A DNA stretch of 64,000 nucleotides, taken from the sequence record NC_014636.1; one strand, given 5' to 3'. The notes under the pieces were generated by a model, which had not been told where the DNA came from, made no database searches, and saw only the letters and a list, made by a program, of their open reading frames with translations. The position numbers were made by a program, and so were the translations under genes. Shown piece after piece: positions 1-64,000 of this stretch (within the stretch, counting starts at the first letter, position 1; every line of letters starts with the position of its first letter).

Positions 1-1
1 T

Positions 2-2773
2 TTGGCAAAAATCGAAGCCGATGAAATTGAACATGTTGCCAAAACGGAAGCAATCAACAAAAGAATTACCGATACCGTAGACCCGCAAATCACCAACATC
101 AAAAAGATGCTGGGAAATTATAAGGGATTCGATCAGGACGGTAACCCAGAAGTAAATGCCCCAGGTCTAGGCGTTAAAGGTCAAGTCGAAAGAAACTGGG
201 AAAGCGTAGTTCAACACGACAATCGTCTAAAGAGTTTGGAAAGTTTCTGGCAAGGAGATACTCCTGATATTCTTATTCGTAACGTTCGTGATATTCGCGC
301 TGAAATCGGTCCATCTGCCGAGAAGACAGATAAGACGATTTATCAACGTGTAAAGACTTCCGAGGAACACGTTGACGTTGCAAATAAACACCTTGAAGAC
401 ATCGACAAGAGTATCGGTAAGATTGAATTCCCAATCAAATACGTTACACAAGCTGGCACAGAAGTTACGGTAAACAACATCTGGGAATATACCAAGCTTG
501 TTCGTGGTGATGTTGGTGCGAATCAGAACTTGCTGAATACTACAGTTAATCAAGTCAACACAAACAAAACTGACATTATTGCGATGAAAGAGCTTGACAC
601 TCAGCATGGTTCGCGTCTTGATAATGTTGAAAGTCTTGTTGGATTGCAGCCAACTGATGGTATGCGCGGTGATATCAAAGCGTTGGACCTGCGTGAATCA
701 AATAACACATCCCGTCTGGAAGGCATGGTTAAAACTGTTACCGACGTTGTTAACCTTGAAACGACTCCTGCCGTTCGTAATCTGCAAGAAGATATGACAA
801 AAGCCAAACCGGATATCTACGGCACAAATGTCGATACCGATATTCCTGTTGTCAAGCTTGGGATCAAAGCAACAAACAAACTGATGTACGAAGAAATGTA
901 TGTTCCGTTTAAATCGGGCAGTGGTTTCATTCTTGACACAAGCGATCAAAATATCGATTCCTCATTCGTTCGTAAGTTTGTTAATGGCAAATGGGAATGG
1001 AAAAATCTATTTGGCGAAGACTTGGTTATCGGTTCAAACAAATCTGTAAGAAGCTTTGATGGACAACGAGCTGTTTCTTTCAACCTAAGATTGGATAAGC
1101 CTCCTGTTACTATTTTCGGCGATGATAATACCGACGTTGAAATCAGAGGTAAAATCGGAAATGAGATCGACGTTCCTGGCTTGAAATACAAGACAATAAC
1201 GGTAGCTCAATTCACTGACACACAGGATACATTCGGTAAAGACAAGCCGATTCAATTTAAGATTGATGGCGAAAACTCACTTACCGTTGCATATGGTGGA
1301 TCAGTTGGTACAGTTATTCATTCTGCTAACATCAAAAACTATGTCGCTGATATCGATCCAAGAACTGGATTCAGACTGAATCGTGATACCGCGATTTCTG
1401 CTGATGTTTCACTTGGTAATAAAAACGTAATCGGAACAAGTTTTATCAATAAGACTATTAAAATTTCCGATGAAGGTATGATTACCGAAATCGATGGTGA
1501 AGTTTCTAAGATTCGCATGGCAATCGACGCGAAATATACCGGTTATTCTGCTGGAAATATTTTGATGACTGAGCTGGGTGTCTCTCGTTATTTGACTAAC
1601 GATTATGTCGAAGTTGGTGATAGCAAAGCAAGTGCTGCATTGAGAACTCGCGGCGATGATATGCGTTCCGTTAAGGTAGTAGTTGGTACAGGAAACACGC
1701 TGTATACAGTGTGGCACGACGGCCTAGACGCACCGAAAGATGGAGCTATGTACGCACGTAAGGACGGCATCTGGACTGCATTTAACCCAGGTGGAGCGGG
1801 CGGTGGATTAGCAGATGATGCACCGGACAATGGAATGCCTCATGTTCGAGTTTCTACTAATGGAAATGCGGTATGGGAAGCGTTGGGATCTAAAGATATC
1901 AACTTGAGTCCTAACATCGGTATTAAGTTCAACACAACAGATCACGGTCTTGTGTCTGCATTTACTCCGCTGTCTACCGGTGCAATTAGCATTGGTTACG
2001 ACAACAGCAAATCGCCTATTACGTTCAAGGGTAGAGTTCAAGGATTCACACTTGGAAACGAACAAGCTTTGATGGGTCTAACGACTTCTGATGAAGTTCG
2101 TACCATCGTTAAAGTTGACTTCGAAAACGACATCATGATTGGTGACGAAAATACTGCCGTTTATTTTGGACGTCAGCCGTTCGTTGATTTTGGTGGTGCT
2201 TCGCATAGAGTGTGGCATGATGGCATTGATGCTCCGTCAGATGGAAGTTATTATGCACGTAATAACGGAGCTTGGCAGCGAGTATTCAATGGCGTTGATC
2301 CAACTGCCGATGTAAATACTACAGGAGCGTTCAAATCTAGAGGCATGAATATTGGTTTTGCCGAACAAGTTGGCGTTGATTATATCGTACAGATTGGTCA
2401 ATCAAATCAATATACAAAACTCAATGGTAAAGTTATGGATATTACTCTGGCACAGCCAGTTGAAAATGGACAGACTTCCATTAAGGGCATGTTGAAAGGT
2501 GCTGAACTAAATGTTATTGCAATCAAAGATAACGTCGCTGGTAATAGTCATGTTGTTGTTGGTGATGCTTCTACCGAACTGCGAATGAATTGTAAGGAAG
2601 CTTACATTAACGGAAACACCGTTGTTACATCTGCATTTGATGTTCTAACCGATGATAAACGTTATTCAAGACGCAATGGCGAGTGGGTACAGAGTTATTA
2701 CTACGGTAACTTTGCGACAAACGCACCTGCTACTCCGGTCGAAGGCGATGTATTCTTTGAATTCGTAAACTAA
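2..2773 (+). CDS. wac: Fibritin (whisker/collar protein), long form, 5'-truncated by window edge
   Basis: N-terminal heptad/coiled-coil segments, then foldon-like motifs (DAPKDGAMYARKDGIW, DAPSDGSYYARNNGAW, DDKRYSRRNGEW) resembling the T4 foldon EAPRDGQAYVRKDGEW; lies upstream of gp13 as in T4. Confidence 0.85.
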   Translation: MAKIEADEIEHVAKTEAINKRITDTVDPQITNIKKMLGNYKGFDQDGNPEVNAPGLGVKGQVERNWESVVQHDNRLKSLESFWQGDTPDILIRNVRDIRAEIGPSAEKTDKTIYQRVKTSEEHVDVANKHLEDIDKSIGKIEFPIKYVTQAGTEVTVNNIWEYTKLVRGDVGANQNLLNTTVNQVNTNKTDIIAMKELDTQHGSRLDNVESLVGLQPTDGMRGDIKALDLRESNNTSRLEGMVKTVTDVVNLETTPAVRNLQEDMTKAKPDIYGTNVDTDIPVVKLGIKATNKLMYEEMYVPFKSGSGFILDTSDQNIDSSFVRKFVNGKWEWKNLFGEDLVIGSNKSVRSFDGQRAVSFNLRLDKPPVTIFGDDNTDVEIRGKIGNEIDVPGLKYKTITVAQFTDTQDTFGKDKPIQFKIDGENSLTVAYGGSVGTVIHSANIKNYVADIDPRTGFRLNRDTAISADVSLGNKNVIGTSFINKTIKISDEGMITEIDGEVSKIRMAIDAKYTGYSAGNILMTELGVSRYLTNDYVEVGDSKASAALRTRGDDMRSVKVVVGTGNTLYTVWHDGLDAPKDGAMYARKDGIWTAFNPGGAGGGLADDAPDNGMPHVRVSTNGNAVWEALGSKDINLSPNIGIKFNTTDHGLVSAFTPLSTGAISIGYDNSKSPITFKGRVQGFTLGNEQALMGLTTSDEVRTIVKVDFENDIMIGDENTAVYFGRQPFVDFGGASHRVWHDGIDAPSDGSYYARNNGAWQRVFNGVDPTADVNTTGAFKSRGMNIGFAEQVGVDYIVQIGQSNQYTKLNGKVMDITLAQPVENGQTSIKGMLKGAELNVIAIKDNVAGNSHVVVGDASTELRMNCKEAYINGNTVVTSAFDVLTDDKRYSRRNGEWVQSYYYGNFATNAPATPVEGDVFFEFVN

Positions 2774-2782
2774 GGAATCAAG

Positions 2783-4387
2783 ATGCCAATTAGAATTGCG
2801 GATCAAAATGGGGAGCTGCATTATGCAGCCCCCAAAATTTACAACGGATATTGGAGAAATGCCGTTGCGTGGGTATATTCTGGTGGCGCATGGCGTCGAA
2901 CTTATGACCCAAAGGATGAAAACCTTTTAATCAATAGTCGTCTATTGAATGGTACTGATTACTTCACATATGCTGATGGTAGAGTTATTGGATTTACTCC
3001 TCCTGGATGGAGTGCATATTCAAACGCCCCTCAAGTCGGGGGAAATGCTTATGCGTATTATTCTAACAGAGAGGATGAATACAGTAGATCATACACATTC
3101 AAAGCAGCTAGTAGTCGGATGTTTTTTCAGACTCGAATTTATGTCCGTCAGGGAGAAACGTATAACGCGAGCGCGTTTGTTCATTCAATCAATTTGCAAG
3201 TAGGTAGAAAATCGTTTGATATTTTCGTCGATGGTGTCCCAGCTAACAAGCAGAGTGATTATATTCAGATGTTGACACAGTTTCCAACTGTTCCGGATTT
3301 GAAAGCAAACACTCGGGTTCAATGTGTATTCAGAGCATTGAAAGACTGCTTGGTACAATTCAATATCGGTGTTGGTGTCGATTATAACGATAGTGGTGAG
3401 ATTCGTATTAGTCAGCCGATGATCAGCAAGTCTAGCACATTGCTATCATATCAGCCAACTCCTAAAGACACCAACTATAATGCGATCATACTGAAAGGCA
3501 CATATATGAAGTTGAACAAACAACTTCCTCCATCAGCTGGAACAAATCACATTGAATCGAGTGTTCAGTTGTTGGATAATGTGTCTGATAAAATAATGAT
3601 CGTTGGACACAACAATGATATTTCTACTTCTGGCATCGGAGTCGATATCAAGAAAAATACTTTGTTTGTTATGGCAGAAAACGTCATTACACACGAAGCC
3701 GCGATTTCATATAAAATCCCGTTGAATCAAGTGTTCGGTGCCGGTATTTGGTACGATGTATCTGGTGGATATGTCAAGAATATCAGATTACACGCAAACG
3801 GGGAATTGATCGCAAGAATTAACGAGACAACTTCCGTTGTTGCTGCAACCAACTTCGTGTTCGGTAGTTTGCAGTACCCAGTGGATGGGCTCATAGTCGA
3901 GCAGTTCGGATTGTTCGTGAATGGAAAGAATCATATTTTCAACGTCGAAGAAGGCGATGGTAATATTTCAAGCGAAGTTCCAAGCACAGAACAATTAAGT
4001 GTATCGTTTGGATCAGATGATACAAAATACGAATGGCTAGGCGCATTACTACCTAAAGTCACAGTTAACCCGAATGAGGAATATATTGCAACGTCCGGCA
4101 TGAAGGTTGAGCTTGTTTCGTCTGGTAGTAATTATGACACGATAGAATGGAGAACTCAATATGGATCAATTGCTAACTCGAATTCGAATAACATCGAAAT
4201 TACAGTAGCAGACGATTACGATTATGGATTGCTTTATCATGCCGTATATCGAAATCGTTTCGGTTCAGTGAGCACAACAACAACAAAAATCTCCGCATTC
4301 CCAACTCCGAAGAGACTTATGTCCGACGAGAATGGCAATCAGATGGGTACTGAGGACGATAAGTTAATCGAAAACCAAAACCCATAA
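2783..4387 (+). CDS. Putative virion fibre/whisker accessory protein, beta-rich (possible carbohydrate-binding/Ig-like domains)
   Basis: 534-aa ORF with RBS (aagga); N-terminal YNGYW/VYSGGAWRR motif; aromatic beta-rich content; inside late operon. Confidence 0.55.
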   Translation: MPIRIADQNGELHYAAPKIYNGYWRNAVAWVYSGGAWRRTYDPKDENLLINSRLLNGTDYFTYADGRVIGFTPPGWSAYSNAPQVGGNAYAYYSNREDEYSRSYTFKAASSRMFFQTRIYVRQGETYNASAFVHSINLQVGRKSFDIFVDGVPANKQSDYIQMLTQFPTVPDLKANTRVQCVFRALKDCLVQFNIGVGVDYNDSGEIRISQPMISKSSTLLSYQPTPKDTNYNAIILKGTYMKLNKQLPPSAGTNHIESSVQLLDNVSDKIMIVGHNNDISTSGIGVDIKKNTLFVMAENVITHEAAISYKIPLNQVFGAGIWYDVSGGYVKNIRLHANGELIARINETTSVVAATNFVFGSLQYPVDGLIVEQFGLFVNGKNHIFNVEEGDGNISSEVPSTEQLSVSFGSDDTKYEWLGALLPKVTVNPNEEYIATSGMKVELVSSGSNYDTIEWRTQYGSIANSNSNNIEITVADDYDYGLLYHAVYRNRFGSVSTTTTKISAFPTPKRLMSDENGNQMGTEDDKLIENQNP

Positions 4388-4396
4388 GGAGGCTAT

Positions 4397-5002
4397 ATGC
4401 CTACAGTAAAAATCTCTGACCTACCTAGAGCAGATGGATTTGTTGGGAATGAGTTCGGACAAGTTATTCAGAACGGCGCAAATAAACGTGCCGTTATATT
4501 GTTCGCTGATTCTAATAACAAGTTTGTTATTCCTCAAGGATTCACAGTCAGCGCGGAAACAAGTGATGATATCGAAAACGTAATTGAAATCGCTCCTGAT
4601 GGAAAATCATTCTATCTTGGTCCAAAGTCAGATAAGCCTGTTATATCAGCAGACGTATCCGGAATGGTAGTTAAAAACATAACTGTTCCAAACAACGTCG
4701 CATATTATGGAATGACGACAGAAGGCGAAAGAAAAGAGTTGATCAAACTCGGAAGCGATAACAATGTAACGATAGGAGACGGCAAATCTTCTCTAACTCT
4801 AGTTCAAGGTTCAAATCATGAAATTTCCGTAAGACGCGAATCTCTGCCTGGTAAAGCAGATTGGTCAGATTATCGTTTGATCGATACCGGTATCTTTAAG
4901 GACTATTTCGTATTGCAGATGAATTCTATCTATACCCATGGTACAGATGAACCAAACGACAATGACGGATATCCAGACGGACACCTTTACATCAAATATT
5001 AA
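4397..5002 (+). CDS. Putative fibre/structural accessory protein
   Basis: Strong RBS (aaggagg); N-terminal TVKISDLP and C-terminal GTDEPNDNDGYPDGHLYIKY motifs typical of phage fibre proteins. Confidence 0.55.
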   Translation: MPTVKISDLPRADGFVGNEFGQVIQNGANKRAVILFADSNNKFVIPQGFTVSAETSDDIENVIEIAPDGKSFYLGPKSDKPVISADVSGMVVKNITVPNNVAYYGMTTEGERKELIKLGSDNNVTIGDGKSSLTLVQGSNHEISVRRESLPGKADWSDYRLIDTGIFKDYFVLQMNSIYTHGTDEPNDNDGYPDGHLYIKY

Positions 5003-5006
5003 TTAA

Positions 5007-5026
5007 ACGGCGGGGAAACTCGCCGT
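5007..5026 (+). other. GC-rich hairpin with GAAA tetraloop, no U-tract
   Basis: ACGGCGGG-GAAA-CTCGCCGT (one G.U pair) just upstream of a GGGAGGG RBS. Confidence 0.55.
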
Positions 5027-5043
5027 ATCTGGGAGGGATAGTT

Positions 5044-5193
5044 TTGTTCATCAAAATAAATAACAAGCAAGTGCCGTGTGAATTTAGATTAAAGGTAGAT
5101 GGTAGTTATAAAATCGGAACACCTTATATCAAAGTGAACGGCAAATATCAGCCCGTGAATTCACAAACAACAAACTTAAAGCTGAAAGGCTAA
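5044..5193 (+). CDS. 49-aa ORF absent from the ORF track (MFIKINNKQVPCEFRLKVDGSYKIGTPYIKVNGKYQPVNSQTTNLKLKG)
   Basis: TTG start 6 nt after GGGAGGG; three IK/LK-(I/V)-(N/D)-G-like beta-hairpin repeats. Confidence 0.65.
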   Translation: MFIKINNKQVPCEFRLKVDGSYKIGTPYIKVNGKYQPVNSQTTNLKLKG

Positions 5194-5202
5194 GGATCTA
5201 AA

Positions 5203-5400
5203 ATGCAAGCGATTATTCTGTTTATTCTCAAGAGAGTCGGCACCGAAGTGCTTTTGCAGATGCTAAAGCAGTTGGTAAAAATTCTTGAGAAGCGTATCGA
5301 TAACAACTTTGGTTCAGATGACGTCGATGCTATTGAAAAACGTGTTGAAGTAGCAAAAGAGCCTTCCGCGACACCGATTTCGCATCCAGGTAAAGAATAA
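5203..5400 (+). CDS. Small hypothetical protein with amphipathic N-terminal helix
   Basis: RBS aagga; 65 aa; fills gap before gp13. Confidence 0.6.
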   Translation: MQAIILFILKRVGTEVLLQMLKQLVKILEKRIDNNFGSDDVDAIEKRVEVAKEPSATPISHPGKE

Positions 5401-5415
5401 AAGGAGGGGCCCGGG

Positions 5416-6336
5416 ATGATGACCAATAACTACGTTAAAAACCCGAGGGAGTTGAAAGACCTGATTTTGCGTCGCCTCGGCGCTCCGGTTATTCAAGTTG
5501 AAGTGACTGAGGATCACATTTATGATTGCATCGGTCGCGCTCTCGAACTATATAAAGAATACCATTATGACGGCTTGAATAAAGCCTACATAACTGTTAA
5601 ATTAACACAGGAACAGGCGGCAACTGGATACATTGACGTATCAGCTTATCCAATTTTCGCTATCACAAAAATAATTCGTCAGAAGTCAATGCTATGGGGA
5701 GGTCTGGGTGGCGGTGCTACTTTGAATTTCTTCACTGACTTTTTGACCACGTTAGGTGGCGGACCACAAGGCATTAGCTATCATGGTCCATTCGGCGCAC
5801 TTGGCAATATCGGATTTTTCGCACAGTTTCAGAGTTATCAGAATTTGATGATGGATCAGCTTGACCCGCTCCCAGACTACTGGCTAGACCCAGTTAATGG
5901 CGTTGTTCAGCTAACCGGAAACTTCAAGGAAAACGATCTGGTGATTATGGAAGTTCATATTCAGAATTTCGTCGAACTTGAACGGTCAGTTCGTGGTATT
6001 GCGGGTTCTGGAATGACTGCTGGCGGGCCAACTAGCGCGAGCACTAGAGATAAATGGATGAATCCATATTCCAAGATATCAGCAAACGTCGCAGGACAAG
6101 CTAGGAGCGAATTCCCAGACCAAGGGTGCTACAATGTACGATGGGTGAAGGACTTCGCCACCACGCTAACCAAAGAGATTTGGGGCGAGATTCTAGCTAA
6201 ACATCAAGGCATGGCATTGCCCGGTGGTGTTACTGTTGACGGTACTAGACTGATCGAAGAAGCTAGACAAGAAAAAGAAGTGTTGCGTCAGGAGCTAATG
6301 CTCTTAGAGGAACCACTTCCCATCCTAATGGGGTAA
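5416..6336 (+). CDS. 13: Neck protein gp13
   Basis: LKDLILRRLGAPVIQVEVTEDHIYDCI and LPGGVTVDG motifs; synteny. Confidence 0.95.
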   Translation: MMTNNYVKNPRELKDLILRRLGAPVIQVEVTEDHIYDCIGRALELYKEYHYDGLNKAYITVKLTQEQAATGYIDVSAYPIFAITKIIRQKSMLWGGLGGGATLNFFTDFLTTLGGGPQGISYHGPFGALGNIGFFAQFQSYQNLMMDQLDPLPDYWLDPVNGVVQLTGNFKENDLVIMEVHIQNFVELERSVRGIAGSGMTAGGPTSASTRDKWMNPYSKISANVAGQARSEFPDQGCYNVRWVKDFATTLTKEIWGEILAKHQGMALPGGVTVDGTRLIEEARQEKEVLRQELMLLEEPLPILMG

Positions 6337-6338
6337 CA

Positions 6339-7136
6339 ATGTTCGCAAGAAATCAAAGCATGTTTGCCCAGCTCGAAACAGGAGCTGGGTACAATAAGAC
6401 TTATCAAGAAAGCGTATTAAATCCTTATGTGAATAAGCATGATTATGATCCAACGCTAACATTACAGGAAATGTTAGTGGCTGAATCGGTGCAAATGAAT
6501 GGTGTTGAGGTATATTATATTAGACGTCAGTTTGTAAAACTAGATCAGTTATTTGGAGAAGACTTACAATCCAAGTTTAAGAAGGCATATAAAGTCGCTA
6601 TGTATTTGGAAAGCTTCGAAGAATATAGTGGACAGAGGGACTTTTTCTCAAAGTTTGGTATGCAAGTTAACGATGAAGTTAGCTTTACAGTCAGTCCCAA
6701 ACTATTTGAGCACCAGACTGATGGAGAACGAGCGAAGGAAGGGGATTTGATTTATTTCCCAATGAATAATAGCTTGTTTGAAATCACATGGGTAGAACCG
6801 ACGTCTCCTATGATCAAACGCGAGAGATTGGCAAAGTATCGTATCACCGCACAGAAATTCATCTACAGTGGCGAAGAAATTAAGCCTGAGTTTGATCCGA
6901 ATCGCTATGTTCTTGATGATACCGATCCGTTTGCTCAAGTTAAAGCACTTGACGGACGAATGGATATCAATCTCGACGAGTTCGAAGAGGACGACGCAAT
7001 CGATGTCGAAGCAGATACGTTTATCGAGGAGTTCGAAAACATTATTGGAACTGGTACTCCTATTGCCGAGCACAATAAGCCGGCTCCAGCGCCAGTTGAT
7101 ATGAAAAATGTGTTCGATGATCTAGAATCGTTTTAA
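6339..7136 (+). CDS. 14: Neck protein gp14
   Basis: LVAESVQMNGVEVYYI, GQRDFFSKFGM, EGDLIYFPMNNSLFEI motifs. Confidence 0.95.
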   Translation: MFARNQSMFAQLETGAGYNKTYQESVLNPYVNKHDYDPTLTLQEMLVAESVQMNGVEVYYIRRQFVKLDQLFGEDLQSKFKKAYKVAMYLESFEEYSGQRDFFSKFGMQVNDEVSFTVSPKLFEHQTDGERAKEGDLIYFPMNNSLFEITWVEPTSPMIKRERLAKYRITAQKFIYSGEEIKPEFDPNRYVLDDTDPFAQVKALDGRMDINLDEFEEDDAIDVEADTFIEEFENIIGTGTPIAEHNKPAPAPVDMKNVFDDLESF

Positions 7137-7744
7137 CAGAGCCCTTCGGGGCTCTTATACGTTGCGCATGACTCACATATTGTATTGCTTTTGATTCGTC
7201 GCAGTGACAGATCAAAACTGCCGTGTGATTTGCAGGTCACTTGATATTGTGTACTTTCGCCGGCCCATCCAGATACTTGTCGAATGGTATATCCATGTCG
7301 TTTAGCATAGTCGGAAGTGATCTTGACTGCAAGATGTTTTGGCTTTTTCTTTTCGATGCCAATACAGACATCACATTTCGGTTTACCGAACATGAGTTCA
7401 CCTATTTTGTTGAACGTCTGATGTCCATTAGGACAGATCAGAACAGCTTCGCTTTGACGATGCCACTCCTCTTTTACCGGAGCAAGATGCAGACTATAGC
7501 CATGATTCACAATCGATCTCATAGCCAAAATCTCGCGTTGTTTAGCGTCGAACTTAAAGCGACGGTCACACCAGCAACGAAGCTTAGGTATCTGATTGAG
7601 ATACGCTTTGAACACAGGTGTGCCTAACCAAGTTTTAGTAGCGCATTCACTACAGGAACAAGCATACACTTTATTGCCGTAGCAGTCAACATGATCTAGT
7701 GATAAAATTTCGAGGTGATTGATTTTTGTACCAATTATGTTCAT
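7133..7744 (-). CDS. Cys/His-rich Zn-finger repeat protein, homing-endonuclease-like but with no recognisable nuclease domain (likely start MNIIGTK at 7744)
   Basis: CSCSEC, CWC, CPNGH..CDVC and CKSH..CESC motifs; antisense insertion in late operon. Confidence 0.6.
   Translation of the reverse strand: MNIIGTKINHLEILSLDHVDCYGNKVYACSCSECATKTWLGTPVFKAYLNQIPKLRCWCDRRFKFDAKQREILAMRSIVNHGYSLHLAPVKEEWHRQSEAVLICPNGHQTFNKIGELMFGKPKCDVCIGIEKKKPKHLAVKITSDYAKRHGYTIRQVSGWAGESTQYQVTCKSHGSFDLSLRRIKSNTICESCATYKSPEGLC
7138..7156. terminator. Hairpin between convergent gp14 and Zn-finger gene
   Basis: AGAGCCC-TTCG-GGGCTCT, UUCG tetraloop. Confidence 0.7.
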
Positions 7745-7756
7745 AAAGTAGACTCT

Positions 7757-7899
7757 TCCAGAAATCGAAGATCGCGCCGTAGGCGCTAACTCATTGAAAT
7801 ATAAGAAAAAGACAAAGTAAATTCTCATTAAAGTATTATAAGAGATTTTATTTTCTCTTTTTGTTACATTTTATTAACATCTAGCGACTAGCGTCGCAG
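7757..7899. repeat. Dispersed structured non-coding element, copy 1 (~140 bp)
   Basis: Near-identical to 45906-46045 with an identical ~58-bp AT-rich core and flanking GC hairpins. Confidence 0.9.
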
Positions 7900-7907
7900 T
7901 GTAAACA

Positions 7908-7914
7908 CTAAATA
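7908..7914 (+). promoter_or_regulatory. Late promoter CTAAATA for gp15
   Basis: Same heptamer upstream of gp19, gp20, gp68, gp22, gp23, uvsW and alt. Confidence 0.75.
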
Positions 7915-7933
7915 CAAGTAAAGGAGGAATAGC

Positions 7934-8751
7934 ATGTTTGGCTATTTTTATAACAGTATTACAAGACGTTACATCGTTCTTATGGCACAACTGTTCAACG
8001 GTGTTCAGGTAGCTAGAGAACGAGACGGAAAAGTGTCGTACAACAAAGTACCAATCACCTACGCTAGTAAAGAGCGATTTGTATCCAAATTAAACAGCGT
8101 GAATAGTAACATGGACGAGAACGGTATTGCAAGAGTTGAGACGATTCTTCCTAGAATGAATCTCACTCTCGTTGACATGGTCTATAACCCGTTGTTCAAA
8201 ACCGGTGTTAACGTTCGTTCACAATCATTAGGTGCTGGTATGTCAGTATCAAGACAAAATCCAGTCCCTTACAAATATCTTTTCGAGTTGTCAATCGCGA
8301 CTCGATTTGAGGATGATATGCTGCAAATAGTTGAACAGATTTTGCCATATTTTCAGCCCAACTTTACAACAAAGATTACCGAACTACATGAAAGCTTAAC
8401 TCCTATTGATCGTGATATTCAAGTCACTATCCAAGGACTTTCTATGTCAGAGGATTTAGAAGGACCATCAAGTGAACGTCGCAGACTTCAATGGGATATT
8501 ACATTTGAACTTGATGGATGGCTATATCCTCCTGTGTCAAATCTCAAGGGAGAAATTAAGACGATTTATCTTGATTTCTTTTCTAATAAGACAGAATTAA
8601 AAACGAGCGAGGAGAATTTTGAATCGGTTGATTTCGAAGTTGATCCGCGCACTGCTAATAAAGAAACATGGGACGGAAAATATATCGAGACCGCAAGTCA
8701 GAATATTCCTATTCCGAAAGACCCAGAGAAACCGGGACCGAGAGGTAAAAA

Positions 8752-8755
<4 letters not shown>
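7934..8755 (+). CDS. 15: Tail sheath stabiliser/completion protein gp15
   Basis: MFGYFYNSITRRYIVLM, KVPITYASKERF, EQILPYFQP motifs. Confidence 0.95.
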
Positions 8756-11158
<2,403 letters not shown>

Positions 11159-11168
11159 GGAAAAACAA

Positions 11169-13208
11169 ATGACATTACTTTCTCCGGGTGTAGAGACCAA
11201 AGAGATTAATTTGCAGACCACTATTGCAAGATCTTCTACCGGACGCGCTGCGTTGGTAGGTAAGTTCAACTGGGGTCCTGCTTATCAAATTCTCCAAACA
11301 GTCTCAGAAGTTGATCTAGTAGATAAATTTGGTCGCCCCGACGATCAAACCGCTGATAGTTTCTTTAGCGGGGTCAACTTCCTGAATTACGGAAACGATC
11401 TGCGTATCGTCCGTATTCTAAACGAAACAAGTAGCCGCAACTCTTCACCACTGTTCGGCACACTGAGTTATAATATCACCTCTCCTGGTGTTGATTATAA
11501 AGTCGGTGACGTTGTAAACGTACTGCAAGGCGGTGCTGTTGTTGCGACTGGTAAAGTTACCGTTGTAAGTGCATCTGGTGGTATCGTTGCATTCTATGTT
11601 CCGACTGCTGCTATTATCGAGAAGGCTAAAACCCTGAACGATTATCCTGCACTAGACAATGCATGGCAAATTCAATTTGCTGCCGGTGGTCCTGGGTCTG
11701 GTCAAGCCGCAACTGCAACCGTTGTTGGTATTAACGAAGACTCTAACATTTTCGTTCCAAATGACGAATATGCATTCTCTGCACTCTCTGAACGTAGCGA
11801 AACCAAACGTACTTTCATTGATGTATGTGAAGAACAAAAGATCCCTGCTATTGCCGCTCGTTATGCTGGTAAATTTGGTGATAATCTGAAAGTTGCAATC
11901 ATCGCTTATAAAGATTATTACAAGTTCAACGAAGCTAAACAAAATATCGGCGTGAACACTCTTAACCCAATTGTTTATCCAAGTGGTCTGAGCTATGGCA
12001 ATATTACTCCGAGTTCATTCTTGGAATTTGGCCCGCAGAACGAAAATCAATTCGCTTTCATCGTGTTTAATGACGGTGTTGCTGTTGAATCTCGTGTTCT
12101 GAGTACCAAGCCAGGTGATCGCGACATTTATGGTTCTAGCATTCATGTAAATGAGTATTTCGGCAACGGATATAGCTCATTTGTTCAGGGTATTGCTGAA
12201 AGCTGGCCTGTTGGATTTACCGGTGTTCTTGCTTTCGGTGGTGGTACTTCTTCTAATCAGGCTATTACTGCTGGCGAATGGATGAAGGGTTGGGATATGT
12301 TTGCTGACCGCGAACACACCGATGTTAACTTGCTGATTGCTGGATCAGTCGCTGGTGAAGGTGCCAAAGTTGCTTCTACTGTTCAAAAAGCAGTTGTTGC
12401 TATTGCCGACGAACGCCGTGATTGTCTGGTACTGATTTCTCCTCCTCGCGAATATATGATCAACCAACCGGTTGCCACTGTTGTTCGTAAGATGGTAGAT
12501 TGGCGTCGTGGTGTTACTCAAGCTGGTGTAGCTCTGGACGATAATATGAATGTAGGTACTACTTATTCATCTATTGACGGAAACTACAAATATCAATATG
12601 ACAAATATAACGATGTAAATCGTTGGGTTCCGTTGTCTGCTGATATTGCTGGTCTGTGTGCTCGTACCGATACAGTTGGTCAGCCATGGCAATCTCCTGC
12701 TGGTTTCAACCGCGGTCAGATCATGAACGTTATCAAGCTGGCAATTGACACCCGTCAAGCGCACCGCGATGAAATGTATCAGAACGGTATTAACCCAGTT
12801 GTCGGATTCGCTGGTCAGGGCTATATTCTGTATGGCGATAAGACTGCAAGCCAAGCGCCGACTCCGTTCGACCGTATTAACGTTCGTCGTCTGTTTAACT
12901 TGCTGAAAAAATCAATCAGCGAAAGCGCAAAATATAAACTGTTCGAACTGAACGACGCATTTACCCGTGCAAGTTTCCGTTCCGAAGTTAGTGCTTATTT
13001 GGACACCATTCGTTCACTTGGTGGTATCTATGATTTCCGCGTTGTGTGTGACGAATCTAATAACACTGCGTCGGTGATTGACCGCAACGAGTTTGTGGCA
13101 ACTATTCTGATCAAGCCGGCACGTTCAATCAATTACATTACTCTGAACTTTGTGGCAACTGGCACTGGTGCAGACTTTGACGAATTGGTTGGAAGCTTCC
13201 AACAGTAA
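11169..13208 (+). CDS. 18: Tail sheath protein gp18
   Basis: MTLLSPGVETKE, GKFNWGP, RINVRRLF motifs. Confidence 0.97.
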   Translation: MTLLSPGVETKEINLQTTIARSSTGRAALVGKFNWGPAYQILQTVSEVDLVDKFGRPDDQTADSFFSGVNFLNYGNDLRIVRILNETSSRNSSPLFGTLSYNITSPGVDYKVGDVVNVLQGGAVVATGKVTVVSASGGIVAFYVPTAAIIEKAKTLNDYPALDNAWQIQFAAGGPGSGQAATATVVGINEDSNIFVPNDEYAFSALSERSETKRTFIDVCEEQKIPAIAARYAGKFGDNLKVAIIAYKDYYKFNEAKQNIGVNTLNPIVYPSGLSYGNITPSSFLEFGPQNENQFAFIVFNDGVAVESRVLSTKPGDRDIYGSSIHVNEYFGNGYSSFVQGIAESWPVGFTGVLAFGGGTSSNQAITAGEWMKGWDMFADREHTDVNLLIAGSVAGEGAKVASTVQKAVVAIADERRDCLVLISPPREYMINQPVATVVRKMVDWRRGVTQAGVALDDNMNVGTTYSSIDGNYKYQYDKYNDVNRWVPLSADIAGLCARTDTVGQPWQSPAGFNRGQIMNVIKLAIDTRQAHRDEMYQNGINPVVGFAGQGYILYGDKTASQAPTPFDRINVRRLFNLLKKSISESAKYKLFELNDAFTRASFRSEVSAYLDTIRSLGGIYDFRVVCDESNNTASVIDRNEFVATILIKPARSINYITLNFVATGTGADFDELVGSFQQ

Positions 13209-13214
13209 TTCACC

Positions 13215-13242
13215 GAGGGGCGGTAAAACGCCCCTCTAAATA
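13215..13242 (+). promoter_or_regulatory. Hairpin (GAGGGGCG/CGCCCCTC) fused to late promoter CTAAATA upstream of gp19
   Basis: 8-bp stem 13215-13236; CTAAATA at 13236-13242. Confidence 0.7.
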
Positions 13243-13259
13243 ACAAATAAGAGGACGAT

Positions 13260-13748
13260 ATGGAATTAACAGATATTACCAAAGCTTATTCCAACGGGGA
13301 CTTCGCTCGTCCGAACTTATTTGAAGTTGAAATTCCTTTCATGGGCAAAGACTTCAAATTTAAGTGTAAAGGTGCTTCAATGCCTCCTGGTGTTGTTGAG
13401 CCGGTTCCTGTTAGCTATCAGAATAAGAAAATGAAACTTGCTGGGGATCGTACTTTCGAAGACTGGACAATTACTGTCTATAACGACGAGGCACATAATA
13501 CCCGTCAGCAATTTATTGAATGGCAAAACTTGGCACAGGCCCTGGATAGAAATATTCTGGGTGAAGCTCCTGCTTCATATAAGAAAGAGGCTACAGTTCG
13601 TCAATTGGATCGTAAGGGCAAATCAACTCGCCAATATACTGCATACGGTGTATGGCCGACTAACATCGCAGAAGTTGCATTGTCTTGGGATCAGAACAAC
13701 GAAGTAGAAACTTTCGAAGTTACCTTGTCTCTGGACTGGTGGCAATAA
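13260..13748 (+). CDS. 19: Tail tube protein gp19
   Basis: GDFARPNLFEVEIP, AGDRTFEDWTITVYND motifs. Confidence 0.97.
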   Translation: MELTDITKAYSNGDFARPNLFEVEIPFMGKDFKFKCKGASMPPGVVEPVPVSYQNKKMKLAGDRTFEDWTITVYNDEAHNTRQQFIEWQNLAQALDRNILGEAPASYKKEATVRQLDRKGKSTRQYTAYGVWPTNIAEVALSWDQNNEVETFEVTLSLDWWQ

Positions 13749-13823
13749 TACGAATGGGCGTTAATCGCCCGTTCATTAATGTCTCTTTCCAAGACGTCTA
13801 AATACAGTCAGAAGGAGACATTA

Positions 13824-15389
13824 ATGAACCAATTTTTACTAAAGCTTTTGCAGCCGTGGGCTAAATCAGACGAAAAGAAAGTCGAGATCGACATTAGCGA
13901 CCGCATCGACTCCTTCGCTGTGCCCGATAATGCGGATGGTGCAATCGAAGTTGACAAGCTGATTGATACAACTGCTCCTAAAACGGCAGTAATTCAGTCG
14001 GTAATCGGATATGTTCCGAAAATTCAAAACACAAAAGACCTTATCAATCAGTATCGTAGTCTGTCTAAATATCACGAAGTTGATAACGCAATTGACGAGA
14101 TTATTAATGATGCGATTGTTCAGGAAGATAATCGTGATACCGTATATCTCGATCTAGATAAATCTAAATGGTCTGAAAGCGTAAAAGAAATGGTGCGCGA
14201 GGAATTCAGAGAGATTTTAAATCTTCTGAAATTTGAGCGAGAAGGAAAACGCCACTTCCGTCGCTGGTATGTCGATAGTCGAATTTATTTCCACAAGATG
14301 ATTGACCCGGAGCGTCCTAAAGAAGGGATTAAAGAACTGCGTTTGCTTGATCCAAGAAACGTGGAATATTACCGTGTTAATCTGAAATCGAATGAAGCTG
14401 GCACATCTGTTTATAAGGGAGTGAAGGAATACTTCACGTATGCAGCACAGGATGATAACCGATATGCGATTGGTAATAACTCCAACTCTCATGTAAATAT
14501 ACCAGTTAATGCCATTGTTTATGCTCATAGCGGCAAAGTAGATATTGACGGTAAGACCATTGTTGGTTATCTGCATAATGTAATCAAACCAGCTAACCAG
14601 CTTAAAATGCTTGAGGATGCGATGGTGATCTATAGAATCACTCGCGCTCCTGAGCGTCGTGTTTTCTATATCGACGTCGGTACAATGCCGAATAAGAAGG
14701 CTACGCAACATCTAAATAACGTTATGCAGGGACTAAAGAATCGCGTTGTTTATGACAGTGCAACAGGCAAAGTCAAAAACAGCTCCAATAATCTGGCCAT
14801 GACGGAAGATTACTGGTTGATGCGAAGAGACGGTAAAGCAACTACCGAAGTCTCCACGCTTCCTGGAGCGCAATCCATGGGAGAAATGGATGATGTTCGT
14901 TGGTTTAACCGTAAGCTTTACGAATCGATGAAGATTCCGCTTAGTCGTTTGCCACAAGAAGGAGCTGGTGTTACATTCGGTGCTGGTAGCGATATCACTC
15001 GCGATGAATTGCAGTTCACTAAATTTATTCGTGGACTACAGCAACAGTTCGAGCCTATTTTCTTAAATCCGCTCAAGACAAACCTTATTTTAAAGGGTAA
15101 AATGAGCGAGGCTGAATGGGATTCCGAAGTAGAAAATATTAAAGTTGTTTTTGCTAAAGATTCCTATTATGAAGAGATTAAAGACGTTGAAATTCTGGAG
15201 CGTCGTGTTAACCTAGTTCAAACCTTATCTTCGGCAGAAGTAACAGGTAAATATCTGAGTCATGAATACGTCATGAAAAACATTCTGCGTATGAGTGATG
15301 AAGATATTAAGAGCGAACGTGAGAAGATCGACGAAGAAAAGTCAGATTCTAATTACAAAAATCCAGATGACCCAATGGAGGAATTTTGA
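13824..15389 (+). CDS. 20: Portal protein gp20 (likely start MNQFLL at 13824)
   Basis: YRITRAPERRVFYIDVG, MTEDYWLMRRDG motifs; RBS GAAGGAG; CTAAATA at 13798. Confidence 0.97.
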   Translation: MNQFLLKLLQPWAKSDEKKVEIDISDRIDSFAVPDNADGAIEVDKLIDTTAPKTAVIQSVIGYVPKIQNTKDLINQYRSLSKYHEVDNAIDEIINDAIVQEDNRDTVYLDLDKSKWSESVKEMVREEFREILNLLKFEREGKRHFRRWYVDSRIYFHKMIDPERPKEGIKELRLLDPRNVEYYRVNLKSNEAGTSVYKGVKEYFTYAAQDDNRYAIGNNSNSHVNIPVNAIVYAHSGKVDIDGKTIVGYLHNVIKPANQLKMLEDAMVIYRITRAPERRVFYIDVGTMPNKKATQHLNNVMQGLKNRVVYDSATGKVKNSSNNLAMTEDYWLMRRDGKATTEVSTLPGAQSMGEMDDVRWFNRKLYESMKIPLSRLPQEGAGVTFGAGSDITRDELQFTKFIRGLQQQFEPIFLNPLKTNLILKGKMSEAEWDSEVENIKVVFAKDSYYEEIKDVEILERRVNLVQTLSSAEVTGKYLSHEYVMKNILRMSDEDIKSEREKIDEEKSDSNYKNPDDPMEEF

Positions 15390-15553
15390 TGGATGAATTT
15401 ATGAAAGCGGTACAAGACGGAGATTTCGTCGGTGCCAAAGCTGCGTTTAACAGCGAAATGACGGCAAGAACTGCGTTTGCGGTACAGCGCCGTCGTGAAG
15501 AAATCGCGATGTCCACTGCTCCGATGTCCGATTATACATGTGACGATGAATAA
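15389..15553 (+). CDS. 67: Prohead core protein gp67 (54 aa, below ORF-track cut-off)
   Basis: MDEFMKAVQDGDFVGAKAAFNSEMTARTA resembles T4 gp67 N-terminus; TGATG overlap with gp20 stop. Confidence 0.8.
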   Translation: MDEFMKAVQDGDFVGAKAAFNSEMTARTAFAVQRRREEIAMSTAPMSDYTCDDE

Positions 15554-15599
15554 TAATAGCGGGAATAACTCCCGCTAAATAAACTAAGAAGGTGACCAA

Positions 15600-16076
15600 A
15601 TGTCAAAAGAAATTGTACTGGCAAAATGGAAAGCTTCCGCACATAATCGCATTATCGAATCGGAAGAAGAATTGGAAATTCTGAAAGACCTGATCGCCGA
15701 GCGAAAGCTAATTGTAGGTGACAGACTGGAAGAAATGAAAACTTCTCTCGGAGATGTTGTTGACACCGTGCTGGAAAACATGCTAAATACAGATGAAGCA
15801 ATTGATGCACTCGCTATGCTGTCTTTGCAAGAGAAGGAAGAAGACCTTCAGGAAGTTATCGTTAAGCGCGTTGATGCACTTGGCGTTGTTACTCGAATTA
15901 AAGACCGCAAAACCCGTGAGCGTCAAGCTACACAAACAACCGGACTATCTAAAGCCGCTCGTCGTCAAATTGCCCGTAAAGCAGCGAAGACTAAACGCTC
16001 TCACCCGAATATTACTCGGAAAGCAATTCGCAAGCGTAAAAAGGCAATGAAAAAACGCGATCAGATGGGACTCTAA
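15600..16076 (+). CDS. 68: Prohead core protein gp68
   Basis: EVIVKRVDALG..R..RQATQTTGLSKAARRQIARKAAKTKR; basic C-terminus. Confidence 0.92.
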   Translation: MSKEIVLAKWKASAHNRIIESEEELEILKDLIAERKLIVGDRLEEMKTSLGDVVDTVLENMLNTDEAIDALAMLSLQEKEEDLQEVIVKRVDALGVVTRIKDRKTRERQATQTTGLSKAARRQIARKAAKTKRSHPNITRKAIRKRKKAMKKRDQMGL

Positions 16077-16078
16077 AT

Positions 16079-16699
16079 ATGTCTGTAGAATTGCTTGTTG
16101 AAGACTGGGGACAACCCGGTCAGCCCGGCGACGTTGGAGTCGTCGTTGAATCAATTGAAAGCGACGGTAAGCTATACATCGAGGGAACATTCATGCAATC
16201 CGAAGTCGTTAACGGCAACGGTAGAATGTATCCTAGAAAAGTCTTGGCAGAAGCTGTCGCTAAATACATTAAAGAGCAAGTGAATACACGACAAGCACTC
16301 GGAGAACTCAACCACCCGCCCCGTGCGAACGTTGACCCGCTACATGCAGCTATCATCATTGAGAAGCTGGAAATGCGTGGAAATGACGTCTGGGGACGTG
16401 CCAGAATCATCGAAGGCGATTATGCTGAGGGTGATAAAACGGCTGCACTGATTCGTGCTGGATGGATTCCTGGTGTTAGTTCGCGTGGCCTAGGCGCTGT
16501 CAAGCGTAATAGCTACGGTATTAACGAAGTTCAAGAAGGTTTCAAATTGACCGTTGGTGTTGATGTTGTGTGGGGCCCAAGCGCGCCAAACGCATACGTT
16601 AAGCCGGTGGTAGAATCTACTACGGTAGAACCTGTCAAGAAAGCAAATCAAAACTCTGCATTTCTTGCATTGGCGGAAGCGCTGGAAAACCTTAACTAA
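16079..16699 (+). CDS. 21: Prohead protease gp21
   Basis: LYIEGTFMQSEVVNGNGRMYP, ALGELNHP, GVSSRGLG motifs. Confidence 0.97.
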   Translation: MSVELLVEDWGQPGQPGDVGVVVESIESDGKLYIEGTFMQSEVVNGNGRMYPRKVLAEAVAKYIKEQVNTRQALGELNHPPRANVDPLHAAIIIEKLEMRGNDVWGRARIIEGDYAEGDKTAALIRAGWIPGVSSRGLGAVKRNSYGINEVQEGFKLTVGVDVVWGPSAPNAYVKPVVESTTVEPVKKANQNSAFLALAEALENLN

Positions 16700-16732
16700 A
16701 TATATGTATAATCCACACACCGAGGAATAAAA

Positions 16733-17524
16733 ATGCTTAAAGATCAATTGCTTGCAGAAGCAAAAAACATTACCCTTGGCGTAGAACTGGACGGCATTTT
16801 CGAGTCCGTTGAACTGGCACCAGAAGTTAAGACCAAGTTCAGCGCGGTATTCGAATCCGTAGTCAAGCAACACGCCGCTAACCTGGCTGAATCTCACATC
16901 GCTCAAATCGCTGAGGAAGCTGATCGCCTGGTTGAAGAAAAGTCTACTGAGAAAGTAGCACAACTGTCTGAGCAAGTCAATAAATATTTCGAACATCTGG
17001 TAGAAACTTGGATGGAAGAAAACAAACTTGCTGTTGATAACGGTATCAAAGTTCAGATGTTCGAATCTCTGCTGGGTTCCATGAAAGCTGTATTCGTTGA
17101 ACACAATGTTTCTGTACCGGAAGAGTCTGTTAACGTTGTTGCTGAAATGGAAGAAGAACTTCGCGAAGCTCGTACCGAACTGAACGTAGCACTGGACAAA
17201 GTTTCTGAACTGAAAGAAAGCATGATCGCTGAAAAACGCGAGCGCATTGTTGCAGAAGCTACCAAAGACCTTACTGAAATTCAGAAGGAAAAAGTAATCT
17301 CCCTGTCCGAGGGAATCGCATTCGGCGATACCTTTAGCGACAAGCTGACTGCCATTGTAGAGATGGTAAGCGCGGTTAAACCGCAAGAGGCACCTGTTCA
17401 GATCCAAGAAAATCTGAATTTTGTTGAGCCGGAACAAACTCAAGAGCCTATCGTAGAAAACAAAGAAACTACCGTTAAGCCCTCGATTGATCCGTCCGTC
17501 GCTGGTTACCTCAATTTTATCTGA
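16733..17524 (+). CDS. 22: Prohead core scaffold gp22
   Basis: Acidic coiled-coil; FVEHNVSVPEESVNVVAEMEEEL; synteny. Confidence 0.93.
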   Translation: MLKDQLLAEAKNITLGVELDGIFESVELAPEVKTKFSAVFESVVKQHAANLAESHIAQIAEEADRLVEEKSTEKVAQLSEQVNKYFEHLVETWMEENKLAVDNGIKVQMFESLLGSMKAVFVEHNVSVPEESVNVVAEMEEELREARTELNVALDKVSELKESMIAEKRERIVAEATKDLTEIQKEKVISLSEGIAFGDTFSDKLTAIVEMVSAVKPQEAPVQIQENLNFVEPEQTQEPIVENKETTVKPSIDPSVAGYLNFI

Positions 17525-17590
17525 TACTAAATAATATCAGATGATGATTTGATTATCTAACTAATTTTTTCTTAATAAGGAATCTAAAGA

Positions 17591-19195
17591 ATGTCTAAGA
17601 AATCTCTCCTGAAAAAATGGCAGCCGCTGGTCGAGAACGAAGGTATGCCTGCAATTGCTTCTATGAAGCGTAAGGATATCGTTGCTCGTATTTTCGAATC
17701 TCAAGACGAAGATATTTCCCACAACGAAGGCGGTGTGTATACCGACCAAGTAGTTGTTAACTCTATGATCGACGTTAAGGGTCGTCTGGAAGAAGCTCGT
17801 CTGGCAGAAGCAAACATTGGCGGTGACCACGGTTACGATGCTACCAAAATCGCTTCTGGCGAAACCTCCGGTCAAGTGACTAACGTTGGTCCGGCTGTTA
17901 TGGGTCTGGTACGTCGTGTTATTCCGCAACTGATTGCGTTTGACATCTGCGGTGTTCAACCGATGACTTCTTCTACCGGCCAAGTGTTCACTCTGCGCGC
18001 CATCTACGGTGGTAACGCTCTGGACGCCAACGCTCGCGAAGCTTTCCACCCGGCTTTCGGTCCTGACGCTGATTTCTCCGGTCGTGGTGCTCAATTCGAT
18101 ATCGCTGAATTTGCTCGTGGTACTGCTATTGCTACCGGCGCATTCGCTAAACTGCACATCGAAGCTTCTACCGGTGTTCAAGCTGGTACCAAAACTGTTC
18201 AGTTCATCAAAGACTATGCTATCGACGCTCTGCCTGCTGATCAAGTAGAAGCTGGTCTGGCTTACAAGTGGCTGCTGGCTAACGGTTACGCTGTAGAAAC
18301 TAGCTCCGCAATGGCTACCGCTTTTGCTGAACTGCAACAAGGTTTCAACGGTTCTACCGATAACGAATGGAACGAAATGTCATTCCGTATTGACAAACAA
18401 GTTGTTGAAGCTAAATCTCGTCAACTGAAAGCTCAATACTCTATCGAAATGGCACAAGATCTTCGCGCTGTTCACGGTTTGGACGCTGATAGCGAACTGT
18501 CTAGCATTCTGGCTAACGAACTGATGCACGAAATCAACCGCGAAATGGTACTGTGGATCAACGCTACCGCTAAAGTTGGTAAAGTTGGTTGGACTAACAT
18601 GCACGGCGGTAAAGCTGGTGTGTTCGACTTCCAAGACACCAAAGACATCCGTGGTGCTCGTTGGGCTGGTGAAAGCTACAAGGCTCTGGTAGTTCAGATT
18701 GACAAAGAAGCAAACGAAATCGCTCGTCAAACTGGTCGCGGCCAAGGTAACTTCATCCTGTGCTCTCGTAACGTTGCCGCTGCTCTGGGTCACACCGACA
18801 TGCTGGTAACTCCGGCTGCTCAAGGTGCTAACACCACTATGAACACCGATACCACTTCTAGCCTGTTCGCTGGTGTTCTGGCTGGCAAGTATCGTGTCTA
18901 TATCGACCAATACGCTGTTGAAGATTACTTCACCGTTGGTTACAAGGGTAGCTCTGAAATGGATGCTGGCCTGTACTACTGCCCATACGTTGCGCTGACC
19001 CCGCTGCGCGGCTCTGATCCTAAGAACTTCCAACCAGTTCTGGGCTTCAAGACTCGTTACGGTGTTAAACTGCACCCGATGGCTGACTCTATGCAGAACA
19101 AAGGCTTTGCTAAGATCAGCAACGGTATGCCGCAACACACCAACATGTTCGGTAAGAACGCATTCTTCCGTCGTGTTCTGGTTGCTGGTGTATAA
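17591..19195 (+). CDS. 23: Major capsid protein gp23
   Basis: GVQPMTSSTGQVFTLR, EAKSRQLKAQYSIEMAQDLRAVHG, FQPVLGFKTRYG; strong codon bias. Confidence 0.99.
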   Translation: MSKKSLLKKWQPLVENEGMPAIASMKRKDIVARIFESQDEDISHNEGGVYTDQVVVNSMIDVKGRLEEARLAEANIGGDHGYDATKIASGETSGQVTNVGPAVMGLVRRVIPQLIAFDICGVQPMTSSTGQVFTLRAIYGGNALDANAREAFHPAFGPDADFSGRGAQFDIAEFARGTAIATGAFAKLHIEASTGVQAGTKTVQFIKDYAIDALPADQVEAGLAYKWLLANGYAVETSSAMATAFAELQQGFNGSTDNEWNEMSFRIDKQVVEAKSRQLKAQYSIEMAQDLRAVHGLDADSELSSILANELMHEINREMVLWINATAKVGKVGWTNMHGGKAGVFDFQDTKDIRGARWAGESYKALVVQIDKEANEIARQTGRGQGNFILCSRNVAAALGHTDMLVTPAAQGANTTMNTDTTSSLFAGVLAGKYRVYIDQYAVEDYFTVGYKGSSEMDAGLYYCPYVALTPLRGSDPKNFQPVLGFKTRYGVKLHPMADSMQNKGFAKISNGMPQHTNMFGKNAFFRRVLVAGV

Positions 19196-19213
19196 TCACT
19201 AATCTAGCACACA

Positions 19214-19243
19214 AAAAGGGAGGGCGCAAGCTCTCCCTTTTTC
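19214..19243 (+). terminator. Rho-independent terminator after gp23
   Basis: AAAAAGGGAGGGC-GCAA-GCTCTCCCTTTTT. Confidence 0.85.
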
Positions 19244-19277
19244 GTAATAAATACAGTGAGAACTATAGGGAGCTAAA

Positions 19278-20456
19278 ATGCTAAAAGACTTAATCGCGGA
19301 GTCTAGCGGATCATCTGGTATCGACGCTGGACGCCCTTCACTGGTAGCACTTACCAGAAAAACACAAGATTTGATTTACAAAGACTTAGTATGTGTTCAG
19401 CCGACTAAACATCCCATGGCTACCGTTTACGGTATGCGTTTGGATTACGTTGCGAAAGACGGCTCTGTGTTTGATATTCAACTGGATCACAGAACACATG
19501 GTGGTAAATTTAAAATCGGATACACCGGACTGGCTTCTCCAGCAACAAATAACGTGGTAGGAGATCAGTTCCAATATAATTCATATGCATTCGAAGTAAT
19601 AAAAGCGGGCGATTACGTAACTGGTTACACTACAGAAGAAGATTATCACCGATCTATGCTTCGTGGAGATTTGCGTCTGCTGTCTGATGGTATCGATTAT
19701 GCTACTGAGCAAGACGGACAAGAAATTGTTCCAGAAACTCAATTCGTTTTGAACAGATGGTCTGCGCTAGTTAGATCTCGCAAAATGAAATGCCCAATCA
19801 CCATTGAACTTGTTCAGGATATGGAACGAGATGGATTAAATGCCGATAACACAATCGAGGATTTGTTGGCAACATCAATCGCGACTGAAATCAACTCCGA
19901 TATTATTTCCAAACTAATGTGCGTTAGTACGAAAGAACCGGAACTGAGTCTAGTAAATTATGAAACGACTTATTATCAAGGTCGAGAACTTATTACTAGA
20001 GCTTGCATTATGGCATCCGAGATTGAATGGTATTCCGCATTCGAAGCCACATATTGCCTTGTTAGCTATAAAGTTTATGGTATTATTCTGGCGAGCGGAC
20101 AAGTCGATGAACGCGGATATATCAAAGGCACCAAAATGAAATTGATGATGGATAGTAACGCTATCGTTGATTATATGATGGTAGGAACAAAAGTTGATGG
20201 CGGTGAAAATAGCATGGACAATGCTAGTGGAGTATTCTATTCACCATATCAAGAGGGCGATGAAGCTGGAACTTTCTTGGTAACATCTGAGCCTGGTGCA
20301 TTGCAACCAGTTGTTGGTGTAATTTCTCGTTATGCTCTGAGCTGCTTCCCGGATTACGCTGATGTAGCAAAGAGCGCAAAGCCGTCTGGTGAAGATTGGC
20401 AGAAAGTTGCGAACAAAAGTATTTTCGTTCGTTTGACTCCAGTTGTTGTAGAATAA
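19278..20456 (+). CDS. 24: Capsid vertex protein gp24
   Basis: GRPSLVALTRKTQDLIYKDLV, VRSRKMK, STEINSDII-like and SRYAL motifs. Confidence 0.9.
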   Translation: MLKDLIAESSGSSGIDAGRPSLVALTRKTQDLIYKDLVCVQPTKHPMATVYGMRLDYVAKDGSVFDIQLDHRTHGGKFKIGYTGLASPATNNVVGDQFQYNSYAFEVIKAGDYVTGYTTEEDYHRSMLRGDLRLLSDGIDYATEQDGQEIVPETQFVLNRWSALVRSRKMKCPITIELVQDMERDGLNADNTIEDLLATSIATEINSDIISKLMCVSTKEPELSLVNYETTYYQGRELITRACIMASEIEWYSAFEATYCLVSYKVYGIILASGQVDERGYIKGTKMKLMMDSNAIVDYMMVGTKVDGGENSMDNASGVFYSPYQEGDEAGTFLVTSEPGALQPVVGVISRYALSCFPDYADVAKSAKPSGEDWQKVANKSIFVRLTPVVVE

Positions 20457-20467
20457 GGAAAACAAAA

Positions 20468-20680
20468 ATGTCAACATCAATGTTTAACTCTGATCATATC
20501 TCTACCCTGATCGCGGAACGGATTTTGAATAAGTCCCCTGAGCAGAAGAGACAAGAGCAGCTTGCAGAAGCTAAGGCGCTCAATGAGAGACGTTTGGAAG
20601 ACGGCATCGTCAAGACCCGTGCATTCCTATCAACTCTTAGTGAAGATCAACGCCAACGCTTCCTAAGCAGCATCCGATAA
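20468..20680 (+). CDS. 70-aa helical hypothetical protein co-transcribed with gp24
   Basis: RBS aaggaa; ATG at 20468; followed by terminator. Confidence 0.65.
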   Translation: MSTSMFNSDHISTLIAERILNKSPEQKRQEQLAEAKALNERRLEDGIVKTRAFLSTLSEDQRQRFLSSIR

Positions 20681-20710
20681 AAAAGCCCGTCAATAATGAC
20701 GGGCTTTTTT
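20680..20710. terminator. Bidirectional terminator at late/early boundary
   Basis: AAAAAAGCCCGTCA-ATAA-TGACGGGCTTTTTT. Confidence 0.9.
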
Positions 20711-21048
20711 TACATCAAGGTATTCACGATTGATACAAACATTTCATCTTTGATTTTTTGCTCGAACGGAAGATCTTCGTAGTCAACTAAACAAGGATGA
20801 GTTTTCAGTTTAAAATCTTTGACTTCTCCATATTTCCAGCCGTTTTCTATCTGGACACGTTTCCAACATTCATGAGATTCTGCTGGAGTTCTATCTGGAT
20901 TTGCCATGATTTCTTTTACACCGATTATGCTTGAATTCCTCTGTGCCTCTTCGGCATCTTCCCAATGCTTAATTGAGTTATCGCCAAGCAACAGACAATA
21001 AATCCGATTCATTTCGTGGCATACCCGGGCAATTTGTTCAGCTTTCAT
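20710..21048 (-). CDS. RyR (ryanodine-receptor repeat) domain protein
   Basis: SHECW..QIENGWKYGEVKDFKLKTHPCLVDYEDLPFEQKIKD fits the RyR-domain pattern H..W......GW.YG..KD...KTHP.LVPY..LP...K..D. Confidence 0.85.
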   Translation of the reverse strand: MKAEQIARVCHEMNRIYCLLLGDNSIKHWEDAEEAQRNSSIIGVKEIMANPDRTPAESHECWKRVQIENGWKYGEVKDFKLKTHPCLVDYEDLPFEQKIKDEMFVSIVNTLM

Positions 21049-21085
21049 TTCTAAATTCCTTCTTATAGTTATTACCTACAAGTAT

Positions 21086-21649
21086 TTATTCAAGAAATGA
21101 GCCTAGGTCCCGACGTTCCAGCTTATATTCGATATCCGGTACGTTAATACCGAACTTATTGCAAAACTTTTCCATATTCTGCTTGTGTAGCAAATTGAAA
21201 ACCGGTATTCCGTTTCGTTTTGCCAATGTGACTGCCGTTCTAGTTCCACCCTGAACTATCTTATTTCTTTCTTCCGCATAGCAGATCACCATATCGCTTG
21301 GTGTTTTGAGATCTCTCCCTAGTACCTGATATGCATTGCGAACATGCAACCATTGCGAGTAGAAATCTAGATATTCAAAATGAGGCAATATACGCTTGAC
21401 CATTTCTTCCGCTTCGAAGAAGTTTTCTAACTTGGTAACGTTTATTCCCTCTGGATACTTATCGTCCGGTCGATATATTTCGGCTAGTTCTGGATCGTAA
21501 TAACGCATCCATTCATAATCCATGCCTATCGCTCGTCCTGAGCGACCTATCCATCTCCTCTTTGAGAATTCACTGCCGATTTGATTTACTGCTGGGAGAA
21601 TGATCTTGGGTGGGTATCTCGTTCCCACCAGGGTTACAATTTTTCTCAT
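21086..21649 (-). CDS. SLOG (DprA/Smf/LOG-like) nucleotide-binding fold protein
   Basis: LVGTR, GRSGRAIGMD, HVRNAYQVLG, MVICY, GGTRTAVTLAKRNGIPVFNL. Confidence 0.8.
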   Translation of the reverse strand: MRKIVTLVGTRYPPKIILPAVNQIGSEFSKRRWIGRSGRAIGMDYEWMRYYDPELAEIYRPDDKYPEGINVTKLENFFEAEEMVKRILPHFEYLDFYSQWLHVRNAYQVLGRDLKTPSDMVICYAEERNKIVQGGTRTAVTLAKRNGIPVFNLLHKQNMEKFCNKFGINVPDIEYKLERRDLGSFLE

Positions 21650-21752
21650 GACACGATTGACAGATTATCACCTCGATATTGAATTGATCCATGTTGACTT
21701 TAGCAGAAGCGGTGCCTTCATCGACACCGCAGATATCACACACGTATTCCAA
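21570..21752 (-). CDS. Small Zn-finger protein (CDIC..CQSC), TTG start
   Basis: Two CxxC pairs, RBS aagga; overlaps SLOG gene start by 80 nt. Confidence 0.45.
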   Translation of the reverse strand: MEYVCDICGVDEGTASAKVNMDQFNIEVIICQSCHEKNCNPGGNEIPTQDHSPSSKSNRQ

Positions 21753-21754
21753 TG

Positions 21755-22885
21755 TTAATCCTTGATTTTGCAGCGAGTCAGAACAGTTTGTTTTGTGCCC
21801 TTATATTCGCTATGTTCTTTGACAGTGCCGGTAATCTCAAACTTATCACCAGCTTCATAGTTGTATGCACCACTTGCAAACCAAGTGAATACGTTGCCAT
21901 CTTTGGTTACCATGGTAATTGCAGAGGAGCAACCATAGAAAGTGTCAAACACACGACAGGAAACAACAGTTACCTCTATGTTACGGAGACGTTCGCCAAC
22001 GTTGCCAACGTGATTGGATTCGATTTTGACGCTTTCCTTTGCTTTGCGCTCAATATCACGAAGATAGCAATAAACAGCAGAGGTAGCGATGCCAAACGCT
22101 TTTGGAGAGACGTCTCCGTTTTTAGCGATCTGCTTTACGTTAGCAGCGTAAGAGCCATCGCCAAACGGCTCGATATTTTCCATGAAAGAGATAACGTCCG
22201 CAACTTTGCTTTCGTACTCTGACACACAATCACCCACTCGAATCTCGGAGCGTGGATTACCGAACACATTGGCAACAACATGCTTTGTCGGCATTGCGTC
22301 ATAGTCGTTTTTGTTGTAGCCGTATGTTTTGATTGCATACATGGCAACACAAATCACGCTAGCCAAGTCCTGGTATACTACTTGATTGAAGCCACCGCGA
22401 AGCTCTCCATCATCCATATTGTTCAGCTCGTCGAAAAAGCTTACCAGATTTGATGGTTTAGCGTGACCCATGTAGTTTTTCAGACAAGATCCGCCGACTT
22501 GCAGGTATTCTTTACCGTCGGTGACGATGAAAGTATTTGCACGATACCGATTGGTATTGCAGTGGTCGCAACGACATTTCAGGTCAATTGCTGCCGAGAA
22601 CTTAGCTGGCAGAGGACGAACGGAGTAGATCAGGTTTTCTTCGTGATCGATTTTTGCAACAAAGGACCAGTCGCCGATCATCTTCGGTGCATCGCCAATG
22701 ATTTCGATGATCATGGACTTGTAGTGACCGATTTTCATGCCATTATCGTCGATGATATCTACCAGTTCGGTTTTCACGATTTCATAAGTCGGAGCGGGTA
22801 CACCCAGCTTACCAGCGATTTTTGCCAGTTTAGCCATTTTCTCTTCGAACTTACCCATGAAAACTTCATCAACACGAATAGTCAT
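21755..22885 (-). CDS. Hypothetical protein with CDHC Zn-site and C-terminal OB-fold-like domain
   Basis: CRCDHCNTNRYR; C-terminal VGNVGER...ITGTVKEHSEYKGTKQTVLTRC; RBS GAGGAAG and own promoter. Confidence 0.7.
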   Translation of the reverse strand: MTIRVDEVFMGKFEEKMAKLAKIAGKLGVPAPTYEIVKTELVDIIDDNGMKIGHYKSMIIEIIGDAPKMIGDWSFVAKIDHEENLIYSVRPLPAKFSAAIDLKCRCDHCNTNRYRANTFIVTDGKEYLQVGGSCLKNYMGHAKPSNLVSFFDELNNMDDGELRGGFNQVVYQDLASVICVAMYAIKTYGYNKNDYDAMPTKHVVANVFGNPRSEIRVGDCVSEYESKVADVISFMENIEPFGDGSYAANVKQIAKNGDVSPKAFGIATSAVYCYLRDIERKAKESVKIESNHVGNVGERLRNIEVTVVSCRVFDTFYGCSSAITMVTKDGNVFTWFASGAYNYEAGDKFEITGTVKEHSEYKGTKQTVLTRCKIKD

Positions 22886-22905
22886 GATCTCTTCCTCATT
22901 GTTTG

Positions 22906-22943
22906 TATGTGGGCCATTATACAGACCCACATATTACAGTCAA
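22906..22943 (-). promoter_or_regulatory. sigma70-type early promoter with inverted repeat enclosing -10
   Basis: TTGACT-N16-TATAAT; arms TATGTGGG (22906-13) and CCCACATA (22926-33). Confidence 0.75.
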
Positions 22944-23125
22944 GCTTTTTTGTTTTCGAACTTCCAGACTTTTCGACGTTTTGCCTTTCGAGCGTTGCGA
23001 GCGTCTTCCACTTCGGCATAGATGTTCATGATCTGAATTTCGGTCATTTCGAAATTCTTCATTGCTTTTTCCATGCCAAACTGTTCTACCGCAAAGTGAA
23101 CGGCAATCTTATCTTTGTTTACCAT
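22940..23125 (-). CDS. Small basic hypothetical protein (possible degenerate HTH)
   Basis: 61 aa; tandem with HTH genes; shares RRKVW motif with upstream gene. Confidence 0.6.
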   Translation of the reverse strand: MVNKDKIAVHFAVEQFGMEKAMKNFEMTEIQIMNIYAEVEDARNARKAKRRKVWKFENKKA

Positions 23126-23126
23126 G

Positions 23127-23525
23127 TTAGCCCGCCAGTGCTGCCGCGAAAGCCATAGACATTGCAGTTTGCGGCTGTACCGGTTTCACAAAATTGGTAC
23201 GCTTTTCCTGCTTCTTAACCGGAGTGTAAGTCCACACTTTACGACGCTGCACTACCTTCACCGGGATTTCAACCGATTCTGTCGGATACACTCGATTATT
23301 ACCGTTAACCACATCGGTTTTCATTACCGGGATTTCAACGGTATCGGCAGCTTCGTTGTCCTCGTCGATCACGGTGATTGTCTTAGCAGCGACGCGAGCG
23401 GCTTCCACTTCTTTGATCCAGCGAGATACGGTACTTGCGGATACGTTGAGTTCGCGAGCGATTTGTGCCTTGGAGGTGCCATTTTCGTTCATGAAATGGG
23501 CTTTGATCTTGGTAGCGTTAGTCAT
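23127..23525 (-). CDS. HTH DNA-binding protein (paralogue 1)
   Basis: SKAQIARELNVSASTVSRW. Confidence 0.8.
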   Translation of the reverse strand: MTNATKIKAHFMNENGTSKAQIARELNVSASTVSRWIKEVEAARVAAKTITVIDEDNEAADTVEIPVMKTDVVNGNNRVYPTESVEIPVKVVQRRKVWTYTPVKKQEKRTNFVKPVQPQTAMSMAFAAALAG

Positions 23526-23550
23526 ATCTAGTTCCTATGTGATCGATTGA

Positions 23551-23778
23551 TTAAGCGGCTTTCTTCGGATTGTTGTATACGTACTTGGCACGACGCTGAA
23601 CTTTACCAGCAAACTGAGCTTCCAGTTTAGCAGCCACTTGTTCACGACGCATTTCATTAACTTTGTCCATGTAGCGACCAACAGTGCGAGGGGAGACATT
23701 CAGCTCGCGAGCAACTTGAGCTTTGGTTTTGTTGGCGGCGGTAACTGCGAAGTAGGCTTTGATTTCGACGTTTTGCAT
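23551..23778 (-). CDS. HTH DNA-binding protein (paralogue 2)
   Basis: TKAQVARELNVSPRTVGRY; RBS GAGGAA. Confidence 0.8.
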   Translation of the reverse strand: MQNVEIKAYFAVTAANKTKAQVARELNVSPRTVGRYMDKVNEMRREQVAAKLEAQFAGKVQRRAKYVYNNPKKAA

Positions 23779-23784
23779 GATGTA

Positions 23785-23912
23785 TTCCTCAGTTTGTTTG
23801 TTTGATGAATCGCGTTTCGCGTTTCGATGTGGTCATAATAGCAGGTACGGATTTCGATGCAAGCACTTTTTGAAAAAATTATAAAAAAAAAATCCCGCCG
23901 GAGCGGGATTCT
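23785..23912 (-). promoter_or_regulatory. Terminator-UP-element-promoter-RBS cassette (PeSL-like), copy A
   Basis: AATCCCGC-NNNN-GCGGGATT stem with poly-U, A/T tracts, TTGCAT-N16-TATTAT, shared leader GACCACATCGAAAC, GAGGAA RBS. Confidence 0.8.
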
Positions 23913-23914
23913 TG

Positions 23915-24478
23915 TCACAGGTAGATCACAGACGATTCGTGGATTCCATCTGGGGAGATATGAACAAACATACTGTTGCGGGGTTCGCGAACAACGACGC
24001 GCATATCGGACTTCTTCATCAGTTCGGCAACGAATTTCTTGAAATCGCTACTTTTTTCTGATTTCAGATCGGCATATTGTGCAGAATCAATGCTGCTAAA
24101 CCAATAGCTGTCATTGACATTGCTCATATTCCATGCCCATGGATACTTATCGCCGACGACATCAAACGCCATTTTGCGCTGTGATGATTGCACAATCGGA
24201 GATTCTTCTTCGATTTCTTCCTCGATTACTTCAACCGGCACAGTTTCGATTACTTCTTGTTTGATTTCTTCTGTGGATTCCGGTTTTTGTTCGACGATGG
24301 GTTCCTTAGTATCAGCTTCTTTCGCTGCTAATGCATCCTCGATTGTTTTAACCATATTGTCAAAGCTCATACTACGCTTGACAACTGCACCAACTTCCAG
24401 CGCATATTTTTCAAGCTCAATCTTGCCTTGCTTGTCGCCTAGTGCGCGGAATGTTTCGATCTTTTGATAATCGACCAT
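23915..24478 (-). CDS. inh: Inh-like prohead protease inhibitor (paralogue 1)
   Basis: N-terminus (MVDYQKIETFRALGDKQGKIELEKYA..VKRSMSFDNMV) and C-terminal VREPRNS resemble T4 Inh; CTAAATA on minus strand at 24522-24528. Confidence 0.7.
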   Translation of the reverse strand: MVDYQKIETFRALGDKQGKIELEKYALEVGAVVKRSMSFDNMVKTIEDALAAKEADTKEPIVEQKPESTEEIKQEVIETVPVEVIEEEIEEESPIVQSSQRKMAFDVVGDKYPWAWNMSNVNDSYWFSSIDSAQYADLKSEKSSDFKKFVAELMKKSDMRVVVREPRNSMFVHISPDGIHESSVIYL

Positions 24479-24524
24479 TCTTTTCTCCTTGTTAAAAGAT
24501 AGCCCACATCGGGCATATCTTTAT

Positions 24525-25229
24525 TTAGAAGAAGTGGTGATACTGACTATTTCTTGACTCGCGAACGATTACCTTGCCGTTCGTCTGGATGTAATAAAGC
24601 ATATCCATCAGGAAGTCTTTATCGTTGCCGTCATATTTCGGAACGTTGATTTTCCAGTCTCGTGGCTGTTCGGTGATCCAGTCGAGAATCCAGTACGGAA
24701 GATTCATATAAGCATCTTTACCGTATCCGATCAACTCAGTTTTCGGCTTATAGTCGTTGCCAATATGAACAACATGATGACCAGAAGAAGGAACATCACC
24801 GTTGCCGATTTGCGACAGGATTCCCATCGATTCTAGAACACCCATGTTAACTCTGGGTGTAGATACGTCGATCACTTGTGTGCTAATAAACTCAGGAACG
24901 GTCATTGCATGAATGCCTTCTTCCGAAGCATCAACCTTGTACTCACCCACGGGTGCATCGCTAAGATCGATAGGACACGCGCCAACGCATTCCTGTTCAA
25001 CAACAATAGGTTCGTCAGCGATATCAGGTGGACCGAAGCTAGTTGTTTCTGTGACACCATTAGCCATTGCGTCCAGTTTGTCCATGATAAGACCAATTTG
25101 GTCTTTCAGGCTAATGCCAGTCTTGGCAACTTTTACGCCATGCTCTTTACAATACTTCTGAATTGCTGCTTTCGCTTCTGCCGCGGGCAATTCATCGCGG
25201 TATTTGAAAATCTGCTCAATATCGATCAA
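24525..25229 (-). CDS. inh: Inh-like prohead protease inhibitor (paralogue 2)
   Basis: MIDIEQI..EAKAAIQKYCKEHGVKV; LPYWILDWI; VIVRESRNS. Confidence 0.75.
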   Translation of the reverse strand: MIDIEQIFKYRDELPAAEAKAAIQKYCKEHGVKVAKTGISLKDQIGLIMDKLDAMANGVTETTSFGPPDIADEPIVVEQECVGACPIDLSDAPVGEYKVDASEEGIHAMTVPEFISTQVIDVSTPRVNMGVLESMGILSQIGNGDVPSSGHHVVHIGNDYKPKTELIGYGKDAYMNLPYWILDWITEQPRDWKINVPKYDGNDKDFLMDMLYYIQTNGKVIVRESRNSQYHHFF

Positions 25230-25654
25230 ACTGTGATATCTCCATGTTTTTGTGCAATCTTGTCGATTGTATCGACTTCTGAAAGACGAAGTTTAGCAAG
25301 CTCCATCATTTCTGTAAACACCCGGGCCTCATTTTCGATAAACTTGTCGGTATCAATGATATAAAGCTCATTGAAATATCGCTCGGTAACACGCTTGCGA
25401 GTTGGAGTATTGACAATCTCCCGACCCGGACATTGAACAAGCTGAACATATGCTAGATTCTTTGTGTACGTTCTCCCGTGCTGGGTGACTTGTTGCAAGT
25501 TAACAGCCCGAATGATGTAAAACTTGAAACCTTCATTTCCCTTATGAATCGCAAACGCACCTGCACGATGGTGCTTATATCCGTTATCGCTATTCGATTC
25601 GAGAATAGGATAGTTATGATACCACTGCTTGCGATCATTGTAATTAATTGACAC
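25226..25654 (-). CDS. Hypothetical protein (probable GTG start)
   Basis: Long ORF in packed operon. Confidence 0.6.
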   Translation of the reverse strand: MSINYNDRKQWYHNYPILESNSDNGYKHHRAGAFAIHKGNEGFKFYIIRAVNLQQVTQHGRTYTKNLAYVQLVQCPGREIVNTPTRKRVTERYFNELYIIDTDKFIENEARVFTEMMELAKLRLSEVDTIDKIAQKHGDITV

Positions 25655-25871
25655 GATATTTCGTCTCCAGTAAATGTTTAGCGTAATACCCGGCACCACA
25701 AATCGGCCCAGCGATCATTACCATGATTGTATAGGATGTCGCAAGATCAGGTATTCCCATATTATACAGAGATACCACGATGATTGCAAAGACATATCCC
25801 AGCATAGACGCAATCATGCCGTTTGCGCCCATGCAGTATTTCTTGATGAAACGGAGAAACTTTATCACCAA
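25644..25871 (-). CDS. Small two-TM membrane protein
   Basis: Two hydrophobic stretches. Confidence 0.6.
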   Translation of the reverse strand: MVIKFLRFIKKYCMGANGMIASMLGYVFAIIVVSLYNMGIPDLATSYTIMVMIAGPICGAGYYAKHLLETKYRVN

Positions 25872-26122
25872 CTTACCTCAATATAGCTGTTATCAAGCTG
25901 ATTTGATGCATGATGAATCTTCGCTTTGTAACCGAGTTTGTTTAATTCGTCAATAACACGGTCTTGAACCGGATAAGGAGGCATGCTAGTAGACGTCGCG
26001 GAACGACGACCACTCTCCGCTGCTTTACGAACTGACTTTTCAATCACTTCAATCATATACCGATTGATTGCTGCCATGCCGTTTTCATCTGACAGTTTAC
26101 CAGCTTCCATTGCGTTAATCAT
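25865..26122 (-). CDS. Hypothetical protein, paralogue family X
   Basis: MNAMEA..IEKSVRKAAESG..ELNKLGYK..IEVSW pattern shared with three other ORFs. Confidence 0.65.
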   Translation of the reverse strand: MINAMEAGKLSDENGMAAINRYMIEVIEKSVRKAAESGRRSATSTSMPPYPVQDRVIDELNKLGYKAKIHHASNQLDNSYIEVSW

Positions 26123-26445
26123 TTATCACCCCATTTCAGATGTACGATTGTACCAGAAATACCATGCGATCTTGTGCTTGCATAATCAACAACGACTTTA
26201 TAACCAAGCTCACGGAGAATATCATATACATATGGATTGATATCTTTGATTATGTCGTCCGTTACCTTATAAGTATACAATCCTTTCTTAGCAGCAGTCT
26301 CGACCGCAGTCAAGATTTTTCCAACACAAATATCGGCTTTTCGAAGTTTTTCTTGGTCTTCAATATCGATTGCTTGCTTTGTCAGATTCGCCGCCGTTTC
26401 TGCATTCATGTTTGCATAACTCTCGATTAGATCTTGTTTATTCAT
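26119..26445 (-). CDS. Hypothetical protein, paralogue family X
   Basis: MNAETA..VETAAKKG..LRELGYKV..HLKW. Confidence 0.65.
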   Translation of the reverse strand: MNKQDLIESYANMNAETAANLTKQAIDIEDQEKLRKADICVGKILTAVETAAKKGLYTYKVTDDIIKDINPYVYDILRELGYKVVVDYASTRSHGISGTIVHLKWGDK

Positions 26446-26482
26446 GTTATCTCCAAATGAGGGCCGAAGCCCTCGAATTGTT

Positions 26483-27508
26483 TTACCAATCTCCGTCGCA
26501 GATAGAAACCCAGTTCGGACGAATCATGTTACCGATTTCGGTATTAATCAGACGCATAACGCGACCAGCTTCATCTGCCGATTCTTTGACGGATACGCCG
26601 TCGAGTTCGTCGCGCTCATAGTCTTTCTGAACGTCTTTGGACATGAGTCCCAGAACTTTACCGAATTCGTTGGTCTTCGGAGTGCCCATTTTAGAAAGAA
26701 CGTTCTTGAGGCGATTATCAGTGATATAGCGACTGATGTCAAGAACGAGTGCCTTATCCTTTTCGGAAAGTTCTTTCACTTCTACTTGAACAGCGCGACC
26801 CTTACCGGTTTCGCTCCATTTTTCGTTCTTGCATTTGATCGCGACGCGATTGCCGTTACGGAAACGAGCTGCAATAGCTGGTTTAGCAACGTAGCCCTCA
26901 GCGATGTTAGTATCACCAACACGAATCACAACCGGCTTGCCTGCATTTACATCCATAACAACAGATTGCAGATCTACCGGGATTTTCATGATTTCAGCGA
27001 AAGTGCCAATCTTGAGCAGTGGTGCAGTTTTCAGACCGGCGGCATCACACATTGCTGCCATGTTGAAATCGGCAAGAATTTCCATTTCTTCGTCGCGATG
27101 AACCATGATGTCGAACACATAGAAATCTTGAGGACCGTATTCTATACCAGTTTGAATCCACTTGCCGTAGGACATGATACCAGCGTATTCGCCAAACACC
27201 GCGATAGTTTCGCCGCGCTCGACCATACCATGAGTAATCATGATCTCATACAGGTCTTTGATCTTGCGCTCATAGCGGGCAACGATTACCTGATGATCAT
27301 AGAAGCTAGACGCTTCACCAGCGAGGAAGCTAGAACGCTTACCAGGCAGAAAATCAGTACCATCGAACCACATAGAGAAGTTAGTGCCGTGAATCTTCTC
27401 ACGCGCTACCCACAGAGTCTCGGAATCAGCGTGGCCTTGCTCTTGAACAGCGAAAATCACTTTTTGCTTGGTATGATTTTCCATTTCAGGATAAGATTTA
27501 AATTTCAT
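26483..27508 (-). CDS. rnl2: RNA ligase 2 (likely start MKFKSY)
   Basis: Motif I EKIHGTNFS; VFGEYAG, FYVFDI, AEGYVAK, IKCKNEKWSE. Confidence 0.93.
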   Translation of the reverse strand: MKFKSYPEMENHTKQKVIFAVQEQGHADSETLWVAREKIHGTNFSMWFDGTDFLPGKRSSFLAGEASSFYDHQVIVARYERKIKDLYEIMITHGMVERGETIAVFGEYAGIMSYGKWIQTGIEYGPQDFYVFDIMVHRDEEMEILADFNMAAMCDAAGLKTAPLLKIGTFAEIMKIPVDLQSVVMDVNAGKPVVIRVGDTNIAEGYVAKPAIAARFRNGNRVAIKCKNEKWSETGKGRAVQVEVKELSEKDKALVLDISRYITDNRLKNVLSKMGTPKTNEFGKVLGLMSKDVQKDYERDELDGVSVKESADEAGRVMRLINTEIGNMIRPNWVSICDGDW

Positions 27509-27509
27509 G

Positions 27510-27809
27510 TTATTTCCTTTTCTTTCGTTTCTTGTTGCGATTTGAGTTGATGTGACCAATATCTTGACATTCTTCCTGAAGACTAAACCCTTTGTTCTTC
27601 ACGCTGGATCGATTTGAGTAGATTGGTCTAACTTTTGTAAAGTGTATACCTTGTCCACTCTTTGCGTCAAGCATTTTTCGTAAAAAGTTTTTGGCACTTC
27701 GTTCGTCGTTACTTCGTTTTGTATCTACATCAAATGCGGCCTTCATGCCCATGACCACTAGAATACCAACACCGAACAAAAGTAGCCCGTAGTCTTGTGG
27801 GTCTACCAT
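27510..27809 (-). CDS. Membrane-anchored basic protein
   Basis: N-terminal TM, basic C-terminus; RBS GAGG; upstream TTGACA-N17-TAGAGT. Confidence 0.6.
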   Translation of the reverse strand: MVDPQDYGLLLFGVGILVVMGMKAAFDVDTKRSNDERSAKNFLRKMLDAKSGQGIHFTKVRPIYSNRSSVKNKGFSLQEECQDIGHINSNRNKKRKKRK

Positions 27810-27937
27810 AATGTTTACCTCTTGTGAATAGATGACCACTCTACACTATGAATTTCCGTTTGTCAATAAAAAGAAAAGGGAGAGTTCCCGTGCAAGAAAC
27901 TCTCCCTTTGTAACAATCCATTGTAGATACACTTTTA

Positions 27938-28327
27938 TTATTGTTCTTGTCTATCTGTTCTCTGCCAACTATCCGTGATTGGCGCTACCTCACCCGGTCT
28001 GCGTTGATTTTGTTCAACTTTTCTAGATAGATCATCTATTTTAGCTTGCATTTGATCTAGGAGCTTTCGATCCTCTATCGTTTTTGCATCACCAACTTCC
28101 TTAGCATAAAGCATTGATTTAAGTTGGGCGTTTTCAACGTCGCTGTGTGTCGGTAGCTTGGAAATGTCGTCCTTGAGTGATGCCACCGATTGGTCAAAAT
28201 GCGCAGTGATTTCCTCTTTCAACTTGTAATCGCGCTGATCGCCGATAAACGAGTTGTAAGCGAATACCGCACCCCAAATGGTGACAAACATCGTCAAGGT
28301 TGAAACGACGTTTTCTTTTATATTCAA
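27938..28327 (-). CDS. N-terminal TM + coiled-coil protein, probably late
   Basis: TTG start with AGGAG RBS; ATAAATA on minus strand at 28372-28378. Confidence 0.65.
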   Translation of the reverse strand: MNIKENVVSTLTMFVTIWGAVFAYNSFIGDQRDYKLKEEITAHFDQSVASLKDDISKLPTHSDVENAQLKSMLYAKEVGDAKTIEDRKLLDQMQAKIDDLSRKVEQNQRRPGEVAPITDSWQRTDRQEQ

Positions 28328-28456
28328 CTACAAACACTCCTTAACCGTAACTTGTAATTAAGTTACACGCTTATTTATTGTTTATGGAATGCACAATTTC
28401 TGATACAATCCCATTACACCTGCTAAATAAGACAATAAACTGTTAGGAACTGTTCA

Positions 28457-29968
28457 ATGCATGTTAATGTAAAATTCAGAGACCACAGCAACGCCTTTAT
28501 TGACTGCGATAACTCAATTTTTATGGAACTTCGCAGTTATTTCACCTTCGATGTTGACGGCGCACGGTTTAATCCCAAGTTCAAATACGGTACATGGGAT
28601 GGTAAAATCCGACTGCTATCAAATGAAGGTATGCTGCCTATTGGTCTAGTCGATACCCTGGTACGGTATTGCAAAGATAATGATCTTGTCTGTAATGTTG
28701 ACCCAGAATTCAAGCCAAGTCAAGAAATGACTCGCGAAGAATTTGATAAATGGATCGATGAACTGGAAATTTATTCCGGTCAAAACAAAATCAAGCCTCA
28801 CTGGTATCAAGCTGATAGCGTATTCAACGCAATCAACAAAAACCGAATGATCGCTAACTTGCCAACTTCTGCTGGTAAGTCTCTAATCGCTTGTTTGCTT
28901 ACCCGCTGGTATCTCGAACGATACGAAGGCAAAGTCCTCGTGTTGGTACCAACCACCGCTCTGGTAGAGCAGATGATCGGAGACTTCGACGATTACCGCC
29001 TTATCCCGCGCAATGCTTGTTTGGGAGTCATGGCAGGTACACGCAAGAACGGTAGTGAGCCAATCGTTGTTTCTACATGGCAATCAGCCTGTAAAATGTC
29101 TTCCGACTGGTTCTCTCAGTTCGGGATGATTATAGTTGATGAATGTCATTTGTCAACAGCAAAAGAGCTAACAACGATCATTAAAGGCATGACCAATTGT
29201 CGTTTCAAAATCGGCATGAGTGGTTCACTTCGGGACGGCAAAGCAAACGTTTTGCAATACATCGGTATGTTCGGTGATGTCTTCCGACCTGTTACCACTA
29301 AGCAGTTGATGGACGATGGACAAGTAACCGATCTTGACATTAACGCCGTGTTTCTACGTTATCCAGATCATGAAACGATTCTGCATAAAGGTAAAGCATA
29401 TGCCGACGAAATCAAAGTGATTAATGGACACGCCAAGCGAAATGCTTGGATTTGTAGATTAGCGTTGAAACTTGCACGGGACAGAAACGAAAACGTTTTA
29501 ATCATGTTTAAGCATGTTGCACATGGTAAATGGCTATACGAAGCTCTGAAAAAGAAATATGGCGAGAAGGTGCATTTTGTCAGCGGTGAAACAAAGACTG
29601 ATGACCGCGTTAAGCTGAAAGGCGACGCTGAAAACGAAGATGGATTGATCATCGTCGCTAGTCTCGGTGTGTTCTCCACTGGTATCAGCATTAAGAAATT
29701 GCACCATGTTATCTTCGCTGCACCAACTAAGTCAAAAATCCTCGTGCTCCAATCGATAGGCCGTGTTCTCCGCAAACATCATAGCAAAGACATAGCTACC
29801 CTTTGGGATATCATTGACGACATCTGTGTTAAGCCTAAGAGCTCCAACGCTAAGAAGAAATATGTCCACAAGAACTACGCTTATAATCATGGATTAGAAC
29901 GAATCCAACGATACAGTTCAGAAAACTTTAACTATAAGATTAGAGAGGTAGAACTTGAAAACACTTAA
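28457..29968 (+). CDS. uvsW: UvsW helicase
   Basis: LPTSAGKS, IIVDECH, LQSIGRVLR; CTAAATA at 28423. Confidence 0.97.
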   Translation: MHVNVKFRDHSNAFIDCDNSIFMELRSYFTFDVDGARFNPKFKYGTWDGKIRLLSNEGMLPIGLVDTLVRYCKDNDLVCNVDPEFKPSQEMTREEFDKWIDELEIYSGQNKIKPHWYQADSVFNAINKNRMIANLPTSAGKSLIACLLTRWYLERYEGKVLVLVPTTALVEQMIGDFDDYRLIPRNACLGVMAGTRKNGSEPIVVSTWQSACKMSSDWFSQFGMIIVDECHLSTAKELTTIIKGMTNCRFKIGMSGSLRDGKANVLQYIGMFGDVFRPVTTKQLMDDGQVTDLDINAVFLRYPDHETILHKGKAYADEIKVINGHAKRNAWICRLALKLARDRNENVLIMFKHVAHGKWLYEALKKKYGEKVHFVSGETKTDDRVKLKGDAENEDGLIIVASLGVFSTGISIKKLHHVIFAAPTKSKILVLQSIGRVLRKHHSKDIATLWDIIDDICVKPKSSNAKKKYVHKNYAYNHGLERIQRYSSENFNYKIREVELENT

Positions 29969-30212
29969 TCAATTCCTGTGTGAAGCAGAGGAGAAAGCCC
30001 GCGTAGCAATCGAGGGCTTTCTCGATAAGATTTACAACTGCAAAACTGTTGACGGTGTGAGCGAACTGGAGAAATTCTACAGTAAGCGCAAAACCGAGGT
30101 AAACATCAGCGATTCGGAAGATATTCAAATTCGCGACGCACTGAGCGGACGAAAGAAAGAGATCGAAGCGCAAGAAAGTGCCGATGCAGAAGGCAAAAAA
30201 GTTGACCTATGA
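29955..30212 (+). CDS. uvsW.1: UvsW.1
   Basis: FLDKIYNCKTVDGVSELEKFY..DIQIRDALSGRK; directly follows uvsW. Confidence 0.85.
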   Translation: MKTLNQFLCEAEEKARVAIEGFLDKIYNCKTVDGVSELEKFYSKRKTEVNISDSEDIQIRDALSGRKKEIEAQESADAEGKKVDL

Positions 30213-30237
30213 AAAAGGGAGCCGATGGCTCCCTTTT

Positions 30238-30552
30238 TTATTTCCGGAATCTTGCAGAACCATGAAGGTTAAGAACACTATCCTTTTTATCGTACACTGT
30301 AACGAGTTGATCGCCTTCGCGCACAAGATAGATAACCCGGTCGCTTACGTAGAAATCAACTGGGTTATATCCATGACGTTCGTAAATGAAAGTCATGAAA
30401 CGGGTATTGTTCTTGATACTCGACTCAAGTTTGCTTTTGTAGAAATCGCGAGAAATCGCAGAAGCAACCGATTGACCTTCGACAAGCATGTCGGGGAAAC
30501 GCTCTTTAAAGCGGGTCAGAACGTGGCGAGTGAAATTAACCTTCATGTTCAT
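30238..30552 (-). CDS. Hypothetical protein (RelE-like-looking FTRHVLTRFKER motif)
   Basis: FTRHVLTRFKER..YLVREGDQLVTVY. Confidence 0.55.
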   Translation of the reverse strand: MNMKVNFTRHVLTRFKERFPDMLVEGQSVASAISRDFYKSKLESSIKNNTRFMTFIYERHGYNPVDFYVSDRVIYLVREGDQLVTVYDKKDSVLNLHGSARFRK

Positions 30553-30555
30553 AAT

Positions 30556-30966
30556 TTATTCTCCAGCTTCCAGTTTACGACAATCGATGATCGCTCTTAG
30601 TGAGAATCCACGTTGACGAATTGCTTCCATCGCTTGTCTACAGAAATCCGCTTTGGTCTGACACATTTCGACCGCCGCATTAATCTTTATCACTTCGCCA
30701 TCACCGGCGATTACGGTTTTCAACTCAGTGGGACTAAAGACATCCAAACAAACATCTGTCTCACTTCGTCCAGTATAGAACATTAATCGGTCACGTAAAG
30801 TCTTTTTTCTTTCCGCATCATGCTTCATGATTTCCCGATTAATGTCCGCGAGATACCGGTTCCATTTTCCGTATAGAACCGGATTCTCAGACACTTCTGT
30901 TTGAACCGCAGTGAGTTTAATAGGCAGATCTGCCTTTAACTCTTCTTTCAGTTCGTCTAGTGTCAC
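30556..30966 (-). CDS. uvsY: Recombination mediator UvsY
   Basis: ENPVLYGKWNRY, FYTGR, AIRQRGFSLRAIIDCRKLEAG. Confidence 0.93.
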   Translation of the reverse strand: MTLDELKEELKADLPIKLTAVQTEVSENPVLYGKWNRYLADINREIMKHDAERKKTLRDRLMFYTGRSETDVCLDVFSPTELKTVIAGDGEVIKINAAVEMCQTKADFCRQAMEAIRQRGFSLRAIIDCRKLEAGE

Positions 30967-31130
30967 AGCAGCTCGATTTCCTCAACGTCGAACCCACCAG
31001 TGCTTTCGCTAATCTGAGTACGTTCTTCCATATACCGAGCACACACCTCGGCGTGAACAATCTTACCGTCAATCGTCACGGTGCGATCTGACGGAAGAAT
31101 GTGCTGTTTACATACTGCACACTTTTGCAT
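30963..31130 (-). CDS. UvsY.-2-like 55-aa protein (not in ORF track)
   Basis: MQKCAVCKQHIL..GKIVHAEVCARY resembles T4 UvsY.-2 (CxxC..H...C). Confidence 0.7.
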   Translation of the reverse strand: MQKCAVCKQHILPSDRTVTIDGKIVHAEVCARYMEERTQISESTGGFDVEEIELL

Positions 31131-31601
31131 TTAAACTCCCATTTCTTTGCGAACAAGAGCGCCATCAAACATCTTGCCTTGTTCTTGAGCAGCTTTCTTA
31201 CAAGCGCCCATAACTTGACCGATGTTGGCACCACTCATATTTACGATGATATCACGGATATCGGCAGAGTCAAACACTTTTGGCAGATAACCTGTATAAA
31301 GCTGACGTTCAATCAATAGCATCATGAGCTTGCTACAATCTTTGAGCGTTTCCGCAGCTTGTTCAAAACTGGTAATCTTGTGTTCGACATCGACAGTCTT
31401 GATGGTTTCGTCCAGATTCTTGACGAACTTGCGGATTACTTTCAGCACATCTTCATCGGATGCAGTTGCGTTGCCAGCAGGAGAGGCTTCGCCAATCAGA
31501 GTGGTCAACGCGCTGATCTTCATTTTGCCGATATCGGTAGTGCGGTCTGCGGATTTGCGGGCAGCGATTTGATCTTGTTTGATTTGTTCAAGCAGAGACA
31601 T
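31131..31601 (-). CDS. GatB/YqeY-domain protein
   Basis: SLLEQIKQDQIAARK, SDEDVLKVIRK, YLPK, GQVMG, DGALV. Confidence 0.8.
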   Translation of the reverse strand: MSLLEQIKQDQIAARKSADRTTDIGKMKISALTTLIGEASPAGNATASDEDVLKVIRKFVKNLDETIKTVDVEHKITSFEQAAETLKDCSKLMMLLIERQLYTGYLPKVFDSADIRDIIVNMSGANIGQVMGACKKAAQEQGKMFDGALVRKEMGV

Positions 31602-31631
31602 TTTTATTTCCTTATGAGGGGCAGTAGCCCC

Positions 31632-32996
31632 TTAGCAATACATTACCCATTTCTGGGCGCGAGTGCAACCGACATAGCCAAGTTGCGTTTGAATTTCGAA
31701 CTGTGCAAAGTTCATATCACCGGTATAAACACAAACGCCGATGACAGTCGTTCCTTGACTCTTGTGGAAAGTCGATGCACCAAGACTCTTGGTATTAGTG
31801 AACATGTTTTTCACTTCCCAGAAGATTTCCCAGTACCGAGTTGTCGCTTTACCCTTACCCATCGCTTTGTACTGACTAGCAGCATAGGACAGAGCTTCGT
31901 CAAGCTGTACCTGACTGTTGGCGTCCCAGACAACAGAGATTTCTACCTCAGTTTCCGCGTCAACATCATCAGTCAGATCGACCTCGGTACGTTCGACCAT
32001 CATAGTCGCGACTTCGATTTGCACTGGATCTACCATAGGCAAGTTGATGTATCTCGACTCGCGCTTAATCGATCCTGGAATGATCTTAACAGTTTCTCCG
32101 TTGTTAAGCAATGTTTCGGTGAAAGTTTCTCCACCAACGTCAGTTTCACGAATAACCGGCTCTTGCATAACGAGATATTCGCTATCGATGAATGGCTCGG
32201 TAGTCTGATAGACTTGCTTTCGGATCACTCGGTTGAAGCTGTTCACGACTTCATTGGTATAAGCCAGCATTCGATAGTTTAGCAGATCTTCTGGTGTTTT
32301 AACCTTAGATAGATAAACTTTCATCAGATTGGCAATATTCTTGACATCAAGAACACCGGTTCCAGTTTCTTTATCCCAATTCGTCTCGAACCAACCTCCT
32401 TGACGAATCTTAGTAGCTACCTGAATGATTGGATTACCCGCTTGTTGACGAACAATCGTATTCATTTCAGACAGACGGAAACGCTTGTCGGTAAAGAACG
32501 GACTAATTTCACCAGGTGCGTGACGCACGGGCTGGATTTGATGTTTATCCCCGATGCCGATAATCTGACAATAAGGATGCACGGATTTCAGTATGATTTC
32601 AAACAGATCGTTATCTACCATACTTGCTTCATCGACGATTAGATACCGAACTTCGTTCAGATCTTTTTTCGCCTTATCGCTCTTTGACTGTTTGAACTCC
32701 CGAACGTCTTCATATGTATCCGGGTGAATCTTCATGATACTGTGAATCGTGCTTGCGGTATACCCACTCATTTTGCTAAGAACGATCTTAGCTTGGTGAG
32801 TTGGCGCAGACAGGATAACACCACCATTATTCTTTTCGATCAGCTTCTTGATCAAAATCTTAGTCAAGAACGACTTACCGCTGCCAGCAGGACCAGATAT
32901 CGTGATATGCGAACGGTCATTCAATACCGCATCAATCGAACGTTTCTGGCAGTCGGTAAGTATAATTTTTGCTAATAGGCTTTCTGCCTCGCTCAT
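31632..32996 (-). CDS. dda: Dda SF1B helicase
   Basis: GPAGSGKS, APTHQA, IVDEASM, GDKHQIQPV, TFHKSQGTT, YVGCTRA. Confidence 0.93.
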   Translation of the reverse strand: MSEAESLLAKIILTDCQKRSIDAVLNDRSHITISGPAGSGKSFLTKILIKKLIEKNNGGVILSAPTHQAKIVLSKMSGYTASTIHSIMKIHPDTYEDVREFKQSKSDKAKKDLNEVRYLIVDEASMVDNDLFEIILKSVHPYCQIIGIGDKHQIQPVRHAPGEISPFFTDKRFRLSEMNTIVRQQAGNPIIQVATKIRQGGWFETNWDKETGTGVLDVKNIANLMKVYLSKVKTPEDLLNYRMLAYTNEVVNSFNRVIRKQVYQTTEPFIDSEYLVMQEPVIRETDVGGETFTETLLNNGETVKIIPGSIKRESRYINLPMVDPVQIEVATMMVERTEVDLTDDVDAETEVEISVVWDANSQVQLDEALSYAASQYKAMGKGKATTRYWEIFWEVKNMFTNTKSLGASTFHKSQGTTVIGVCVYTGDMNFAQFEIQTQLGYVGCTRAQKWVMYC

Positions 32997-33331
32997 TAAT
33001 ACTCCTCTACGAATTTCTGGACGACATCTGGATCAGTATTCTGAACACAGAAATAAATCTGACCGTTGATGTCGAATGTAAACGGACTAAACTCATTATC
33101 AATATGAGTTACCCAGATATCACCGATATCCAGACCAAACAGTTTTGCTCCATGCTTTCCTTCGAGGGAATCGCGCATCGCGTCAATCAGACTAACGATG
33201 TCCACATCTTCCATTTCGCCGTCTTCGCCAACGAAGGTATAAAGTTTAATCGGGAAATTACCGACTTCTTCTACCAGGGTACCAACGCGACGACGCAGAT
33301 TGTAGGCAATGATTGCTTCGATGTTTTGCAT
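32996..33331 (-). CDS. Hypothetical protein
   Basis: RBS GAGGA; abuts dda. Confidence 0.6.
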   Translation of the reverse strand: MQNIEAIIAYNLRRRVGTLVEEVGNFPIKLYTFVGEDGEMEDVDIVSLIDAMRDSLEGKHGAKLFGLDIGDIWVTHIDNEFSPFTFDINGQIYFCVQNTDPDVVQKFVEEY

Positions 33332-33373
33332 GATAATTCCTCTAAATAGTAAAATAAACAAACGGAGTATTCA

Positions 33374-35317
33374 ATGAGTATAAAAGATATGCTGCTGACT
33401 GAGGCGTCTCCGCTCCCGTATTCGGCAGTCAAAGCAACAGTAACATCATCAACGAATGATATTTGGACATTTACTGTAGCAGGTAAAACTTTAGGTGTCA
33501 AAGCAAATAGTCTCAGAACATCTGGACTCACTGCTTACAGAAAATCTAAACTACCATCAGTATTTCACATGTTCTCTATCGATGCAAGTGGTAAAACATC
33601 GAAGACAGTTAAAATGATTCCGCAGGCACCAAATGTGATTGCAACCGTTGCTGAGATTATAGCAAACGAAACTCACGATAACAAGCTAAATGATGTAGTT
33701 ATTTTCCGTGTTCCTGCTTCTATGGGACGCGCGGAAACCGTTAGCTCACTGATCGCCCGCTACATCAAAAAGTCCGCTGTTCCTTTTGAACAAAAGGGCG
33801 TTGTTAATGTTGGCGAAAAAGGTTTCAACTATGTTTTCATGACTCGCAAAGGCAAGTCTCCTACCGTCGCAGAAGTGTTCGGTATCAAGGACGAAGATGT
33901 CCAAAGCTTGACACTGGATCAAATCGACGCAAACGAAACAGCAGTGGAAGAGATTGTATCGAAGATTGAACCAAAGATCAAGCTTGCTGTGCCGTCTAAG
34001 GTGAAATTCAGCGAAATTGTTGCAAGTGCACCTGCTAACGATAGAGTAATCGATTTCGAGAAGAAAAATCCACCGATCATTAGAACTTTTGATGCAACAA
34101 AGCGTCCAGAATTTAAGATGTCTGAGCTATACGGGCTGTATTATGAACCGGACAATCCCATAATGGGAGCTAAAGACTTGTCGCAAGAATTCAAAGCCAT
34201 GGCTCGTGGTGGTCTAATGGACGCAATTTCATTGAACTCTATGGCAGATGCAACGGAAGCTAGAGAATACGCGCTCAAGATCGTCGAAATGGGGATCACC
34301 ATGGCCGACTTTTTGCGCAAGACTCCAAAATATGAGGAAGTTAAACGATTTGTTGAAGAAGAAGTAACCGGCAACGAGAAAGAAGCGATTAACATCATGG
34401 ACGCCATATTTGTTAGCGGCATCGTTGAGGGAGTTAGCGTTCCTATCACTCGTTCTTATCAGCAATACAAACCCAGTATGTCAACAGCAAACAAAAAAGC
34501 GATTGAGAAATATTGCGGTCAAGGATTTACTGCAATGAATGAGTTTCTAATCGAGGGCGGAACAAGTTCAAGCGTTGCTAATATCATTCAAGAATTAGAT
34601 CTCGCTTTCATGGAAGCTGGAGTTAGAGTTGATCCAAAGCTAACTGTTTATCGTGGTTCTCAATTGAAGTCAGAGGAAGCAAGTTCGGCAGCGAAATCCA
34701 AGCTATTCTACTTTAGATCGTTTGTCAGTACATCATTGAATCCAAAAGTCGGATTTACGTTTGGTGGAAACGATAAAGCAAAAATAGCCAAGATCATGAC
34801 CGCAGCGGATCGAGTTGAATCCCTGGAAGGGAAAACTATGGCACACGAACGTGTTATCGCGGCATTCATGATCAATGGTCTAGATAGTATACCAGTTCTG
34901 ATTCCAGGGGCCCATAGTCCATTTGCGGCTGAGTGTGAGATTATTTTGCCTAGAGGCACAACAATTCGAATCAATGACATGGCAACAGCAAAGGTAAATC
35001 CATTTGATTCGGGTGTATCTCACATCGTATTTGAGTGTTCGGTTGTTCCCCATTCCGAGATCAGTATCAACGAAGTCGTTTATGATGGCGACGAATTTGC
35101 CGAAACAGGAAGACTTGTTGAATTCACCGAATTCTGTCGTTCTTCTAGCATTATGACAGAAGCAAAGAAGAAATCAAGCAAGGAACAAGAAAGAATGGAC
35201 GCTGCGGTAGGATTTATGACTGCGGTTAACAGCGACGCATTCACAAAGCGTTTGACTAAGAAAGAAAAAGAAGAAATAGAGCGCATTGCGGCAAAATATT
35301 GCTCGCGACTGATCTAA
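33374..35317 (+). CDS. alt: Alt-like NAD:protein ADP-ribosyltransferase
   Basis: R-S-E ART motifs: VYRGS, FVSTSLNP, AECEIILPRG; late promoter CTAAATA at 33342; position next to ligase as in T4. Confidence 0.85.
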   Translation: MSIKDMLLTEASPLPYSAVKATVTSSTNDIWTFTVAGKTLGVKANSLRTSGLTAYRKSKLPSVFHMFSIDASGKTSKTVKMIPQAPNVIATVAEIIANETHDNKLNDVVIFRVPASMGRAETVSSLIARYIKKSAVPFEQKGVVNVGEKGFNYVFMTRKGKSPTVAEVFGIKDEDVQSLTLDQIDANETAVEEIVSKIEPKIKLAVPSKVKFSEIVASAPANDRVIDFEKKNPPIIRTFDATKRPEFKMSELYGLYYEPDNPIMGAKDLSQEFKAMARGGLMDAISLNSMADATEAREYALKIVEMGITMADFLRKTPKYEEVKRFVEEEVTGNEKEAINIMDAIFVSGIVEGVSVPITRSYQQYKPSMSTANKKAIEKYCGQGFTAMNEFLIEGGTSSSVANIIQELDLAFMEAGVRVDPKLTVYRGSQLKSEEASSAAKSKLFYFRSFVSTSLNPKVGFTFGGNDKAKIAKIMTAADRVESLEGKTMAHERVIAAFMINGLDSIPVLIPGAHSPFAAECEIILPRGTTIRINDMATAKVNPFDSGVSHIVFECSVVPHSEISINEVVYDGDEFAETGRLVEFTEFCRSSSIMTEAKKKSSKEQERMDAAVGFMTAVNSDAFTKRLTKKEKEEIERIAAKYCSRLI

Positions 35318-35346
35318 AAGGGAGCCCTCGGGCTCCCTTTCTTTTT
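35317..35346. terminator. Bidirectional terminator alt/ligase
   Basis: AAAAGGGAGCCC-TC-GGGCTCCCTTT. Confidence 0.8.
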
Positions 35347-36832
35347 AACCGAAAAACTTCTTGACTGTCTTCTCGTCGAATGCTTCATCAACACGATTCG
35401 CTTCGGTTTTGTCGATGCGCCGCAGTTTGATGATTGGCAGAAAGAAACTGACTTCCGATTTCTTTTTCTTGTTTCGAGTCAGACCGTTACACTCGATTTC
35501 CCAGATAGAACCGATCAGTTCATCTTTAATTGACATCAGATATTCGCGATCAAGTTCGTCCCGTTGACTGAGTGGGATAGGAATCCACTGTTTTGTCTTC
35601 TTGTCCTTGACTTGAGTTGTGTCGGTAAAACCGGAGCCACAGTTACAAGTCACCAAACCATCGGCAGTTCGAATCGTGAATCCACCAACTTTATTCGGAT
35701 CCTTTTCGTGTTCGTACACGGCAATTACCTCGACGTCAACACGAACCTTTTCTTTGAACTTGACCTGATCCTTGCTACGAGTGTTCTTCCACAAGTTGAG
35801 ACCACATTTCAGAATGATCCCTTCGTAACCAAGGTCGCGATAACGACGGTATACCGCTTTGGCTTCGGCCAGAGTCGTTACCTTAGTCTGCTCGATGATC
35901 TCCACTCGGAAGCTATCGCAACGATTCACAAACGCTTCCAGCATTTCCCGACGCTTCTCAAAATAGAAGTCTTTCGGACAATCGCGCTTGCCATAGTAAA
36001 CATCGCGCGGAATAATATCCCAAACTTGATAGACGATACAATCTGCCTCGTCATCCGAGATGGTATTTTTCAGGCTCTTATTTACGATGCCGTTACCTTC
36101 TTCGCGGTCGGATACATCCTCAGACTTTTCGAAGTCGTCGGTATCATCTTCCATCAGCGCAGACAGCCCAGTCGGCTGAACTTTCTTACGATAAACCAGC
36201 TCACCATCGATAACCCAGTTTGACATACCGCTTTCAGCAATTGCCGCTTTCAGCTTGTCCAGTCCAAGATACTCATTACCACTGCGAGAATACATAGTGA
36301 CGGTATCGGAATCGGCGTCGATATCAGTAAAGCAACGCGCACCATCGGCTTTCAGTTCAGCGATTGCATGACCACGCTTGATGATAGCGGCAGACAGAAT
36401 ATCACATTCGGGCTGTGCCAGCATCTGCGGCTGTTTCGGACAGAGGTCGTCCCACACTTTGTTAGCGATAGTTGCACCTATGCCGATTTCGAGGTCACGA
36501 TACATCACACGACGCACAACCTCATAATCCTGAGCGTTGCCCATAGACAGAGTTTTTGCCAGTTCTTCGATTGCAGCGTTACCGGTCAGTGCGCGAGTCA
36601 TCAGATAAGTTTCGATGAACTCGAAAGATTGTACCAAAGTTGTCTTATTGTGGAAGTTAGCCACAATCGGGAAAGTCTTTTTGTTGATACCAAAGTTGAT
36701 TTGCTTGTTGTAAGCAAACTTGAAACAGGTACTCAGACCAGGAAAATCTTTATGATGTTCCACGATGCTTTGTTTCTTGTTCGTTGAATCTTCGGCAGCG
36801 ATTGCTTTCAAAATGTCGAGTGCAATAAGCAT
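35345..36832 (-). CDS. 30: ATP-dependent DNA ligase gp30
   Basis: ELKADGAR, IDGELV, VWDII, GYEGIILK, CGSGFTD. Confidence 0.97.
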   Translation of the reverse strand: MLIALDILKAIAAEDSTNKKQSIVEHHKDFPGLSTCFKFAYNKQINFGINKKTFPIVANFHNKTTLVQSFEFIETYLMTRALTGNAAIEELAKTLSMGNAQDYEVVRRVMYRDLEIGIGATIANKVWDDLCPKQPQMLAQPECDILSAAIIKRGHAIAELKADGARCFTDIDADSDTVTMYSRSGNEYLGLDKLKAAIAESGMSNWVIDGELVYRKKVQPTGLSALMEDDTDDFEKSEDVSDREEGNGIVNKSLKNTISDDEADCIVYQVWDIIPRDVYYGKRDCPKDFYFEKRREMLEAFVNRCDSFRVEIIEQTKVTTLAEAKAVYRRYRDLGYEGIILKCGLNLWKNTRSKDQVKFKEKVRVDVEVIAVYEHEKDPNKVGGFTIRTADGLVTCNCGSGFTDTTQVKDKKTKQWIPIPLSQRDELDREYLMSIKDELIGSIWEIECNGLTRNKKKKSEVSFFLPIIKLRRIDKTEANRVDEAFDEKTVKKFFG

Positions 36833-36850
36833 TTCATTTCCTCTATTGAA

Positions 36851-36887
36851 TGTGGCACCATTATAGCAGGTGCCACAGTCTTGTCAA
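36851..36887 (-). promoter_or_regulatory. Ligase promoter with perfect 9-bp inverted repeat enclosing -10
   Basis: TTGACA-N16-TATAAT; TGTGGCACC (36851-59) and GGTGCCACA (36869-77). Confidence 0.8.
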
Positions 36888-37277
36888 TCAGTGAATCGAT
36901 GGTTTTTGATAAATGATATCACCCGCGCCAGTGCTAACGTCGCCATGAATGTAACCGCCAACATCAACCGCACCAGCGCCAGTTTCTACGTTACCATCAA
37001 CGTTGCCACATATGCTGATATCACCCGAACCAGTCTCGACATCATGGACGTTACCTCGAACGGTAACATTACCAGCTCCAAGGTTCACGAATTCACAGTT
37101 GCCTTGAATCTCGATGTTGATAATCGGCGAGTTGTCAATCTCGACACCATCAACAATGACACGCTTGCCGTCAATCACCAGATCTCTACCGACGATATTC
37201 TTGCCATTAACGACGATGTTACATTGTTGAACTGTCTTTGCTCTTAGTGCTTTAATAGCACGATTCCATAACCCCAT
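36888..37277 (-). CDS. Gly/Val-rich beta-solenoid repeat protein
   Basis: Repeats of V.TG.G(D/A)(I/V). Confidence 0.65.
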   Translation of the reverse strand: MGLWNRAIKALRAKTVQQCNIVVNGKNIVGRDLVIDGKRVIVDGVEIDNSPIINIEIQGNCEFVNLGAGNVTVRGNVHDVETGSGDISICGNVDGNVETGAGAVDVGGYIHGDVSTGAGDIIYQKPSIH

Positions 37278-37278
37278 A

Positions 37279-37689
37279 TTAACCTCTGAATGAATGCGAC
37301 CGAGTAATCAGATCGCAAAGATAGTCGTTTGTCACTGCATTTGAACCGGTATTAAGCTCATATTCAAATCCAGTCTTCTGATATGCTTTGAAAACATCGA
37401 TTCGATTTTCATGTGCTTCATTCGGAACATAAGCAACAGCAGTAATAGCGTTGTTTAATCCCGGCTCACGAAATTCAAACATTTTAGTTTCATCGCAGTT
37501 GTATTCCATCAGACGTTCGAGATCATTATGGTCCCCGCCATTCAATAGCACCAGTGTCTCATGTTCTACTGCCCAACGCAACACTTCTTTTGGAGGCTGT
37601 ATCATCATCCGTGCGATAGCGTGAGCGGCTTGGATGCCAGCTTGTTTATCTCCGAGATAACGATTGATGAAAACATAACACTTCTTCAC
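37279..37689 (-). CDS. Pth2-like peptidyl-tRNA hydrolase family protein
   Basis: YVFINRYL..QAGIQAAHA, W...TLVLL, FREPGLNNAITAVA. Confidence 0.65.
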   Translation of the reverse strand: MKKCYVFINRYLGDKQAGIQAAHAIARMMIQPPKEVLRWAVEHETLVLLNGGDHNDLERLMEYNCDETKMFEFREPGLNNAITAVAYVPNEAHENRIDVFKAYQKTGFEYELNTGSNAVTNDYLCDLITRSHSFRG

Positions 37690-38078
37690 ACGATTTCTCC
37701 CATATAAGAAACATCGAATTTCGCGAAGAAGTGGAATCCGTTGTTCATGGTGTATTTGACGACGAAATCCTGAGAAGGTAGAACTTCAACGATCTCCCGT
37801 TGAACAGTCATACACTTAACCATTTTGTCACAAGTCCAAGCTGGCATATGCCAACGTTGTGCTTTGTCAACATCTTGGATGTTATATTCATTGCCAAGAT
37901 CTAAACTACCGAACTCTTGTACCCGAGCACCAGCTTTAGTCACGCGAGTGACAATACCGTAACCGTTACCAGAGTGAGCTACCAAATCGCCAATTTCCAA
38001 CTTGTTACCAAATAAGTCAACTTTGGTAGCAGTCAAGCTAACATAACTACCGTTTACTTTCTCTCTCAAAATAGGCAT
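37686..38078 (-). CDS. Hypothetical protein
   Basis: Translationally coupled ORF. Confidence 0.6.
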   Translation of the reverse strand: MPILREKVNGSYVSLTATKVDLFGNKLEIGDLVAHSGNGYGIVTRVTKAGARVQEFGSLDLGNEYNIQDVDKAQRWHMPAWTCDKMVKCMTVQREIVEVLPSQDFVVKYTMNNGFHFFAKFDVSYMGEIV

Positions 38079-38812
38079 TAGATACCGTCCAGATCTTCGT
38101 TGATTGATTCTCTCGCACTCAGGATATTGGCGATTTCGCCAAAACCGGATACGTCATAACGACTTGTCATACTCGATTTATAGCTTTTGTTTTGTCCACG
38201 CAGTACATGAAACTTCGGTACGTCAGCGGAAAAGACGGTATGGAATGTTTGCAAGTGATGATAAAGATCATCAGCATAGCCTACAACATTCTGTTCGCCG
38301 TATTTCTCTTTTACGTGAAGGAACATTTTACGCTTAGATTCGTGGTGATCACAAGTCAAAATTTCTTTAAATGCGCCAGGAAACAGCACATTGAGATTTG
38401 ACATTCGATTAACACTGACTTGGAAGTCAGAGCCAATAGCAGTTGTTGCAACGAAATCATATTTTGATTTCAGCTTGTTAACCCACAGGAGCGCGTCGTC
38501 ATATGCTTTCAGACCACGAAACCACTTTGAGTTATTATACATGCGGATCAGATTTTCGCCATGCTCTTGATTGCATTGGAAAATCTCTCCGGCTTTACGG
38601 AATCGTTCATCGATAATGAGATCGATTACAACGTCCGTCGGAATATTGTATTCAGCACAGAAGAACGGCAGATTGGAAGCCCATGAGAGCAAAACGCCGT
38701 CAACATCAGTGACGAAAATTTTCTTTTCAGATTGTAAGATCATGTCTTGCCTTAAGGAAACGCGAGTCGTTTCCGGTTGCAGAATTGGATATAGGGTTGC
38801 CGCAGCGGTCAT
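38078..38812 (-). CDS. 30.2: HAD-family protein, T4 gp30.2-like
   Basis: FVTDVDGVLLSW motif I; YADD; position between 30 and 30.3. Confidence 0.8.
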   Translation of the reverse strand: MTAAATLYPILQPETTRVSLRQDMILQSEKKIFVTDVDGVLLSWASNLPFFCAEYNIPTDVVIDLIIDERFRKAGEIFQCNQEHGENLIRMYNNSKWFRGLKAYDDALLWVNKLKSKYDFVATTAIGSDFQVSVNRMSNLNVLFPGAFKEILTCDHHESKRKMFLHVKEKYGEQNVVGYADDLYHHLQTFHTVFSADVPKFHVLRGQNKSYKSSMTSRYDVSGFGEIANILSARESINEDLDGI

Positions 38813-38969
38813 AGGTCACCGTAAATGACGATTGTAATGTGAAGTAGGTAACGACGATGTAATCCTCGGTATAAAGAACTGCCTCACCATTTTCATGCTT
38901 TCGGTTAATATACGCTTGATAAATGAACGAGTCAACAGGAATCCCATCGATTTTGTAAGCTACCGACAT
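38727..38969 (-). CDS. Hypothetical small protein
   Basis: ORF coupled to upstream gene; 3' end overlaps 30.2. Confidence 0.4.
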   Translation of the reverse strand: MSVAYKIDGIPVDSFIYQAYINRKHENGEAVLYTEDYIVVTYFTLQSSFTVTYDRCGNPISNSATGNDSRFLKARHDLTI

Positions 38970-39286
38970 TTGTAGATACCGCGCTTGTTACCATGTTGCA
39001 ACCAATGCGGAGTTTCTCGAAACGCGCTAGTGCTGAATTCAGCCGGAGATTCCCAAGTCAAATCGTTGATCATGCTGATGGATTGAACGAGTTGAATCCG
39101 GTTTTTCTTTTCTTCGTCTATTTCTTTCTGGAACTGTTCGACTTTATCGGCTACTTGTTCGACGCTCAGTTCCATGTTTTCCATCAGAACTGTAACACGT
39201 TCATCATCCATCAACGCTTGAATCAGCGCGGCGCGACCGATTGGTTCACCGCCAACAATAGCGATCTTAATCTTTTCATCCTGCAT
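38960..39286 (-). CDS. Hypothetical protein
   Basis: RBS GAGGAA. Confidence 0.6.
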   Translation of the reverse strand: MQDEKIKIAIVGGEPIGRAALIQALMDDERVTVLMENMELSVEQVADKVEQFQKEIDEEKKNRIQLVQSISMINDLTWESPAEFSTSAFRETPHWLQHGNKRGIYKCR

Positions 39287-39699
39287 AAGAATTCCTCAAC
39301 GGTTAAAATTGTTCGCATCGGGTCATTATGACCAATAGAGTGACATAATACAGTGTTTCCACTTGATGTCAACGCTTTTCTAAAACTTTCTGATTGAACA
39401 AATAGTTCATCATAGGCATTATCCAGTAAGTTCTGGTAAGCCTCTGAGTGTCTACTAAACGGCACACCTTTCCAGTAAAGTGTTTGATCGTTGTACCAAG
39501 CTTTCTTAGCACCGCGAAACTTAGCCCCAGTTCCCCACATAGCAGCAATCGCAATCTGTTTTTCAACATCTTGGAATTTGAGGGACTGCAACAGTCCCTC
39601 CATGCTACCACAACGAACACCATCGAAAATGAATTCATGTTTCGCTAAGTTCGATAACTCATTAGCTGGATAAAGTGCCGACACTGATATGTCTAGCAA
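39223..39699 (-). CDS. 30.3: NADAR-family protein, T4 gp30.3-like
   Basis: LSNLAKHEFIFDG, SMEGLLQSLK, TLYWKG, FRKAL, TILTVEEF. Confidence 0.85.
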   Translation of the reverse strand: MLDISVSALYPANELSNLAKHEFIFDGVRCGSMEGLLQSLKFQDVEKQIAIAAMWGTGAKFRGAKKAWYNDQTLYWKGVPFSRHSEAYQNLLDNAYDELFVQSESFRKALTSSGNTVLCHSIGHNDPMRTILTVEEFLCRMKRLRSLLLAVNQSVAPR

Positions 39700-39866
39700 G
39701 TCATTTCACTCCTAAGATTAACAGGACGCTTTCTAGCAGCTTCCAATAACTTAGACATAGCATCCATGCTCATTTGTGGCTGAATCGTGCCATATCGTCT
39801 CTGGCGACGTCTGGCGTTACGTTCTAAACTCTTAGCTAGTCTAGCTAATCCCGTATCACTTTCCAT
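39693..39866 (-). CDS. 57-aa basic hypothetical protein
   Basis: Arg-rich ORF filling gap; overlapping start/stop codons. Confidence 0.5.
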   Translation of the reverse strand: MESDTGLARLAKSLERNARRRQRRYGTIQPQMSMDAMSKLLEAARKRPVNLRSEMTC

Positions 39867-40314
39867 TATAGAGTTGATCTTCCAGTTCGGCGATGTCGAT
39901 TTCTTGTTCCTCTTGAACAACAACAGCGGCACCCTTGACGACACCGTAATCGATGCAACTGATACGGGACATCATCGAGGTGTATTCACCTTCCAGATCG
40001 CCTTCATATCGAAGTGCATACAGCGGAACGTCTTTTGCTGCGAGCATAGCCCGAGCGATTTCGTGTGTGGTCGGGATACGATCTACCGAGCCAACAACTG
40101 GAATACCTTTCAGAATTTTGTAAACGGTATTTCGGGTTCGGAACCAGCCATCACCAATTTCAACAACCGAAGACGTAACCACTTGAATGCCATCAGCGAA
40201 TCGACCGGCTTTATCATTGTAAATATATCCACCGGCAGCATAGCCTACTTCCAAATGACCAATCAGAACGATTTCGGAATCGTGATGTTCACCGTTTACT
40301 TTCTGCATTTCCAT
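39856..40314 (-). CDS. Hypothetical protein
   Basis: GYIYNDKAGRFADG..VVTS..TRNTVY motif. Confidence 0.65.
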   Translation of the reverse strand: MEMQKVNGEHHDSEIVLIGHLEVGYAAGGYIYNDKAGRFADGIQVVTSSVVEIGDGWFRTRNTVYKILKGIPVVGSVDRIPTTHEIARAMLAAKDVPLYALRYEGDLEGEYTSMMSRISCIDYGVVKGAAVVVQEEQEIDIAELEDQLYNGK

Positions 40315-40315
40315 T

Positions 40316-40528
40316 TCAAACCTCTATGATTTTATTGTATTTCAGTACATTAACACCGAATGATTCTCGACAGCTAATGTATGTAATTAGTCCGTAAAAG
40401 ATGCAGCCATAGACAAGGTAAAATACTTCGTCGTATGAAACATCCATGATTTGTTTGTTTAGAACTAAACCATACACCAGAACTAGATCGATTGCAAGCG
40501 CAAAAACATATCCCATGAAGTTTTTCAT
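40316..40528 (-). CDS. Small two-TM protein
   Basis: Hydrophobic helices; RBS AGGAG. Confidence 0.6.
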   Translation of the reverse strand: MKNFMGYVFALAIDLVLVYGLVLNKQIMDVSYDEVFYLVYGCIFYGLITYISCRESFGVNVLKYNKIIEV

Positions 40529-40576
40529 TCTTTCTCCTTAGTTACGAAAAAGCCACCCGAAGGTGGCTTTCAGATT

Positions 40577-40996
40577 TTATTTGCCGCGGCGAACAGGCTT
40601 CTTAGCCTTCACCGGAGCAGCTTCCGGACGCGGAGCATGACGCTTGAATTTGAATTCAGTGCGCTGAGTCTCGGCGTCAACGATGCGATTCTGGCGACCC
40701 AGAACAACGGCATCCTTGTCTTTGACGAACTTGTAAACACGTTCTGCCTTGCGAACGGCGCGAGCCAGAGCAACATCCAGTCGAGAATCTTTAGCGCCCT
40801 TCTTCGGGTTCTCCGGGCCGGTATAACCCCAGCGAGAAGACTTGGCAGGAACAGCTTTCAGAGCTGCAACCGCTACAGAGTCGTCACCGTGGACTGCCAC
40901 ATGACGTTTCAGATCACGTTCTTTGTTCTTAGCGAACAGACCAGTTGCTTTGTAGATTGCGAAGTGACCTTTACCGCGTTGAGATTTCTTAGCCAT
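40577..40996 (-). CDS. Highly basic protein
   Basis: K/R-rich 139 aa; followed by terminator 40548-40570 (AAAAAGCCACC-CGAA-GGTGGCTTT). Confidence 0.7.
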   Translation of the reverse strand: MAKKSQRGKGHFAIYKATGLFAKNKERDLKRHVAVHGDDSVAVAALKAVPAKSSRWGYTGPENPKKGAKDSRLDVALARAVRKAERVYKFVKDKDAVVLGRQNRIVDAETQRTEFKFKRHAPRPEAAPVKAKKPVRRGK

Positions 40997-41078
40997 TTTG
41001 TAATTCCTTATCGTTTCTTTGATGTTTGTTTATTTGCGGAAAGCGTACTTTCCGCCAGATTCAAAACTCGTTGCCAGA

Positions 41079-41363
41079 TTAGGCTTTGAGGTAGCTTTTC
41101 AGCTCAGATTCGATGCCGCGAACGACATGGACATCCAGAGGTTTAGCGAAGCGCAGGCCATAACCTTGCTCGACGTCCCACTGATCAACATACTCGACCA
41201 GTTCAACCGCTTTCTTGTTCTTCGGCAGTTTTGCTGCCAGATCGCGAGCAACAGCCAGAACGTCGATAGATGCGCCTTGATTTTCGCTACCAGAGTTCCA
41301 AGCTTGACGCTGAGAGACGATAGCACCACGTACCAGAGTTTCAACAAAAGTTTTTACAGACAT
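41079..41363 (-). CDS. rIII: Lysis inhibition accessory protein rIII
   Basis: QRQAWNSGSENQGASIDV resembles T4 QRNAWNNGHENYGASIDV; adjacent to gp31. Confidence 0.85.
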   Translation of the reverse strand: MSVKTFVETLVRGAIVSQRQAWNSGSENQGASIDVLAVARDLAAKLPKNKKAVELVEYVDQWDVEQGYGLRFAKPLDVHVVRGIESELKSYLKA

Positions 41364-41436
41364 TTTAGTTCCTTAATTATCCGAGTAGAGTCAAAGTTGA
41401 TTTGAATGCAGGTGTGGCCGGTTTAGCTACTTCACC

Positions 41437-41784
41437 TTAGGGACGACCATCATAGATGGTACGAATGCCCTTGTAATGCATTGTTACAAAGATTCTTGCT
41501 TCCTTGCTATCGCGAGGAATCAAACCGTATGCCATTCGCGGATCCGGGACATTACTGTAAATCCCGCCACCTTGCGGCAATGCGACGTCTTTGCCAATCA
41601 GTTCTTTGATACTGTCAGGACAATTTTCACCAACAGAAACGACAGTTCCATACAGAGGAATGTCACCTTGATTTCGAGTTCCGAGAATAAAACCGGACTC
41701 AGTTTTCAGTTCTTCGCCCTTACGAGCGGCGTTGCATTCGAGGACAACTTGTTCATCAAATGCTCTAAATCCTAATTCACTCAT
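41437..41784 (-). CDS. 31: Co-chaperonin gp31 (GroES-like)
   Basis: TESGFILG mobile loop, GTVVSVGE, VPDP, HYKGI. Confidence 0.9.
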   Translation of the reverse strand: MSELGFRAFDEQVVLECNAARKGEELKTESGFILGTRNQGDIPLYGTVVSVGENCPDSIKELIGKDVALPQGGGIYSNVPDPRMAYGLIPRDSKEARIFVTMHYKGIRTIYDGRP

Positions 41785-41848
41785 TCATTTACTTCCAAAT
41801 GAGTTTAACACACGTTGCATCTAAGTGCAACTCCCTTTTCGTTTCGCT

Positions 41849-41895
41849 TGTCGCGTCAACAAAGCTATAATAGCTCATTGACGCGACACAGTAAA
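41849..41895 (-). promoter_or_regulatory. gp31 promoter with 11-bp inverted repeat enclosing -10
   Basis: TTTACT-N17-TATTAT; TGTCGCGTCAA (41849-59) and TTGACGCGACA (41878-88). Confidence 0.7.
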
Positions 41896-41897
41896 CA

Positions 41898-42227
41898 TTA
41901 GATTCGAATCAGGTCTTCGATTTTCAGAGTGCCGATACTGATCAGTTTCTGGAGCTGGAAGCTTCTCCAGTTACCGCTACCAACTTCGAAGAATCGGCAA
42001 GATTCGAAGCTTTCGCGACGAATGGTAGCAGGCTTGGTTTCTTTTTCAAACCCTTCTTTGCCAATTTCTTCGGTAATGATCTTCGGTTGCAGAGTAGCAT
42101 TAGCAACTCGAATGGTGCCGTCTACTTTTTCGAACACCACTTGATGTTCGCCCATGCGAAGAATTGCTTCAACGCAACGTTTTACGATTACTTTTTCGCC
42201 TTCGGCGAGATCTTCCCACTTTCTCAT
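41898..42227 (-). CDS. T4 gp31.1-like SH3/WYL-like protein
   Basis: VVFEKVDGTIRVANATL..FFEV..NWRSF. Confidence 0.75.
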   Translation of the reverse strand: MRKWEDLAEGEKVIVKRCVEAILRMGEHQVVFEKVDGTIRVANATLQPKIITEEIGKEGFEKETKPATIRRESFESCRFFEVGSGNWRSFQLQKLISIGTLKIEDLIRI

Positions 42228-42772
42228 TCGATTCGTTTCCTTTTAGATAGTACAGTTTGCCAGTTGATCATTGTTAAAAACTTCTTATCGATTTTAATCA
42301 CTTTCACGCCGCAATCTGTAAGAGTCTTACTCCAGTCCTGTCTAGCACCGTTGTATTCCTCGCAATATACCAGAGTGCGGATTCGCGATTGAGCGATCAT
42401 TTTTGCACAATCAGGGCACGGAGCCATAGTGCAATACATAGTGGCGCCTTCAATTGATTTGCCACCACGCGCGGCGAACAGAATAGCGTTCATTTCTGCA
42501 TGAATGACATTAGACTTTGCCCATGCTGAATAGTCGTCCGACTTATCTTCTCGCAAGCGCAATTCTTTGCCAACACCAGGAACGTCTACATATTCGGCCC
42601 AGCCGTTGTCCAGTGCTACTTCGTCACAGTTCGGTTGATCTGATACGGTACCGTTATAGCCACTGCTTATAGGGCGATCATCTTTAGCGATAATCGCACC
42701 AACCCGGTAACTAACACATTTGCTTTCCTGTGCTACCAAGAAAGCATTTTGCAGCATAGTTGTTGTTTTCAT
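42224..42772 (-). CDS. cd: dCMP deaminase
   Basis: HAEMNA and PCPDC Zn motifs; ISSGYNG. Confidence 0.96.
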   Translation of the reverse strand: MKTTTMLQNAFLVAQESKCVSYRVGAIIAKDDRPISSGYNGTVSDQPNCDEVALDNGWAEYVDVPGVGKELRLREDKSDDYSAWAKSNVIHAEMNAILFAARGGKSIEGATMYCTMAPCPDCAKMIAQSRIRTLVYCEEYNGARQDWSKTLTDCGVKVIKIDKKFLTMINWQTVLSKRKRIE

Positions 42773-43140
42773 TTGATTGGTTTCGGCTCAAAGTTAACAG
42801 AAGGTATTTCTACCTTGATGATAACAGATTGATCCTTGAACTTCAAGGACTTCATCGACATAATGAAATCTAGATGATCTCGCACGATGTCTGGATGCTT
42901 TTGACAATCTGGACGCTTGCGCCACTCGATGTCATAATAAGCTTCTTTCGCAATGTCGAAACTAACACCAACATGAGCCGCGATCAATCTGAACTTGAGA
43001 TCCATCCAATGTTGAGTGCCGTATAATTTCAAAGTAGGATTACCACTAGAAAATGTATAGCTATTATCAACATGAATCAGTTTCTTCAACTCAGTATCAT
43101 AAAACCCAAATGTGTAGTAAGGGAAAACATAAGTTTCCAT
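42769..43140 (-). CDS. Hypothetical protein
   Basis: Coupled ORF. Confidence 0.6.
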   Translation of the reverse strand: METYVFPYYTFGFYDTELKKLIHVDNSYTFSSGNPTLKLYGTQHWMDLKFRLIAAHVGVSFDIAKEAYYDIEWRKRPDCQKHPDIVRDHLDFIMSMKSLKFKDQSVIIKVEIPSVNFEPKPIK

Positions 43141-43397
43141 CAGTTTATATCCTTAGGTGGATGCTGCGGCAGTCTACCGATACACCATTCCATCTTGTCG
43201 TTGTTGTGCCACACGGTAAAGATATGCTGTTTGACAGTCTTGATGCCATTTGGCATCACGATAGGCTGAAATGCTTCAATCATAACCTCGTCCTTGCGAA
43301 CTTCGGTTACTTGCATTTGCGCACCATGTTTCGCAAACTCAGAAGCGATAACAGGCAACAGCTTATTAATGTTGTCTTTAAAATCGTCGTAAGTCAT
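43140..43397 (-). CDS. Hypothetical protein
   Basis: Coupled ORF. Confidence 0.6.
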   Translation of the reverse strand: MTYDDFKDNINKLLPVIASEFAKHGAQMQVTEVRKDEVMIEAFQPIVMPNGIKTVKQHIFTVWHNNDKMEWCIGRLPQHPPKDIN

Positions 43398-43681
43398 CGA
43401 TTTTTACCAAATGTGATTTTAGTAACCGGTTCGATCATCATAGTATCGAGCATTCTCTTGATCTTTCGAACATCTTCGAGTGAAATCTTTTTGAATTTGG
43501 GCTTACCAAAGAAAGTCTTTCCATTTGGTTCACCAACTTCAATTAGCTCACTTAACTTTGGTACCAGTATATCAACTTGATACGATTTTGCAAGAGGTTT
43601 TGTCTTGAAAATACAAGCTCGACCATCTTGAACAACAACCGATCTACGTTGATTATCGTCAAAGTGTGTTATCGCGAACAT
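43394..43681 (-). CDS. Hypothetical protein
   Basis: RBS AGGAG. Confidence 0.6.
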   Translation of the reverse strand: MFAITHFDDNQRRSVVVQDGRACIFKTKPLAKSYQVDILVPKLSELIEVGEPNGKTFFGKPKFKKISLEDVRKIKRMLDTMMIEPVTKITFGKNR

Positions 43682-43754
43682 AAAAACTCCTTGTTTCTCT
43701 CTATGCTATCACAGCAATAGCACAGAAGAAACAAGGGGATTTCTCCCCTTGCGA

Positions 43755-44672
43755 TTAAAAGTTAGATTCCTGAACTTCCCAGCACTCAAGACCAAGTGAG
43801 CGCCACATATCAACCACTTTTTTGCGATCATCGACGCAATACAGAACATTGAAATGCGGAGCGATGTCACGGAAGAACAGCTCTTTCTTGATTACGTCAT
43901 CAGGACGCTGATCCCCAGCTTCGCGTTGGAAGTGGAAATCGTTAGGCATTCCTACTTTCTTGTACCACTCGGCAGTTGCTTCTTTGCAAACGCCATCGCG
44001 ACCGCTCAGGTTGATAACGGTGATACCACGCGCTTTCAGATCTTTAGCGTGATTGATTACGTTGTATTTCGGCAGATCTTGACCTACTTTGTCCCACTCG
44101 AACGGACCACGATTGTGCATGTGCGCAGTGGTACCATCGGTATCGAACATCACCGCATTAGGCTTGCTGATGTCCGGCTCATAAAGTTGGGTTTCCACTG
44201 CAAAGTCGGGAGTATAAGCAGTGTGTACCTCGGGGTTAAACTGCTCAACAAACTGGGAGTGCATTGCAGCAACGCGATCGGCGTCGAGCTTCCACGGACC
44301 ACGAGTCTTGTTACGCTTTTGCAGTTCTTCCAGATCAACGTTGAACCAAAGCTCACGATATTCATAGCCGACGGAAGCCGCGTATTCTTGCCACAGCTTG
44401 CGATAAACCGGACTCAGATTGGTATCACTGATGATAACGTTTTTCTTTTCTGCCACGGCAGCTTCGACGGTAGCGCGATTGACCTTAGTTACCAGGTCTT
44501 CGCGGTCTTTGTTGAACTTGTATTCACCCCAGCTACCGATTGCAAACAGCGATTTGCGGGCATTATCGCGATTTACCTCAACGAGGATACCACGAGACTT
44601 TTTAACTTCTTGCTTTGCGTAGGTGCTCTTGCCAGAAGAGGATACACCAACAGTTAACTCAAGATACGGCAT
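43755..44672 (-). CDS. pseT: Polynucleotide 5'-kinase/3'-phosphatase
   Basis: P-loop GVSSSGKST; ISDTN; HAD motif FDTDGT; SGR; VDDR. Confidence 0.95.
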   Translation of the reverse strand: MPYLELTVGVSSSGKSTYAKQEVKKSRGILVEVNRDNARKSLFAIGSWGEYKFNKDREDLVTKVNRATVEAAVAEKKNVIISDTNLSPVYRKLWQEYAASVGYEYRELWFNVDLEELQKRNKTRGPWKLDADRVAAMHSQFVEQFNPEVHTAYTPDFAVETQLYEPDISKPNAVMFDTDGTTAHMHNRGPFEWDKVGQDLPKYNVINHAKDLKARGITVINLSGRDGVCKEATAEWYKKVGMPNDFHFQREAGDQRPDDVIKKELFFRDIAPHFNVLYCVDDRKKVVDMWRSLGLECWEVQESNF

Positions 44673-44681
44673 TATTTTTCC

Positions 44682-45185
44682 TTAGATTTTCATACTTACA
44701 TCGGTCAGATACGGCACAACGTCATTAACGCTTGTGTGTTTTGTATACGGACCATTATATCGGCGGGTAATGTCATTGATAAAAACGGTACCCGGAGCAC
44801 GTTCGGACATCATGATAACAAAATGAACATGATTTGGATAATTACCAATCACAACATTGTTATGCGAATGATTAACAACGACGCGATCAAACGCATCAAC
44901 CAACGACTCGCTCAGTTCAATACTGGCAACAAAATCGTTGAATGCTTCCTCAATGTCACCATAAACACAAGATGTTTTAGTGAACTTTTCGTGATTATAC
45001 TCTAGTTCAACACAAATGCAAGAGTAATCTTCCCATTCGTTATCATCGTCGTCATCGTCAGCGCCGACCATTTCATTAATTGCCAGTTTGACAGCTTCTA
45101 GATTAAAGTCAACAACTCGTTTGTCAATATCCATCCGACATTGATCGTCTTCAAATGTGTTGATTGTTACTTTGTTGTGTTTCAT
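44682..45185 (-). CDS. Acidic hypothetical protein
   Basis: Long ORF with poly-Asp tract. Confidence 0.6.
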   Translation of the reverse strand: MKHNKVTINTFEDDQCRMDIDKRVVDFNLEAVKLAINEMVGADDDDDDNEWEDYSCICVELEYNHEKFTKTSCVYGDIEEAFNDFVASIELSESLVDAFDRVVVNHSHNNVVIGNYPNHVHFVIMMSERAPGTVFINDITRRYNGPYTKHTSVNDVVPYLTDVSMKI

Positions 45186-45225
45186 GTTTTCTCACTGACT
45201 GAGGCAGTCCGAAGACTGCCGTTTG

Positions 45226-45747
45226 TTATTGTGCTATGCAATCGCAGTTCTGCAATTTGCGCATATTGGATTTGACTTTAGCAAGGTAGGTCTGTCCATC
45301 TTTACCGCGATAGTTGAAACCCGCATTGTATGAAGCAATGACTTTACTCCAAGACTTCTTACCATGAACACTTTGCCAGTATTTCAAGTTCAGTTCGGTC
45401 ATTGAAGCAGATAGCTCCATATTCTCGATTAGACCCTTTTTCAGGTCTCGAACTTGTTTCGGGGACATTTTGTAACCAGTCTCTTTTTCGATTGCTCGAA
45501 CGGTGTATCGCAGGTTGTTTTGAAAAACACCATAATCACCGGAAACGTTGTTTACAAGATCTTCACCGGCTTGACTCTCGGTCAAAGCGATAGCGGCGAA
45601 AGTCATCCCATAATCCATTGATTGACCTAGCTCATAAGCACGATTGACAACATACAGTTGATTTTCGTTGAGGTCAAGATCGTTTGTAGCATTGGCATTA
45701 AATGCACTGCCCATCAGTGCCAGTAGTAATGCGAACTTCTTTAACAT
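45226..45747 (-). CDS. Exported SLT/lysozyme-like transglycosylase (T4 Vs.1-like)
   Basis: Signal peptide; AIALTESQAG (catalytic Glu), DYGVFQ, IASYNAG. Confidence 0.8.
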   Translation of the reverse strand: MLKKFALLLALMGSAFNANATNDLDLNENQLYVVNRAYELGQSMDYGMTFAAIALTESQAGEDLVNNVSGDYGVFQNNLRYTVRAIEKETGYKMSPKQVRDLKKGLIENMELSASMTELNLKYWQSVHGKKSWSKVIASYNAGFNYRGKDGQTYLAKVKSNMRKLQNCDCIAQ

Positions 45748-45905
45748 TTTCTTCTCCTATTTGTTTGGAATAGAAAGATACCTTTTTCTACACACTTCCT
45801 TAGTTGAGTTTGATTGATGATTGCCAAGCGATTATTACATCAAGATACCGATCTGTCAACACTATTTTCTGGTAACAGATCGGTTTGATTATAATCTATA
45901 CACGT

Positions 45906-46045
45906 TCAGAAATCGAAGATCGCGGCGTAGCCGCTAACTTATTGATCTCCAAAGAAAAGACAAAGTAAATTCTCATTAAAGTATTATAAGAGATTTTATT
46001 TTCTCTTTTTGTAACATCTTCTTAACTAGCGACTGGCGTCGCCGT
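45906..46045. repeat. Dispersed structured non-coding element, copy 2
   Basis: Same orientation and same ~58-bp core as 7757-7899. Confidence 0.9.
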
Positions 46046-46343
46046 CTTCGACGTCTACACATTTCGGTTCTTTAAGATCTTTCCGATAGTGACAGATTAC
46101 CTCATTTTGTTTCTTGACATAACCAAACACTCGTTCAAGCCAGATTCGGTATCTAACTGAGTCATCATAGCTCATTGCTACGTAAGGTTTTCCCTCGTCT
46201 AGGATAACTCGCCACTCTGGCTTGTATGTCTCCACTGTTTCTGGTAGTGGAGGATGATAAACAACAGGCTTAATTTGCTCTGCTGTAGATGCGCATCCAC
46301 CCAACAGTAAAGTTAGGCCGACCATCGCATATTTCATTTGCAT
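46026..46343 (-). CDS. pseT.2: Outer-membrane spanin (o-spanin, PseT.2-like)
   Basis: Lipobox LLLGGC; Pro-rich segment; overlaps i-spanin end. Confidence 0.85.
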   Translation of the reverse strand: MQMKYAMVGLTLLLGGCASTAEQIKPVVYHPPLPETVETYKPEWRVILDEGKPYVAMSYDDSVRYRIWLERVFGYVKKQNEVICHYRKDLKEPKCVDVEDGDASR

Positions 46344-46720
46344 TTCTTACCTCCCATGATGCAATCGGCATCTTTGGTAAATCCTTCATAGCTGGCGTTG
46401 ATCTTCTTCTCTACCAACTTAGGCTTCTTGGCAACGACATCAGAACGTCCGATCATCTTCTCAAGGCCAGATATCTTAGTATCAAGCTTTGTATTAAGCT
46501 CTCCAATTCGTTTGGAGAACGATTGTTCTTGAGTCTGTAGCTCAGATATATTCGCTCTCAACTCGTCGGCCATGCGCGTCTGAGTTGCTATGTTTTCGCT
46601 TAGTTTGTTTATCTCAAGCTTTTGATCTTGTATAGTGTCATGCATATAGTAAAAAGACCCAAAAAGCAATCCAATTCCCAACGCACCCGCTACCCACTTA
46701 TTTGTTAATAAACCTAACAT
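46334..46720 (-). CDS. pseT.3: Inner-membrane spanin (i-spanin, PseT.3-like)
   Basis: N-terminal TM, coiled coil, KPKLVEKKINASY. Confidence 0.85.
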   Translation of the reverse strand: MLGLLTNKWVAGALGIGLLFGSFYYMHDTIQDQKLEINKLSENIATQTRMADELRANISELQTQEQSFSKRIGELNTKLDTKISGLEKMIGRSDVVAKKPKLVEKKINASYEGFTKDADCIMGGKKCK

Positions 46721-47192
46721 ATTTGTCCCGATACCTCATTATTTTGTGAATATGGTCACTGCTATTTACGAACTCTACGGCGCTTTCTTTTGTATGAATA
46801 TCGAGCGTTCCTGTAATAAAATCCTTGATGAAGAACTTAGTACCGCTGCGATAAATCACGTATGCGTTTCGGCAGTGCAGAATATGGTGTCTCTTTCCTT
46901 TGTAGATTGTGCTATCGGTTGATTTGATAGTAACTGCCTTGATAGGAAACACGTCGGTAGACACGCTAGGATCGACTACCTCCGCTTTTTCGTAATCACC
47001 CATGCACTCGTTCAGCTTTTTAAAGAAAGCTGTGGAATCGCTTTCCAATGCGCATACAGAAGGTACGTCACCGTGAACGATAAACGGATGTAATGGATTA
47101 CCTGTGTATTCTACTATTCCGACTTTGTTGATCTTGTTCTTGTGAACAAGAATCAGTTTGCCGTCTTCGCCGATATCTTTCATACTAAACAT
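46698..47192 (-). CDS. Hypothetical protein
   Basis: RBS GAGGAG. Confidence 0.6.
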   Translation of the reverse strand: MFSMKDIGEDGKLILVHKNKINKVGIVEYTGNPLHPFIVHGDVPSVCALESDSTAFFKKLNECMGDYEKAEVVDPSVSTDVFPIKAVTIKSTDSTIYKGKRHHILHCRNAYVIYRSGTKFFIKDFITGTLDIHTKESAVEFVNSSDHIHKIMRYRDKYVRFINK

Positions 47193-47269
47193 AAAAATCT
47201 CCTCTCAGTGAACTATCATAATATCATGATGTGGTAAACAACACAAACAAAAAAAGCGCCCGAAGGCGC

Positions 47270-47896
47270 TTAATCTTGTTCAACATCTTCTACCATGTAT
47301 CGTGCGAGATCGACATCTTCCGCTTTCGTGCTGACAAACGGACTATGATCCTCATAGTGAGTCTTGCAACTGCTGACGATTACCAGCGGCTTATAGTCAA
47401 ACACGATAATGTCGGCGACGTTTTCGTAATTCTTGATTACTTCCAGAATCTCTTCCCACTTACCACCACCGATACCAGCGCCAATCCTAGGCATAAGAAC
47501 AAGCGGCTTAACATCTTCGGTATTGTGTGCTTCCTCAAGACGGAGCATCATATCATCGAATGCACGTTCGAAAGCATCAAGACGAAAATCGGCGCCCGGA
47601 TAAAGTTGAGAATACAGGTTGAACATCACGGTGCCATGTCCGATTTCCGCTGCGCTCAGTGTGCCGAGTTGATGCGTTTCTTTGTCAACTTCTGTCTTGA
47701 ATTCTTTCGCATACAGACGATCTGCTTTCTCTGCTGCTGGGAAGTGACGCGCCACTTGTGCGGCGAATCCAGCTCCCATTGCGGCAAAGCAGTTACATCC
47801 ATGTGCAATATAGATCTTGTTGGTGTCGGTAGTTTTGCGAGCGATCATGCCTTTGATTACATCGATCAAATTCGCTTCTTGAAAACTGATCATCAT
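47270..47896 (-). CDS. Macrodomain (ADP-ribose binding/hydrolase) protein, T4 Tk.4-like
   Basis: IAHGCNCFAAMGAGFA, FNLYSQ, MPRIGAGIGGGKW. Confidence 0.88.
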   Translation of the reverse strand: MMISFQEANLIDVIKGMIARKTTDTNKIYIAHGCNCFAAMGAGFAAQVARHFPAAEKADRLYAKEFKTEVDKETHQLGTLSAAEIGHGTVMFNLYSQLYPGADFRLDAFERAFDDMMLRLEEAHNTEDVKPLVLMPRIGAGIGGGKWEEILEVIKNYENVADIIVFDYKPLVIVSSCKTHYEDHSPFVSTKAEDVDLARYMVEDVEQD

Positions 47897-47973
47897 TATT
47901 CCTCTTGTTTAGATAATGCATTCTCTCATGACATCGATATGATGTCAACTGATTGGAAATAAAAAAAGCCTCC

Positions 47974-48078
47974 CTAGGGAGGCTCCATATCATCATTGCC
48001 GCAGAACGGGCAAGAACCATCAGACATATCGGCGTGAAAGAGACTAGCCGAACAACGATTGCATGTATGAACTAACAT
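47974..48078 (-). CDS. 34-aa Zn-ribbon microprotein (MLVHTCNRCSASLFHADMSDGSCPFCGNDDMEPP), not in ORF track
   Basis: CNRC and CPFC; RBS AGGAAAG; stop codon lies in terminator loop AGCCTCC-CTAG-GGAGGCT. Confidence 0.55.
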   Translation of the reverse strand: MLVHTCNRCSASLFHADMSDGSCPFCGNDDMEPP

Positions 48079-48079
48079 G

Positions 48080-48742
48080 TTACTTTCCTTTTATTGAGTT
48101 ACGTACCAATTCAATCCAAACGTCATCCAGCCAGTAATTCTTTTTGAAATCAAGCTGGATTCTCTTTTTACGACATTCGTCAATTATCCAGTTACGGACC
48201 CAGCGGCCCATATCATGTTGACGTCTGGCGAAAAAATCATCGCTGTATTTATGAGCGATTGCGTCGCTAGTAAACATTTCTGCCATCACGGGTCGATCTG
48301 CTTTGAAGTCTGCCCAAGCTCCGTCTACCATTTCTTGCAATATGCCCATTAAGCCTGTATTCGGCTTTACTTTTAGCGTGACTACCGAATGGGCAGTCTG
48401 ATAAACCATTTCGTGCTCTGTCTTGCGATAGAACATCCACGAGAAATTTTTATTCTTGCACTTATCGTACTGCTTTAGTGCTTCTTCCACTTGTTCTTTT
48501 GTGAACACCACCAAGCATTTTTTCGGGGTATACAGACTATGCACCATTCTAGGGTGAAATGTCGAGTTGTATCGTAGATCTTCTACCCAGCGTCGTGCCC
48601 ATACAAACGGAATAAACACCGGTTTTTTAGACGACTTGATAAACGTCTGATAACCCTTGTATCCGCCAGCACCATTAGCTGGCCATATGTTGACTTTCGA
48701 CAGGATCAGGTTCATGTCGTTCAAAAGCTGTTCTTGCATCAT
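48080..48742 (-). CDS. Hypothetical protein
   Basis: RBS GGAG before MMQEQ. Confidence 0.65.
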   Translation of the reverse strand: MMQEQLLNDMNLILSKVNIWPANGAGGYKGYQTFIKSSKKPVFIPFVWARRWVEDLRYNSTFHPRMVHSLYTPKKCLVVFTKEQVEEALKQYDKCKNKNFSWMFYRKTEHEMVYQTAHSVVTLKVKPNTGLMGILQEMVDGAWADFKADRPVMAEMFTSDAIAHKYSDDFFARRQHDMGRWVRNWIIDECRKKRIQLDFKKNYWLDDVWIELVRNSIKGK

Positions 48743-49119
48743 AATCTCCAATCGGTAACATACCACAACAATCAAACACTATTCTACGCTTTTTGTCAAC
48801 CTGTAACTCTCGAACTCCATAGATTGAAAATGTCTTATGTTTTCGAACTGCTAGATTCCAAACGTTACGTAAGAATCTATATTCTCGATTGACGCCTGTC
48901 AATGTCATTTCATTGATGATTACCAAATTCGGCGTGGTGCTGGAAAACTTGTAAACACCGCTGCCGTCTATACAAGCGAAATCGTACATGTATTTGGCAA
49001 TGAAAAATCTAATGAAAACTCGACCTCGTTTGAAGCCTCTCCATGGAGCTCCGTTCGCTACCTCAGGCCATGAATCGAACTAGAGCGTCCAACTTATTAT
49101 GAACAGTTGGACGTCCCAT

Positions 49120-49860
49120 TTACGAAATCTTCCGATAATCATCGCCTAGTTGAGCGATTTGTTTCTCGTAGCCATTAATTGTTTCTTGTCTACGGCGGAT
49201 TTCATCTTGTAGTTGTTCGATAACGCCTCGTTGGGCCTTGATCTGAGACTGTTTAGTCGAGATCTTATCCATGATCGATGTCCGCTCTTGTTCCTTCTCA
49301 CCATACTTGGCAATAACTTGCTTGATGGTCAAGTTGCTGGCATCAATGCCATGTCTCCAGCAGAACTCCAGAGCGGTTTTAAGCTGTGATTCGTCTACTG
49401 GTTGAACTGCCTCAATGAAGAAACGCATTTCACTTGGAACGATAATCGGCATAGAGAGGCGAACGACTTCACCATCGCAATTGACGACCTTTGTCACCGC
49501 GCCGAGATTGTTCATTGCATCAACGCGAAACGGCTTTTTCAGATACTCGACGAACGAACGATTTTGAGGAGATACAGAAAAAGCACGTATCGAGTTTTCG
49601 TTTTCGAATTTGTAATATTTGCCGATTTCCATCGTGCGATCAACTCGGATCGCTACCTTTTCAATGTCCGAGATTTTAACACCAGGACACGGTACGATTT
49701 TTTGGGATGAACAGAAAACGAGTTCATAAACCATGCCGTTGTTGTCTTTACGGGGAACGAATTCCCCGTCGGCAGCACTGAACATTTTCACGAACGCGGT
49801 AAGCGATTTATTCAATCGACCTTTGTTCGGGATATGCTCTTTGATTTTGTAGCTTATCAC
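49120..49860 (-). CDS. Hypothetical protein with C-terminal coiled coil
   Basis: Long ORF; MEIGKYYKF motif shared with neighbours. Confidence 0.65.
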   Translation of the reverse strand: MISYKIKEHIPNKGRLNKSLTAFVKMFSAADGEFVPRKDNNGMVYELVFCSSQKIVPCPGVKISDIEKVAIRVDRTMEIGKYYKFENENSIRAFSVSPQNRSFVEYLKKPFRVDAMNNLGAVTKVVNCDGEVVRLSMPIIVPSEMRFFIEAVQPVDESQLKTALEFCWRHGIDASNLTIKQVIAKYGEKEQERTSIMDKISTKQSQIKAQRGVIEQLQDEIRRRQETINGYEKQIAQLGDDYRKIS

Positions 49861-50357
49861 AGCAAGATCTCCAGATTTTTGATTTCGGATTCCAGATCTG
49901 CTTTACGTTGCTTTGCGTCTGCGATCACTTTCTTGTGATTTTGCCAGCAACGACGCATACCAGCGACTGTGATCTTGGAGTCGGATGCAGTCGGATGATA
50001 ATGCTTGAACAGTTGTACCATTCGAGACAACGGGATTGCCATGAACTCAGATTCTTCGCGAACTTCGGAAGGAATTGCTTCCTGGAAGTATTTCATTTCG
50101 TCACGACAGATCAGATTCACTTCTTTGGAGAAACGCTCACCGTTGATTTCAATGACATATACGCTAACAACTTCTTTACCATCAGCCGCATACATAACAC
50201 CATCGTTTTTGCCAGAAATCAGTTTGAACTTGCCTGCATTTCCAATTTTATCGGCTGTGTCTCTGTTTTGTGAGTGCTCACCGCGATATTTCAAACGCGC
50301 AGTTTCGTCGATGAACTCGTATTCTTGACCAATAATCATAGTATCCAGCATTTTCAT
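49857..50357 (-). CDS. Hypothetical protein with C-terminal coiled coil
   Basis: MIIGQEYEF motif; RBS GAGG. Confidence 0.65.
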   Translation of the reverse strand: MKMLDTMIIGQEYEFIDETARLKYRGEHSQNRDTADKIGNAGKFKLISGKNDGVMYAADGKEVVSVYVIEINGERFSKEVNLICRDEMKYFQEAIPSEVREESEFMAIPLSRMVQLFKHYHPTASDSKITVAGMRRCWQNHKKVIADAKQRKADLESEIKNLEILL

Positions 50358-50393
50358 TTCCTCTTTTTGTTTAGATGTAGTTATCTTAACAGG

Positions 50394-50750
50394 TTAGATT
50401 TCGGTGTCAATGATATTTTTCAGAGAAAGTTCGAGAATTTCGTTTTCTTTTCCTGCTTGATACGCTTCTCGAATCTTGCGCACCAGCTTTTCGCATTCAG
50501 ACTCGCCAACCTCTTCAAAGTAAACGAAATCGCTTTCCAGAATCGGATTGTAAGTCATTGTAATCCCATTGATCTTATCGGCAGTGCCGTCGATTGTCGC
50601 ATCAATGCGGATTTCAGGCTGATTCATCGCTTTCATGATTCGAATATAAGCAGCACTCTTTGTTCCAAGTCCAAGACAATGGAGCCATTGTTGCTTGTGT
50701 TCTTCGCTAATAAAGCGGATCACCTGACCTTCATACAGACGTTTAATCAT
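50394..50750 (-). CDS. Hypothetical protein
   Basis: LYEGQVIRF motif. Confidence 0.6.
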   Translation of the reverse strand: MIKRLYEGQVIRFISEEHKQQWLHCLGLGTKSAAYIRIMKAMNQPEIRIDATIDGTADKINGITMTYNPILESDFVYFEEVGESECEKLVRKIREAYQAGKENEILELSLKNIIDTEI

Positions 50751-50941
50751 TCAACTCTCCTAAGGTAGTCTTCTAGATTACCAGTTACGATTCTTGACTT
50801 TGCGCCTTTGTATTGAAAAGTCAAGAGACATTTGCCTTTACCAAACCACGATACATCGCTTTGTTTCGCGTCTTTAATGAGGGCATTCAACGGAACGCCC
50901 TGCATTTCTTTGATAACTCGATAGCTCGGAACTTTTACCAT
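50747..50941 (-). CDS. Small hypothetical protein
   Basis: Coupled ORF. Confidence 0.5.
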   Translation of the reverse strand: MVKVPSYRVIKEMQGVPLNALIKDAKQSDVSWFGKGKCLLTFQYKGAKSRIVTGNLEDYLRRVE

Positions 50942-51354
50942 CGCTTATTACTCGCACATGAATCGGCAATGATCATGCCAATCAGACCGAGAAACGCAAG
51001 CGCAACGCCACCAAGCATACTGACGACACCCTTTTCGCTGATGTTTCGTTCTTCGATTGACTTGGCTTCTACCAAGAAATGTGTGCCTTTCGAGTGTTTT
51101 ACCATGTCTTGGTAAGCAAGTGGATGATAGTTGATCTCCACGTACTCATTCACACGCTCGTCCACGAAACGACATTTGTTTACTTGATACACGCTATGTT
51201 TAGATCCCTCGATTGTCTGATAGCAGCCTTCCAATGGCATAGACACCTTGACATCATCGTAAGTTCCAGCATAAGTCAGAATACCGACACCGATCGCGAA
51301 ACTTGCTAGACCACCGGCAAGAATCACACCAAACCCTTTAGCTACTGCATTCAT
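50935..51354 (-). CDS. Two-TM membrane protein with periplasmic loop
   Basis: N- and C-terminal TM helices; RBS GAGGAA. Confidence 0.65.
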   Translation of the reverse strand: MNAVAKGFGVILAGGLASFAIGVGILTYAGTYDDVKVSMPLEGCYQTIEGSKHSVYQVNKCRFVDERVNEYVEINYHPLAYQDMVKHSKGTHFLVEAKSIEERNISEKGVVSMLGGVALAFLGLIGMIIADSCASNKRW

Positions 51355-51506
51355 ACTGTTTTCCTCATTTTGTGTTGTGCTACCAATATAATGCCACACA
51401 CGGACAATGTCAATAGGACTCCTAAAAATAATCCCATCTTTCCGAATACGCTAACAAGGGTGAAGCATGTCACATTAGCAGCAACGCATAAACTTAGCTT
51501 TAACAT
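51351..51506 (-). CDS. 51-aa two-TM microprotein, not in ORF track
   Basis: MLKLSLCVAANVTCFTLVSVFGKMGLFLGVLLTLSVCGIILVAQHKMRKTV; GGAG RBS; ATGA overlap with next gene. Confidence 0.6.
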   Translation of the reverse strand: MLKLSLCVAANVTCFTLVSVFGKMGLFLGVLLTLSVCGIILVAQHKMRKTV

Positions 51507-51521
51507 ATAATAACTCCATAA

Positions 51522-51546
51522 GAAAAATCCCGCCGAAGCGGGATTC
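51522..51546 (-). terminator. Terminator hairpin of the cassette family (UUCG loop)
   Basis: AATCCCGC-CGAA-GCGGGATT with A-tract. Confidence 0.85.
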
Positions 51547-51548
51547 GA

Positions 51549-52601
51549 TTAAATGCCTGTGAAATACTGAATGATTTCATAATGATCATCAAAGAAGTTG
51601 TGACGATTGCGGCGTACCATGTGCATTGGCATCCAGAATACATCGCGAACTTCATCGCGCGGCTTAACCGCTGGCAGTTTACCATCAGCATCGGGTTGCA
51701 GTTCGATATACAGAGCCAGAGTCGGTTTGCAGATCGGATAGCTACGTCCCGGATAGTCGAAAATCTTCTCTTTCTTGACCGAACCACGAATTACGCGCTC
51801 CGGCACTTTAAGACGTACTTCCTCGCGCAGTTCGCGAATCGCACATTCTTTATAGGTCTCGTCTTCATTCTTGTGACCACCAGGCAGTGCATACGCACCC
51901 AAACCAGGAAGATTACCACGAATTGTAACGAGCAGGTGACCATTGCAAGTAACGACGGCATCACCAGTAGAGCAGTTCAGAGCCTCACGATATGGATACG
52001 CTTCCATCTTCTTGAGTTCTTTTTTGTTGTGCTGATGTTCTTTAGCCAGTCGATTGTATTCTTCTGCTTTCTTGACTTTGTAGGATTTCAGCCAAGCAAT
52101 CACACCCGGAGTAACGATCTCGCTGTGCAGACTTTCAAAGTCAAATGCAGGATCAAAGAAAGAATCACGGATGAAAGTTGCACTGATCGGCTTACCGTTG
52201 TGCATCTGACATTCGATCTCAGTCAGTTCCCAGCCAAAAGTCTCCAGCCACCAACTGTTCTTGTCTTTCTTGTTACCAACCATGGTGATCTTGTCGCCCA
52301 TTTGTTCGTCTACCGCGTCGCGGATATCAGCTTGCCAACGTTCGTTGGTGTAATTGCTGTCATCCACATAACGGAAGTATACATCGTTCGGATTCAGACC
52401 GTAGTCTTTCATCGCGACACGAAGCATTGCCTCACGTTCAGCAGGACGGAATGGGTTTTTCATATTCGGAAACGCATTCGCAGAACCCAGGATGATGTAT
52501 ACCTTTTGTGCAACGCTCATTGCAACGCGAATCATTTCCAGATGGCCGATGTGGTTGATTTGATACCGACCGTTTACTACAGCTTTGTCATACATTTTCA
52601 T
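51549..52601 (-). CDS. Bifunctional NMN adenylyltransferase / Nudix (ADP-ribose) hydrolase, NadM-Nudix/NatV type
   Basis: GRYQINHIGH (HxGH), KNPF; Nudix box GGHKNEDETYKECAIRELREEV; FFDDHYEII. Confidence 0.92.
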   Translation of the reverse strand: MKMYDKAVVNGRYQINHIGHLEMIRVAMSVAQKVYIILGSANAFPNMKNPFRPAEREAMLRVAMKDYGLNPNDVYFRYVDDSNYTNERWQADIRDAVDEQMGDKITMVGNKKDKNSWWLETFGWELTEIECQMHNGKPISATFIRDSFFDPAFDFESLHSEIVTPGVIAWLKSYKVKKAEEYNRLAKEHQHNKKELKKMEAYPYREALNCSTGDAVVTCNGHLLVTIRGNLPGLGAYALPGGHKNEDETYKECAIRELREEVRLKVPERVIRGSVKKEKIFDYPGRSYPICKPTLALYIELQPDADGKLPAVKPRDEVRDVFWMPMHMVRRNRHNFFDDHYEIIQYFTGI

Positions 52602-52686
52602 TTTACCAAAACTCCTTTGGACGCCACACTCAGAGCGGTGGCTTAACTCATGTGAACTATTATACAGATTTGAATTCAGAAATCAA

Positions 52687-53184
52687 CTATTTTTTCATCC
52701 GCTTCAACAGTTTTATTTGTGTCTCGTTGTACGCCTCGAAATAAACGTGATAGTTAACTCGTCCCAAGTCATCTTGCAACAAGGTAAACGTCATCGATTC
52801 ATGACTAAGCGACTTATCGCGAAGTCCCATCAACGGTGGTGTGTGGTTTTTCAGATAGGATTTAACCCACTGATCATTCGGCAGATTTCTCCATACCAGA
52901 CACACAAAATCCATGTGCGCAGCGAATACGCCAGCAGCCTTCATTACGTATTCTGGCTTAATGTTCTTTGCGAAGTGATAACACACCGCCAATTCACGCC
53001 AAGCAGATCGCATTTCAGATAGAGTTTGATTCGAAAGTGAATACATCGGCTCAAACGACTGCATGATCTGCCGTTCTACCTTGTCTTTCATCCCTGGTTC
53101 TATGATCAGCAGCGGTGGGTAAATGGAACTGAACTCAGCGATTTCACCGTATCCCGATGTAAGCAACTTGGTATCGTGAAGCAT
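52687..53184 (-). CDS. Hypothetical protein
   Basis: RBS GGAG before MLHDTK. Confidence 0.6.
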   Translation of the reverse strand: MLHDTKLLTSGYGEIAEFSSIYPPLLIIEPGMKDKVERQIMQSFEPMYSLSNQTLSEMRSAWRELAVCYHFAKNIKPEYVMKAAGVFAAHMDFVCLVWRNLPNDQWVKSYLKNHTPPLMGLRDKSLSHESMTFTLLQDDLGRVNYHVYFEAYNETQIKLLKRMKK

Positions 53185-53338
53185 GTTGGCTCCCAAATGT
53201 TAAATTGTAAGATTGTTGTTGTCAGGTTCAAAACTGGGATCCGCACCATATGAGCGCCGGATTCGCATAACTGAATATAACTGGCAGTGTATACGGAACC
53301 GTTCCATATCACAACTACCAATTCGTTTTCTTCGAACA

Positions 53339-53533
53339 TTATTTCACTTCCACCCAATAATAGCTAGATGCGAATGTGTTGGTCTTCGGTACTTCTACTG
53401 TCTTACCATCTACAGTTGCCGTGATTGTGTCTCCGTTATCTCTCACTATCACAGCACGATAGCTGTATCCGCTGATCAAAACTTGACAGGGACGACCGAC
53501 AACATATTCTGGTAGCCCATATTTCAGACTCAT
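53339..53533 (-). CDS. Small SH3-like hypothetical protein
   Basis: Coupled ORF, beta-rich. Confidence 0.55.
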   Translation of the reverse strand: MSLKYGLPEYVVGRPCQVLISGYSYRAVIVRDNGDTITATVDGKTVEVPKTNTFASSYYWVEVK

Positions 53534-53799
53534 TTCAAACCCTCACAAAAAGTTGTGACACGATCAAACTCGGTATAATCCCGAAACGGATTGGACATGA
53601 AATAAAGCGTCCGAAGAGAGACCGAGTTATGCAGCTCACACAGCTTTGGATATTCGTCATAAACGAAAATGTTTTTCTCCATGCGCTGCATAACAGTTTC
53701 GAGATCTGTTCTAATTGCTTGTGCCGCAACAAAACCACTACTGATTAAGCTAAGTGCCGCAATGATAGATGCTTTGATAATCACAGATATTTCTCGCAT
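53530..53799 (-). CDS. Possibly exported small protein
   Basis: N-terminal hydrophobic signal-like segment. Confidence 0.55.
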   Translation of the reverse strand: MREISVIIKASIIAALSLISSGFVAAQAIRTDLETVMQRMEKNIFVYDEYPKLCELHNSVSLRTLYFMSNPFRDYTEFDRVTTFCEGLK

Positions 53800-54161
53800 T
53801 CGTTAAAGTATTTCATGGAAGAATTTAGTTCGATTGCGTATACCCGCTTTGATTCCAGATTCTTACACGATTGGGTCAATTGTGCAAGACGGAATCCTTT
53901 GGATTCGCTGGCTTTACTGATCAACTCCATACTTGGATTACTAGCTCGTTTCAGTATTTCCAATGTCAGATTATCATTTTCTACCATTGTCATGTATAAC
54001 CTGACGTCTTGTTGTGCCGTCTCAACTTCGAGTGTCCAATTATTTTGACGCTTCCAGTGAGCAATGGAAATTAGAGCGGAAAACATACACACGGTAATGA
54101 CTGCCATTGCGATTAAGTATGCCTTTTGATGTTTCACAGGAAAACCCCTTGTTCGCCACAA
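53781..54161 (-). CDS. Membrane-anchored coiled-coil protein
   Basis: N-terminal TM; start uncertain. Confidence 0.55.
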   Translation of the reverse strand: MWRTRGFPVKHQKAYLIAMAVITVCMFSALISIAHWKRQNNWTLEVETAQQDVRLYMTMVENDNLTLEILKRASNPSMELISKASESKGFRLAQLTQSCKNLESKRVYAIELNSSMKYFNECEKYL

Positions 54162-54559
54162 ATGTTATGAACTGCTTGCAGTTTGATTTGTTCCTCTGAA
54201 CCATATTGCAAGTCATCAACTGACTGTCGTTGTTCATACAAATCATATATCTGACAAGCGGCGCGAACTTCTAATCCTCTAATCGAAATCAAGCTATCAT
54301 TTGCGCGTTTTATGGTAGGAAGAATATCGCTACCTCTCAGATCTAATTCCTCTTGTTGATACTGAATCTTTTTATCAACTAAATCGGCATATTCGTCGAT
54401 TACGTCCTGTACCAGTTTGTCTTCGTATTCGCTTAATTGCTTCGGTTTTACTACAAAAGGACCTTCGATGATTTTAACTGGTGTAACGCTGTTCATGCCC
54501 AGAACGAAAGAACCTGTACTGATTACGGCACCTAAAATCAAAGCTTGATATCGTTTCAT
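54134..54559 (-). CDS. Possibly exported/membrane-anchored helical protein
   Basis: N-terminal signal-like segment. Confidence 0.6.
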   Translation of the reverse strand: MKRYQALILGAVISTGSFVLGMNSVTPVKIIEGPFVVKPKQLSEYEDKLVQDVIDEYADLVDKKIQYQQEELDLRGSDILPTIKRANDSLISIRGLEVRAACQIYDLYEQRQSVDDLQYGSEEQIKLQAVHNICGEQGVFL

Positions 54560-54831
54560 TTTACCAACTCCGGTTTGACTGTAGAGAAGTTCAGAACACC
54601 TTGACCGTATCCGTTATCTTCGGTCATCACTTCTTTCATATAAAGAGGAAATTCGTGTTCTTCGTAATCCCGATCCATAAACAACCAACGACCGAAATTG
54701 TATTGTTCGCAAAACTTGGTAAATTCTTCTTTATTGGAAATCAGAGTGTAACCAATCTTGATCATAAATTCGTGCATGATGTCTTCCTCATTTTGTTGTT
54801 GGCATATTATCATGCCCACATACTCAGTCAA
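54556..54831 (-). CDS. Hypothetical protein
   Basis: Coupled ORF. Confidence 0.5.
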   Translation of the reverse strand: MTEYVGMIICQQQNEEDIMHEFMIKIGYTLISNKEEFTKFCEQYNFGRWLFMDRDYEEHEFPLYMKEVMTEDNGYGQGVLNFSTVKPELVK

Positions 54832-55191
54832 TCACTTTTTGAAAGTAATTTCGGTGCCGTTATCGCACAGAACGGTGATTTCGTTGTTGCTGATGATCTG
54901 AACTACTTTGAATTTCTGAGTGTTGAACTTGCGATCCATCACGTTGAAGCTAGTTTTGTAACCATACTTCTTGCCGAGTTCAACCGGAGTTTTACCAAAC
55001 AGCTTTTTGTAAATCTCGTATTCGCTGCTGTGAGAGATTACAGCGACTTGGCCCTTGGAGTCCAACAGCATATAAGACGGCATAACAAATTGCTGGGTGT
55101 TGTTGTGAATGTGAAAACCCAGGCGTTTAGCAGCTTCCAATTCTTTCAGAGTTTGCAGGCCTTTGGCGATTGTTACGTCTTGCTTAGTCAT
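54832..55191 (-). CDS. Hypothetical early protein
   Basis: First gene after cassette B. Confidence 0.65.
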   Translation of the reverse strand: MTKQDVTIAKGLQTLKELEAAKRLGFHIHNNTQQFVMPSYMLLDSKGQVAVISHSSEYEIYKKLFGKTPVELGKKYGYKTSFNVMDRKFNTQKFKVVQIISNNEITVLCDNGTEITFKK

Positions 55192-55197
55192 GATGTT

Positions 55198-55292
55198 TTC
55201 TCAGTGTTTCGTTTCGATGTGGCTATAATAACAGGCTCATGTCTCGATGCAAGCACTTTTGAAAAAAAAAATCCCGCCGAAGCGGGATTCTT
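55198..55292 (-). promoter_or_regulatory. Terminator-promoter cassette (PeSL-like), copy B
   Basis: UUCG terminator 55270-55289; TTGCAT-N16-TATTAT; leader CCACATCGAAACGAAACACTGAG. Confidence 0.8.
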
Positions 55293-55294
55293 GA

Positions 55295-55864
55295 TTAACG
55301 GAGTTTGATAGTCTTGGCTTCACCGGTTTCGAAAGCTTCGTTGGTTTCTTTGTCAAGAACAATCTTACACAGAGAATCAACGTCTTTCTTTGGGAAACCC
55401 GCGAGTCGAGACATAAAGCCAGACATCACGAAGTTACGTTGGTTTTCATAGCCACCACAAACATCCAGCTTCTTATCTTGGCTCAGTTTGAACTCATTGC
55501 GACCAGCTTCCATAGCAACTTGCAGACTCTTATACATGCTGGAATCGAACGGCAGATTATTTTCAGTCATGAACTGAGTAACAGCCTTTGACCCGTCTTT
55601 ACCGTAGCGACCCTGGAAAGTTGCGTCGATTACTTTTTTCAGATCTGCGGTATACATTTCTGGAATCTGTGCCATATCACGAATCTTGAGAGTATACGCG
55701 CTCAGAGTGTTCTGGCTCGCTTTGTGGAACTTCTCGATATTCGTTTCGAACTGAGTATTGGTATTCGAGGTACTGACGTACATCCCAACAAAGCCCAGTA
55801 CAGGAACAACAATCAGACCGATAACCAGAACCAGAACAGCAATCAGAGTTTTATTCATTTTCAT
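55295..55864 (-). CDS. LemA-like membrane-anchored helical protein
   Basis: Single N-terminal TM, then YVSTSN...helical bundle...SRLAGFP-type C-terminus; start uncertain. Confidence 0.55.
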   Translation of the reverse strand: MKMNKTLIAVLVLVIGLIVVPVLGFVGMYVSTSNTNTQFETNIEKFHKASQNTLSAYTLKIRDMAQIPEMYTADLKKVIDATFQGRYGKDGSKAVTQFMTENNLPFDSSMYKSLQVAMEAGRNEFKLSQDKKLDVCGGYENQRNFVMSGFMSRLAGFPKKDVDSLCKIVLDKETNEAFETGEAKTIKLR

Positions 55865-55919
55865 TTCCTTTAACATCATTGAGAATATAACCAGAGACCA
55901 ACCAATTTTGTCAATCATT

Positions 55920-56981
55920 TTAATCTCTGGAGAAGAAGTAACCAACAGCGATAGACGACCCGATACCCATCACAAGAGCGAGAATCACTACCCACAAGGG
56001 AGGTTCGCTTTGATCTTTCAGATATTCAAACTGTTCCATCGGCAGACGGTTGTATTTGTTTGCGATAATACTAACATTCTGTTTCAGCAAGTCAAGCGAT
56101 ATTTCTTTATCAACCGACTCATTTCGCAGAGTAATATGGAGTTCTTGGTTACCCATCCCATTGCCCAAACTTGTGCTCTGGAACCATGCTACTTTGTTAG
56201 TGCCTTTTTCGATGCCAAACGCCATAACGACATCATTTTTCTTACCACCGGCCCAATTATAGAACAGTGCTTGAGAGAATTCAAGTGGTTCATTGGTCAA
56301 AACGGCAATAATATTCAACTGCTTATCTTTGCCCAAAGACTTCAATGCCTCAGACAGATACATATTCCAATCTTTGGTATTCGCTCCGGTGAGATTGATT
56401 ACACGATTAACGTTATAGTAATCATACACTTCTGGATATTTCGGAATCTTGTTCTTATACGCTTCAATCAAATTCTTGTCGTGCGCAAACAGAGAATCTG
56501 GTGCCGCTTTGATGTAGTTGGTATATCCGTGTTCACGCGCTGCTGGATCACCGATTACGACTTTCGAAAAACGTGGTGGCTCAAGAGTGCCACGACGGTC
56601 GATTCGATCAATCTCAAAGTTACCTACCGTAGTGTGTACGTCCCAATCCCAGTCGTTTGAGTGTTCATAACAAGTATCGCATTGGCGAGTTGTAGAGCAG
56701 GACCGATTTTTACCAGATCCGGAACAAGTTCGAACTTGGCGACACCGGCAATCATAACTATGCGAACAGCTAACCCATGTGCGCTCTTTGGATGTCACGT
56801 ACCCACTCAAGATCTCGGTATCGTACATCGCTCGATATGCACCCATTCCATAAACTAATCCAGTCAACGCCACAGCGATGGCCGCGTTGGCAGCCATTTC
56901 GCCATAGGTATACGTGCGCTTGAACCAGAATTTGTATATGAACGGTACAAGCAGTGGTACGATCAAAATCAGGTAGAACAT
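55920..56981 (-). CDS. Multi-TM protein with Cys-rich loop and TPM-like domain
   Basis: Two N-terminal and one C-terminal TM; CSHSYDCRC..C..C..CDTCYEH; LNIIAVL..ALFYNWAGGKKNDVVM. Confidence 0.6.
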   Translation of the reverse strand: MFYLILIVPLLVPFIYKFWFKRTYTYGEMAANAAIAVALTGLVYGMGAYRAMYDTEILSGYVTSKERTWVSCSHSYDCRCRQVRTCSGSGKNRSCSTTRQCDTCYEHSNDWDWDVHTTVGNFEIDRIDRRGTLEPPRFSKVVIGDPAAREHGYTNYIKAAPDSLFAHDKNLIEAYKNKIPKYPEVYDYYNVNRVINLTGANTKDWNMYLSEALKSLGKDKQLNIIAVLTNEPLEFSQALFYNWAGGKKNDVVMAFGIEKGTNKVAWFQSTSLGNGMGNQELHITLRNESVDKEISLDLLKQNVSIIANKYNRLPMEQFEYLKDQSEPPLWVVILALVMGIGSSIAVGYFFSRD

Positions 56982-56995
56982 GACAATTTCCTCAG

Positions 56996-58051
56996 TTACC
57001 GCATTGCGGCTTTGATAGCTTCGATTCGACCAAGCTGGATTGCTTTACCAAGCTCTGGCCCACTGATGCCACTATACTGTTCCGACGTTACGCTGTCAAA
57101 TGCTTTTTCAATCTTTTTAAGCTTTTCTTTTGTGAATCGAAAAACATCGTTCAAATCGACCCAATGGGTAAGATCGATCAGCTCGAACAACTCCTCACGG
57201 AACTTGTCCTTCGTTGCATTCAGCATATGATAAACAATGCTGGAGTAATCGGCATTGTGATCGATTTTCTCTCCCATAGGGACAAAGAACTTAGCGGCAA
57301 TCATCGCAAACTTCTTGTAATCGCTCGGAACTTTGGCAACTTTGTAAAACGGTGCCATGTCCGACGCGAGAGCGACGCTTGCAAATTGCAGCAACGGATC
57401 GGCTTGTCTCAGATACCGGAGATTACCATATTCCAGATTGTATCCAAGAGCTTGATCGACACCAGTCACCTTTGTCAGGAAAATAAATTCGCTGAATTTA
57501 GGACCGAATGCTTTTTCGTACTCTTTCCAGATGCGCTCAGTTGTGAGGTGTGCCATTCGTCCATCTTCGATGCACCGATCAATGCACTCTATGGTCATTT
57601 CAGACAAGCGCATATCATAACGAGCGCCGAAGCGACAAGCGCGAAAAGCTCGCACTGGATCCTCATGAAATGCGTGTTCATTCACAACGTTGATAACGCC
57701 GGCTTTGATGTCTTTTTGACCACCGTATGGATCAACGACTACGCCGTTAAAATTCAGTGCCATCGCGTTCATGGTGAAATCGCGACGTTTCAGATCTTCT
57801 TCCAGTGTTACACGTGGGTTAAAGTCGGTAACGAAATCGTTATAGCCTTTACCAGTAGACCGTTCAGTCCGTGCGAGAGCATACTCCTGACCGAGATCAT
57901 CGAGATATACAGGGAAATCGGCACCAACTTTCTGATAACCAGCTTCCATCATATCTTCGTGGGTTGCGCCAACCACGACATAATCGCGATCTTTAGGCTC
58001 GACACCCATTACCATATCTCGAACTGCACCACCTACCAAATAGATATCCAT
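56996..58051 (-). CDS. cca: tRNA nucleotidyltransferase (CCA-adding, class II)
   Basis: YLVGGAVRD, KDRDYVV, ALARTE, EEDLKRRDFTMNA, EDPVRAFR. Confidence 0.92.
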   Translation of the reverse strand: MDIYLVGGAVRDMVMGVEPKDRDYVVVGATHEDMMEAGYQKVGADFPVYLDDLGQEYALARTERSTGKGYNDFVTDFNPRVTLEEDLKRRDFTMNAMALNFNGVVVDPYGGQKDIKAGVINVVNEHAFHEDPVRAFRACRFGARYDMRLSEMTIECIDRCIEDGRMAHLTTERIWKEYEKAFGPKFSEFIFLTKVTGVDQALGYNLEYGNLRYLRQADPLLQFASVALASDMAPFYKVAKVPSDYKKFAMIAAKFFVPMGEKIDHNADYSSIVYHMLNATKDKFREELFELIDLTHWVDLNDVFRFTKEKLKKIEKAFDSVTSEQYSGISGPELGKAIQLGRIEAIKAAMR

Positions 58052-58287
58052 CAGTTTTTCCTCATTTTGTAGAATTCAGTCAACTTGACCGCCCACTTAT
58101 CTTCGATGATAAGAGTCGGGTTAGTTTTCATTGGTAGAGTCTGACACATGATAACATAGTTGTCAATGTCTCTCCTCAGAATATATCGAACATCTTGTTG
58201 GAGTGCTGGGTCGTTTATCTTTGCCGACTCGTTGAGATCATATCGCAGCTTATACGCTTCGTCATATGTAAACTGAATCATTGCCAA
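58051..58287 (-). CDS. Small hypothetical protein
   Basis: Coupled ORF. Confidence 0.55.
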   Translation of the reverse strand: MAMIQFTYDEAYKLRYDLNESAKINDPALQQDVRYILRRDIDNYVIMCQTLPMKTNPTLIIEDKWAVKLTEFYKMRKN

Positions 58288-58532
58288 CGTCCTGTTTCCA
58301 ACATATGCATGATTGCAGAGGCATGATCATCGTCGATTTCGACTGTGCTTGCGGTATCATAGTTGATATCCAGCATGTCTACCATGTTACAGAACCGTTT
58401 CAGTCTGTTATCAACACGTTCGATTGTGAATTGGATCAGACCACCGAGGACTTGAACACTATCCGGGTCTGCGAGCATACGAAAGATAATCTCACGCATT
58501 TTTTCAGCGGCTTTATAGTCTAGACGAATCAT
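58278..58532 (-). CDS. Small hypothetical protein
   Basis: Coupled ORF. Confidence 0.55.
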   Translation of the reverse strand: MIRLDYKAAEKMREIIFRMLADPDSVQVLGGLIQFTIERVDNRLKRFCNMVDMLDINYDTASTVEIDDDHASAIMHMLETGRWQ

Positions 58533-58801
58533 TTTGCTTGCTCCAAGAAACGGTATGCATTAAGGATAAATGGTACGAACATGTCATCGATGTTAACTCG
58601 ACTTGTTGAGTCTCCCATCAAAGTTGTGCCCATCTTTTTTGTTAATTCAACAAACGGCTTGAGAACTCGATCTGACAACATTCCCATGTGGAAAATTTCA
58701 TTCGCGGCGTTATTCCACAATGTTGAGCCTTGATTTTCATGCCAGCGAACTTGACCGATTACGTGGATTATACTCTCCGCGTTTTTGATGTCAACTATCA
58801 T
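58529..58801 (-). CDS. Small hypothetical protein
   Basis: Coupled ORF. Confidence 0.55.
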   Translation of the reverse strand: MIVDIKNAESIIHVIGQVRWHENQGSTLWNNAANEIFHMGMLSDRVLKPFVELTKKMGTTLMGDSTSRVNIDDMFVPFILNAYRFLEQAK

Positions 58802-59025
58802 TTCAATACCTCGACAATCAGTTCCAGATCATCTGTGATTATCGGATATGTGCTGTTTGTATCGGTTGTGAGTTTGCACATACGGATGAAAGAGGATAGC
58901 TTAGTTTTCAGCGATTCCATTTTCATTCGATTTTTGTTTTCTAATGTGTCCCATTGTGCTCGACTCATTCCACACAGTTTGCTATGGATACTGACGACGA
59001 CGCCGTAAGATATTTGGACGTACAT
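58798..59025 (-). CDS. Small hypothetical protein
   Basis: Coupled ORF. Confidence 0.5.
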   Translation of the reverse strand: MYVQISYGVVVSIHSKLCGMSRAQWDTLENKNRMKMESLKTKLSSFIRMCKLTTDTNSTYPIITDDLELIVEVLK

Positions 59026-59282
59026 TATGCTGCCTTTTTGTTTTGACGACGGGTTACAGTGCTCGGCTTGGTGCCAACGAATATCACTTTCTTGGTACCA
59101 CGCTTGATGCCAGCGAACTTCTTTTCCAGGTCGGCGGCGATTTGAGCTTTAACAGCTTCGCGGCCTTGTTCTACCCAGCGACCGATGGTACGAGGAGATA
59201 CATCCATGTCACGGGCGACTTGAGCTTTGGTAACTTGCTTGCGAACTACAGAAACATAAGCTTGGATTTGAACGTTTTTCAT
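59025..59282 (-). CDS. HTH DNA-binding protein (paralogue 3; start MKNVQIQ)
   Basis: TKAQVARDMDVSPRTIGRW; 5' leader GAGGAATACATCATG identical to that of 23551-23778. Confidence 0.8.
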   Translation of the reverse strand: MKNVQIQAYVSVVRKQVTKAQVARDMDVSPRTIGRWVEQGREAVKAQIAADLEKKFAGIKRGTKKVIFVGTKPSTVTRRQNKKAA

Positions 59283-59287
59283 GATGT

Positions 59288-59375
59288 ATTCCTCAGTTTT
59301 GTTTGGAAGACTGTTTCGTCTTGATGTGGTCATAATAACAGGTACTAGGACCACGTCAACTACTTTTTCAAACTT
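59288..59375 (-). promoter_or_regulatory. Cassette-type early promoter with 11-bp inverted repeat enclosing -10
   Basis: TTGACG-N16-TATTAT; TTGATGTGGTC (59321-31) and GACCACGTCAA (59349-59), 10/11 match. Confidence 0.75.
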
Positions 59376-59376
59376 T

Positions 59377-59643
59377 TTAAAAAGAAATTTTCAGATAATC
59401 ACCGTGTTGATCTCGAACGTCTGCACGATGCACAGAAACATTGTAATCGTGACGCTTGATTTCCATAATCAATTCGTGTTCGATGTCTTGTTTAAAATCG
59501 TAGAAATAGCACTCACGTTTCCCGCCTACCGACGTCTGTTCGATCAGCTTGCCGACCTTTTTGATTGCTTCTGTCAGACGAATAGCACGGTCGAATTTCA
59601 GATTTTCTCTTGCTTGACTTGCATTGATCATTTTTGTTACCAC
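59377..59643 (-). CDS. Hypothetical protein, paralogue family X
   Basis: MINASQAR..IEQTSVGG..HDYNV..LKISF. Confidence 0.6.
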   Translation of the reverse strand: MVTKMINASQARENLKFDRAIRLTEAIKKVGKLIEQTSVGGKRECYFYDFKQDIEHELIMEIKRHDYNVSVHRADVRDQHGDYLKISF

Positions 59644-59894
59644 CCGATTGTCATCACGATAAGATCTCCATCACGGGGATCTTGACTTGGTTTATTGTTT
59701 GCAGAATAACCATATTCTTTCACGCGGGACGCAACAGCAACCGCATTTGCCATTCCATTAATATAATGGGTTGTTGTGGTTTTATTAGAACGAATTGCGA
59801 TCTTGATACGATCCTCAATTTCTTTCATATTCCGTTCTATCATTTCGTGATTGTTGCCAGCTTGTTGAATTCTGGCTTCATTTGCTGTAATCAT
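59637..59894 (-). CDS. Hypothetical protein, paralogue family X
   Basis: MITANEAR..IKIAIRSN..KEYGYS..MTIGW. Confidence 0.6.
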   Translation of the reverse strand: MITANEARIQQAGNNHEMIERNMKEIEDRIKIAIRSNKTTTTHYINGMANAVAVASRVKEYGYSANNKPSQDPRDGDLIVMTIGW

Positions 59895-59933
59895 GATTTT
59901 CTCCAAATTGAGGGCCGAAGCCCTCGAAAGTTA

Positions 59934-60263
59934 TTAGCCTACGCGGATGATGTCGATACGCAGGATACAATCACACACATCAGCACAAACACGAATATCG
60001 TTCTTACCAACTCGCAGAGTCATACCGAATTCTTGACCTTCTACCATGTCGTTGAACTTGATTTCTTCGTTGTTCAGACACAGATTAGCTTTTTCAGAGA
60101 AAGGAAACTCGCCTTTCTTGAGAGCTTTCTTTACCAGAGTCTTGACTGATGCACAACCTTTACCAGTACGAATCGCAGTTTCGCGACCGTTGTGATCGAA
60201 ACGCTCACAGTTGCTCAGACCGAAGTACATTGGACGATAACCAGTTGGGCCGTACATGTTCAT
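59934..60263 (-). CDS. Hypothetical early protein
   Basis: First gene after cassette C; GAGGA RBS. Confidence 0.6.
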   Translation of the reverse strand: MNMYGPTGYRPMYFGLSNCERFDHNGRETAIRTGKGCASVKTLVKKALKKGEFPFSEKANLCLNNEEIKFNDMVEGQEFGMTLRVGKNDIRVCADVCDCILRIDIIRVG

Positions 60264-60269
60264 AATCAT

Positions 60270-60362
60270 TTCCTCAGTGTTTCGTTTCGATGTGGTCATA
60301 ATAACAGGTAGAAACCAAGACGCAAGCACTTTTGAAAAAAAATCCCGCCGAAGCGGGATTTT
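60270..60362 (-). promoter_or_regulatory. Terminator-promoter cassette (PeSL-like), copy C
   Basis: UUCG terminator 60341-60360; TTGCGT-N16-TATTAT; leader GACCACATCGAAACGAAACACTGAGG. Confidence 0.8.
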
Positions 60363-60365
60363 TGA

Positions 60366-61523
60366 TTAGTAACCTTGTGGTACGAATTTCTCTGGATACT
60401 TCTTGATAACAGCCACGATTTCATCTGCCAGACTGAAATCAGGACGAGTGCTGAACATCTGCATGGCGATGTTGAACCAGTGACGCTCGTTCTTGAATTC
60501 ATTGGTCATGCTGATGGCATACTCGCGACGCTCCAGTGCCTTATACTTCGAATAAGCGTTGGTCAGTGCCTGCATTGCAGAGCTAACGACATCACGGAAC
60601 TTGGCATCAAACACTTCGATTTTTGCCAGACTGTTCGGATCGTCTCGGAACATTTGACGCAGGTCATCGGTGGCGTTTTCAGCACAAGCAGAAATCAGGC
60701 GCTTGCTGTCATTGATGCTGTCTTTGGTATGATGCAGAGCGACATACCAGTCGGTTTTCAGCTTGAACATTTGGTAATCTTCCATAACTACCACGTAACC
60801 TTCGATACCAGTCATGCCGTAAACGTTCTTGATCCACTCGGCACCATCTTGCGGAACTTCATAGAAATCAGCAGCATATTTGCGGAACACACTGTCTTTT
60901 TGCAGTTCGGCAAAATCAACGTATTCGCCGGTTTCGTTGTGACGGATGTTCAGAATGCGCAGTTGATGATCGGTATAGCACAGAACGATTTGGTTATGCG
61001 GTGCAGTCCACTCCATGTTGACAGTGAAACCTTCTTTCGCATAAGCACGGCAGAATTCCAGCAGATCTGCTTGATCGTCTTGATACAGCCAAACGCTGGC
61101 ATCATTGGCTTGATTGCTGCGAATGGAGCCTTTGGACTTGAGAAGCAGATTATCAACGTCCATGAAAGTGCTGATCAGAGAGCCGTCGCGCTTGTCGATA
61201 ACAAACTTGATCTTGCTCAGATCTGGCATTTTCATGTTGCCGTGAGTTTCTAGCTTTTCCCAGCCGATAACTTCGCTGTAGTTGAAGAATTTGTCCATCG
61301 GACGACTCATGATACGAACCGGAATTTCGCCGTTCATTTCGAACATGATGCCACGACAAGCCATTGCGTCTGGACGAATCCAATCGTTATATCCGGCAAC
61401 GTGATAATCGAAAATTCGAACTTTAGTACCGAGGGAGGTCACGGTCTCGGAGAAAAAGAATTTGGTGTTGTCGTCAACACACAGGTTAACCAGATTTTGA
61501 TACAGTTCTTTGATACTTTGCAT
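60366..61523 (-). CDS. rnlA: RNA ligase 1
   Basis: CRGIMFE, KFFN, motif I DKRDGSLI, TVNMEW, IEGYV, MFKLKTDWY. Confidence 0.95.
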   Translation of the reverse strand: MQSIKELYQNLVNLCVDDNTKFFFSETVTSLGTKVRIFDYHVAGYNDWIRPDAMACRGIMFEMNGEIPVRIMSRPMDKFFNYSEVIGWEKLETHGNMKMPDLSKIKFVIDKRDGSLISTFMDVDNLLLKSKGSIRSNQANDASVWLYQDDQADLLEFCRAYAKEGFTVNMEWTAPHNQIVLCYTDHQLRILNIRHNETGEYVDFAELQKDSVFRKYAADFYEVPQDGAEWIKNVYGMTGIEGYVVVMEDYQMFKLKTDWYVALHHTKDSINDSKRLISACAENATDDLRQMFRDDPNSLAKIEVFDAKFRDVVSSAMQALTNAYSKYKALERREYAISMTNEFKNERHWFNIAMQMFSTRPDFSLADEIVAVIKKYPEKFVPQGY

Positions 61524-61923
61524 AATGTTTATTCCATTCAGGGTTAAAATGCTTGATAACTCGGGGTTCTTCTAAGTGCATTGATGTTACGGTTATTGGG
61601 GTGGCGTTTCTTCCGATGAATATCGTCGGACATTCTTTTACATAGAGTTCAACGCCGCTTTTTACAATCGTTTTTTCTAACAGATCTGTTTTGATTTGAT
61701 TTGACACAAACGCATTCTTCCAGTTTTTGGAGTTGCGATAAGTGTCAAATCGCTTCCATAAGTCATTCGACTTGCCAATATACTTGACTTCCGAGTTGAC
61801 AACGAAAGCATACAAAACAAATATTAGTTGTCTGGGCTTAACGAAATCGCGAGATATTTTACCGCTATCATCAAGCCGCAGATCGCACAACTTTTTGAAC
61901 CCGAATCGTGACAGTTCATTCAT
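61486..61923 (-). CDS. denA: Endonuclease II-like GIY-YIG nuclease
   Basis: LYAFVVNSEVKYIGKSNDLWKRF; LEEPRVIKHFNPEWN; upstream of rnlA as in T4. Confidence 0.85.
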   Translation of the reverse strand: MNELSRFGFKKLCDLRLDDSGKISRDFVKPRQLIFVLYAFVVNSEVKYIGKSNDLWKRFDTYRNSKNWKNAFVSNQIKTDLLEKTIVKSGVELYVKECPTIFIGRNATPITVTSMHLEEPRVIKHFNPEWNKHYAKYQRTVSKSG

Positions 61924-62204
61924 ATGTCAAGTCCGGTATATGTCCCAGCCAACTTATTGACCAGTGTCGCTATTACTTCTCCGTGACAAGGAAGTGGTGA
62001 GCAGGTACATCCTAATCGCTTTCCATGTAGAGATAACAGCATTTCTTTTGTAATGTTACCAGATCTGATTTCATTACGCAAGTGATTTTTGAACTTTTCG
62101 ATATTTTCAGCTCGACTACCATCTTTGTGTGGGTTTCCCCAGATTGTACCGCGCTGGATGTCGATATCGAAATCCGTTTTATACTTGTTCACCACATAGC
62201 ACAT
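61920..62204 (-). CDS. DUF4326-like protein
   Basis: IQRGTIWGNP, LHGKRLGCTCSPLPCHGEVI. Confidence 0.8.
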   Translation of the reverse strand: MCYVVNKYKTDFDIDIQRGTIWGNPHKDGSRAENIEKFKNHLRNEIRSGNITKEMLLSLHGKRLGCTCSPLPCHGEVIATLVNKLAGTYTGLDI

Positions 62205-62676
62205 AGATTGCTTTCTCCATGAGATTTTCAGTTAGCCCATAACGCGCAGGACACACGTGGCGATCTTCCATCTCTTTATACTGAGAAAACAATTGGATGT
62301 CGTCGAGCACAACAAAGTTTGTAATACCGTTTTCTTTTATGTGGCGAATCACCGATTCTACTCGAAGATGTCCACCACCTGTGTAATCTATCACATCCGC
62401 GATTTCGATGTCAAGAAAATTAGCAATCTTTTGTGTTCTCATATCGTCGCCGACACGGAACCAAGAGCTAATCCCAACGACTTTCGCGTTAGTCTCGCAA
62501 ATGATTCGGTGCAGTCGTTCAAGCATCGGGATATAAACCCAATCAACTTTACCATACAACCGAATCACTCGTTTGTCCATATTGATTAGCGTATCTAGCT
62601 CGGAGTATGAGTTCAATACGCCATCGATGTCAAGATAAATTACACTGCCATAGGAGCTTTGATCGCTGAGTGGCAT
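62179..62676 (-). CDS. HAD-superfamily phosphatase (Swiss-army-knife RNA-repair type)
   Basis: YLDIDGVLNS, GISSW, FVVLDD, YGLT; start uncertain. Confidence 0.75.
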   Translation of the reverse strand: MPLSDQSSYGSVIYLDIDGVLNSYSELDTLINMDKRVIRLYGKVDWVYIPMLERLHRIICETNAKVVGISSWFRVGDDMRTQKIANFLDIEIADVIDYTGGGHLRVESVIRHIKENGITNFVVLDDIQLFSQYKEMEDRHVCPARYGLTENLMEKAIYVLCGEQV

Positions 62677-63473
62677 TTGTAATCCTCTAGTTGAATATCA
62701 TCCACTGAGAGATTACACGCTTCTTCCAGAGTTGTAAAGTCTTTTTTGAACACCAGTTTTGGCAGTTCGTAAGGCTCACGGCTCAGTTGTTCGCGCACTT
62801 GTTCAAAGTGGTTGTTATACACGTGGACATCATCCAACATGCCTGTTAGCAAACCCGCTTTGTAGCCAGTGATCTTTGCAACGATTTCAAGCAGTAAACC
62901 ATAACTAGCGATATTAAACGCCAATCCAAGGAAGGTGTCAACACTTCGCTGATACCAAGTCAAATTCAGACGTCCAGCTTTCACACTGAATCGGAACAGA
63001 ACGTGACACGGCGGCAGTGCCATATGAGGCAAGTCAACCGGATTCCAAGCACTGACGATATTACGACGACATTCTGGATTAGTCTTAATTCGTTCGATTG
63101 CTTTAGCGAGTTGATCGACCCCGTTAAAATCGCGCCATTGCTTGCCATAAACAGGACCAAGCTCACCGTCGGTATAACCCAGTGCTACCCCTTGATTATT
63201 GAAATTATCGTCCCAAATCGTTTTGGTAGATGATCCAACACCATAGGTCATAGTGCGCAGAGTTTCAACGTTAGTGAATCCGTTCATGAACCACAACAGT
63301 TCACCGCGAACGGCTTTCCATGCGAGTGTCTTAGTTGTGGTAGCAGGGAACCCGTCTGCCATATCAAACTGAATCATGCGACCGACAACAGAACGAGTAC
63401 CAACACCCGTTCTGTCCATTTCGTCAACGCCATGAGTCAGGATATCTTGCATTAAATCCTGATAGTTCTTCAT
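62640..63473 (-). CDS. td: Thymidylate synthase (intron-less)
   Basis: DRTGVGT, LGPVYGKQWR, ALPPCH, QRSVD, FNIASY, DVHVYNNH; uninterrupted ORF. Confidence 0.97.
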   Translation of the reverse strand: MKNYQDLMQDILTHGVDEMDRTGVGTRSVVGRMIQFDMADGFPATTTKTLAWKAVRGELLWFMNGFTNVETLRTMTYGVGSSTKTIWDDNFNNQGVALGYTDGELGPVYGKQWRDFNGVDQLAKAIERIKTNPECRRNIVSAWNPVDLPHMALPPCHVLFRFSVKAGRLNLTWYQRSVDTFLGLAFNIASYGLLLEIVAKITGYKAGLLTGMLDDVHVYNNHFEQVREQLSREPYELPKLVFKKDFTTLEEACNLSVDDIQLEDYKCHSAIKAPMAV

Positions 63474-63769
63474 AGCAGCAGAATACCACCTTCGCTACGT
63501 GAGCCACCAGACTCGCCAGCACCCTTGATTACATCAAGTTGTTTGCGCAGTTCGATGATTGCACTTTGCAATTCGGTGATACAGGTTTCGTGCATCTTGA
63601 ACACGTCAGACGCTTCCTGCAAACGCTGATTAATGACCTTGATGGTCTCACTTTGACTTTCGATCTTATCGCTCATATTCTCGAACAGATAAAAGAACAG
63701 CGCGTTTAGTTCTTCCTGAGTCATATTCTCAGGATCTTTTTCCATTAGCTCTTGAATGTTTACAGCCAC
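63470..63769 (-). CDS. Coiled-coil hypothetical protein
   Basis: Heptad pattern; coupled to td. Confidence 0.6.
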   Translation of the reverse strand: MAVNIQELMEKDPENMTQEELNALFFYLFENMSDKIESQSETIKVINQRLQEASDVFKMHETCITELQSAIIELRKQLDVIKGAGESGGSRSEGGILLL

Positions 63770-63999
63770 TCAGAAATATCCTCTACAAGTTCGGCCATTA
63801 CATAACGACCGTATTTTTCTAAAATGAAATCGAATTCAACAACCATTTCTTTCGCATCGATAACGGTAATCGTATTTTCAAGAATACCTTTCATCAGCTT
63901 TGGAAATGAGTTTGTACCAATCTGGATTTTATAATCTCTACCATTAGCCAGGATACTACCATCGATGTAATAAGCTGACCCGTTATAGTTCGAGAGAAT
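63760..63999 (-). CDS. Hypothetical protein, 5'-truncated by window edge
   Basis: Open frame ...ILSNYNGSAYY...LVEDISEWL* running off the window. Confidence 0.5.
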   Translation of the reverse strand: MLSNYNGSAYYIDGSILANGRDYKIQIGTNSFPKLMKGILENTITVIDAKEMVVEFDFILEKYGRYVMAELVEDISEWL

Positions 64000-64000
64000 G

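Follow-up and report, generated by a model that had tools for sequence, protein, structure and literature searches.

The first 64,000 bases of the genome of Aeromonas phage phiAS5 (NC_014636, 225,268 bp; Straboviridae, Chrysonvirus), referred to here as the window, carry two copies of a structured non-coding element; whole-genome searches (225 kb) found exactly seven copies of it, all of them intergenic, and other T4-like Aeromonas phages keep the same element with compensatory changes in its hairpins. The pattern is more readily reconciled with replication start sites than with an ordinary repeat; this function is putative and read from sequence comparison. Tentatively, and well short of an even chance, the element is taken as a cis-acting site of DNA unwinding or replication initiation, whose copies would form a set of dispersed origins. 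No prior description of the repeat in phiAS5 or in phage Aeh1 was found in the searchable literature, the coverage of which is incomplete.

The two copies in the window had been described in an earlier note on this DNA as a duplication 38 kb apart. Both stretches are real (copy 1 at 7757-7912 and copy 2 at 45906-46057), and a 37-nt probe from the core has exactly two matches in the window, against 0.00 expected from 100 shuffles; the description was incomplete, in that these are two of the seven copies in the phiAS5 genome. The longest exact run that they share is 58 nt (7807-7864, equal to 45955-46012). As for the extent of the element, the parts listed by the note are present as described, but the whole is slightly longer and includes a third small hairpin and a left box, CTCTTCCAGAAA. 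The two-sided swap in hairpin 1, GCGCC-GTA-GGCGC in copy 1 against GCGGC-GTA-GCCGC in copy 2, is genuine; hairpin 2 has the form GCGAC-N4-GTCGC in both, with the loop as the sole difference, and the core is an imperfect palindrome, with arms (7806-7821 and 7847-7862) that are complementary at 14 of 16 positions. Both strands of copies 1 and 2 fold far better than shuffled sequence (z = -5.0 for copy 1 and -2.8 for copy 2, relative to dinucleotide shuffles). The parts of the two copies and the sites of all seven are collected in Table 1.

Table 1. Sites of the seven phiAS5 copies, parts of copies 1 and 2, and adjoining features
Feature	Position	Strand	Remarks
Copy c1 (copy 1)	7.8 kb	+	Upstream of gp15
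Copy c2 (copy 2)	46.0 kb	+	Downstream of Rz1
Copy c7	89.7 kb	-	Upstream of ndd
Copy c6	115.2 kb	-	Upstream of gp47
Copy c5	134.5 kb	-	Upstream of 57-aa "T7 0.6-like" gene
Copy c4	174.2 kb	-	Upstream of 1,183-aa ORF, after ADP-ribosylglycohydrolase gene
Copy c3	204.4 kb	-	Upstream of gp26 hub gene
phiAS5_ORF0008, CapR-like, true length ~203 aa	7133..7744	-	phrog_20519, weak phrog_681/559, Pfam CapR
Copy 1 left extension	7744..7770	+	AT-rich box, then CTCTTCCAGAAA
Copy 1 GC hairpin 1 (GCGCC-GTA-GGCGC)	7774..7786	+	Several stem versions in the family
Copy 1 unpaired conserved block GCTAACTCATTGA	7785..7798	+	One mismatch to IHF consensus
Copy 1 central AT-rich imperfect palindrome, long hairpin	7806..7862	+	Fold, covariation
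Copy 1 variable spacer	7863..7883	+	0-50 nt over the family (alignment A3)
Copy 1 GC hairpin 2 (GCGAC-TAGC-GTCGC)	7884..7897	+	Fourth stem pair G-C to A-T in the family
Copy 1 small hairpin 3 (AGTGT-AA-ACACT)	7898..7909	+	3' arm enters late promoter
Late-promoter motif CTAAATA for gp15 (ATG 7934)	7908..7914	+	Not in the repeat proper
Copy 2 left box (TCAGAAATCGAAGATC)	45906..45921	+	
Copy 2 GC hairpin 1 (GCGGC-GTA-GCCGC)	45922..45934	+	
Copy 2 central AT-rich palindrome	45954..46010	+	Rank 7 among least stable loci
Copy 2 GC hairpin 2 (GCGAC-TGGC-GTCGC)	46029..46042	+	
Copy 2 hairpin 3 (CGTC-TTC-GACG)	46043..46053	+	
Sigma-70-type promoter (TTGACA-17-AATAAT, with TG)	45831..45859	-	Beside copy 2, outside the repeat

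Regarding the surroundings of copy 1, ORF0008 is annotated as 7133-7828 and overlaps the element; its N-terminus is over-extended, since residue 29 is the first that the profile of its family covers and the homologue in Aeh1 has its start immediately outside the element, and with the start corrected copy 1 is intergenic. On the minus strand, the left extension of copy 1 supplies the RBS and the ATG (7744) of this ORF. Recognition of the element corrects several spurious or over-extended ORF annotations. As for copy 2, it is flanked by two minus-strand genes, one for an Rz1-like spanin and one that is Vs.1/SLT-like; its hairpin 2 overlaps the final codons of the spanin gene, and the strong promoter beside it serves the minus-strand gene downstream of the copy.

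The anatomy of the family was defined on alignment A3, which gathers 31 copies from five phages. The left end consists of an AT-rich box and YCCAGAAA, followed by a GC hairpin of several sequence types and by a near-invariant unpaired block, GCTAACTYATTGAT; next is the central hairpin, of about 20 bp, in which the loop (TCAT..AAG NNN TATAAG) is invariant and the arms are purine-rich on the left and pyrimidine-rich on the right. To the right of the core there is a spacer, then GC hairpin 2, whose versions in the family are TAGCGGC-TAC-GCCGCAGT or GCGAC/GTCGC, and hairpin 3, with the stems GTC/GAC, GTGC/GCAC, GTGT/ACAC and CGTC/GACG. The length of the block that runs from GCTAAC to the end of the core is invariant over the copies, and most of the 31 keep the AT box and CTCTTCCAGAAA at a constant distance; the box is absent at the gp47 sites and at the phiAS5 0.6-like site, where the coding region abuts the element. 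The two ends of the element are inverted repeats of each other (GAGCGTAGCGA / TCGCTACGCTC), and in many copies the terminal inverted motif, a feature sought in MITE-like elements, extends over about 15 nt; some copies have instead the non-palindromic ends GCGAGCGTAGCGAGC on the left and GCTCGCTACGCTCGC on the right, which could pair only with each other and not locally.

The promoter of the next gene lies after the element: it is a CTAAATA late promoter at the gp15, gp26 and big-ORF sites, and of the early TTGACA or GTTTACA type elsewhere. At the gp47 site, the element is placed between a canonical terminator and the next promoter; as both already flank it, it is not required there as either. 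Tiny ORFs on either strand of the core are not conserved in the alignments of the copies.

The proposal of the earlier note that the structure is under selection is borne out by this larger set. The central helix, of 23 pairs, is 93.7% paired in A3, a figure that falls to 46-64% once the partners on the 3' side are displaced by 1-3 columns. Two-sided changes occur at four pairs of this helix (two from A-U to G-C, one from C-G to G-C and one from C-G to U-A); one position illustrates the path of such changes, being A-U in Aeh1, G.U in phiAS5 and G-C in PX29. Hairpins 2 and 3 covary too over the 31 copies, with one pair of hairpin 2 switching from G-C to A-U, and the observed pairing/covariation score was reached by 0 of 500 shuffles. 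Non-Watson-Crick cells are distributed unevenly on the sense strand, with 61 G.T (10 column pairs) versus 18 A.C (4 column pairs), the latter mostly at the ragged base of the stem; moreover, the sense strand has the more stable fold in about 25 of the 31 copies. This suggests that one particular strand would fold, as RNA or as single-stranded DNA, and the wobble pattern is unchanged in copies that lie inverted with respect to the neighbouring genes.

As for the distribution of the element, BLAST against 50,697 phage records found matches in Aeromonas phages only, with phiAS5 matched at 100% identity and with the same coordinates as in the window, and a degenerate pattern of the core was present in 4 of 2.9 million viral contigs (IMG/VR), which correspond to phiAS5, Aeh1, Ah1 and PX29; the same pattern gave chance singletons only among metagenome contigs. 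PX29 (Angelvirus) has seven copies at sites identical to those of phiAS5, as established by comparison of the flanks, while Aeh1 and Ah1 (Cinqassovirus) have eight each, the gp26 site being occupied by two copies in tandem; all four phages keep the seven sites together with the genes that flank them. Copies are 86-93% identical within a genome versus about 76% between genera, which indicates concerted evolution of the set. Orientation is less constant than position: at the ndd site phiAS5 and PX29 are opposite to Aeh1 and Ah1, at the 0.6-like site phiAS5 is opposite to PX29, Aeh1 and Ah1, and at the Rz1 site these four are all opposite to phage Ahp1_CNU-2021, so that three orthologous sites have been flipped with the element not lost. 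This structured repeat also offers a clean natural case of concerted evolution and in-place inversion in a virulent phage. It is co-oriented with local transcription at 6 of 7 copies in phiAS5 and at 7 of 7 in Ahp1_CNU. Presence or absence at orthologous sites is fixed in phiAS5, PX29, Aeh1 and Ah1, and differences appear only with respect to the distant Ahp1_CNU and to phage Aswh_1, where the gp14-gp15 site has no element.

Ahp1_CNU-2021 (218 kb, unclassified Straboviridae) contains a diverged and GC-richer element of the same design, again in seven copies; the best weak matches of an HMM built on the 31 copies were five of these seven, with the correct orientation. This version has a CCGACC-GTA-GGTCGG hairpin and a long hairpin with the loop TCTCTTTAAAGGGTATAAGGAGA, and its end motif is likewise inverted (GGAGCGTAGCGACA / TGTCGCTACGCTCC); it keeps loop, stem and end motif, and conserves neither the GCTAAC...TTGAT block nor the U-run behind the hairpin. 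Five sites are common to phiAS5 and Ahp1_CNU (gp15, gp26, big ORF, 0.6-like and Rz1), and at the first of them, in the gp14-gp15 gap, the Ahp1_CNU element is present with no ORF inserted. The gp47 and ndd sites are empty in Ahp1_CNU, which has two sites of its own, one inside the tail-fibre cluster and the other adjoining a reversed ORF that neighbours the primase gene.

The copies are evenly spaced. On the circularly permuted map of phiAS5 the gaps between them are 38, 44, 25, 19, 40, 30 and 29 kb, and 100,000 random samples, each made up of seven of the real intergenic gaps, gave P = 5e-4 to 8e-4 for the variance, 3e-3 for the minimum gap and 1e-3 for the maximum gap; for Ahp1_CNU (38, 29, 25, 31, 39, 28 and 28 kb) the same tests gave P = 1e-5 to 5e-5, these values being those of a statistic noticed post hoc and applied to two genomes that have five of the seven sites in common by descent. 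The two sites specific to Ahp1_CNU even out the shortest and the longest intervals of phiAS5. Regarding duplex stability, calculated from nearest-neighbour energies, the phiAS5 cores take ranks 1, 3, 5, 6, 7, 8 and 10 when all 50-bp loci of the genome are ordered from the least stable upwards (copy 1 is rank 3), and those of Ahp1_CNU (48% GC) fall in the top 0.03-0.07% of 40-bp windows for low stability, a property that is expected of AT-rich non-coding DNA whatever its role. The even spacing and the count of seven are not explained by a terminator, a processing site or an sRNA gene; the spacing fits dispersed replication start sites, and other chromosome-wide functions might fit it too.

Copy number, spacing and low stability of the core thus lend circumstantial support to the replication origin, one of the possibilities that the earlier note had raised. 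The origin reading is placed first for the anatomy of the element, a meltable AT core, GC clamps and a folded sense strand that is usually co-oriented with the crossing transcripts, which agrees with the requirements of T4 oriF/oriG, and for a copy number that is constant despite the turnover of sites between phiAS5 and Ahp1_CNU. In the mechanism proposed, the core of about 60 bp, AT-rich and near-palindromic, would melt easily between the short GC hairpin boxes that clamp it on both sides, and about seven such sites would be kept at intervals of about 30 kb round the circularly permuted genome. Transcription from the upstream gene would cross the core, usually in the sense direction of the element, as modelled on T4 oriF/oriG; the purine-rich transcript would remain hybridised to the melted core as an R-loop, and the displaced sense strand would fold into the conserved hairpins, so that its G.T wobbles would be accounted for. 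The replicative helicase and primase would then be loaded by means of this forked or hairpin structure. The link to replication, the R-loop and a protein partner are what we infer from these features. Transcripts of the upstream genes would cross most copies in the sense direction, and no conserved promoter that fires into the core from inside the repeat was found in a scan for sigma-70 or MotA-type promoters. However, an RNA function would be just as compatible with the wobble bias and with the co-orientation seen at most sites.

The comparison with T4 gives both likenesses and differences. T4 has "at least seven putative origins", five of which are active early, and these have no common local sequence motif; at oriF/oriG a transcript forms an R-loop in the DNA unwinding element (DUE), which is essential, while the promoter is no longer needed when the R-loop has formed (PMC3016281). 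Like oriF (uvsY) and oriG (gene 34), the Aeromonas elements are AT-rich, easily unwound stretches at several dispersed sites, which transcripts would run into, and the phiAS5 cores, given their ranks among 50-bp loci, correspond to the easily unwound DUE of about 50 bp of a T4-type origin; unlike them, they are copies of one GC-hairpin palindrome, whereas the T4 origins are non-repeat and have a MotA-dependent middle promoter just upstream of the DUE. No synteny was found between the seven sites and the T4 origin landmarks soc, rI.-1, repEA, uvsY and gene 34, and since the T4 origins share no motif, the missing homology to them is uninformative. As for other viruses, herpes simplex oriS and oriL are long palindromes with an AT-rich centre, which can fold when unwound, and inverted GC-richer flanks; the phage element would be alike in architecture only, with no homology and with unrelated viruses and initiators. 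The more specific proposal, in which the elements are the origins of the Aeh1-like phages, selection keeps seven of them at about 30 kb, and a CapR-type DNA-binding protein derived from a homing endonuclease is a possible dedicated initiator or loader, is doubtful; if true, these would be the first T4-family origins defined by a common sequence, and the long-standing open question of what defines T4 origins would become directly testable in these phages. If the element is not an origin, the even spacing still needs a chromosome-level cause, such as domain organisation, clamp or helicase loading, or recombination starts.

Among the alternatives, a cis-element acting in the RNA is possible, if rather unlikely: in read-through polycistronic transcripts, the AU-rich hairpin would be a processing site (perhaps for RNase III) or a weak two-way terminator, with the GC hairpins protecting the new 3' and 5' ends and insulating the neighbouring transcription units. 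The position of each copy between the end of a gene and the promoter of the next agrees with such a role, as do the sense-strand helices that covary through A-U, G.U and G-C, the better fold of the sense RNA and the co-orientation with transcription given above; in addition, the Aeh1-type stem closes with G-C pairs and then has a U-run. Yet the Ahp1_CNU version is without the U-run, the gp47-site copies are already preceded by a canonical terminator, the element is not called by the terminator scan, and three sites are antisense to transcription with the same wobble pattern; moreover, the loop and unpaired bases are the most conserved, which neither a terminator nor an RNase III site needs, and the even spacing and constant seven are left unexplained. 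The non-coding RNA that the earlier note had also suggested keeps some support from the one-strand G.T bias and the co-orientation at most sites, and no conserved promoter or terminator for it was found in the element. In one form of this idea, which is given little probability, the copies would be "sibling" sRNA genes, each with an AT-box promoter, a GC hairpin at the 5' end, the conserved GCUAACUCAUUGAU as single-stranded seed and a terminator formed by the long hairpin; an autonomous unit of this sort would explain why flips are tolerated and why sense wobbles persist at inverted sites, and it is consistent with the AT box at a fixed upstream distance, the conserved unpaired block, and the hairpin followed by a U-run. 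The box, however, matches neither the late promoter CTAAATA nor a full sigma-70 promoter and is missing from the gp47 and phiAS5 0.6-like sites, "seed" and U-run are not kept in Ahp1_CNU, and neither the spacing nor the hairpins 2 and 3 past the putative terminator are explained.

A further reading, judged unlikely, is an array of binding sites for a phage protein, CapR-like for example, with a role in promoter regulation or insulation or in chromosome organisation and none in replication. In its favour, the core loop (TCAT..AAG...TATAAG) and the inverted end motif are invariant even between the diverged families, a promoter follows every copy, and a CapR-domain gene adjoins a copy in phiAS5, Aeh1 and PX29, with a paralogue at a different copy in Ahp1_CNU. 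In phiAS5 this gene is ORF0008, inserted between gp14 and gp15, which are adjacent in T4 and in phage Aswh_1; its homologues in Aeh1 and PX29 have the same position, and the reversed ORF at the "primase" copy of Ahp1_CNU belongs to a related family, with phrog_681, phrog_559 (endonuclease, HNH endonuclease), phrog_20519 and Pfam CapR common to both. The CapR match has E = 1.7e-16 for the Ahp1_CNU protein and 18.6-24.3 bits for ORF0008, at or below the Pfam threshold of 24.2. CapR domains, Zn-finger modules with which homing endonucleases of phages bind DNA, have also been put to use as repressors (PMC10448857; bioRxiv 2026.02.23.707548), and ORF0008 is a candidate DNA-binding partner of the element, as we infer from these matches. 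The adjacency may be meaningful, or genes of the homing-endonuclease type may merely have landed in intergenic gaps; besides, the distance from element to promoter and the promoter class (late or early) vary, and the compensatory changes are more indicative of a single strand that folds than of a plain duplex site. Still less probable is a selfish or neutral palindromic repeat (REPIN-, BIME- or MITE-like), homogenised by gene conversion and functionless for the phage. The inverted ends of about 15 nt, the closer likeness of copies within a genome, the reverse complementarity between hairpin 1 of copy 2 and hairpin 2 of the Aeh1 copies, the tandem pair at gp26 in Aeh1 and Ah1, the three flips, the two differing Ahp1_CNU sites and the empty gp14-gp15 site of Aswh_1 all agree with it; against it are seven sites common to three genera, target-site duplications that are not consistent over the copies, the invariant core length, the compensatory changes and the non-random spacing, with neither a known transposase nor an Aeromonas host repeat that matches. 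The small mobile element that the earlier note had considered is likewise weakened, as synteny is conserved over three genera and target-site duplications are lacking.

The element was also compared with known classes. No Rfam family reached its gathering threshold in the whole window, and the best match of a permissive scan was a plant miRNA-precursor hairpin at 26 bits, versus a threshold of 90. An intrinsic terminator was rejected on the AU-rich stem, the negative terminator scan and the Ahp1_CNU version without U-run; no canonical sigma-70 promoter was called inside the element, and a late promoter in the left box was rejected, as the box resembles the phiAS5 CTAAATA only partly. CTAAATA is found 14 times on the + strand of the phiAS5 late region and in 8 cases precedes the start of a late gene by about 25 nt; TATAAATA is absent. 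Target-site duplications were rejected too: flanking direct repeats are found at 2-3 phiAS5 copies (c3, c4 and c7), not at the orthologous Aeh1 copies, and were treated as chance or as recurrence of a promoter motif.

Like REP, BIME (RIP/RIB) and REPIN sequences, the element is intergenic and has inverted GC-rich imperfect palindromes round a centre, with GTA(G)/CTAC at the hairpins; unlike them, it is phage-borne, has seven copies and not hundreds, contains a long AT-rich palindromic core, and has no known transposase of the RAYT type. A host REP was rejected, since the right-end 17-mer has 81 scattered matches in 185,579 genomes, about the number expected by chance, and zero in Aeromonas. 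Some BIMEs bind IHF; in the phage element, the IHF consensus WATCAANNNNTTR occurs exactly (as the reverse complement) in 21 of the 31 copies, compared with 0.8% of random 140-nt segments, and this predicted site is mismatched in copy 1 and in most PX29 copies and absent from Ahp1_CNU.

Finally, PeSL (promoter-early stem-loop) cassettes are composites of a short terminator and an early promoter that border variable genes in the hyperplastic regions of T4-type phages (PMC4122927). The element resembles them as a repeated intergenic sequence of T4-type phages, with stem-loops and a following promoter (PMC4122927), and differs in being larger and in lying, at some sites, within core-gene regions. 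It was rejected as a PeSL, given that its conserved unit has no promoter, the downstream ones being outside it and late or early according to the site, and that the sites and flanks are conserved in phiAS5, PX29, Aeh1 and Ah1 and are not borders of gene replacements. A separate PeSL-like family, made of the terminator AAAAAATCCCGCCGAAGCGGGATT and a promoter, is present elsewhere in the window.

At the gp14-gp15 site, the spacing between the two genes in the phage 65-like relative Aswh_1 is just 45 nt, and it holds a plain G6/C6 hairpin with CTAAATA immediately after; this gap is therefore the "empty" form of the site that the element fills in phiAS5. Regarding CTAAATA, it appears to be the late-promoter motif of phiAS5: it sits ∼25 nt upstream of late-gene starts and occurs 14 times on the plus strand of the window and once on the minus strand, and the T4 late-promoter form, TATAAATA, has no occurrence within the window.

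The same gp14-gp15 spot hosts phiAS5_ORF0008, a reversed ORF inserted between the two genes, with weak similarity to CapR and to a homing-endonuclease family; it is kept in Aeh1 and PX29, and absent from Ahp1_CNU-2021 and Aswh_1. Its annotation is probably 28 codons too long, with the true start near 7744. As for Aeh1, two small ORFs annotated as "hypothetical protein", Aeh1p059 and Aeh1p349, overlie copies of the element, and they are probably not real genes.

At the gp26 site, Aeh1 and Ah1 carry a tandem pair of elements, ∼175 nt apart, with a GTTTACA-type box between the copies; phiAS5 and PX29 have a single copy. In the diverged version of Ahp1_CNU-2021, the C-run in the 3′ arm of the long hairpin has two pairing options, the 5′ G-run or the following GGGGAG, the latter producing the tetraloop hairpin CUCCCC-UUCG-GGGGAG, which takes the compensating form CUCC-UAC-GGAG in one copy. 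It is possible that the two pairings constitute a mutually exclusive structure pair.

The window also contains a repeat family distinct from the element, which looks like the PeSL-type terminator-promoter cassette of phiAS5 itself: on the minus strand, its members have a canonical terminator, AATCCCGC-TTCG-GCGGGATTTTTTTT, immediately followed by a promoter-like stretch, GTGCTTGCA ... TATTAT. Adjoining these cassettes are small minus-strand genes whose 5′ ends are spanned by repeated stretches of 43-55 nt, which suggests either that the genes are paralogous or that cassette and gene starts were shuffled jointly.

Locations of the features discussed (L numbers denote sequence stretches from related phages)
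Feature	Location	Strand
phiAS5_ORF0008, as annotated	window 7133-7828	-
CTAAATA motif	window 7908, 13236, 13798, 15575, 16696, 17527, 28423, 33342 and others	+
PeSL-like repeats	window 23806-23918, 51520-51553, 55196-55297, 59303-59376, 60269-60368	-
Repeated 5′ gene ends	window 23420-23795, 59177-59299	-
Aeh1p059	Aeh1 NC_005260 49489-49671	
Aeh1p349	Aeh1 NC_005260 230599-230766	
Tandem elements, gp26 site, Aeh1	L061:8747-9076	
Tandem elements, gp26 site, Ah1	L028:3960-4299	
gp14-gp15 gap, Aswh_1	L171:1280-1325	
Element copies, Ahp1_CNU-2021	L170:1150-1305 and six others (L188-L192)

Follow-up and report, generated by a model that had tools for sequence, protein, structure and literature searches.

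Bacteria defended by Thoeris raise an alarm signal, and it is this signal that the RyDEP family disarms, its hallmark being a homodimer that binds or cleaves 2'cADPR/3'cADPR (PMC13232231, preprint). One of its homologues, the sponge-type H7, binds 2'/3'cADPR with nanomolar affinity but without cleavage, and blocks type I Thoeris (PMC13232231); two of the eight RyDEP homologues assayed failed to bind the signals (PMC13232231, preprint). NARP1 operons can include RyDEP, and likewise a Macro phosphatase, as accessory genes (PMC13232231; 10.64898/2026.01.28.702374). As for viral SLOG domains, Iyer et al. (2022, PMC9503650) predict that they handle ADP-ribose derivatives, or sense or degrade cADPR-type signals, and propose that they attack the ribosyl-adenine bonds in cADPR-type molecules.

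What, then, is to be made of a phage in which a SLOG gene and a RyR gene lie side by side? Such is the case in the T4-like Aeromonas phage phiAS5 (Straboviridae), the source of the window considered here, that is, the whole stretch of 64,000 nucleotides that was analysed (record NC_014636.1). The evidence leans, if only moderately, towards SLOG and RyR being two independent counter-defence genes of phiAS5, both directed at NAD+-derived immune molecules. The RyR half is of a known kind through a 2026 preprint, and brings into the recently defined RyDEP family a clade of T4-like Aeromonas phages; the SLOG half is a lead, and the more useful of the two.

Gene order, transcription and upstream genes

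The initial annotation had placed adjacent stand-alone SLOG and RyR genes at this site. Both are indeed found in the ORF list, on the minus strand, and each could be assigned its domain. The features of the locus are the following:

20679-20710, no strand assigned: intrinsic terminator hairpin, made of an A-run, an 8-bp GC-rich stem, a 4-nt loop and a U-run
20710-21048, minus strand: stand-alone RyR (R12)-domain gene, 112 aa, RyDEP family (Pfam PF02026)
21049-21085, minus strand: intergenic spacer of 37 nt (sequence reading and scan)
21086-21649, minus strand: stand-alone SLOG-fold gene, 187 aa, PHROG 768 ("DprA-like"; PHROG E 1.8e-56, residues 2-170)
21570-21752, minus strand: candidate ORF23, 60 aa, TTG start, CxxC...CxxC, annotated in RefSeq (ORF list)
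21755-22885, minus strand: ORF24, 376 aa, phrog_2319 (PHROG E 8.8e-116), first gene of the unit
22916-22943, minus strand: sigma-70-like promoter, TTGACT / 16 nt / TATAAT, 11 of 12 consensus positions, by consensus match only

SLOG and RyR would be the final two cistrons of a leftward, probably early unit, lying in a variable region beside head gene 24. The unit likely starts at the sigma-70-like promoter (22943-22916), and between this promoter and position 20710 neither the scan nor a reading of the sequence gave a convincing terminator. The scan found no promoter or terminator in the SLOG-RyR spacer either, and a Shine-Dalgarno-like AAGGA sits inside it, about 8 nt 5' of the RyR ATG. We infer, as had been suggested, that the two genes share a transcript. 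The T4 late-promoter consensus TATAAATA has zero sites in the whole window, so that this search says nothing on timing. The strong terminator announced at the end of the module is also there: the 20679-20710 hairpin folds as RNA at -21.8 kcal/mol, a z-score of -4.9 relative to 200 shuffled sequences, one of which was equally stable. Missing from the output of the consensus terminator scan, it has a shape that suits both directions, between convergent units.

ORF24 combines a Cys/His cluster, with C106, H108, C109 and C134 invariant, and a C-terminal beta-barrel. It has no Pfam family, and its structure model (pLDDT 91) finds no confident fold match, the weak ones being to OB-folds (SSB/PriB, E ~0.03-0.2); judged from this model, it may contain an OB-fold. 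Aeh1 and PX29 keep a homologue 5' of their SLOG gene, the position is held in Ahp1 by a gene that size alone links to ORF24, and ORF24 is absent from it in CC2, 65.2, GEC-3S and PM2. ORF23, whose final 80 nt run into the beginning of the SLOG gene in a different frame, matches no Pfam or PHROG family, and Aeh1 and PX29 leave no space for it, as their ORF24 homologue stops a few bases before the SLOG start. Against an NAD+-directed SLOG protein it may be observed that the possible OB-fold of ORF24, the helicase-linked relatives of the SLOG protein and the DprA proteins that are its best structural matches all fit a DNA-related role instead.

The RyR-domain protein and the reach of the pairing

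With a score of 44.6 bits (E 1.8e-11) against a cut-off of 27.4, the 112-aa protein belongs to Pfam RyR PF02026. It matches chain 35tm_A of PDB 35TM, the RyDEP-3'cADPR complex, at E 2.1e-13, and is 35% identical to DyoEdafos gp78 over 81 aa (BLASTP E 4e-18). Its residues H59, W62, H84 and D101 correspond to H75, W78, H100 and D117 of RyDEP, all four being kept; across 99 relatives, H59 and W62 never vary, H84 is present in 98 and D101 in 95. By sequence, then, it is a member of the RyDEP family.

Does it cleave or does it sequester? The four residues are common to sponge-type and glycosidase-type members, so that they do not tell the two apart. Pectobacterium phage CB1_68, however, is 50% identical to the phiAS5 protein over 104 aa, and appears to be a close counterpart of H7, as judged from equal length and near-identical termini rather than from a full alignment. 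Because the identity to this sponge-type homologue is far above that to the sole known glycosidase, sequestration of the signal is more likely than cleavage. A hydrolase yielding ADP-ribose is still conceivable, since the catalytic His/Asp pair is kept. The phiAS5 protein would accordingly be predicted to bind a Thoeris-type cADPR signal, as a sponge rather than as a glycosidase.

The initial annotation went further and saw in the pair a two-gene system, for which linkage in unrelated lineages would speak. Neighbourhoods were surveyed with narrower sub-group alignments, over the 80 best-scoring loci of each search rather than as a census. The outcome goes part of the way towards what the initial annotation itself had named as refuting its idea, an absence of linkage outside this lineage: SLOG lies within 10 kb of a viral RyR gene at 3 of these 80 loci, all three in Aeromonas straboviruses, and no co-occurrence was found outside that clade. 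No SLOG was seen near the other RyR genes (0/77 viral and 0/60 genomic loci), nor any RyR near SLOG (0/80 viral loci). Inside the clade, the pair is adjacent in every phage examined, namely phiAS5, phiWae14, Aeh1, Ah1, avDM12-TAAL, PX29, AsFcp_1, AsFcp_2, AsFcp_4, CC2, 65.2 and Ahp1. In the T4-like GEC-3S and PM2 (Krischvirus, Mosugukvirus), SLOG occupies the same site beside gene 24 without RyR, and elsewhere RyR genes occur stand-alone. It is from this absence of pairing outside the Aeromonas straboviruses, together with SLOG alone in the one case and RyR alone in the other, that the independence of the two genes is argued; an obligate two-gene SLOG-RyR system is not supported.

An obligate pathway, which we hold to be unlikely, would nonetheless run as follows: RyR opens 2'cADPR/3'cADPR to ADP-ribose, SLOG acts on the product or on the adenine-ribose bond, and the signal is either destroyed for good or fed to NAD+ rebuilding by the salvage enzymes of the phage. 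Its best argument is the adjacency seen in every Aeromonas strabovirus examined, which persists although the RyR proteins of this clade fall into three types only 23-37% identical among themselves, and although the core head vertex protein gp24 is down to 44% identity between phiAS5 and CC2. Such persistence could reflect cooperation rather than independence, but inherited gene order explains the adjacency equally well. phiAS5 retains the RyDEP catalytic pair, yet the CC2/65.2-type and Ahp1-type RyR proteins lack the catalytic Asp and remain paired, and the sole known catalytic RyDEP is distant (35% identity). The attack of SLOG on ribosyl-adenine bonds proposed in PMC9503650 would suit the second step. 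The unaccompanied SLOG genes of Krischvirus and Mosugukvirus speak against the pathway. Finally, phiAS5 does encode NAMPT and NMNAT-Nudix; however, these genes lie at 163.9 kb and 51.5 kb, about 143 kb and 30 kb away from the pair, and the window holds no NAMPT, Adps or Namat. The suggestion that the pair feeds phage NAD salvage is not supported, these genes being unlinked to it.

The RyR slot has an interest of its own: three diverged types at one position, two of them without the catalytic Asp, form a natural series for the switch between cleaving and sequestering.

The SLOG-fold protein and its family

RefSeq starts the SLOG gene at 21523, giving 145 aa. The start at 21649 is better, because the 42 residues that RefSeq drops hold the near-invariant G9, R11 and P14, and because homologues in Aeh1, PX29 and CC2 are full-length. 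The AlphaFold2 model of the 187-aa protein is a single domain (pLDDT 94.9), and Foldseek matches it with a probability of 1.0 to DprA, Moco carrier protein, ShosA, TM1055 and the SLOG domain of ThsA (TMq 0.41-0.56), the top match being Helicobacter pylori DprA (TMq 0.56). Together, the two methods recover the three-layer Rossmann-like fold of the SLOG superfamily. G38, D44, R104, G134 and G135 are invariant, and among 88 relatives G9, R11, S37, A40, G42 and T136 are near-invariant, so that the glycine-rich loops following the early strands and preceding the late helix are conserved. On the strength of the model, the SLOG fold is assigned with confidence, and the protein is not a true DprA. It is a lone SLOG (Rossmann-like) domain, and its family in phages is very large: PHROG 768 comprises 2586 representative clusters, with members in 1305 phage records, and a viral fold library finds the SLOG fold common among phages. 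A search from the single protein gave 4 close relatives only, and an NCBIfam search nothing useful. PHROG 768 is routinely annotated "DprA-like recombination mediator."

DprA proteins are single-stranded DNA binders. Could the phiAS5 protein be one as well, serving phage recombination or replication, unrelated to RyR and next to it by accident in a variable region? This is an alternative to be taken seriously, although we consider it improbable. Foldseek ranks DprA proteins highest, and over the first 50 residues the family profile also hits DprA chains (E 1e-4); Pfam DNA_processg_A is the best Pfam match, though below threshold. The TM-scores to DprA are, however, about 0.55 at 16% identity, and the protein stays under the curated cut-offs of both DprA models (PF02481, 18.1 vs 29.6 bits; TIGR00732, 12.5 vs 191 bits), with residues 3-46 alone aligning. 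Nor does it have the multi-domain build of DprA, being a single domain of 187 aa without the flanking domains, against 213-382 residues in the matched solved DprA chains. The genomic surroundings speak both ways. One relative adjoins a Dda-like helicase and another precedes the SF1 helicase domain of a 3112-aa protein; ORF24 has its possible OB-fold and Cys/His cluster, the SLOG gene stays next to gene 24 whether RyR is there or not, and such a role has been proposed for phage DprA/Smf-like proteins (Iyer et al., 2021, PMC7824862). DNA binding would, on the other hand, hardly explain the NADAR and DUF4326 fusions of the family, nor its NARP1, Macro and NADAR neighbours.

Several narrower families were also tried and set aside. 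There is no family match up to E = 1 to the LOG-type nucleotide N-glycosidases (Pfam Lysine_decarbox), and the LOG-like structures Moco carrier protein and TM1055 resemble the protein in fold alone (13-18% identity). The phiAS5 protein does not match the YspA / YAcAr SLOG family (PF10686), to which the "DprA-like" DyoEdafos gp89 belongs (E 1e-10), the latter being barely alignable with it. The match to ThsA-type SLOG is a weak one of fold (E 0.01, TMq 0.41-0.46, 9-13% identity). As for ShosA, the DprA-like antitoxin of ShosTA, PADLOC model PDLC03961 aligns only over residues 3-44 (E 0.003) and not over its full length. That the SLOG protein imitates this antitoxin, keeping the ShosT toxin silent during infection, seems very improbable to us: beyond the weak PADLOC hit, Foldseek does retrieve 8zva (E 1.5e-3, TMq 0.51, TMt 0.33), but the resemblance is limited to the shared Rossmann-like core, for which DprA and Moco carrier protein score higher. 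The 187-aa protein moreover lacks the regions through which ShosA dimerises and binds single-stranded DNA and RecA, all of which ShosA needs to do, and no ShosT-like gene was seen in the context.

The neighbourhoods of the family point towards NAD+ and ADP-ribose. SLOG is fused to NADAR (P0139, P0149), to DUF4326 (P0117, P0041) and to further SLOG domains. NARP1 (Adps + Namat) is found within 10 kb and on the SLOG strand at 12 of the 80 best-scoring viral SLOG loci, which correspond to 5 of 61 clusters at 70% identity, and beside none of the control RyR loci (0/80 viral, 0/60 genomic). Once relatives are collapsed (5/61 vs 0/53 clusters, Fisher p = 0.06), the SLOG-NARP1 association is only suggestive. 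SLOG, Adps and Namat are contiguous at locus L113; L123, from a group of seven similar loci linked to NARP1, carries on one strand, in this order, Adps, an ORF without assignment, Namat, Macro, a small ORF and SLOG; and at L127 a NADAR gene abuts the SLOG gene. From these fusions and neighbours, which agree with the prediction of PMC9503650, we infer that the SLOG protein binds or processes an ADP-ribose-type nucleotide, the candidate ligands being another immune signal or an NAD+ breakdown product. The earlier idea of an anti-defence locus acting on NAD-derived signals survives in its parts, with RyR in the RyDEP family and SLOG in NAD+/ADP-ribose contexts, and not as a joint system.

A broader proposal is put forward tentatively, as possible rather than probable. 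The PHROG 768 SLOG proteins would form a widespread new class of counter-defence, binding or cleaving an NAD+-derived immune molecule that lies beyond the reach of RyDEP, Macro phosphatases and the known sponges; in Aeromonas straboviruses, SLOG and a RyDEP-type gene would make up a two-layer cassette against TIR signalling. The SLOG protein falls short of the DprA families, and its own family is found in the company of NARP1, Macro, NADAR and RyDEP genes. Should it indeed act on NAD+-derived molecules, this would put right a common mis-annotation and give the contest over NAD+ between bacteria and their phages a new player.

Comparison with known systems

Structurally, the SLOG protein comes closest to DprA (5MLL, 4LJK, 3MAJ, 3UQZ) and ShosA (8ZVA), with which it shares the pattern of the first strand, helix, strand and loop. 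It differs from them in having no flanking domains, in lying below both curated family cut-offs, and in the contexts of its family, which are NAD+/ADP-ribose genes and not competence or RecA genes. The 3'cADPR-binding SLOG domain of the type I Thoeris protein ThsA (PDB 7UXS and others) is of the same fold superfamily, but ThsA acts as an effector of the host and has a Sir2 domain fused to it.

Closer in kind are the viral SLOG domains described computationally by Iyer, Burroughs, Anantharaman and Aravind (2022, PMC9503650): the stand-alone phage SLOG, the NADAR fusions and the Macro and NADAR neighbours given there are all recovered here. RyR domains go unmentioned in that work, and the NARP1 linkage and RyR adjacency found here are absent from its available text. 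A functional analogy for NARP1-linked SLOG genes is offered by Adpp, the Macro-domain ADPR-1''-phosphate phosphatase of NARP1-AP operons (10.64898/2026.01.28.702374), an accessory gene in or beside NARP1 which turns an unusual NAD+ breakdown product into ADP-ribose, although its fold is unrelated to SLOG.

On the RyR side, the phiAS5 protein and RyDEP itself, DyoEdafos gp78 (35TM; PMC13232231), are both small stand-alone phage proteins with one PF02026 repeat. gp78 is a proven glycosidase, whereas the activity of the phiAS5 protein is a prediction; gp78 is encoded inside a NARP1 operon, whereas phiAS5 RyR has no NARP1 nearby; and the N-terminal half of phiAS5 RyR is closer to the sponge-type group. 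H7 and CB1_68, which share the same conserved residues with the phiAS5 RyR domain, are both extended at the N-terminus by a further domain of some 70 aa, for a total of 183 aa, while phiAS5 makes do with the bare domain.

The transcription unit beside the head genes

The stretch corresponds, at 100% identity, to the first 64 kb of the record of Aeromonas phage phiAS5 (NC_014636.1; Straboviridae, Chrysonvirus), a phage of Aeromonas salmonicida, and its numbering is that of the genome. The SLOG and RyR genes occupy a variable region immediately downstream of head genes 23 and 24; both are transcribed towards these. Both open reading frames (ORFs) are found on the minus strand at the coordinates initially claimed, separated by a 37-nt spacer, and a Shine-Dalgarno-like AAGGA precedes the RyR start codon.

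Features of the SLOG-RyR region
22943-22916, minus: promoter-like site (TTGACT, 16 nt, TATAAT; 11 of 12 matches)
21755-22885, minus: ORF24, phrog_2319, of a family widespread in phages and without a Pfam domain
21570-21752, minus: ORF23, a RefSeq call of 60 aa with a TTG start and a CxxC...CxxC pattern
21086-21649, minus: SLOG gene, 187 aa
20710-21048, minus: RyR gene, 112 aa
20679-20710: hairpin terminator of bidirectional shape (A-run, 8-bp G+C-rich stem, 4-nt loop, U-run)

The promoter-like site, the best of its kind nearby, precedes ORF24, and a good ribosome-binding site accompanies the ATG of this ORF at 22885. Because this site fronts ORF24 and the hairpin ends the RyR gene, the unit most likely runs from the promoter through ORF24, ORF23, SLOG and RyR to the terminator. 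The latter is as strong as the initial annotation had held (free energy -21.8 kcal/mol, z = -4.9); the RyR stop codon extends into it, and its shape can serve to terminate both convergent units. Judged solely by promoter type, the unit would be expressed early. The T4 late-promoter consensus, TATAAATA, has 0 sites in the 64-kb window, head genes included, against 2.1 expected by chance, and the late promoters of phiAS5 may differ from it.

Directly upstream of the unit's promoter sit the genes of two small helix-turn-helix proteins with similar beginnings, ORF26 (23127-23525, minus; also a DUF2774 match) and ORF27 (23551-23778, minus). At the other end, gene 24 and the terminator flank an unannotated 70-aa ORF (20468-20680, plus) that converges on the RyR gene. 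Its product shares 77% identity with the annotated Aeh1p237, PX29 has a gene of similar size annotated at the equivalent place, and the phiAS5 record has probably missed a genuine small gene here.

In RefSeq the SLOG gene begins at 21523 (145 aa), 126 nt too late. The start at 21649 (187 aa) is the better one: the PHROG 768 alignment begins at residue 2, the part omitted by RefSeq contains G9, R11 and P14, which hardly vary across the family, and full-length orthologues occur in Aeh1, PX29 and CC2. The final 80 nt of ORF23 overlap the 5′ end of the SLOG gene, and Aeh1 and PX29 lack a counterpart of this ORF, having no room for one. ORF24 has 306 relatives, with an invariant Cys/His cluster (C106, H108, C109, C134); its model (pLDDT 91) ends in a C-terminal barrel weakly resembling an OB-fold. 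It accompanies SLOG solely in the group formed by phiAS5, Aeh1 and PX29, and probably also in Ahp1.

The RyR protein and its pairing with SLOG

The 112-aa protein matches Pfam PF02026 (44.6 bits, cut-off 27.4) and the structure of RyDEP (PDB 35TM, E 2.1e-13), the RyR-domain protein gp78 of Mycobacterium phage DyoEdafos, to which it is 35% identical over 81 aa. Residues H75, W78, H100 and D117 of RyDEP correspond to H59, W62, H84 and D101 in phiAS5, and are invariant or nearly so among 99 family members. A preprint of May 2026 describes RyDEP as an RyR-domain glycosidase whose gene is located inside a NARP1 operon; of eight further phage homologues tested, six bind the signals, with cleavage seen in none, and two, one each from phages of Ruegeria and Pectobacterium, are nanomolar sponges that block Thoeris (PMC13232231). 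The RyR half is a member of a now-described family. As both types keep the equivalents of the four residues, sequence does not separate sponge from enzyme, but overall similarity favours a sponge: over 104 aa, the phiAS5 protein and the RyR domain of Pectobacterium phage CB1_68 share 50% identity, and CB1_68, being of equal length with near-identical termini, is probably a close counterpart of H7, the Pectobacterium phage sponge.

SLOG followed by RyR beside gene 24 is seen in phiAS5, phiWae14, Aeh1 (Cinqassovirus), Ah1, avDM12-TAAL, PX29 (Angelvirus), AsFcp_1, AsFcp_2, AsFcp_4, CC2 (Ceceduovirus), 65.2 (Ishigurovirus) and Ahp1, the RyR genes of 65.2 and Ahp1 being annotated too short. The RyR proteins at this site are of three types with a mutual identity of 23-37%, and the phiAS5 type resembles RyR proteins from unrelated phages (53-59%) more than it does the CC2 type. 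In the CC2/65.2 type, Tyr replaces the catalytic Asp, D101; in the Ahp1 type, Arg replaces the phosphate-binding His, H84, and D101 is absent. These strongly diverged genes are at L009:4594-4938, L180:3047-3424 and L179:3000-3437. The low identities between phiAS5 and CC2 (gp24 44%, SLOG 42%, RyR 34%) indicate that the pair is old within the Aeromonas strabovirus clade.

Locus surveys covered the best 80 loci per query. Just three of the best 80 viral RyR loci, those of phiAS5, Ah1 and PX29, have SLOG within 10 kb; SLOG was found near none of 60 genomic RyR loci, and RyR near none of the best 80 viral SLOG loci. Other straboviruses, GEC-3S and PM2, carry the SLOG gene at the equivalent site without RyR, and Yersinia phage TG1 and N4-like Pectobacterium phages carry RyR genes elsewhere without SLOG. 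One metagenomic RyR gene sits between ribonucleotide reductase genes. The dedicated two-gene system proposed at first is thus not borne out, the survey having found no pairing outside Aeromonas straboviruses in the loci sampled, and the adjacency is accounted for equally well by inherited gene order and by cooperation. DyoEdafos gp89 (L007:20387-20803), annotated as DprA-like, is of SLOG type but of the YAcAr family, unlike the phiAS5 protein; it lies 5 kb downstream of RyDEP, with genes for an SSB and an RNA ligase nearby.

The SLOG protein

The 187-aa protein matches PHROG 768 (“DprA-like DNA recombination-mediator protein”) with an E of 1.8e-56. Identity as a true DprA was rejected (PF02481, 18.1 against a cut-off of 29.6 bits; TIGR00732, 12.5 against 191 bits), the DprA models aligning with only about the first 45 residues. 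The family counts 2586 clusters among 1.84 billion representatives searched, most of them stand-alone proteins some 180 aa long, and is present in 1305 phage records (tblastn); G38, D44, R104, G134 and G135 are invariant. An AlphaFold2 model from 88 relatives (pLDDT 94.9) finds its best PDB match in H. pylori DprA (TMq 0.56, 16% identity), and also matches the Moco carrier protein, ShosA, TM1055 and the ThsA SLOG domain, all five with a probability of about 1.0. The protein as modelled thus belongs to the SLOG superfamily and differs from every member solved so far.

As to function, Iyer et al. (2022; PMC9503650) propose on computational grounds that SLOG domains of viruses are sensors or degraders of cADPR-type molecules, occurring in combination with Macro and NADAR. 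An earlier paper from the same group (PMC7824862) proposes that DprA/Smf-like phage proteins serve as additional binders of single-stranded DNA, an alternative that is retained here. The SLOG half fits the published prediction on cADPR-type molecules. The initial view that the two genes would deal with NAD-derived immune nucleotides looks largely right, except for the dedicated two-gene system.

NAD+ genes in phiAS5 and around SLOG relatives

The 64-kb window holds no NARP1 genes. phiAS5 does encode both activities of a NARP2-type route:

51549-52601, minus: NMNAT-Nudix gene, annotated “cytidyltransferase” (nucleotidyltransferase and Nudix domains)
163859-165301, outside the window: NAMPT gene, 112 kb from the NMNAT-Nudix gene

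Together these look like a split NARP2-type NAD+ route. Both genes are distant from the SLOG-RyR pair, and the suggested link of the pair to phage NAD salvage is not supported.

Some longer relatives of the SLOG protein are joined to NADAR (two), to DUF4326 (two), or to two further SLOG domains and NADAR (one), and one is followed by an SF1 helicase domain within a protein of 3112 aa. With DyoEdafos gp77 and gp79 (Adps and Namat, the NARP1 enzymes) as queries, 12 of the best 80 viral SLOG loci had homologues of both within 10 kb and on the same strand; these 12 fall in 5 of 61 clusters (70% identity) and at least three arrangements. One is a contiguous SLOG-Adps-Namat array in which SLOG abuts Adps (L113:9998-13123); another, one of seven similar loci in a cluster, is a same-strand array of Adps, one unassigned ORF, Namat, Macro, a small ORF and SLOG (L123:4913-10576). 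In two further loci NADAR adjoins the SLOG gene. Among the RyR controls, Adps and Namat were found in 0 of the best 80 viral and 0 of 60 genomic loci. By Fisher's test the association has p = 3e-4 on loci; as p = 0.06 once counted on clusters, the link between the SLOG family and NARP1 is suggestive. These contexts (NARP1, Macro, NADAR) agree with the viral SLOG proposal of PMC9503650, and the linkage also agrees with the recruitment by NARP1 operons of accessory enzymes that convert unusual NAD+ products to ADP-ribose (10.64898/2026.01.28.702374).

Follow-up and report, generated by a model that had tools for sequence, protein, structure and literature searches.

Promoter early stem-loop (PeSL) cassettes were described in the T4-type phages RB49 and phi1 by Arbiol et al. 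2010 (PMC2839356), with sub-classes that differ in whether the stem-loop is found upstream or downstream, between the two promoter boxes, or over the -35 or the -10 box. One RB49/phi1 PeSL stem-loop reduced downstream lacZ expression about as strongly as the rrnB T1 terminator, and both recombination between PeSLs and the formation of mini-circles were demonstrated (PMC2839356). In the PeSLs of T4/PST and KVP40/nt-1, the stem-loop is described as immediately preceding the promoter (Comeau et al. 2014, PMC4122927).

The stretch analysed (the window) comprises bases 1-64000 of the T4-like Aeromonas phage phiAS5 (NC_014636.1). Judged by their sequence, the hairpin promoters of this phage match the PeSL architecture. 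They are sigma-70-like early promoters on the strand of the early genes, preceded by an AT-rich region, they carry a stable stem-loop in or next to the promoter, with -10-enclosing, upstream-terminator and -35-overlapping forms all present, and the 3' end of the cassette holds the Shine-Dalgarno sequence and start codon from which the next gene is translated.

Inverted repeats at phiAS5 early promoters

Strict sigma-70-type promoter matches number 85 in the whole phiAS5 genome (71 on the minus and 14 on the plus strand), with the early-promoter consensus aaaaagt(a/g)(g/a)-TTGACN-16/17 nt-TAnnAT. Most promoters of this family share the consensus without any repeat. The early-promoter leader, ACTGAGGAA-N-ATC-ATG, which includes the Shine-Dalgarno sequence and start codon, is conserved across many copies, and a start-site motif CCACAT (G-N-C-C-A-C-A-T-C) directly follows the -10 box, towards which non-hairpin promoters also tend. 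The features considered in the window are as follows.

22906..22943, minus strand: ORF0024 early promoter with -10-enclosing hairpin (fold -16.1 kcal/mol, z = -3.4)
36851..36890, minus strand: DNA ligase promoter with -10-enclosing hairpin (fold -18.4 kcal/mol, z = -5.4)
41849..41900, minus strand: gp31 promoter with -10-enclosing hairpin (fold -17.0 kcal/mol; unconstrained -24.4, z = -5.4)
45847..45884, minus strand: 10-bp inverted repeat at a putative promoter upstream of vs.1 (z = -5.7)
49086..49113, minus strand: 9-bp inverted repeat a few bases past the ORF0072 stop (z = -5.0)
54806..54831 (approximate end), minus strand: candidate further member with -35 box TTGACT at 54831-54826 (weak, -5.6 kcal/mol)
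59321..59359, minus strand: ORF0093 promoter with weaker hairpin (fold -10.4 kcal/mol, z = -2.95)
60338..60363, minus strand: canonical intrinsic terminator, of another class (GC-rich stem, UUCG loop, T-run)

A sequence-only reading of the window had reported six inverted repeats on the minus strand, and all six were found where it placed them. Its arm lengths stood at 22906 (8 bp), 36851 (9 bp), 41849 (11 bp) and 45847 (10 bp), whereas the repeat at 49086 has arms of 9 rather than 8 bp and that at 59321 consists of a 6-bp core that reaches about 11 bp only across an A.C mismatch. Folded as RNA, the six repeats yield -15 to -24 kcal/mol; relative to dinucleotide shuffles, their z-scores lie between -3.0 and -5.7.

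Four of the repeats (22906, 36851, 41849 and 59321) enclose the -10 box of good sigma-70-type early promoters on the minus strand, as had been proposed. These promoters combine a -35 box TTGACN or TTTACT, a spacer of 16-17 nt and a -10 box TATAAT or TATTAT with an A-rich region upstream and a Shine-Dalgarno sequence and ATG downstream. In the ORF0024 promoter (-35 TTGACT, 22943-22938), the -10 box TATAAT (22921-22916) lies in the loop between 8-bp arms (22933-22926 and 22913-22906), and the TGA stop of ORF0025 (22942-22940) falls within the -35 hexamer. At the ligase promoter, the ORF0047 stop (36890-36888) is followed by the -35 box TTGACA (36887-36882) and the -10 box TATAAT (36865-36860), with a 5' arm at 36877-36869 and a 3' arm at 36859-36851, each of 9 bp. 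The gp31 promoter has the ORF0059 stop at 41900-41898, the -35 box TTTACT at 41895-41890 and 11-bp arms at 41888-41878 and 41859-41849; its -10 box TATTAT (41872-41867) sits within a small nested palindrome. The ORF0093 promoter (-35 TTGACG, 59359-59354; -10 TATTAT, 59337-59332) has core arms at 59354-59349 and 59331-59326, and its longer stem arises where TTGA of the -35 box pairs with a downstream TCAA beyond the mismatch. Promoter cassettes are in places repeated near-identically in the phiAS5 genome: that of ORF0093 (59359) has a paralogous copy at genome position 140610, and a second such pair lies at 162277 and 141142.

The 3' arm of the 45847-45884 repeat overlaps a -35 box TTGACA (45859-45854), in agreement with the sequence-only reading, and the repeat encloses the upstream A-rich region rather than the -10 box; it belongs to the sub-class with the stem-loop over the -35 box, and is poorly conserved (a 5-bp remnant in Aeh1, none in Ah1). 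At 49086-49113, which had been listed as a similar promoter repeat, we found no credible -35 box and no recognisable promoter, nor was an aligned orthologous region found in the relatives; the repeat does not count as a promoter hairpin, and either belongs to the gene end or has arisen by chance. The candidate at 54806..54831 has an imperfect stem (8 of 9) around the -10 box TAATAT. The intrinsic terminator at 60338..60363 stands in an intergenic spacer, past the end of one gene and ahead of the following one, and its AATCCCGC-ttcg unit recurs at 23891-23910, 51526-51545 and 55270-55289.

Enrichment and placement of -10-enclosing hairpins

Across the whole genome, perfect repeats of at least 7 bp enclose the -10 box in 19 of the 85 strict promoters, far above the 2.5 +/- 1.5 obtained when spacer and flanks are shuffled and the 3.6 found at random positions; the comparison with shuffled controls that had been suggested for these repeats thus comes out clearly in their favour. 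A -10-enclosing hairpin of -9 kcal/mol or lower is likewise present in 19 of 89 minus-strand candidates consisting of a promoter plus gene start, against 2.9-3.5 in a half-swap null in which 5' and 3' halves taken from different promoters are joined. Within the 64-kb window, 4 of 18 candidates reach this threshold, with about 0.7 expected. The excess in phiAS5 is therefore approximately 5-7x over the shuffle and half-swap nulls, and -10 hairpins are also in excess in Aeh1 (15 observed vs 2.7 expected), PX29 (11 vs 3.1), Ah1 (9 vs 1.9), T4 (6 vs 0.2) and, with identical geometry, the PeSL type phage RB49 (16 vs 3.6). The genome contains 185 repeats of 8 bp in all and local shuffles yield 63-95, which puts about half of them at the level of chance; an isolated repeat of 8-9 bp such as 49086-49113 therefore carries little weight.

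Repeat centres form one cluster at the -10 box and a separate one 40-60 nt upstream. The -10-enclosing hairpins have arms of 7-13 bp separated by loops of 5-18 nt (median 10), and their 3' arm ends 4-10 nt past the -10 box, at approximately +1 to +3. RNA initiated at the promoter itself consequently contains essentially no hairpin sequence, and the earlier statement that this RNA cannot form the hairpin holds. The hairpins lie 15-60 nt upstream of the strongly conserved leader and Shine-Dalgarno motif, leaving the latter and the start codon outside. They differ from canonical intrinsic terminators in having no U-tract, long loops and A/C-rich sequence after the stem (typically ATCAAGAC), and by standard rules should therefore terminate poorly.

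The occurrence of these hairpins depends on where the upstream gene ends, a direct observation that is unreported in the parts of the PeSL descriptions consulted. A -10 hairpin is present in 30 of the 58 promoters whose upstream stop codon lies at -4 to +5 nt relative to the -35 box, but in only 7 of the 71 with a spacer of at least 15 nt. In the latter group, 38 of 71 promoters instead have a hairpin between stop codon and -35 box (3.2 expected), and 29 of these 38 have a T-run behind the stem, like intrinsic terminators. The contrast has the same direction in every genome, RB49 included (Fisher p = 1.7e-7 pooled; the pooled p-values of this analysis overstate independence because the four Aeromonas phages are related). 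An upstream terminator and a -10 hairpin almost never occur together (1/39 vs 24/171). In phiAS5, UUCG-loop terminators with T-runs stand 3-26 nt upstream of the -35 box. The stem-loop is thus placed upstream, usually as a true terminator, if there is room, and is threaded round the -10 box if the upstream gene ends at the -35 box. This rule points to a role of the RNA at gene ends and illustrates the extent to which regulatory signals overlap in compact phage genomes. Since about half of the tight junctions between gene end and promoter have no hairpin, it is not obligatory.

Conservation of pairing

Pairing has been maintained during evolution, as can be seen directly in the related phages. 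Hairpins are present in 24 of 30 orthologues of phiAS5 hairpin promoters, compared with 17 of 90 for non-hairpin promoters, and of 65 cells with both sides of a pair changed, 37 are still Watson-Crick at fixed register, whereas slid controls give 45 of 165 (p = 3e-5). The arms themselves differ within the genome and between orthologues, which extends what the sequence-only reading had noted for the sites in the window. In Aeh1 and PX29, the orthologues of the ORF0024 promoter have retained the hairpin although its arms have changed (GTGGGTC vs GTGAGCC), the ligase hairpin in PX29 has two both-side changes (TGAGACAC/GTGTCTCA vs TGTGGCAC/GTGCCACA), and in some orthologous sets three unrelated stems surround an invariant loop, for example at the promoter at genome position 145294. 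Complete divergence of the arms with retention of their position indicates selection on pairing at that place. The gp31 stem is retained in Ah1 and in Aeh1, the latter with one G.U position, and no clear equivalent was found in PX29; the ORF0093 hairpin is not retained in the positional orthologues of Aeh1, PX29 and Ah1.

The wobble statistics give no proof of sense-strand RNA, as one-sided changes produced 45 G.U and 49 A.C positions and the counts inside stems (14 vs 9) do not differ significantly. A 13-bp conserved stem at Aeh1 230078 has four G.T positions, which are mismatches in DNA. RNA of the sense strand folds better than that of the antisense strand (Wilcoxon p = 0.054; 16 vs 2 among strong stems), but the TG ahead of the -10 box and the GG behind it, both conserved, confound this comparison.

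Possible roles of the hairpins and related systems

We propose that the phiAS5 hairpins are probably PeSL-type cassettes in which a gene-end stem-loop forms only in read-through RNA. Early genes would tend to end with an RNA stem-loop. Where a spacer is available between the stop codon and the next promoter, this would be an ordinary intrinsic terminator, with a T-run behind a UUCG loop; if the upstream gene instead reached as far as the -35 hexamer or ended within it, there would be no room and the stem-loop would be threaded through the promoter. It would then fold solely in RNA that began at a promoter further upstream, and not in RNA from the promoter it surrounds, and would most likely define the 3' end of the upstream unit, either because read-through is attenuated or terminated there or because 3' exonucleases are blocked. 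We infer that RNA is the active form and that the hairpin acts on that RNA. Of the roles offered by the sequence-only reading, a read-through RNA element fits best, although a gene-end attenuator, terminator or 3' stabiliser is preferred to the specific processing site it had suggested. There is a slight chance that the -10 hairpins lacking a U-tract are a distinct, promoter-assisted stop or pause signal, in which the hairpin and the embedded -10 box (sigma-dependent pausing) or a promoter-bound polymerase halts read-through; if so, closely spaced early genes would need no classical terminator for their insulation.

Other explanations account for parts of these observations. It seems unlikely that the repeats serve recombination or stem from mutation bias, their matching arms persisting with little or no function in the transcript. 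Template-switch repair, classically shown in T4, can make quasi-palindromes perfect, near-identical cassettes do occur within the phiAS5 genome, and strand-blind upkeep of the repeats as DNA would give the observed lack of a G.U over A.C bias. PeSL cassettes are also recombination hot spots, and both recombination between them and mini-circles were seen by Arbiol et al. (PMC2839356). Between Aeh1 and Ah1, 16 of 88 indel or replacement ends are found no more than 80 nt from a promoter, where random positions give 3.8; this null covered all DNA and not intergenic DNA alone, so that the excess is not specific, and it is largely expected because breakpoints and promoters are both intergenic. Such an origin leaves unexplained why the stem encloses the -10 box when the upstream stop touches the -35 box and is exchanged for a terminator when room exists, and why orthologous arms diverge completely while their position stays. 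It is rather improbable that the read-through hairpin acts on the downstream gene, by insulating or modulating its translation or by an endonucleolytic cut that leaves a monocistronic mRNA with the 5' end of the promoter transcript. The hairpin does end almost exactly at the predicted start site, 15-60 nt ahead of the conserved leader and Shine-Dalgarno motif, and T4 offers a precedent at genes e, soc, 49 and I-TevI. However, the Shine-Dalgarno sequence and start codon lie outside the hairpin, the stems, at 7-13 bp, are short for an RNase III substrate, no conserved motif for cleavage emerged, and the complementarity with upstream terminators suits a gene-end role better.

Explanations at the level of DNA fare less well. 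That a supercoiling-driven cruciform or single-strand hairpin tunes promoter melting or recognition, as the sequence-only reading had entertained, is highly improbable. Many repeats are perfectly Watson-Crick and centred on the easily melted AT-rich -10 box, and the wobble statistics are compatible with DNA, but nothing singles this role out: short arms with 7-18 nt spacers are poor substrates for cruciform extrusion, promoters of the same consensus are mostly repeat-free, some conserved stems contain several G.T positions, as at Aeh1 230078, and dependence on the upstream stop codon is not predicted by a promoter-intrinsic role. Palindromic operators, by which a dimeric phage or host DNA-binding protein would switch early promoters off, are largely refuted and have scarcely any chance of being correct. 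Although the repeats overlap the -10 box, a typical repressor site, and several arms share TGTGG/CCACA, no half-site is shared at a fixed spacing across promoters or orthologues. Arm sequences vary widely, arm spacing ranges over 5-18 nt, and retention of the hairpin with changed arms in orthologues argues against a common sequence-specific operator, including the helix-turn-helix protein sites suggested previously. The recurrence of TGT(G/C)G in the 5' arms, also noted in that reading, is real and is accounted for by the conserved start-site motif CCACAT, of which it is the complement.

With the hairpin promoters analysed here, the PeSL architecture extends to the Aeh1/phiAS5 group of large Aeromonas phages. 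We know of no earlier quantitative support for PeSL stems being evolutionarily maintained rather than incidental; conserved hairpin status in orthologues and the both-side changes now provide it. In practice, the finding helps in annotating early transcription units of T4-like phages, and short cassettes combining promoter and boundary may serve synthetic biology.

Hairpins that distinguish read-through from internally initiated transcripts are found at the T4 genes e, soc, 49 and I-TevI; there, the internal promoter is a late one and the ribosome binding site is masked by the 3' arm. As in phiAS5, the promoter lies inside the hairpin, its own transcript is devoid of the 5' arm and only read-through RNA folds; however, the phiAS5 stem extends only to about +1 and does not cover the ribosome binding site. 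In the virion RNA polymerase promoters of phage N4 and the single-strand promoters of conjugative plasmids, where the polymerase or the DNA state is special, a hairpin is needed for recognition. These share with phiAS5 an inverted repeat at the promoter, whereas phiAS5 has ordinary duplex sigma-70 promoters and most members of the family lack the repeat. The PeSLs of T4/PST and KVP40/nt-1 and ordinary terminator-promoter junctions represent a form that phiAS5 also has in its UUCG-loop terminators upstream of the -35 box; unlike these PeSLs as described (PMC4122927), the phiAS5 stems in question enclose the -10 box without a T-run.

The RB49/phi1 PeSLs resemble the phiAS5 cassettes in their near-consensus sigma-70 early promoter, AT-rich upstream region and subsequent Shine-Dalgarno sequence and ATG, and in being present in dozens of copies per genome on the early strand between small ORFs (PMC2839356). 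RB49 also shares the -10-enclosing geometry and the start region ATCGAAAC. RB49 stems mostly pair a G-run with a C-run, whereas the phiAS5 group has varied stems, many of which incorporate the start-site motif CCACAT. The experimental evidence of terminator activity and of mini-circles comes from RB49/phi1 (PMC2839356). Covariation among orthologues and the dependence of stem position on intergenic room go beyond what the portions of the PeSL descriptions consulted report.

Inverted repeats at early promoters

The window corresponds exactly to bases 1-64000 of Aeromonas phage phiAS5 (HM452126 / NC_014636), a T4-like phage of 225 kb (Straboviridae, Chrysonvirus). From ~20.7 kb onward in the window, the minus strand holds nearly all genes, with T4 early and middle genes (DNA ligase, gp31, cd, pseT, rnlA, denA and td) among which many small uncharacterised ORFs are scattered. 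The six inverted repeats proposed in the sequence-only reading all exist in the sequence as described, except that the arms of the repeat at 49086-49113 are 9 bp rather than 8 bp long. Good sigma-70-type promoters were confirmed at all of the first four.

Inverted repeats of the window and their setting
22943-22906, minus strand, promoter with hairpin 5' of ORF0024
36887-36851, minus strand, promoter with hairpin 5' of DNA ligase
41895-41849, minus strand, promoter with hairpin 5' of gp31
59359-59321, minus strand, promoter with hairpin 5' of ORF0093
45847-45884, fifth repeat, overlapping a -35 box, not a -10 box
49086-49113, sixth repeat, a few bases 3' of the ORF0072 stop codon, with no credible -35 box

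Folded as RNA, the six repeats reach -15 to -24 kcal/mol (z-scores -3.0 to -5.7). We found no support for the repeats at 45847-45884 and 49086-49113 as promoters with a -10 hairpin, i.e. an inverted repeat whose loop holds the -10 box, and neither is kept in related phages. The weakest of the four promoter sites is that at 59359, where the hairpin is missing from positional orthologues. Scans for Rfam families and tRNAs between 20 and 64 kb gave no match, and phiAS5 was not found in public RNA runs (best share <=0.14 of sampled words).

Strict promoter matches number 85 in the phiAS5 genome (71 on the minus strand), and 19 of them have a perfect repeat of at least 7 bp around the -10 box. This genome-wide count, which had been proposed as a check, compares with a chance level of 2.5 +/- 1.5 when spacer and flanks are shuffled and of 3.6 at random positions. 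A stricter control was provided by the half-swap null, in which chimaeric promoters take their 5' half from one promoter and their 3' half from a second, so that the positional consensus is preserved; it was applied to 89 minus-strand candidates, each followed by a ribosome binding site and an ORF. A -10 hairpin at -9 kcal/mol or better was present in 19 of these against 2.9-3.5 expected, and in 4 of the 18 candidates in the window alone (~0.7 expected). The -10 repeats are real and strongly non-random. Repeat centres near promoters cluster in two places, at the -10 box and 40-60 nt upstream; in the -10 class loops have a median of 10 nt, and the 3' arm stops 4-10 nt past the -10 box, at ~+1 to +3.

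Arm sequences and maintenance of pairing

Alignment of the promoters revealed a conserved motif (roughly G-N-C-C-A-C-A-T-C-A-A-G-A-C) directly 3' of the -10 box; next come an A/C-rich leader and ACTGAGGAA-N-ATC-ATG. Promoters without a hairpin likewise lean towards this start-site motif. The sharing of TGT(G/C)G by several arms is genuine, but reflects the complement of the motif rather than a common operator: the spacer complement reads (GA)TGTGG because the 3' arm is built on the start-site motif. Other promoters have unrelated arms (TAATGCCC, GATGTCGC, GAGGGCAT and the 13-bp ACGTGCGGTCATT).

The early regions of Aeh1, PX29 and Ah1 are ~70-85% identical to phiAS5. We compared these phages over their whole genomes, using for all phages the same pipeline, hairpin cut-off (-9 kcal/mol or better) and half-swap null.

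-10 hairpins in other phages
Aeh1, 15 observed, 2.7 expected
PX29, 11 observed, 3.1 expected
Ah1, 9 observed, 1.9 expected
RB49, 16 observed, 3.6 expected
T4, 6 observed, 0.2 expected

With orthologous promoters defined through the downstream protein, a hairpin was found in 24 of 30 orthologues of phiAS5 hairpin promoters versus 17 of 90 orthologues of non-hairpin promoters. The ligase promoter arms are TGAGACAC/GTGTCTCA in PX29 versus TGTGGCAC/GTGCCACA in phiAS5 with pairing kept, and at genome position 145294 an invariant loop is enclosed by three unrelated stems of 7-8 bp (phiAS5; Aeh1/Ah1; PX29). In a fixed register, pairs changed on both sides were still Watson-Crick in 37 of 65 cells, versus 45 of 165 slid controls in which the partner was moved by 1-2 nt (p = 3e-5). 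This shows that the pairing itself is maintained. Since the arms change between orthologues while pairing stays, a common protein operator is excluded, and the suggestion that the repeats are operators for an HTH protein is not supported.

T4 has several strong -10-enclosing hairpins (genome positions 65798, 20611, 129917 and 73938; loci L058-L066), at early promoters whose -35 box is of the TTTACA type. A second conserved hairpin lies in the gp31 5' leader (window 41800-41835, minus strand), just 3' of GGGAG; its stem is GTTGCA/TGCAAC in phiAS5, GTTGTC/GACAAC in Ah1 and Aeh1, and GTTGTT/AACAAC in PX29, so that covariation is seen at two positions, with a loop that hardly changes.

Stem-loop position at gene ends

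For each promoter we measured how far the upstream ORF's stop codon lies from the -35 hexamer, and pooled the values over four Aeromonas phages.

Hairpin position by distance from stop codon to -35 box
-4 to +5 nt, 58 promoters, 30 with -10 hairpin, 0 with hairpin between stop and -35
>=15 nt, 71 promoters, 7 with -10 hairpin, 38 with hairpin between stop and -35 (3.2 expected)

The difference in -10 hairpins between the distance classes is significant in this pooled set (Fisher p = 1.7e-7), and its direction is alike in every genome (tight versus >=15 nt, 10/18 vs 3/19 in phiAS5, 10/17 vs 1/20 in Aeh1 and 6/13 vs 2/20 in the distant RB49). In the tight class, where the upstream stop codon touches the -35 box, the stop is often a TGA within TTGACN; three of the four promoter sites originally observed belong to this class. 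The upstream hairpins are canonical intrinsic terminators, given their T-runs (29 of 38) and the UUCG tetraloops on most of them. Exclusivity between an upstream terminator, strictly defined, and a -10 hairpin is borderline (p = 0.054), stop-codon distance being the clearer signal. A stem-loop is thus placed at about half of gene-end/promoter junctions, and the available room sets its position, which is a prediction of a gene-end RNA element and not of a promoter-recognition element.

The best-supported reading is that the -10 hairpin is a gene-end boundary element of read-through RNA, a form that we infer from context. Because both arms lie upstream of ~+3, the promoter's own RNA cannot form the hairpin, as had been recognised from the sequence; the RNA stem-loop would be confined to read-through transcripts from upstream, and would mark the end of the upstream transcription unit. 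Of the proposed read-through RNA processing site, the read-through RNA is favoured by the placement rule, with a boundary element as its more likely role. The -10-enclosing stems have no U-tract and long loops, which would make them weak terminators by textbook rules; alternatively they may pause the polymerase or block 3' exonucleases.

A DNA cruciform is not supported, since placement follows the room at the gene end, unlike that of a promoter-recognition element. Wobble pairs are equivocal as to the strand of action: G.U versus A.C within stems is 14 versus 9 (not significant), and one-sided substitutions between orthologues comprise 45 G.U and 49 A.C. Sense RNA folds better than antisense (16 versus 2 among strong stems; p = 0.054 overall), a lean confounded by conserved TG and GG, 5' and 3' of the -10 box respectively, which favour sense wobble pairs anyway. 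Template-switch correction of quasi-palindromes and cassette recombination could help to keep the arms matched, and Aeh1 versus Ah1 breakpoints are associated with promoters, against a weak null; however, these processes would not account for the placement rule.

At window 22940-22942 and several junctions genome-wide, the TGA stop of the upstream ORF is the TGA in TTGACN (distance -4); at other tight junctions TAG or TGA immediately precedes the hexamer, within the consensus aaaaagt(a/g)(g/a)TTGAC. The A-rich upstream element of the cassette can encode a conserved C-terminal peptide (F/L-K-K), but not as a general rule. At genome position 95373, outside the window, a terminator is wrapped round the -35 box of the next promoter, with TTGACA in the hairpin loop, a stem of GGAGGAGGG/CCCTCCT and a T-run after it; Aeh1, PX29 and Ah1 have kept this sequence.

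Further hairpins were recorded. One terminator unit (AATCCCGC, UUCG loop, GCGGGATT, T-run) has at least four copies in the window and more elsewhere in the genome. AAAAGGCACC-ttcg-GGTGCCTTTT makes up a second family, with at least four copies outside the window, each 3-5 nt before a TTGACA promoter. Both recurrent UUCG units look like repeated terminator-promoter cassettes.

Other hairpins of the window
23891-23910, 51526-51545, 55270-55289 and 60338-60363, AATCCCGC/GCGGGATT terminator unit
20679-20710, strong A-run/T-run symmetric hairpin between convergent genes, head vertex/ORF0021
30212-30238, the same, uvsW.1/ORF0039
35317-35340, the same, alt/ligase
13771-13829, longest perfect inverted repeat of the genome (15 bp arms, 29-nt spacer), in the part of the window with plus-strand late genes

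The A-run/T-run hairpins are likely bidirectional terminators, and the one 3' of uvsW.1 matches the conserved bidirectional terminator of Nolan et al. 2006. The cassettes at window 59321-59400 and genome ~140570-140650 are near-identical over ~70 nt, hairpin arms included, and genome positions 162277 and 141142 hold a similar pair; such pairs are consistent with cassette duplication or gene conversion.

Relation to known promoter/stem-loop cassettes

Promoter-early stem-loops (PeSLs), described in RB49/phi1 by Arbiol et al. 2010 (PMC2839356), are ~100-bp cassettes in which an AT-rich region and a near-consensus sigma-70 promoter are combined with a stem-loop and a ribosome binding site. In that paper, one PeSL stem-loop was about as effective as rrnB T1 in lowering lacZ expression, PeSL-PeSL recombination produced indels and mini-circles, and older reports are cited for promoter/stem-loops at T-even internal-protein (IP) loci. 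T4/PST and KVP40/nt-1 were later added to the phages with PeSLs (Comeau et al. 2014, PMC4122927); in these the stem-loop is found immediately 5' of the promoter. Neither paper mentions phiAS5, and Aeh1 comes up a single time in PMC2839356, where "PeSL-like sequences" are placed near g43; stem-loops are absent from the published analysis of early promoters in Aeh1, and no later functional work on PeSLs was found in the literature. [quoted passage not shown]
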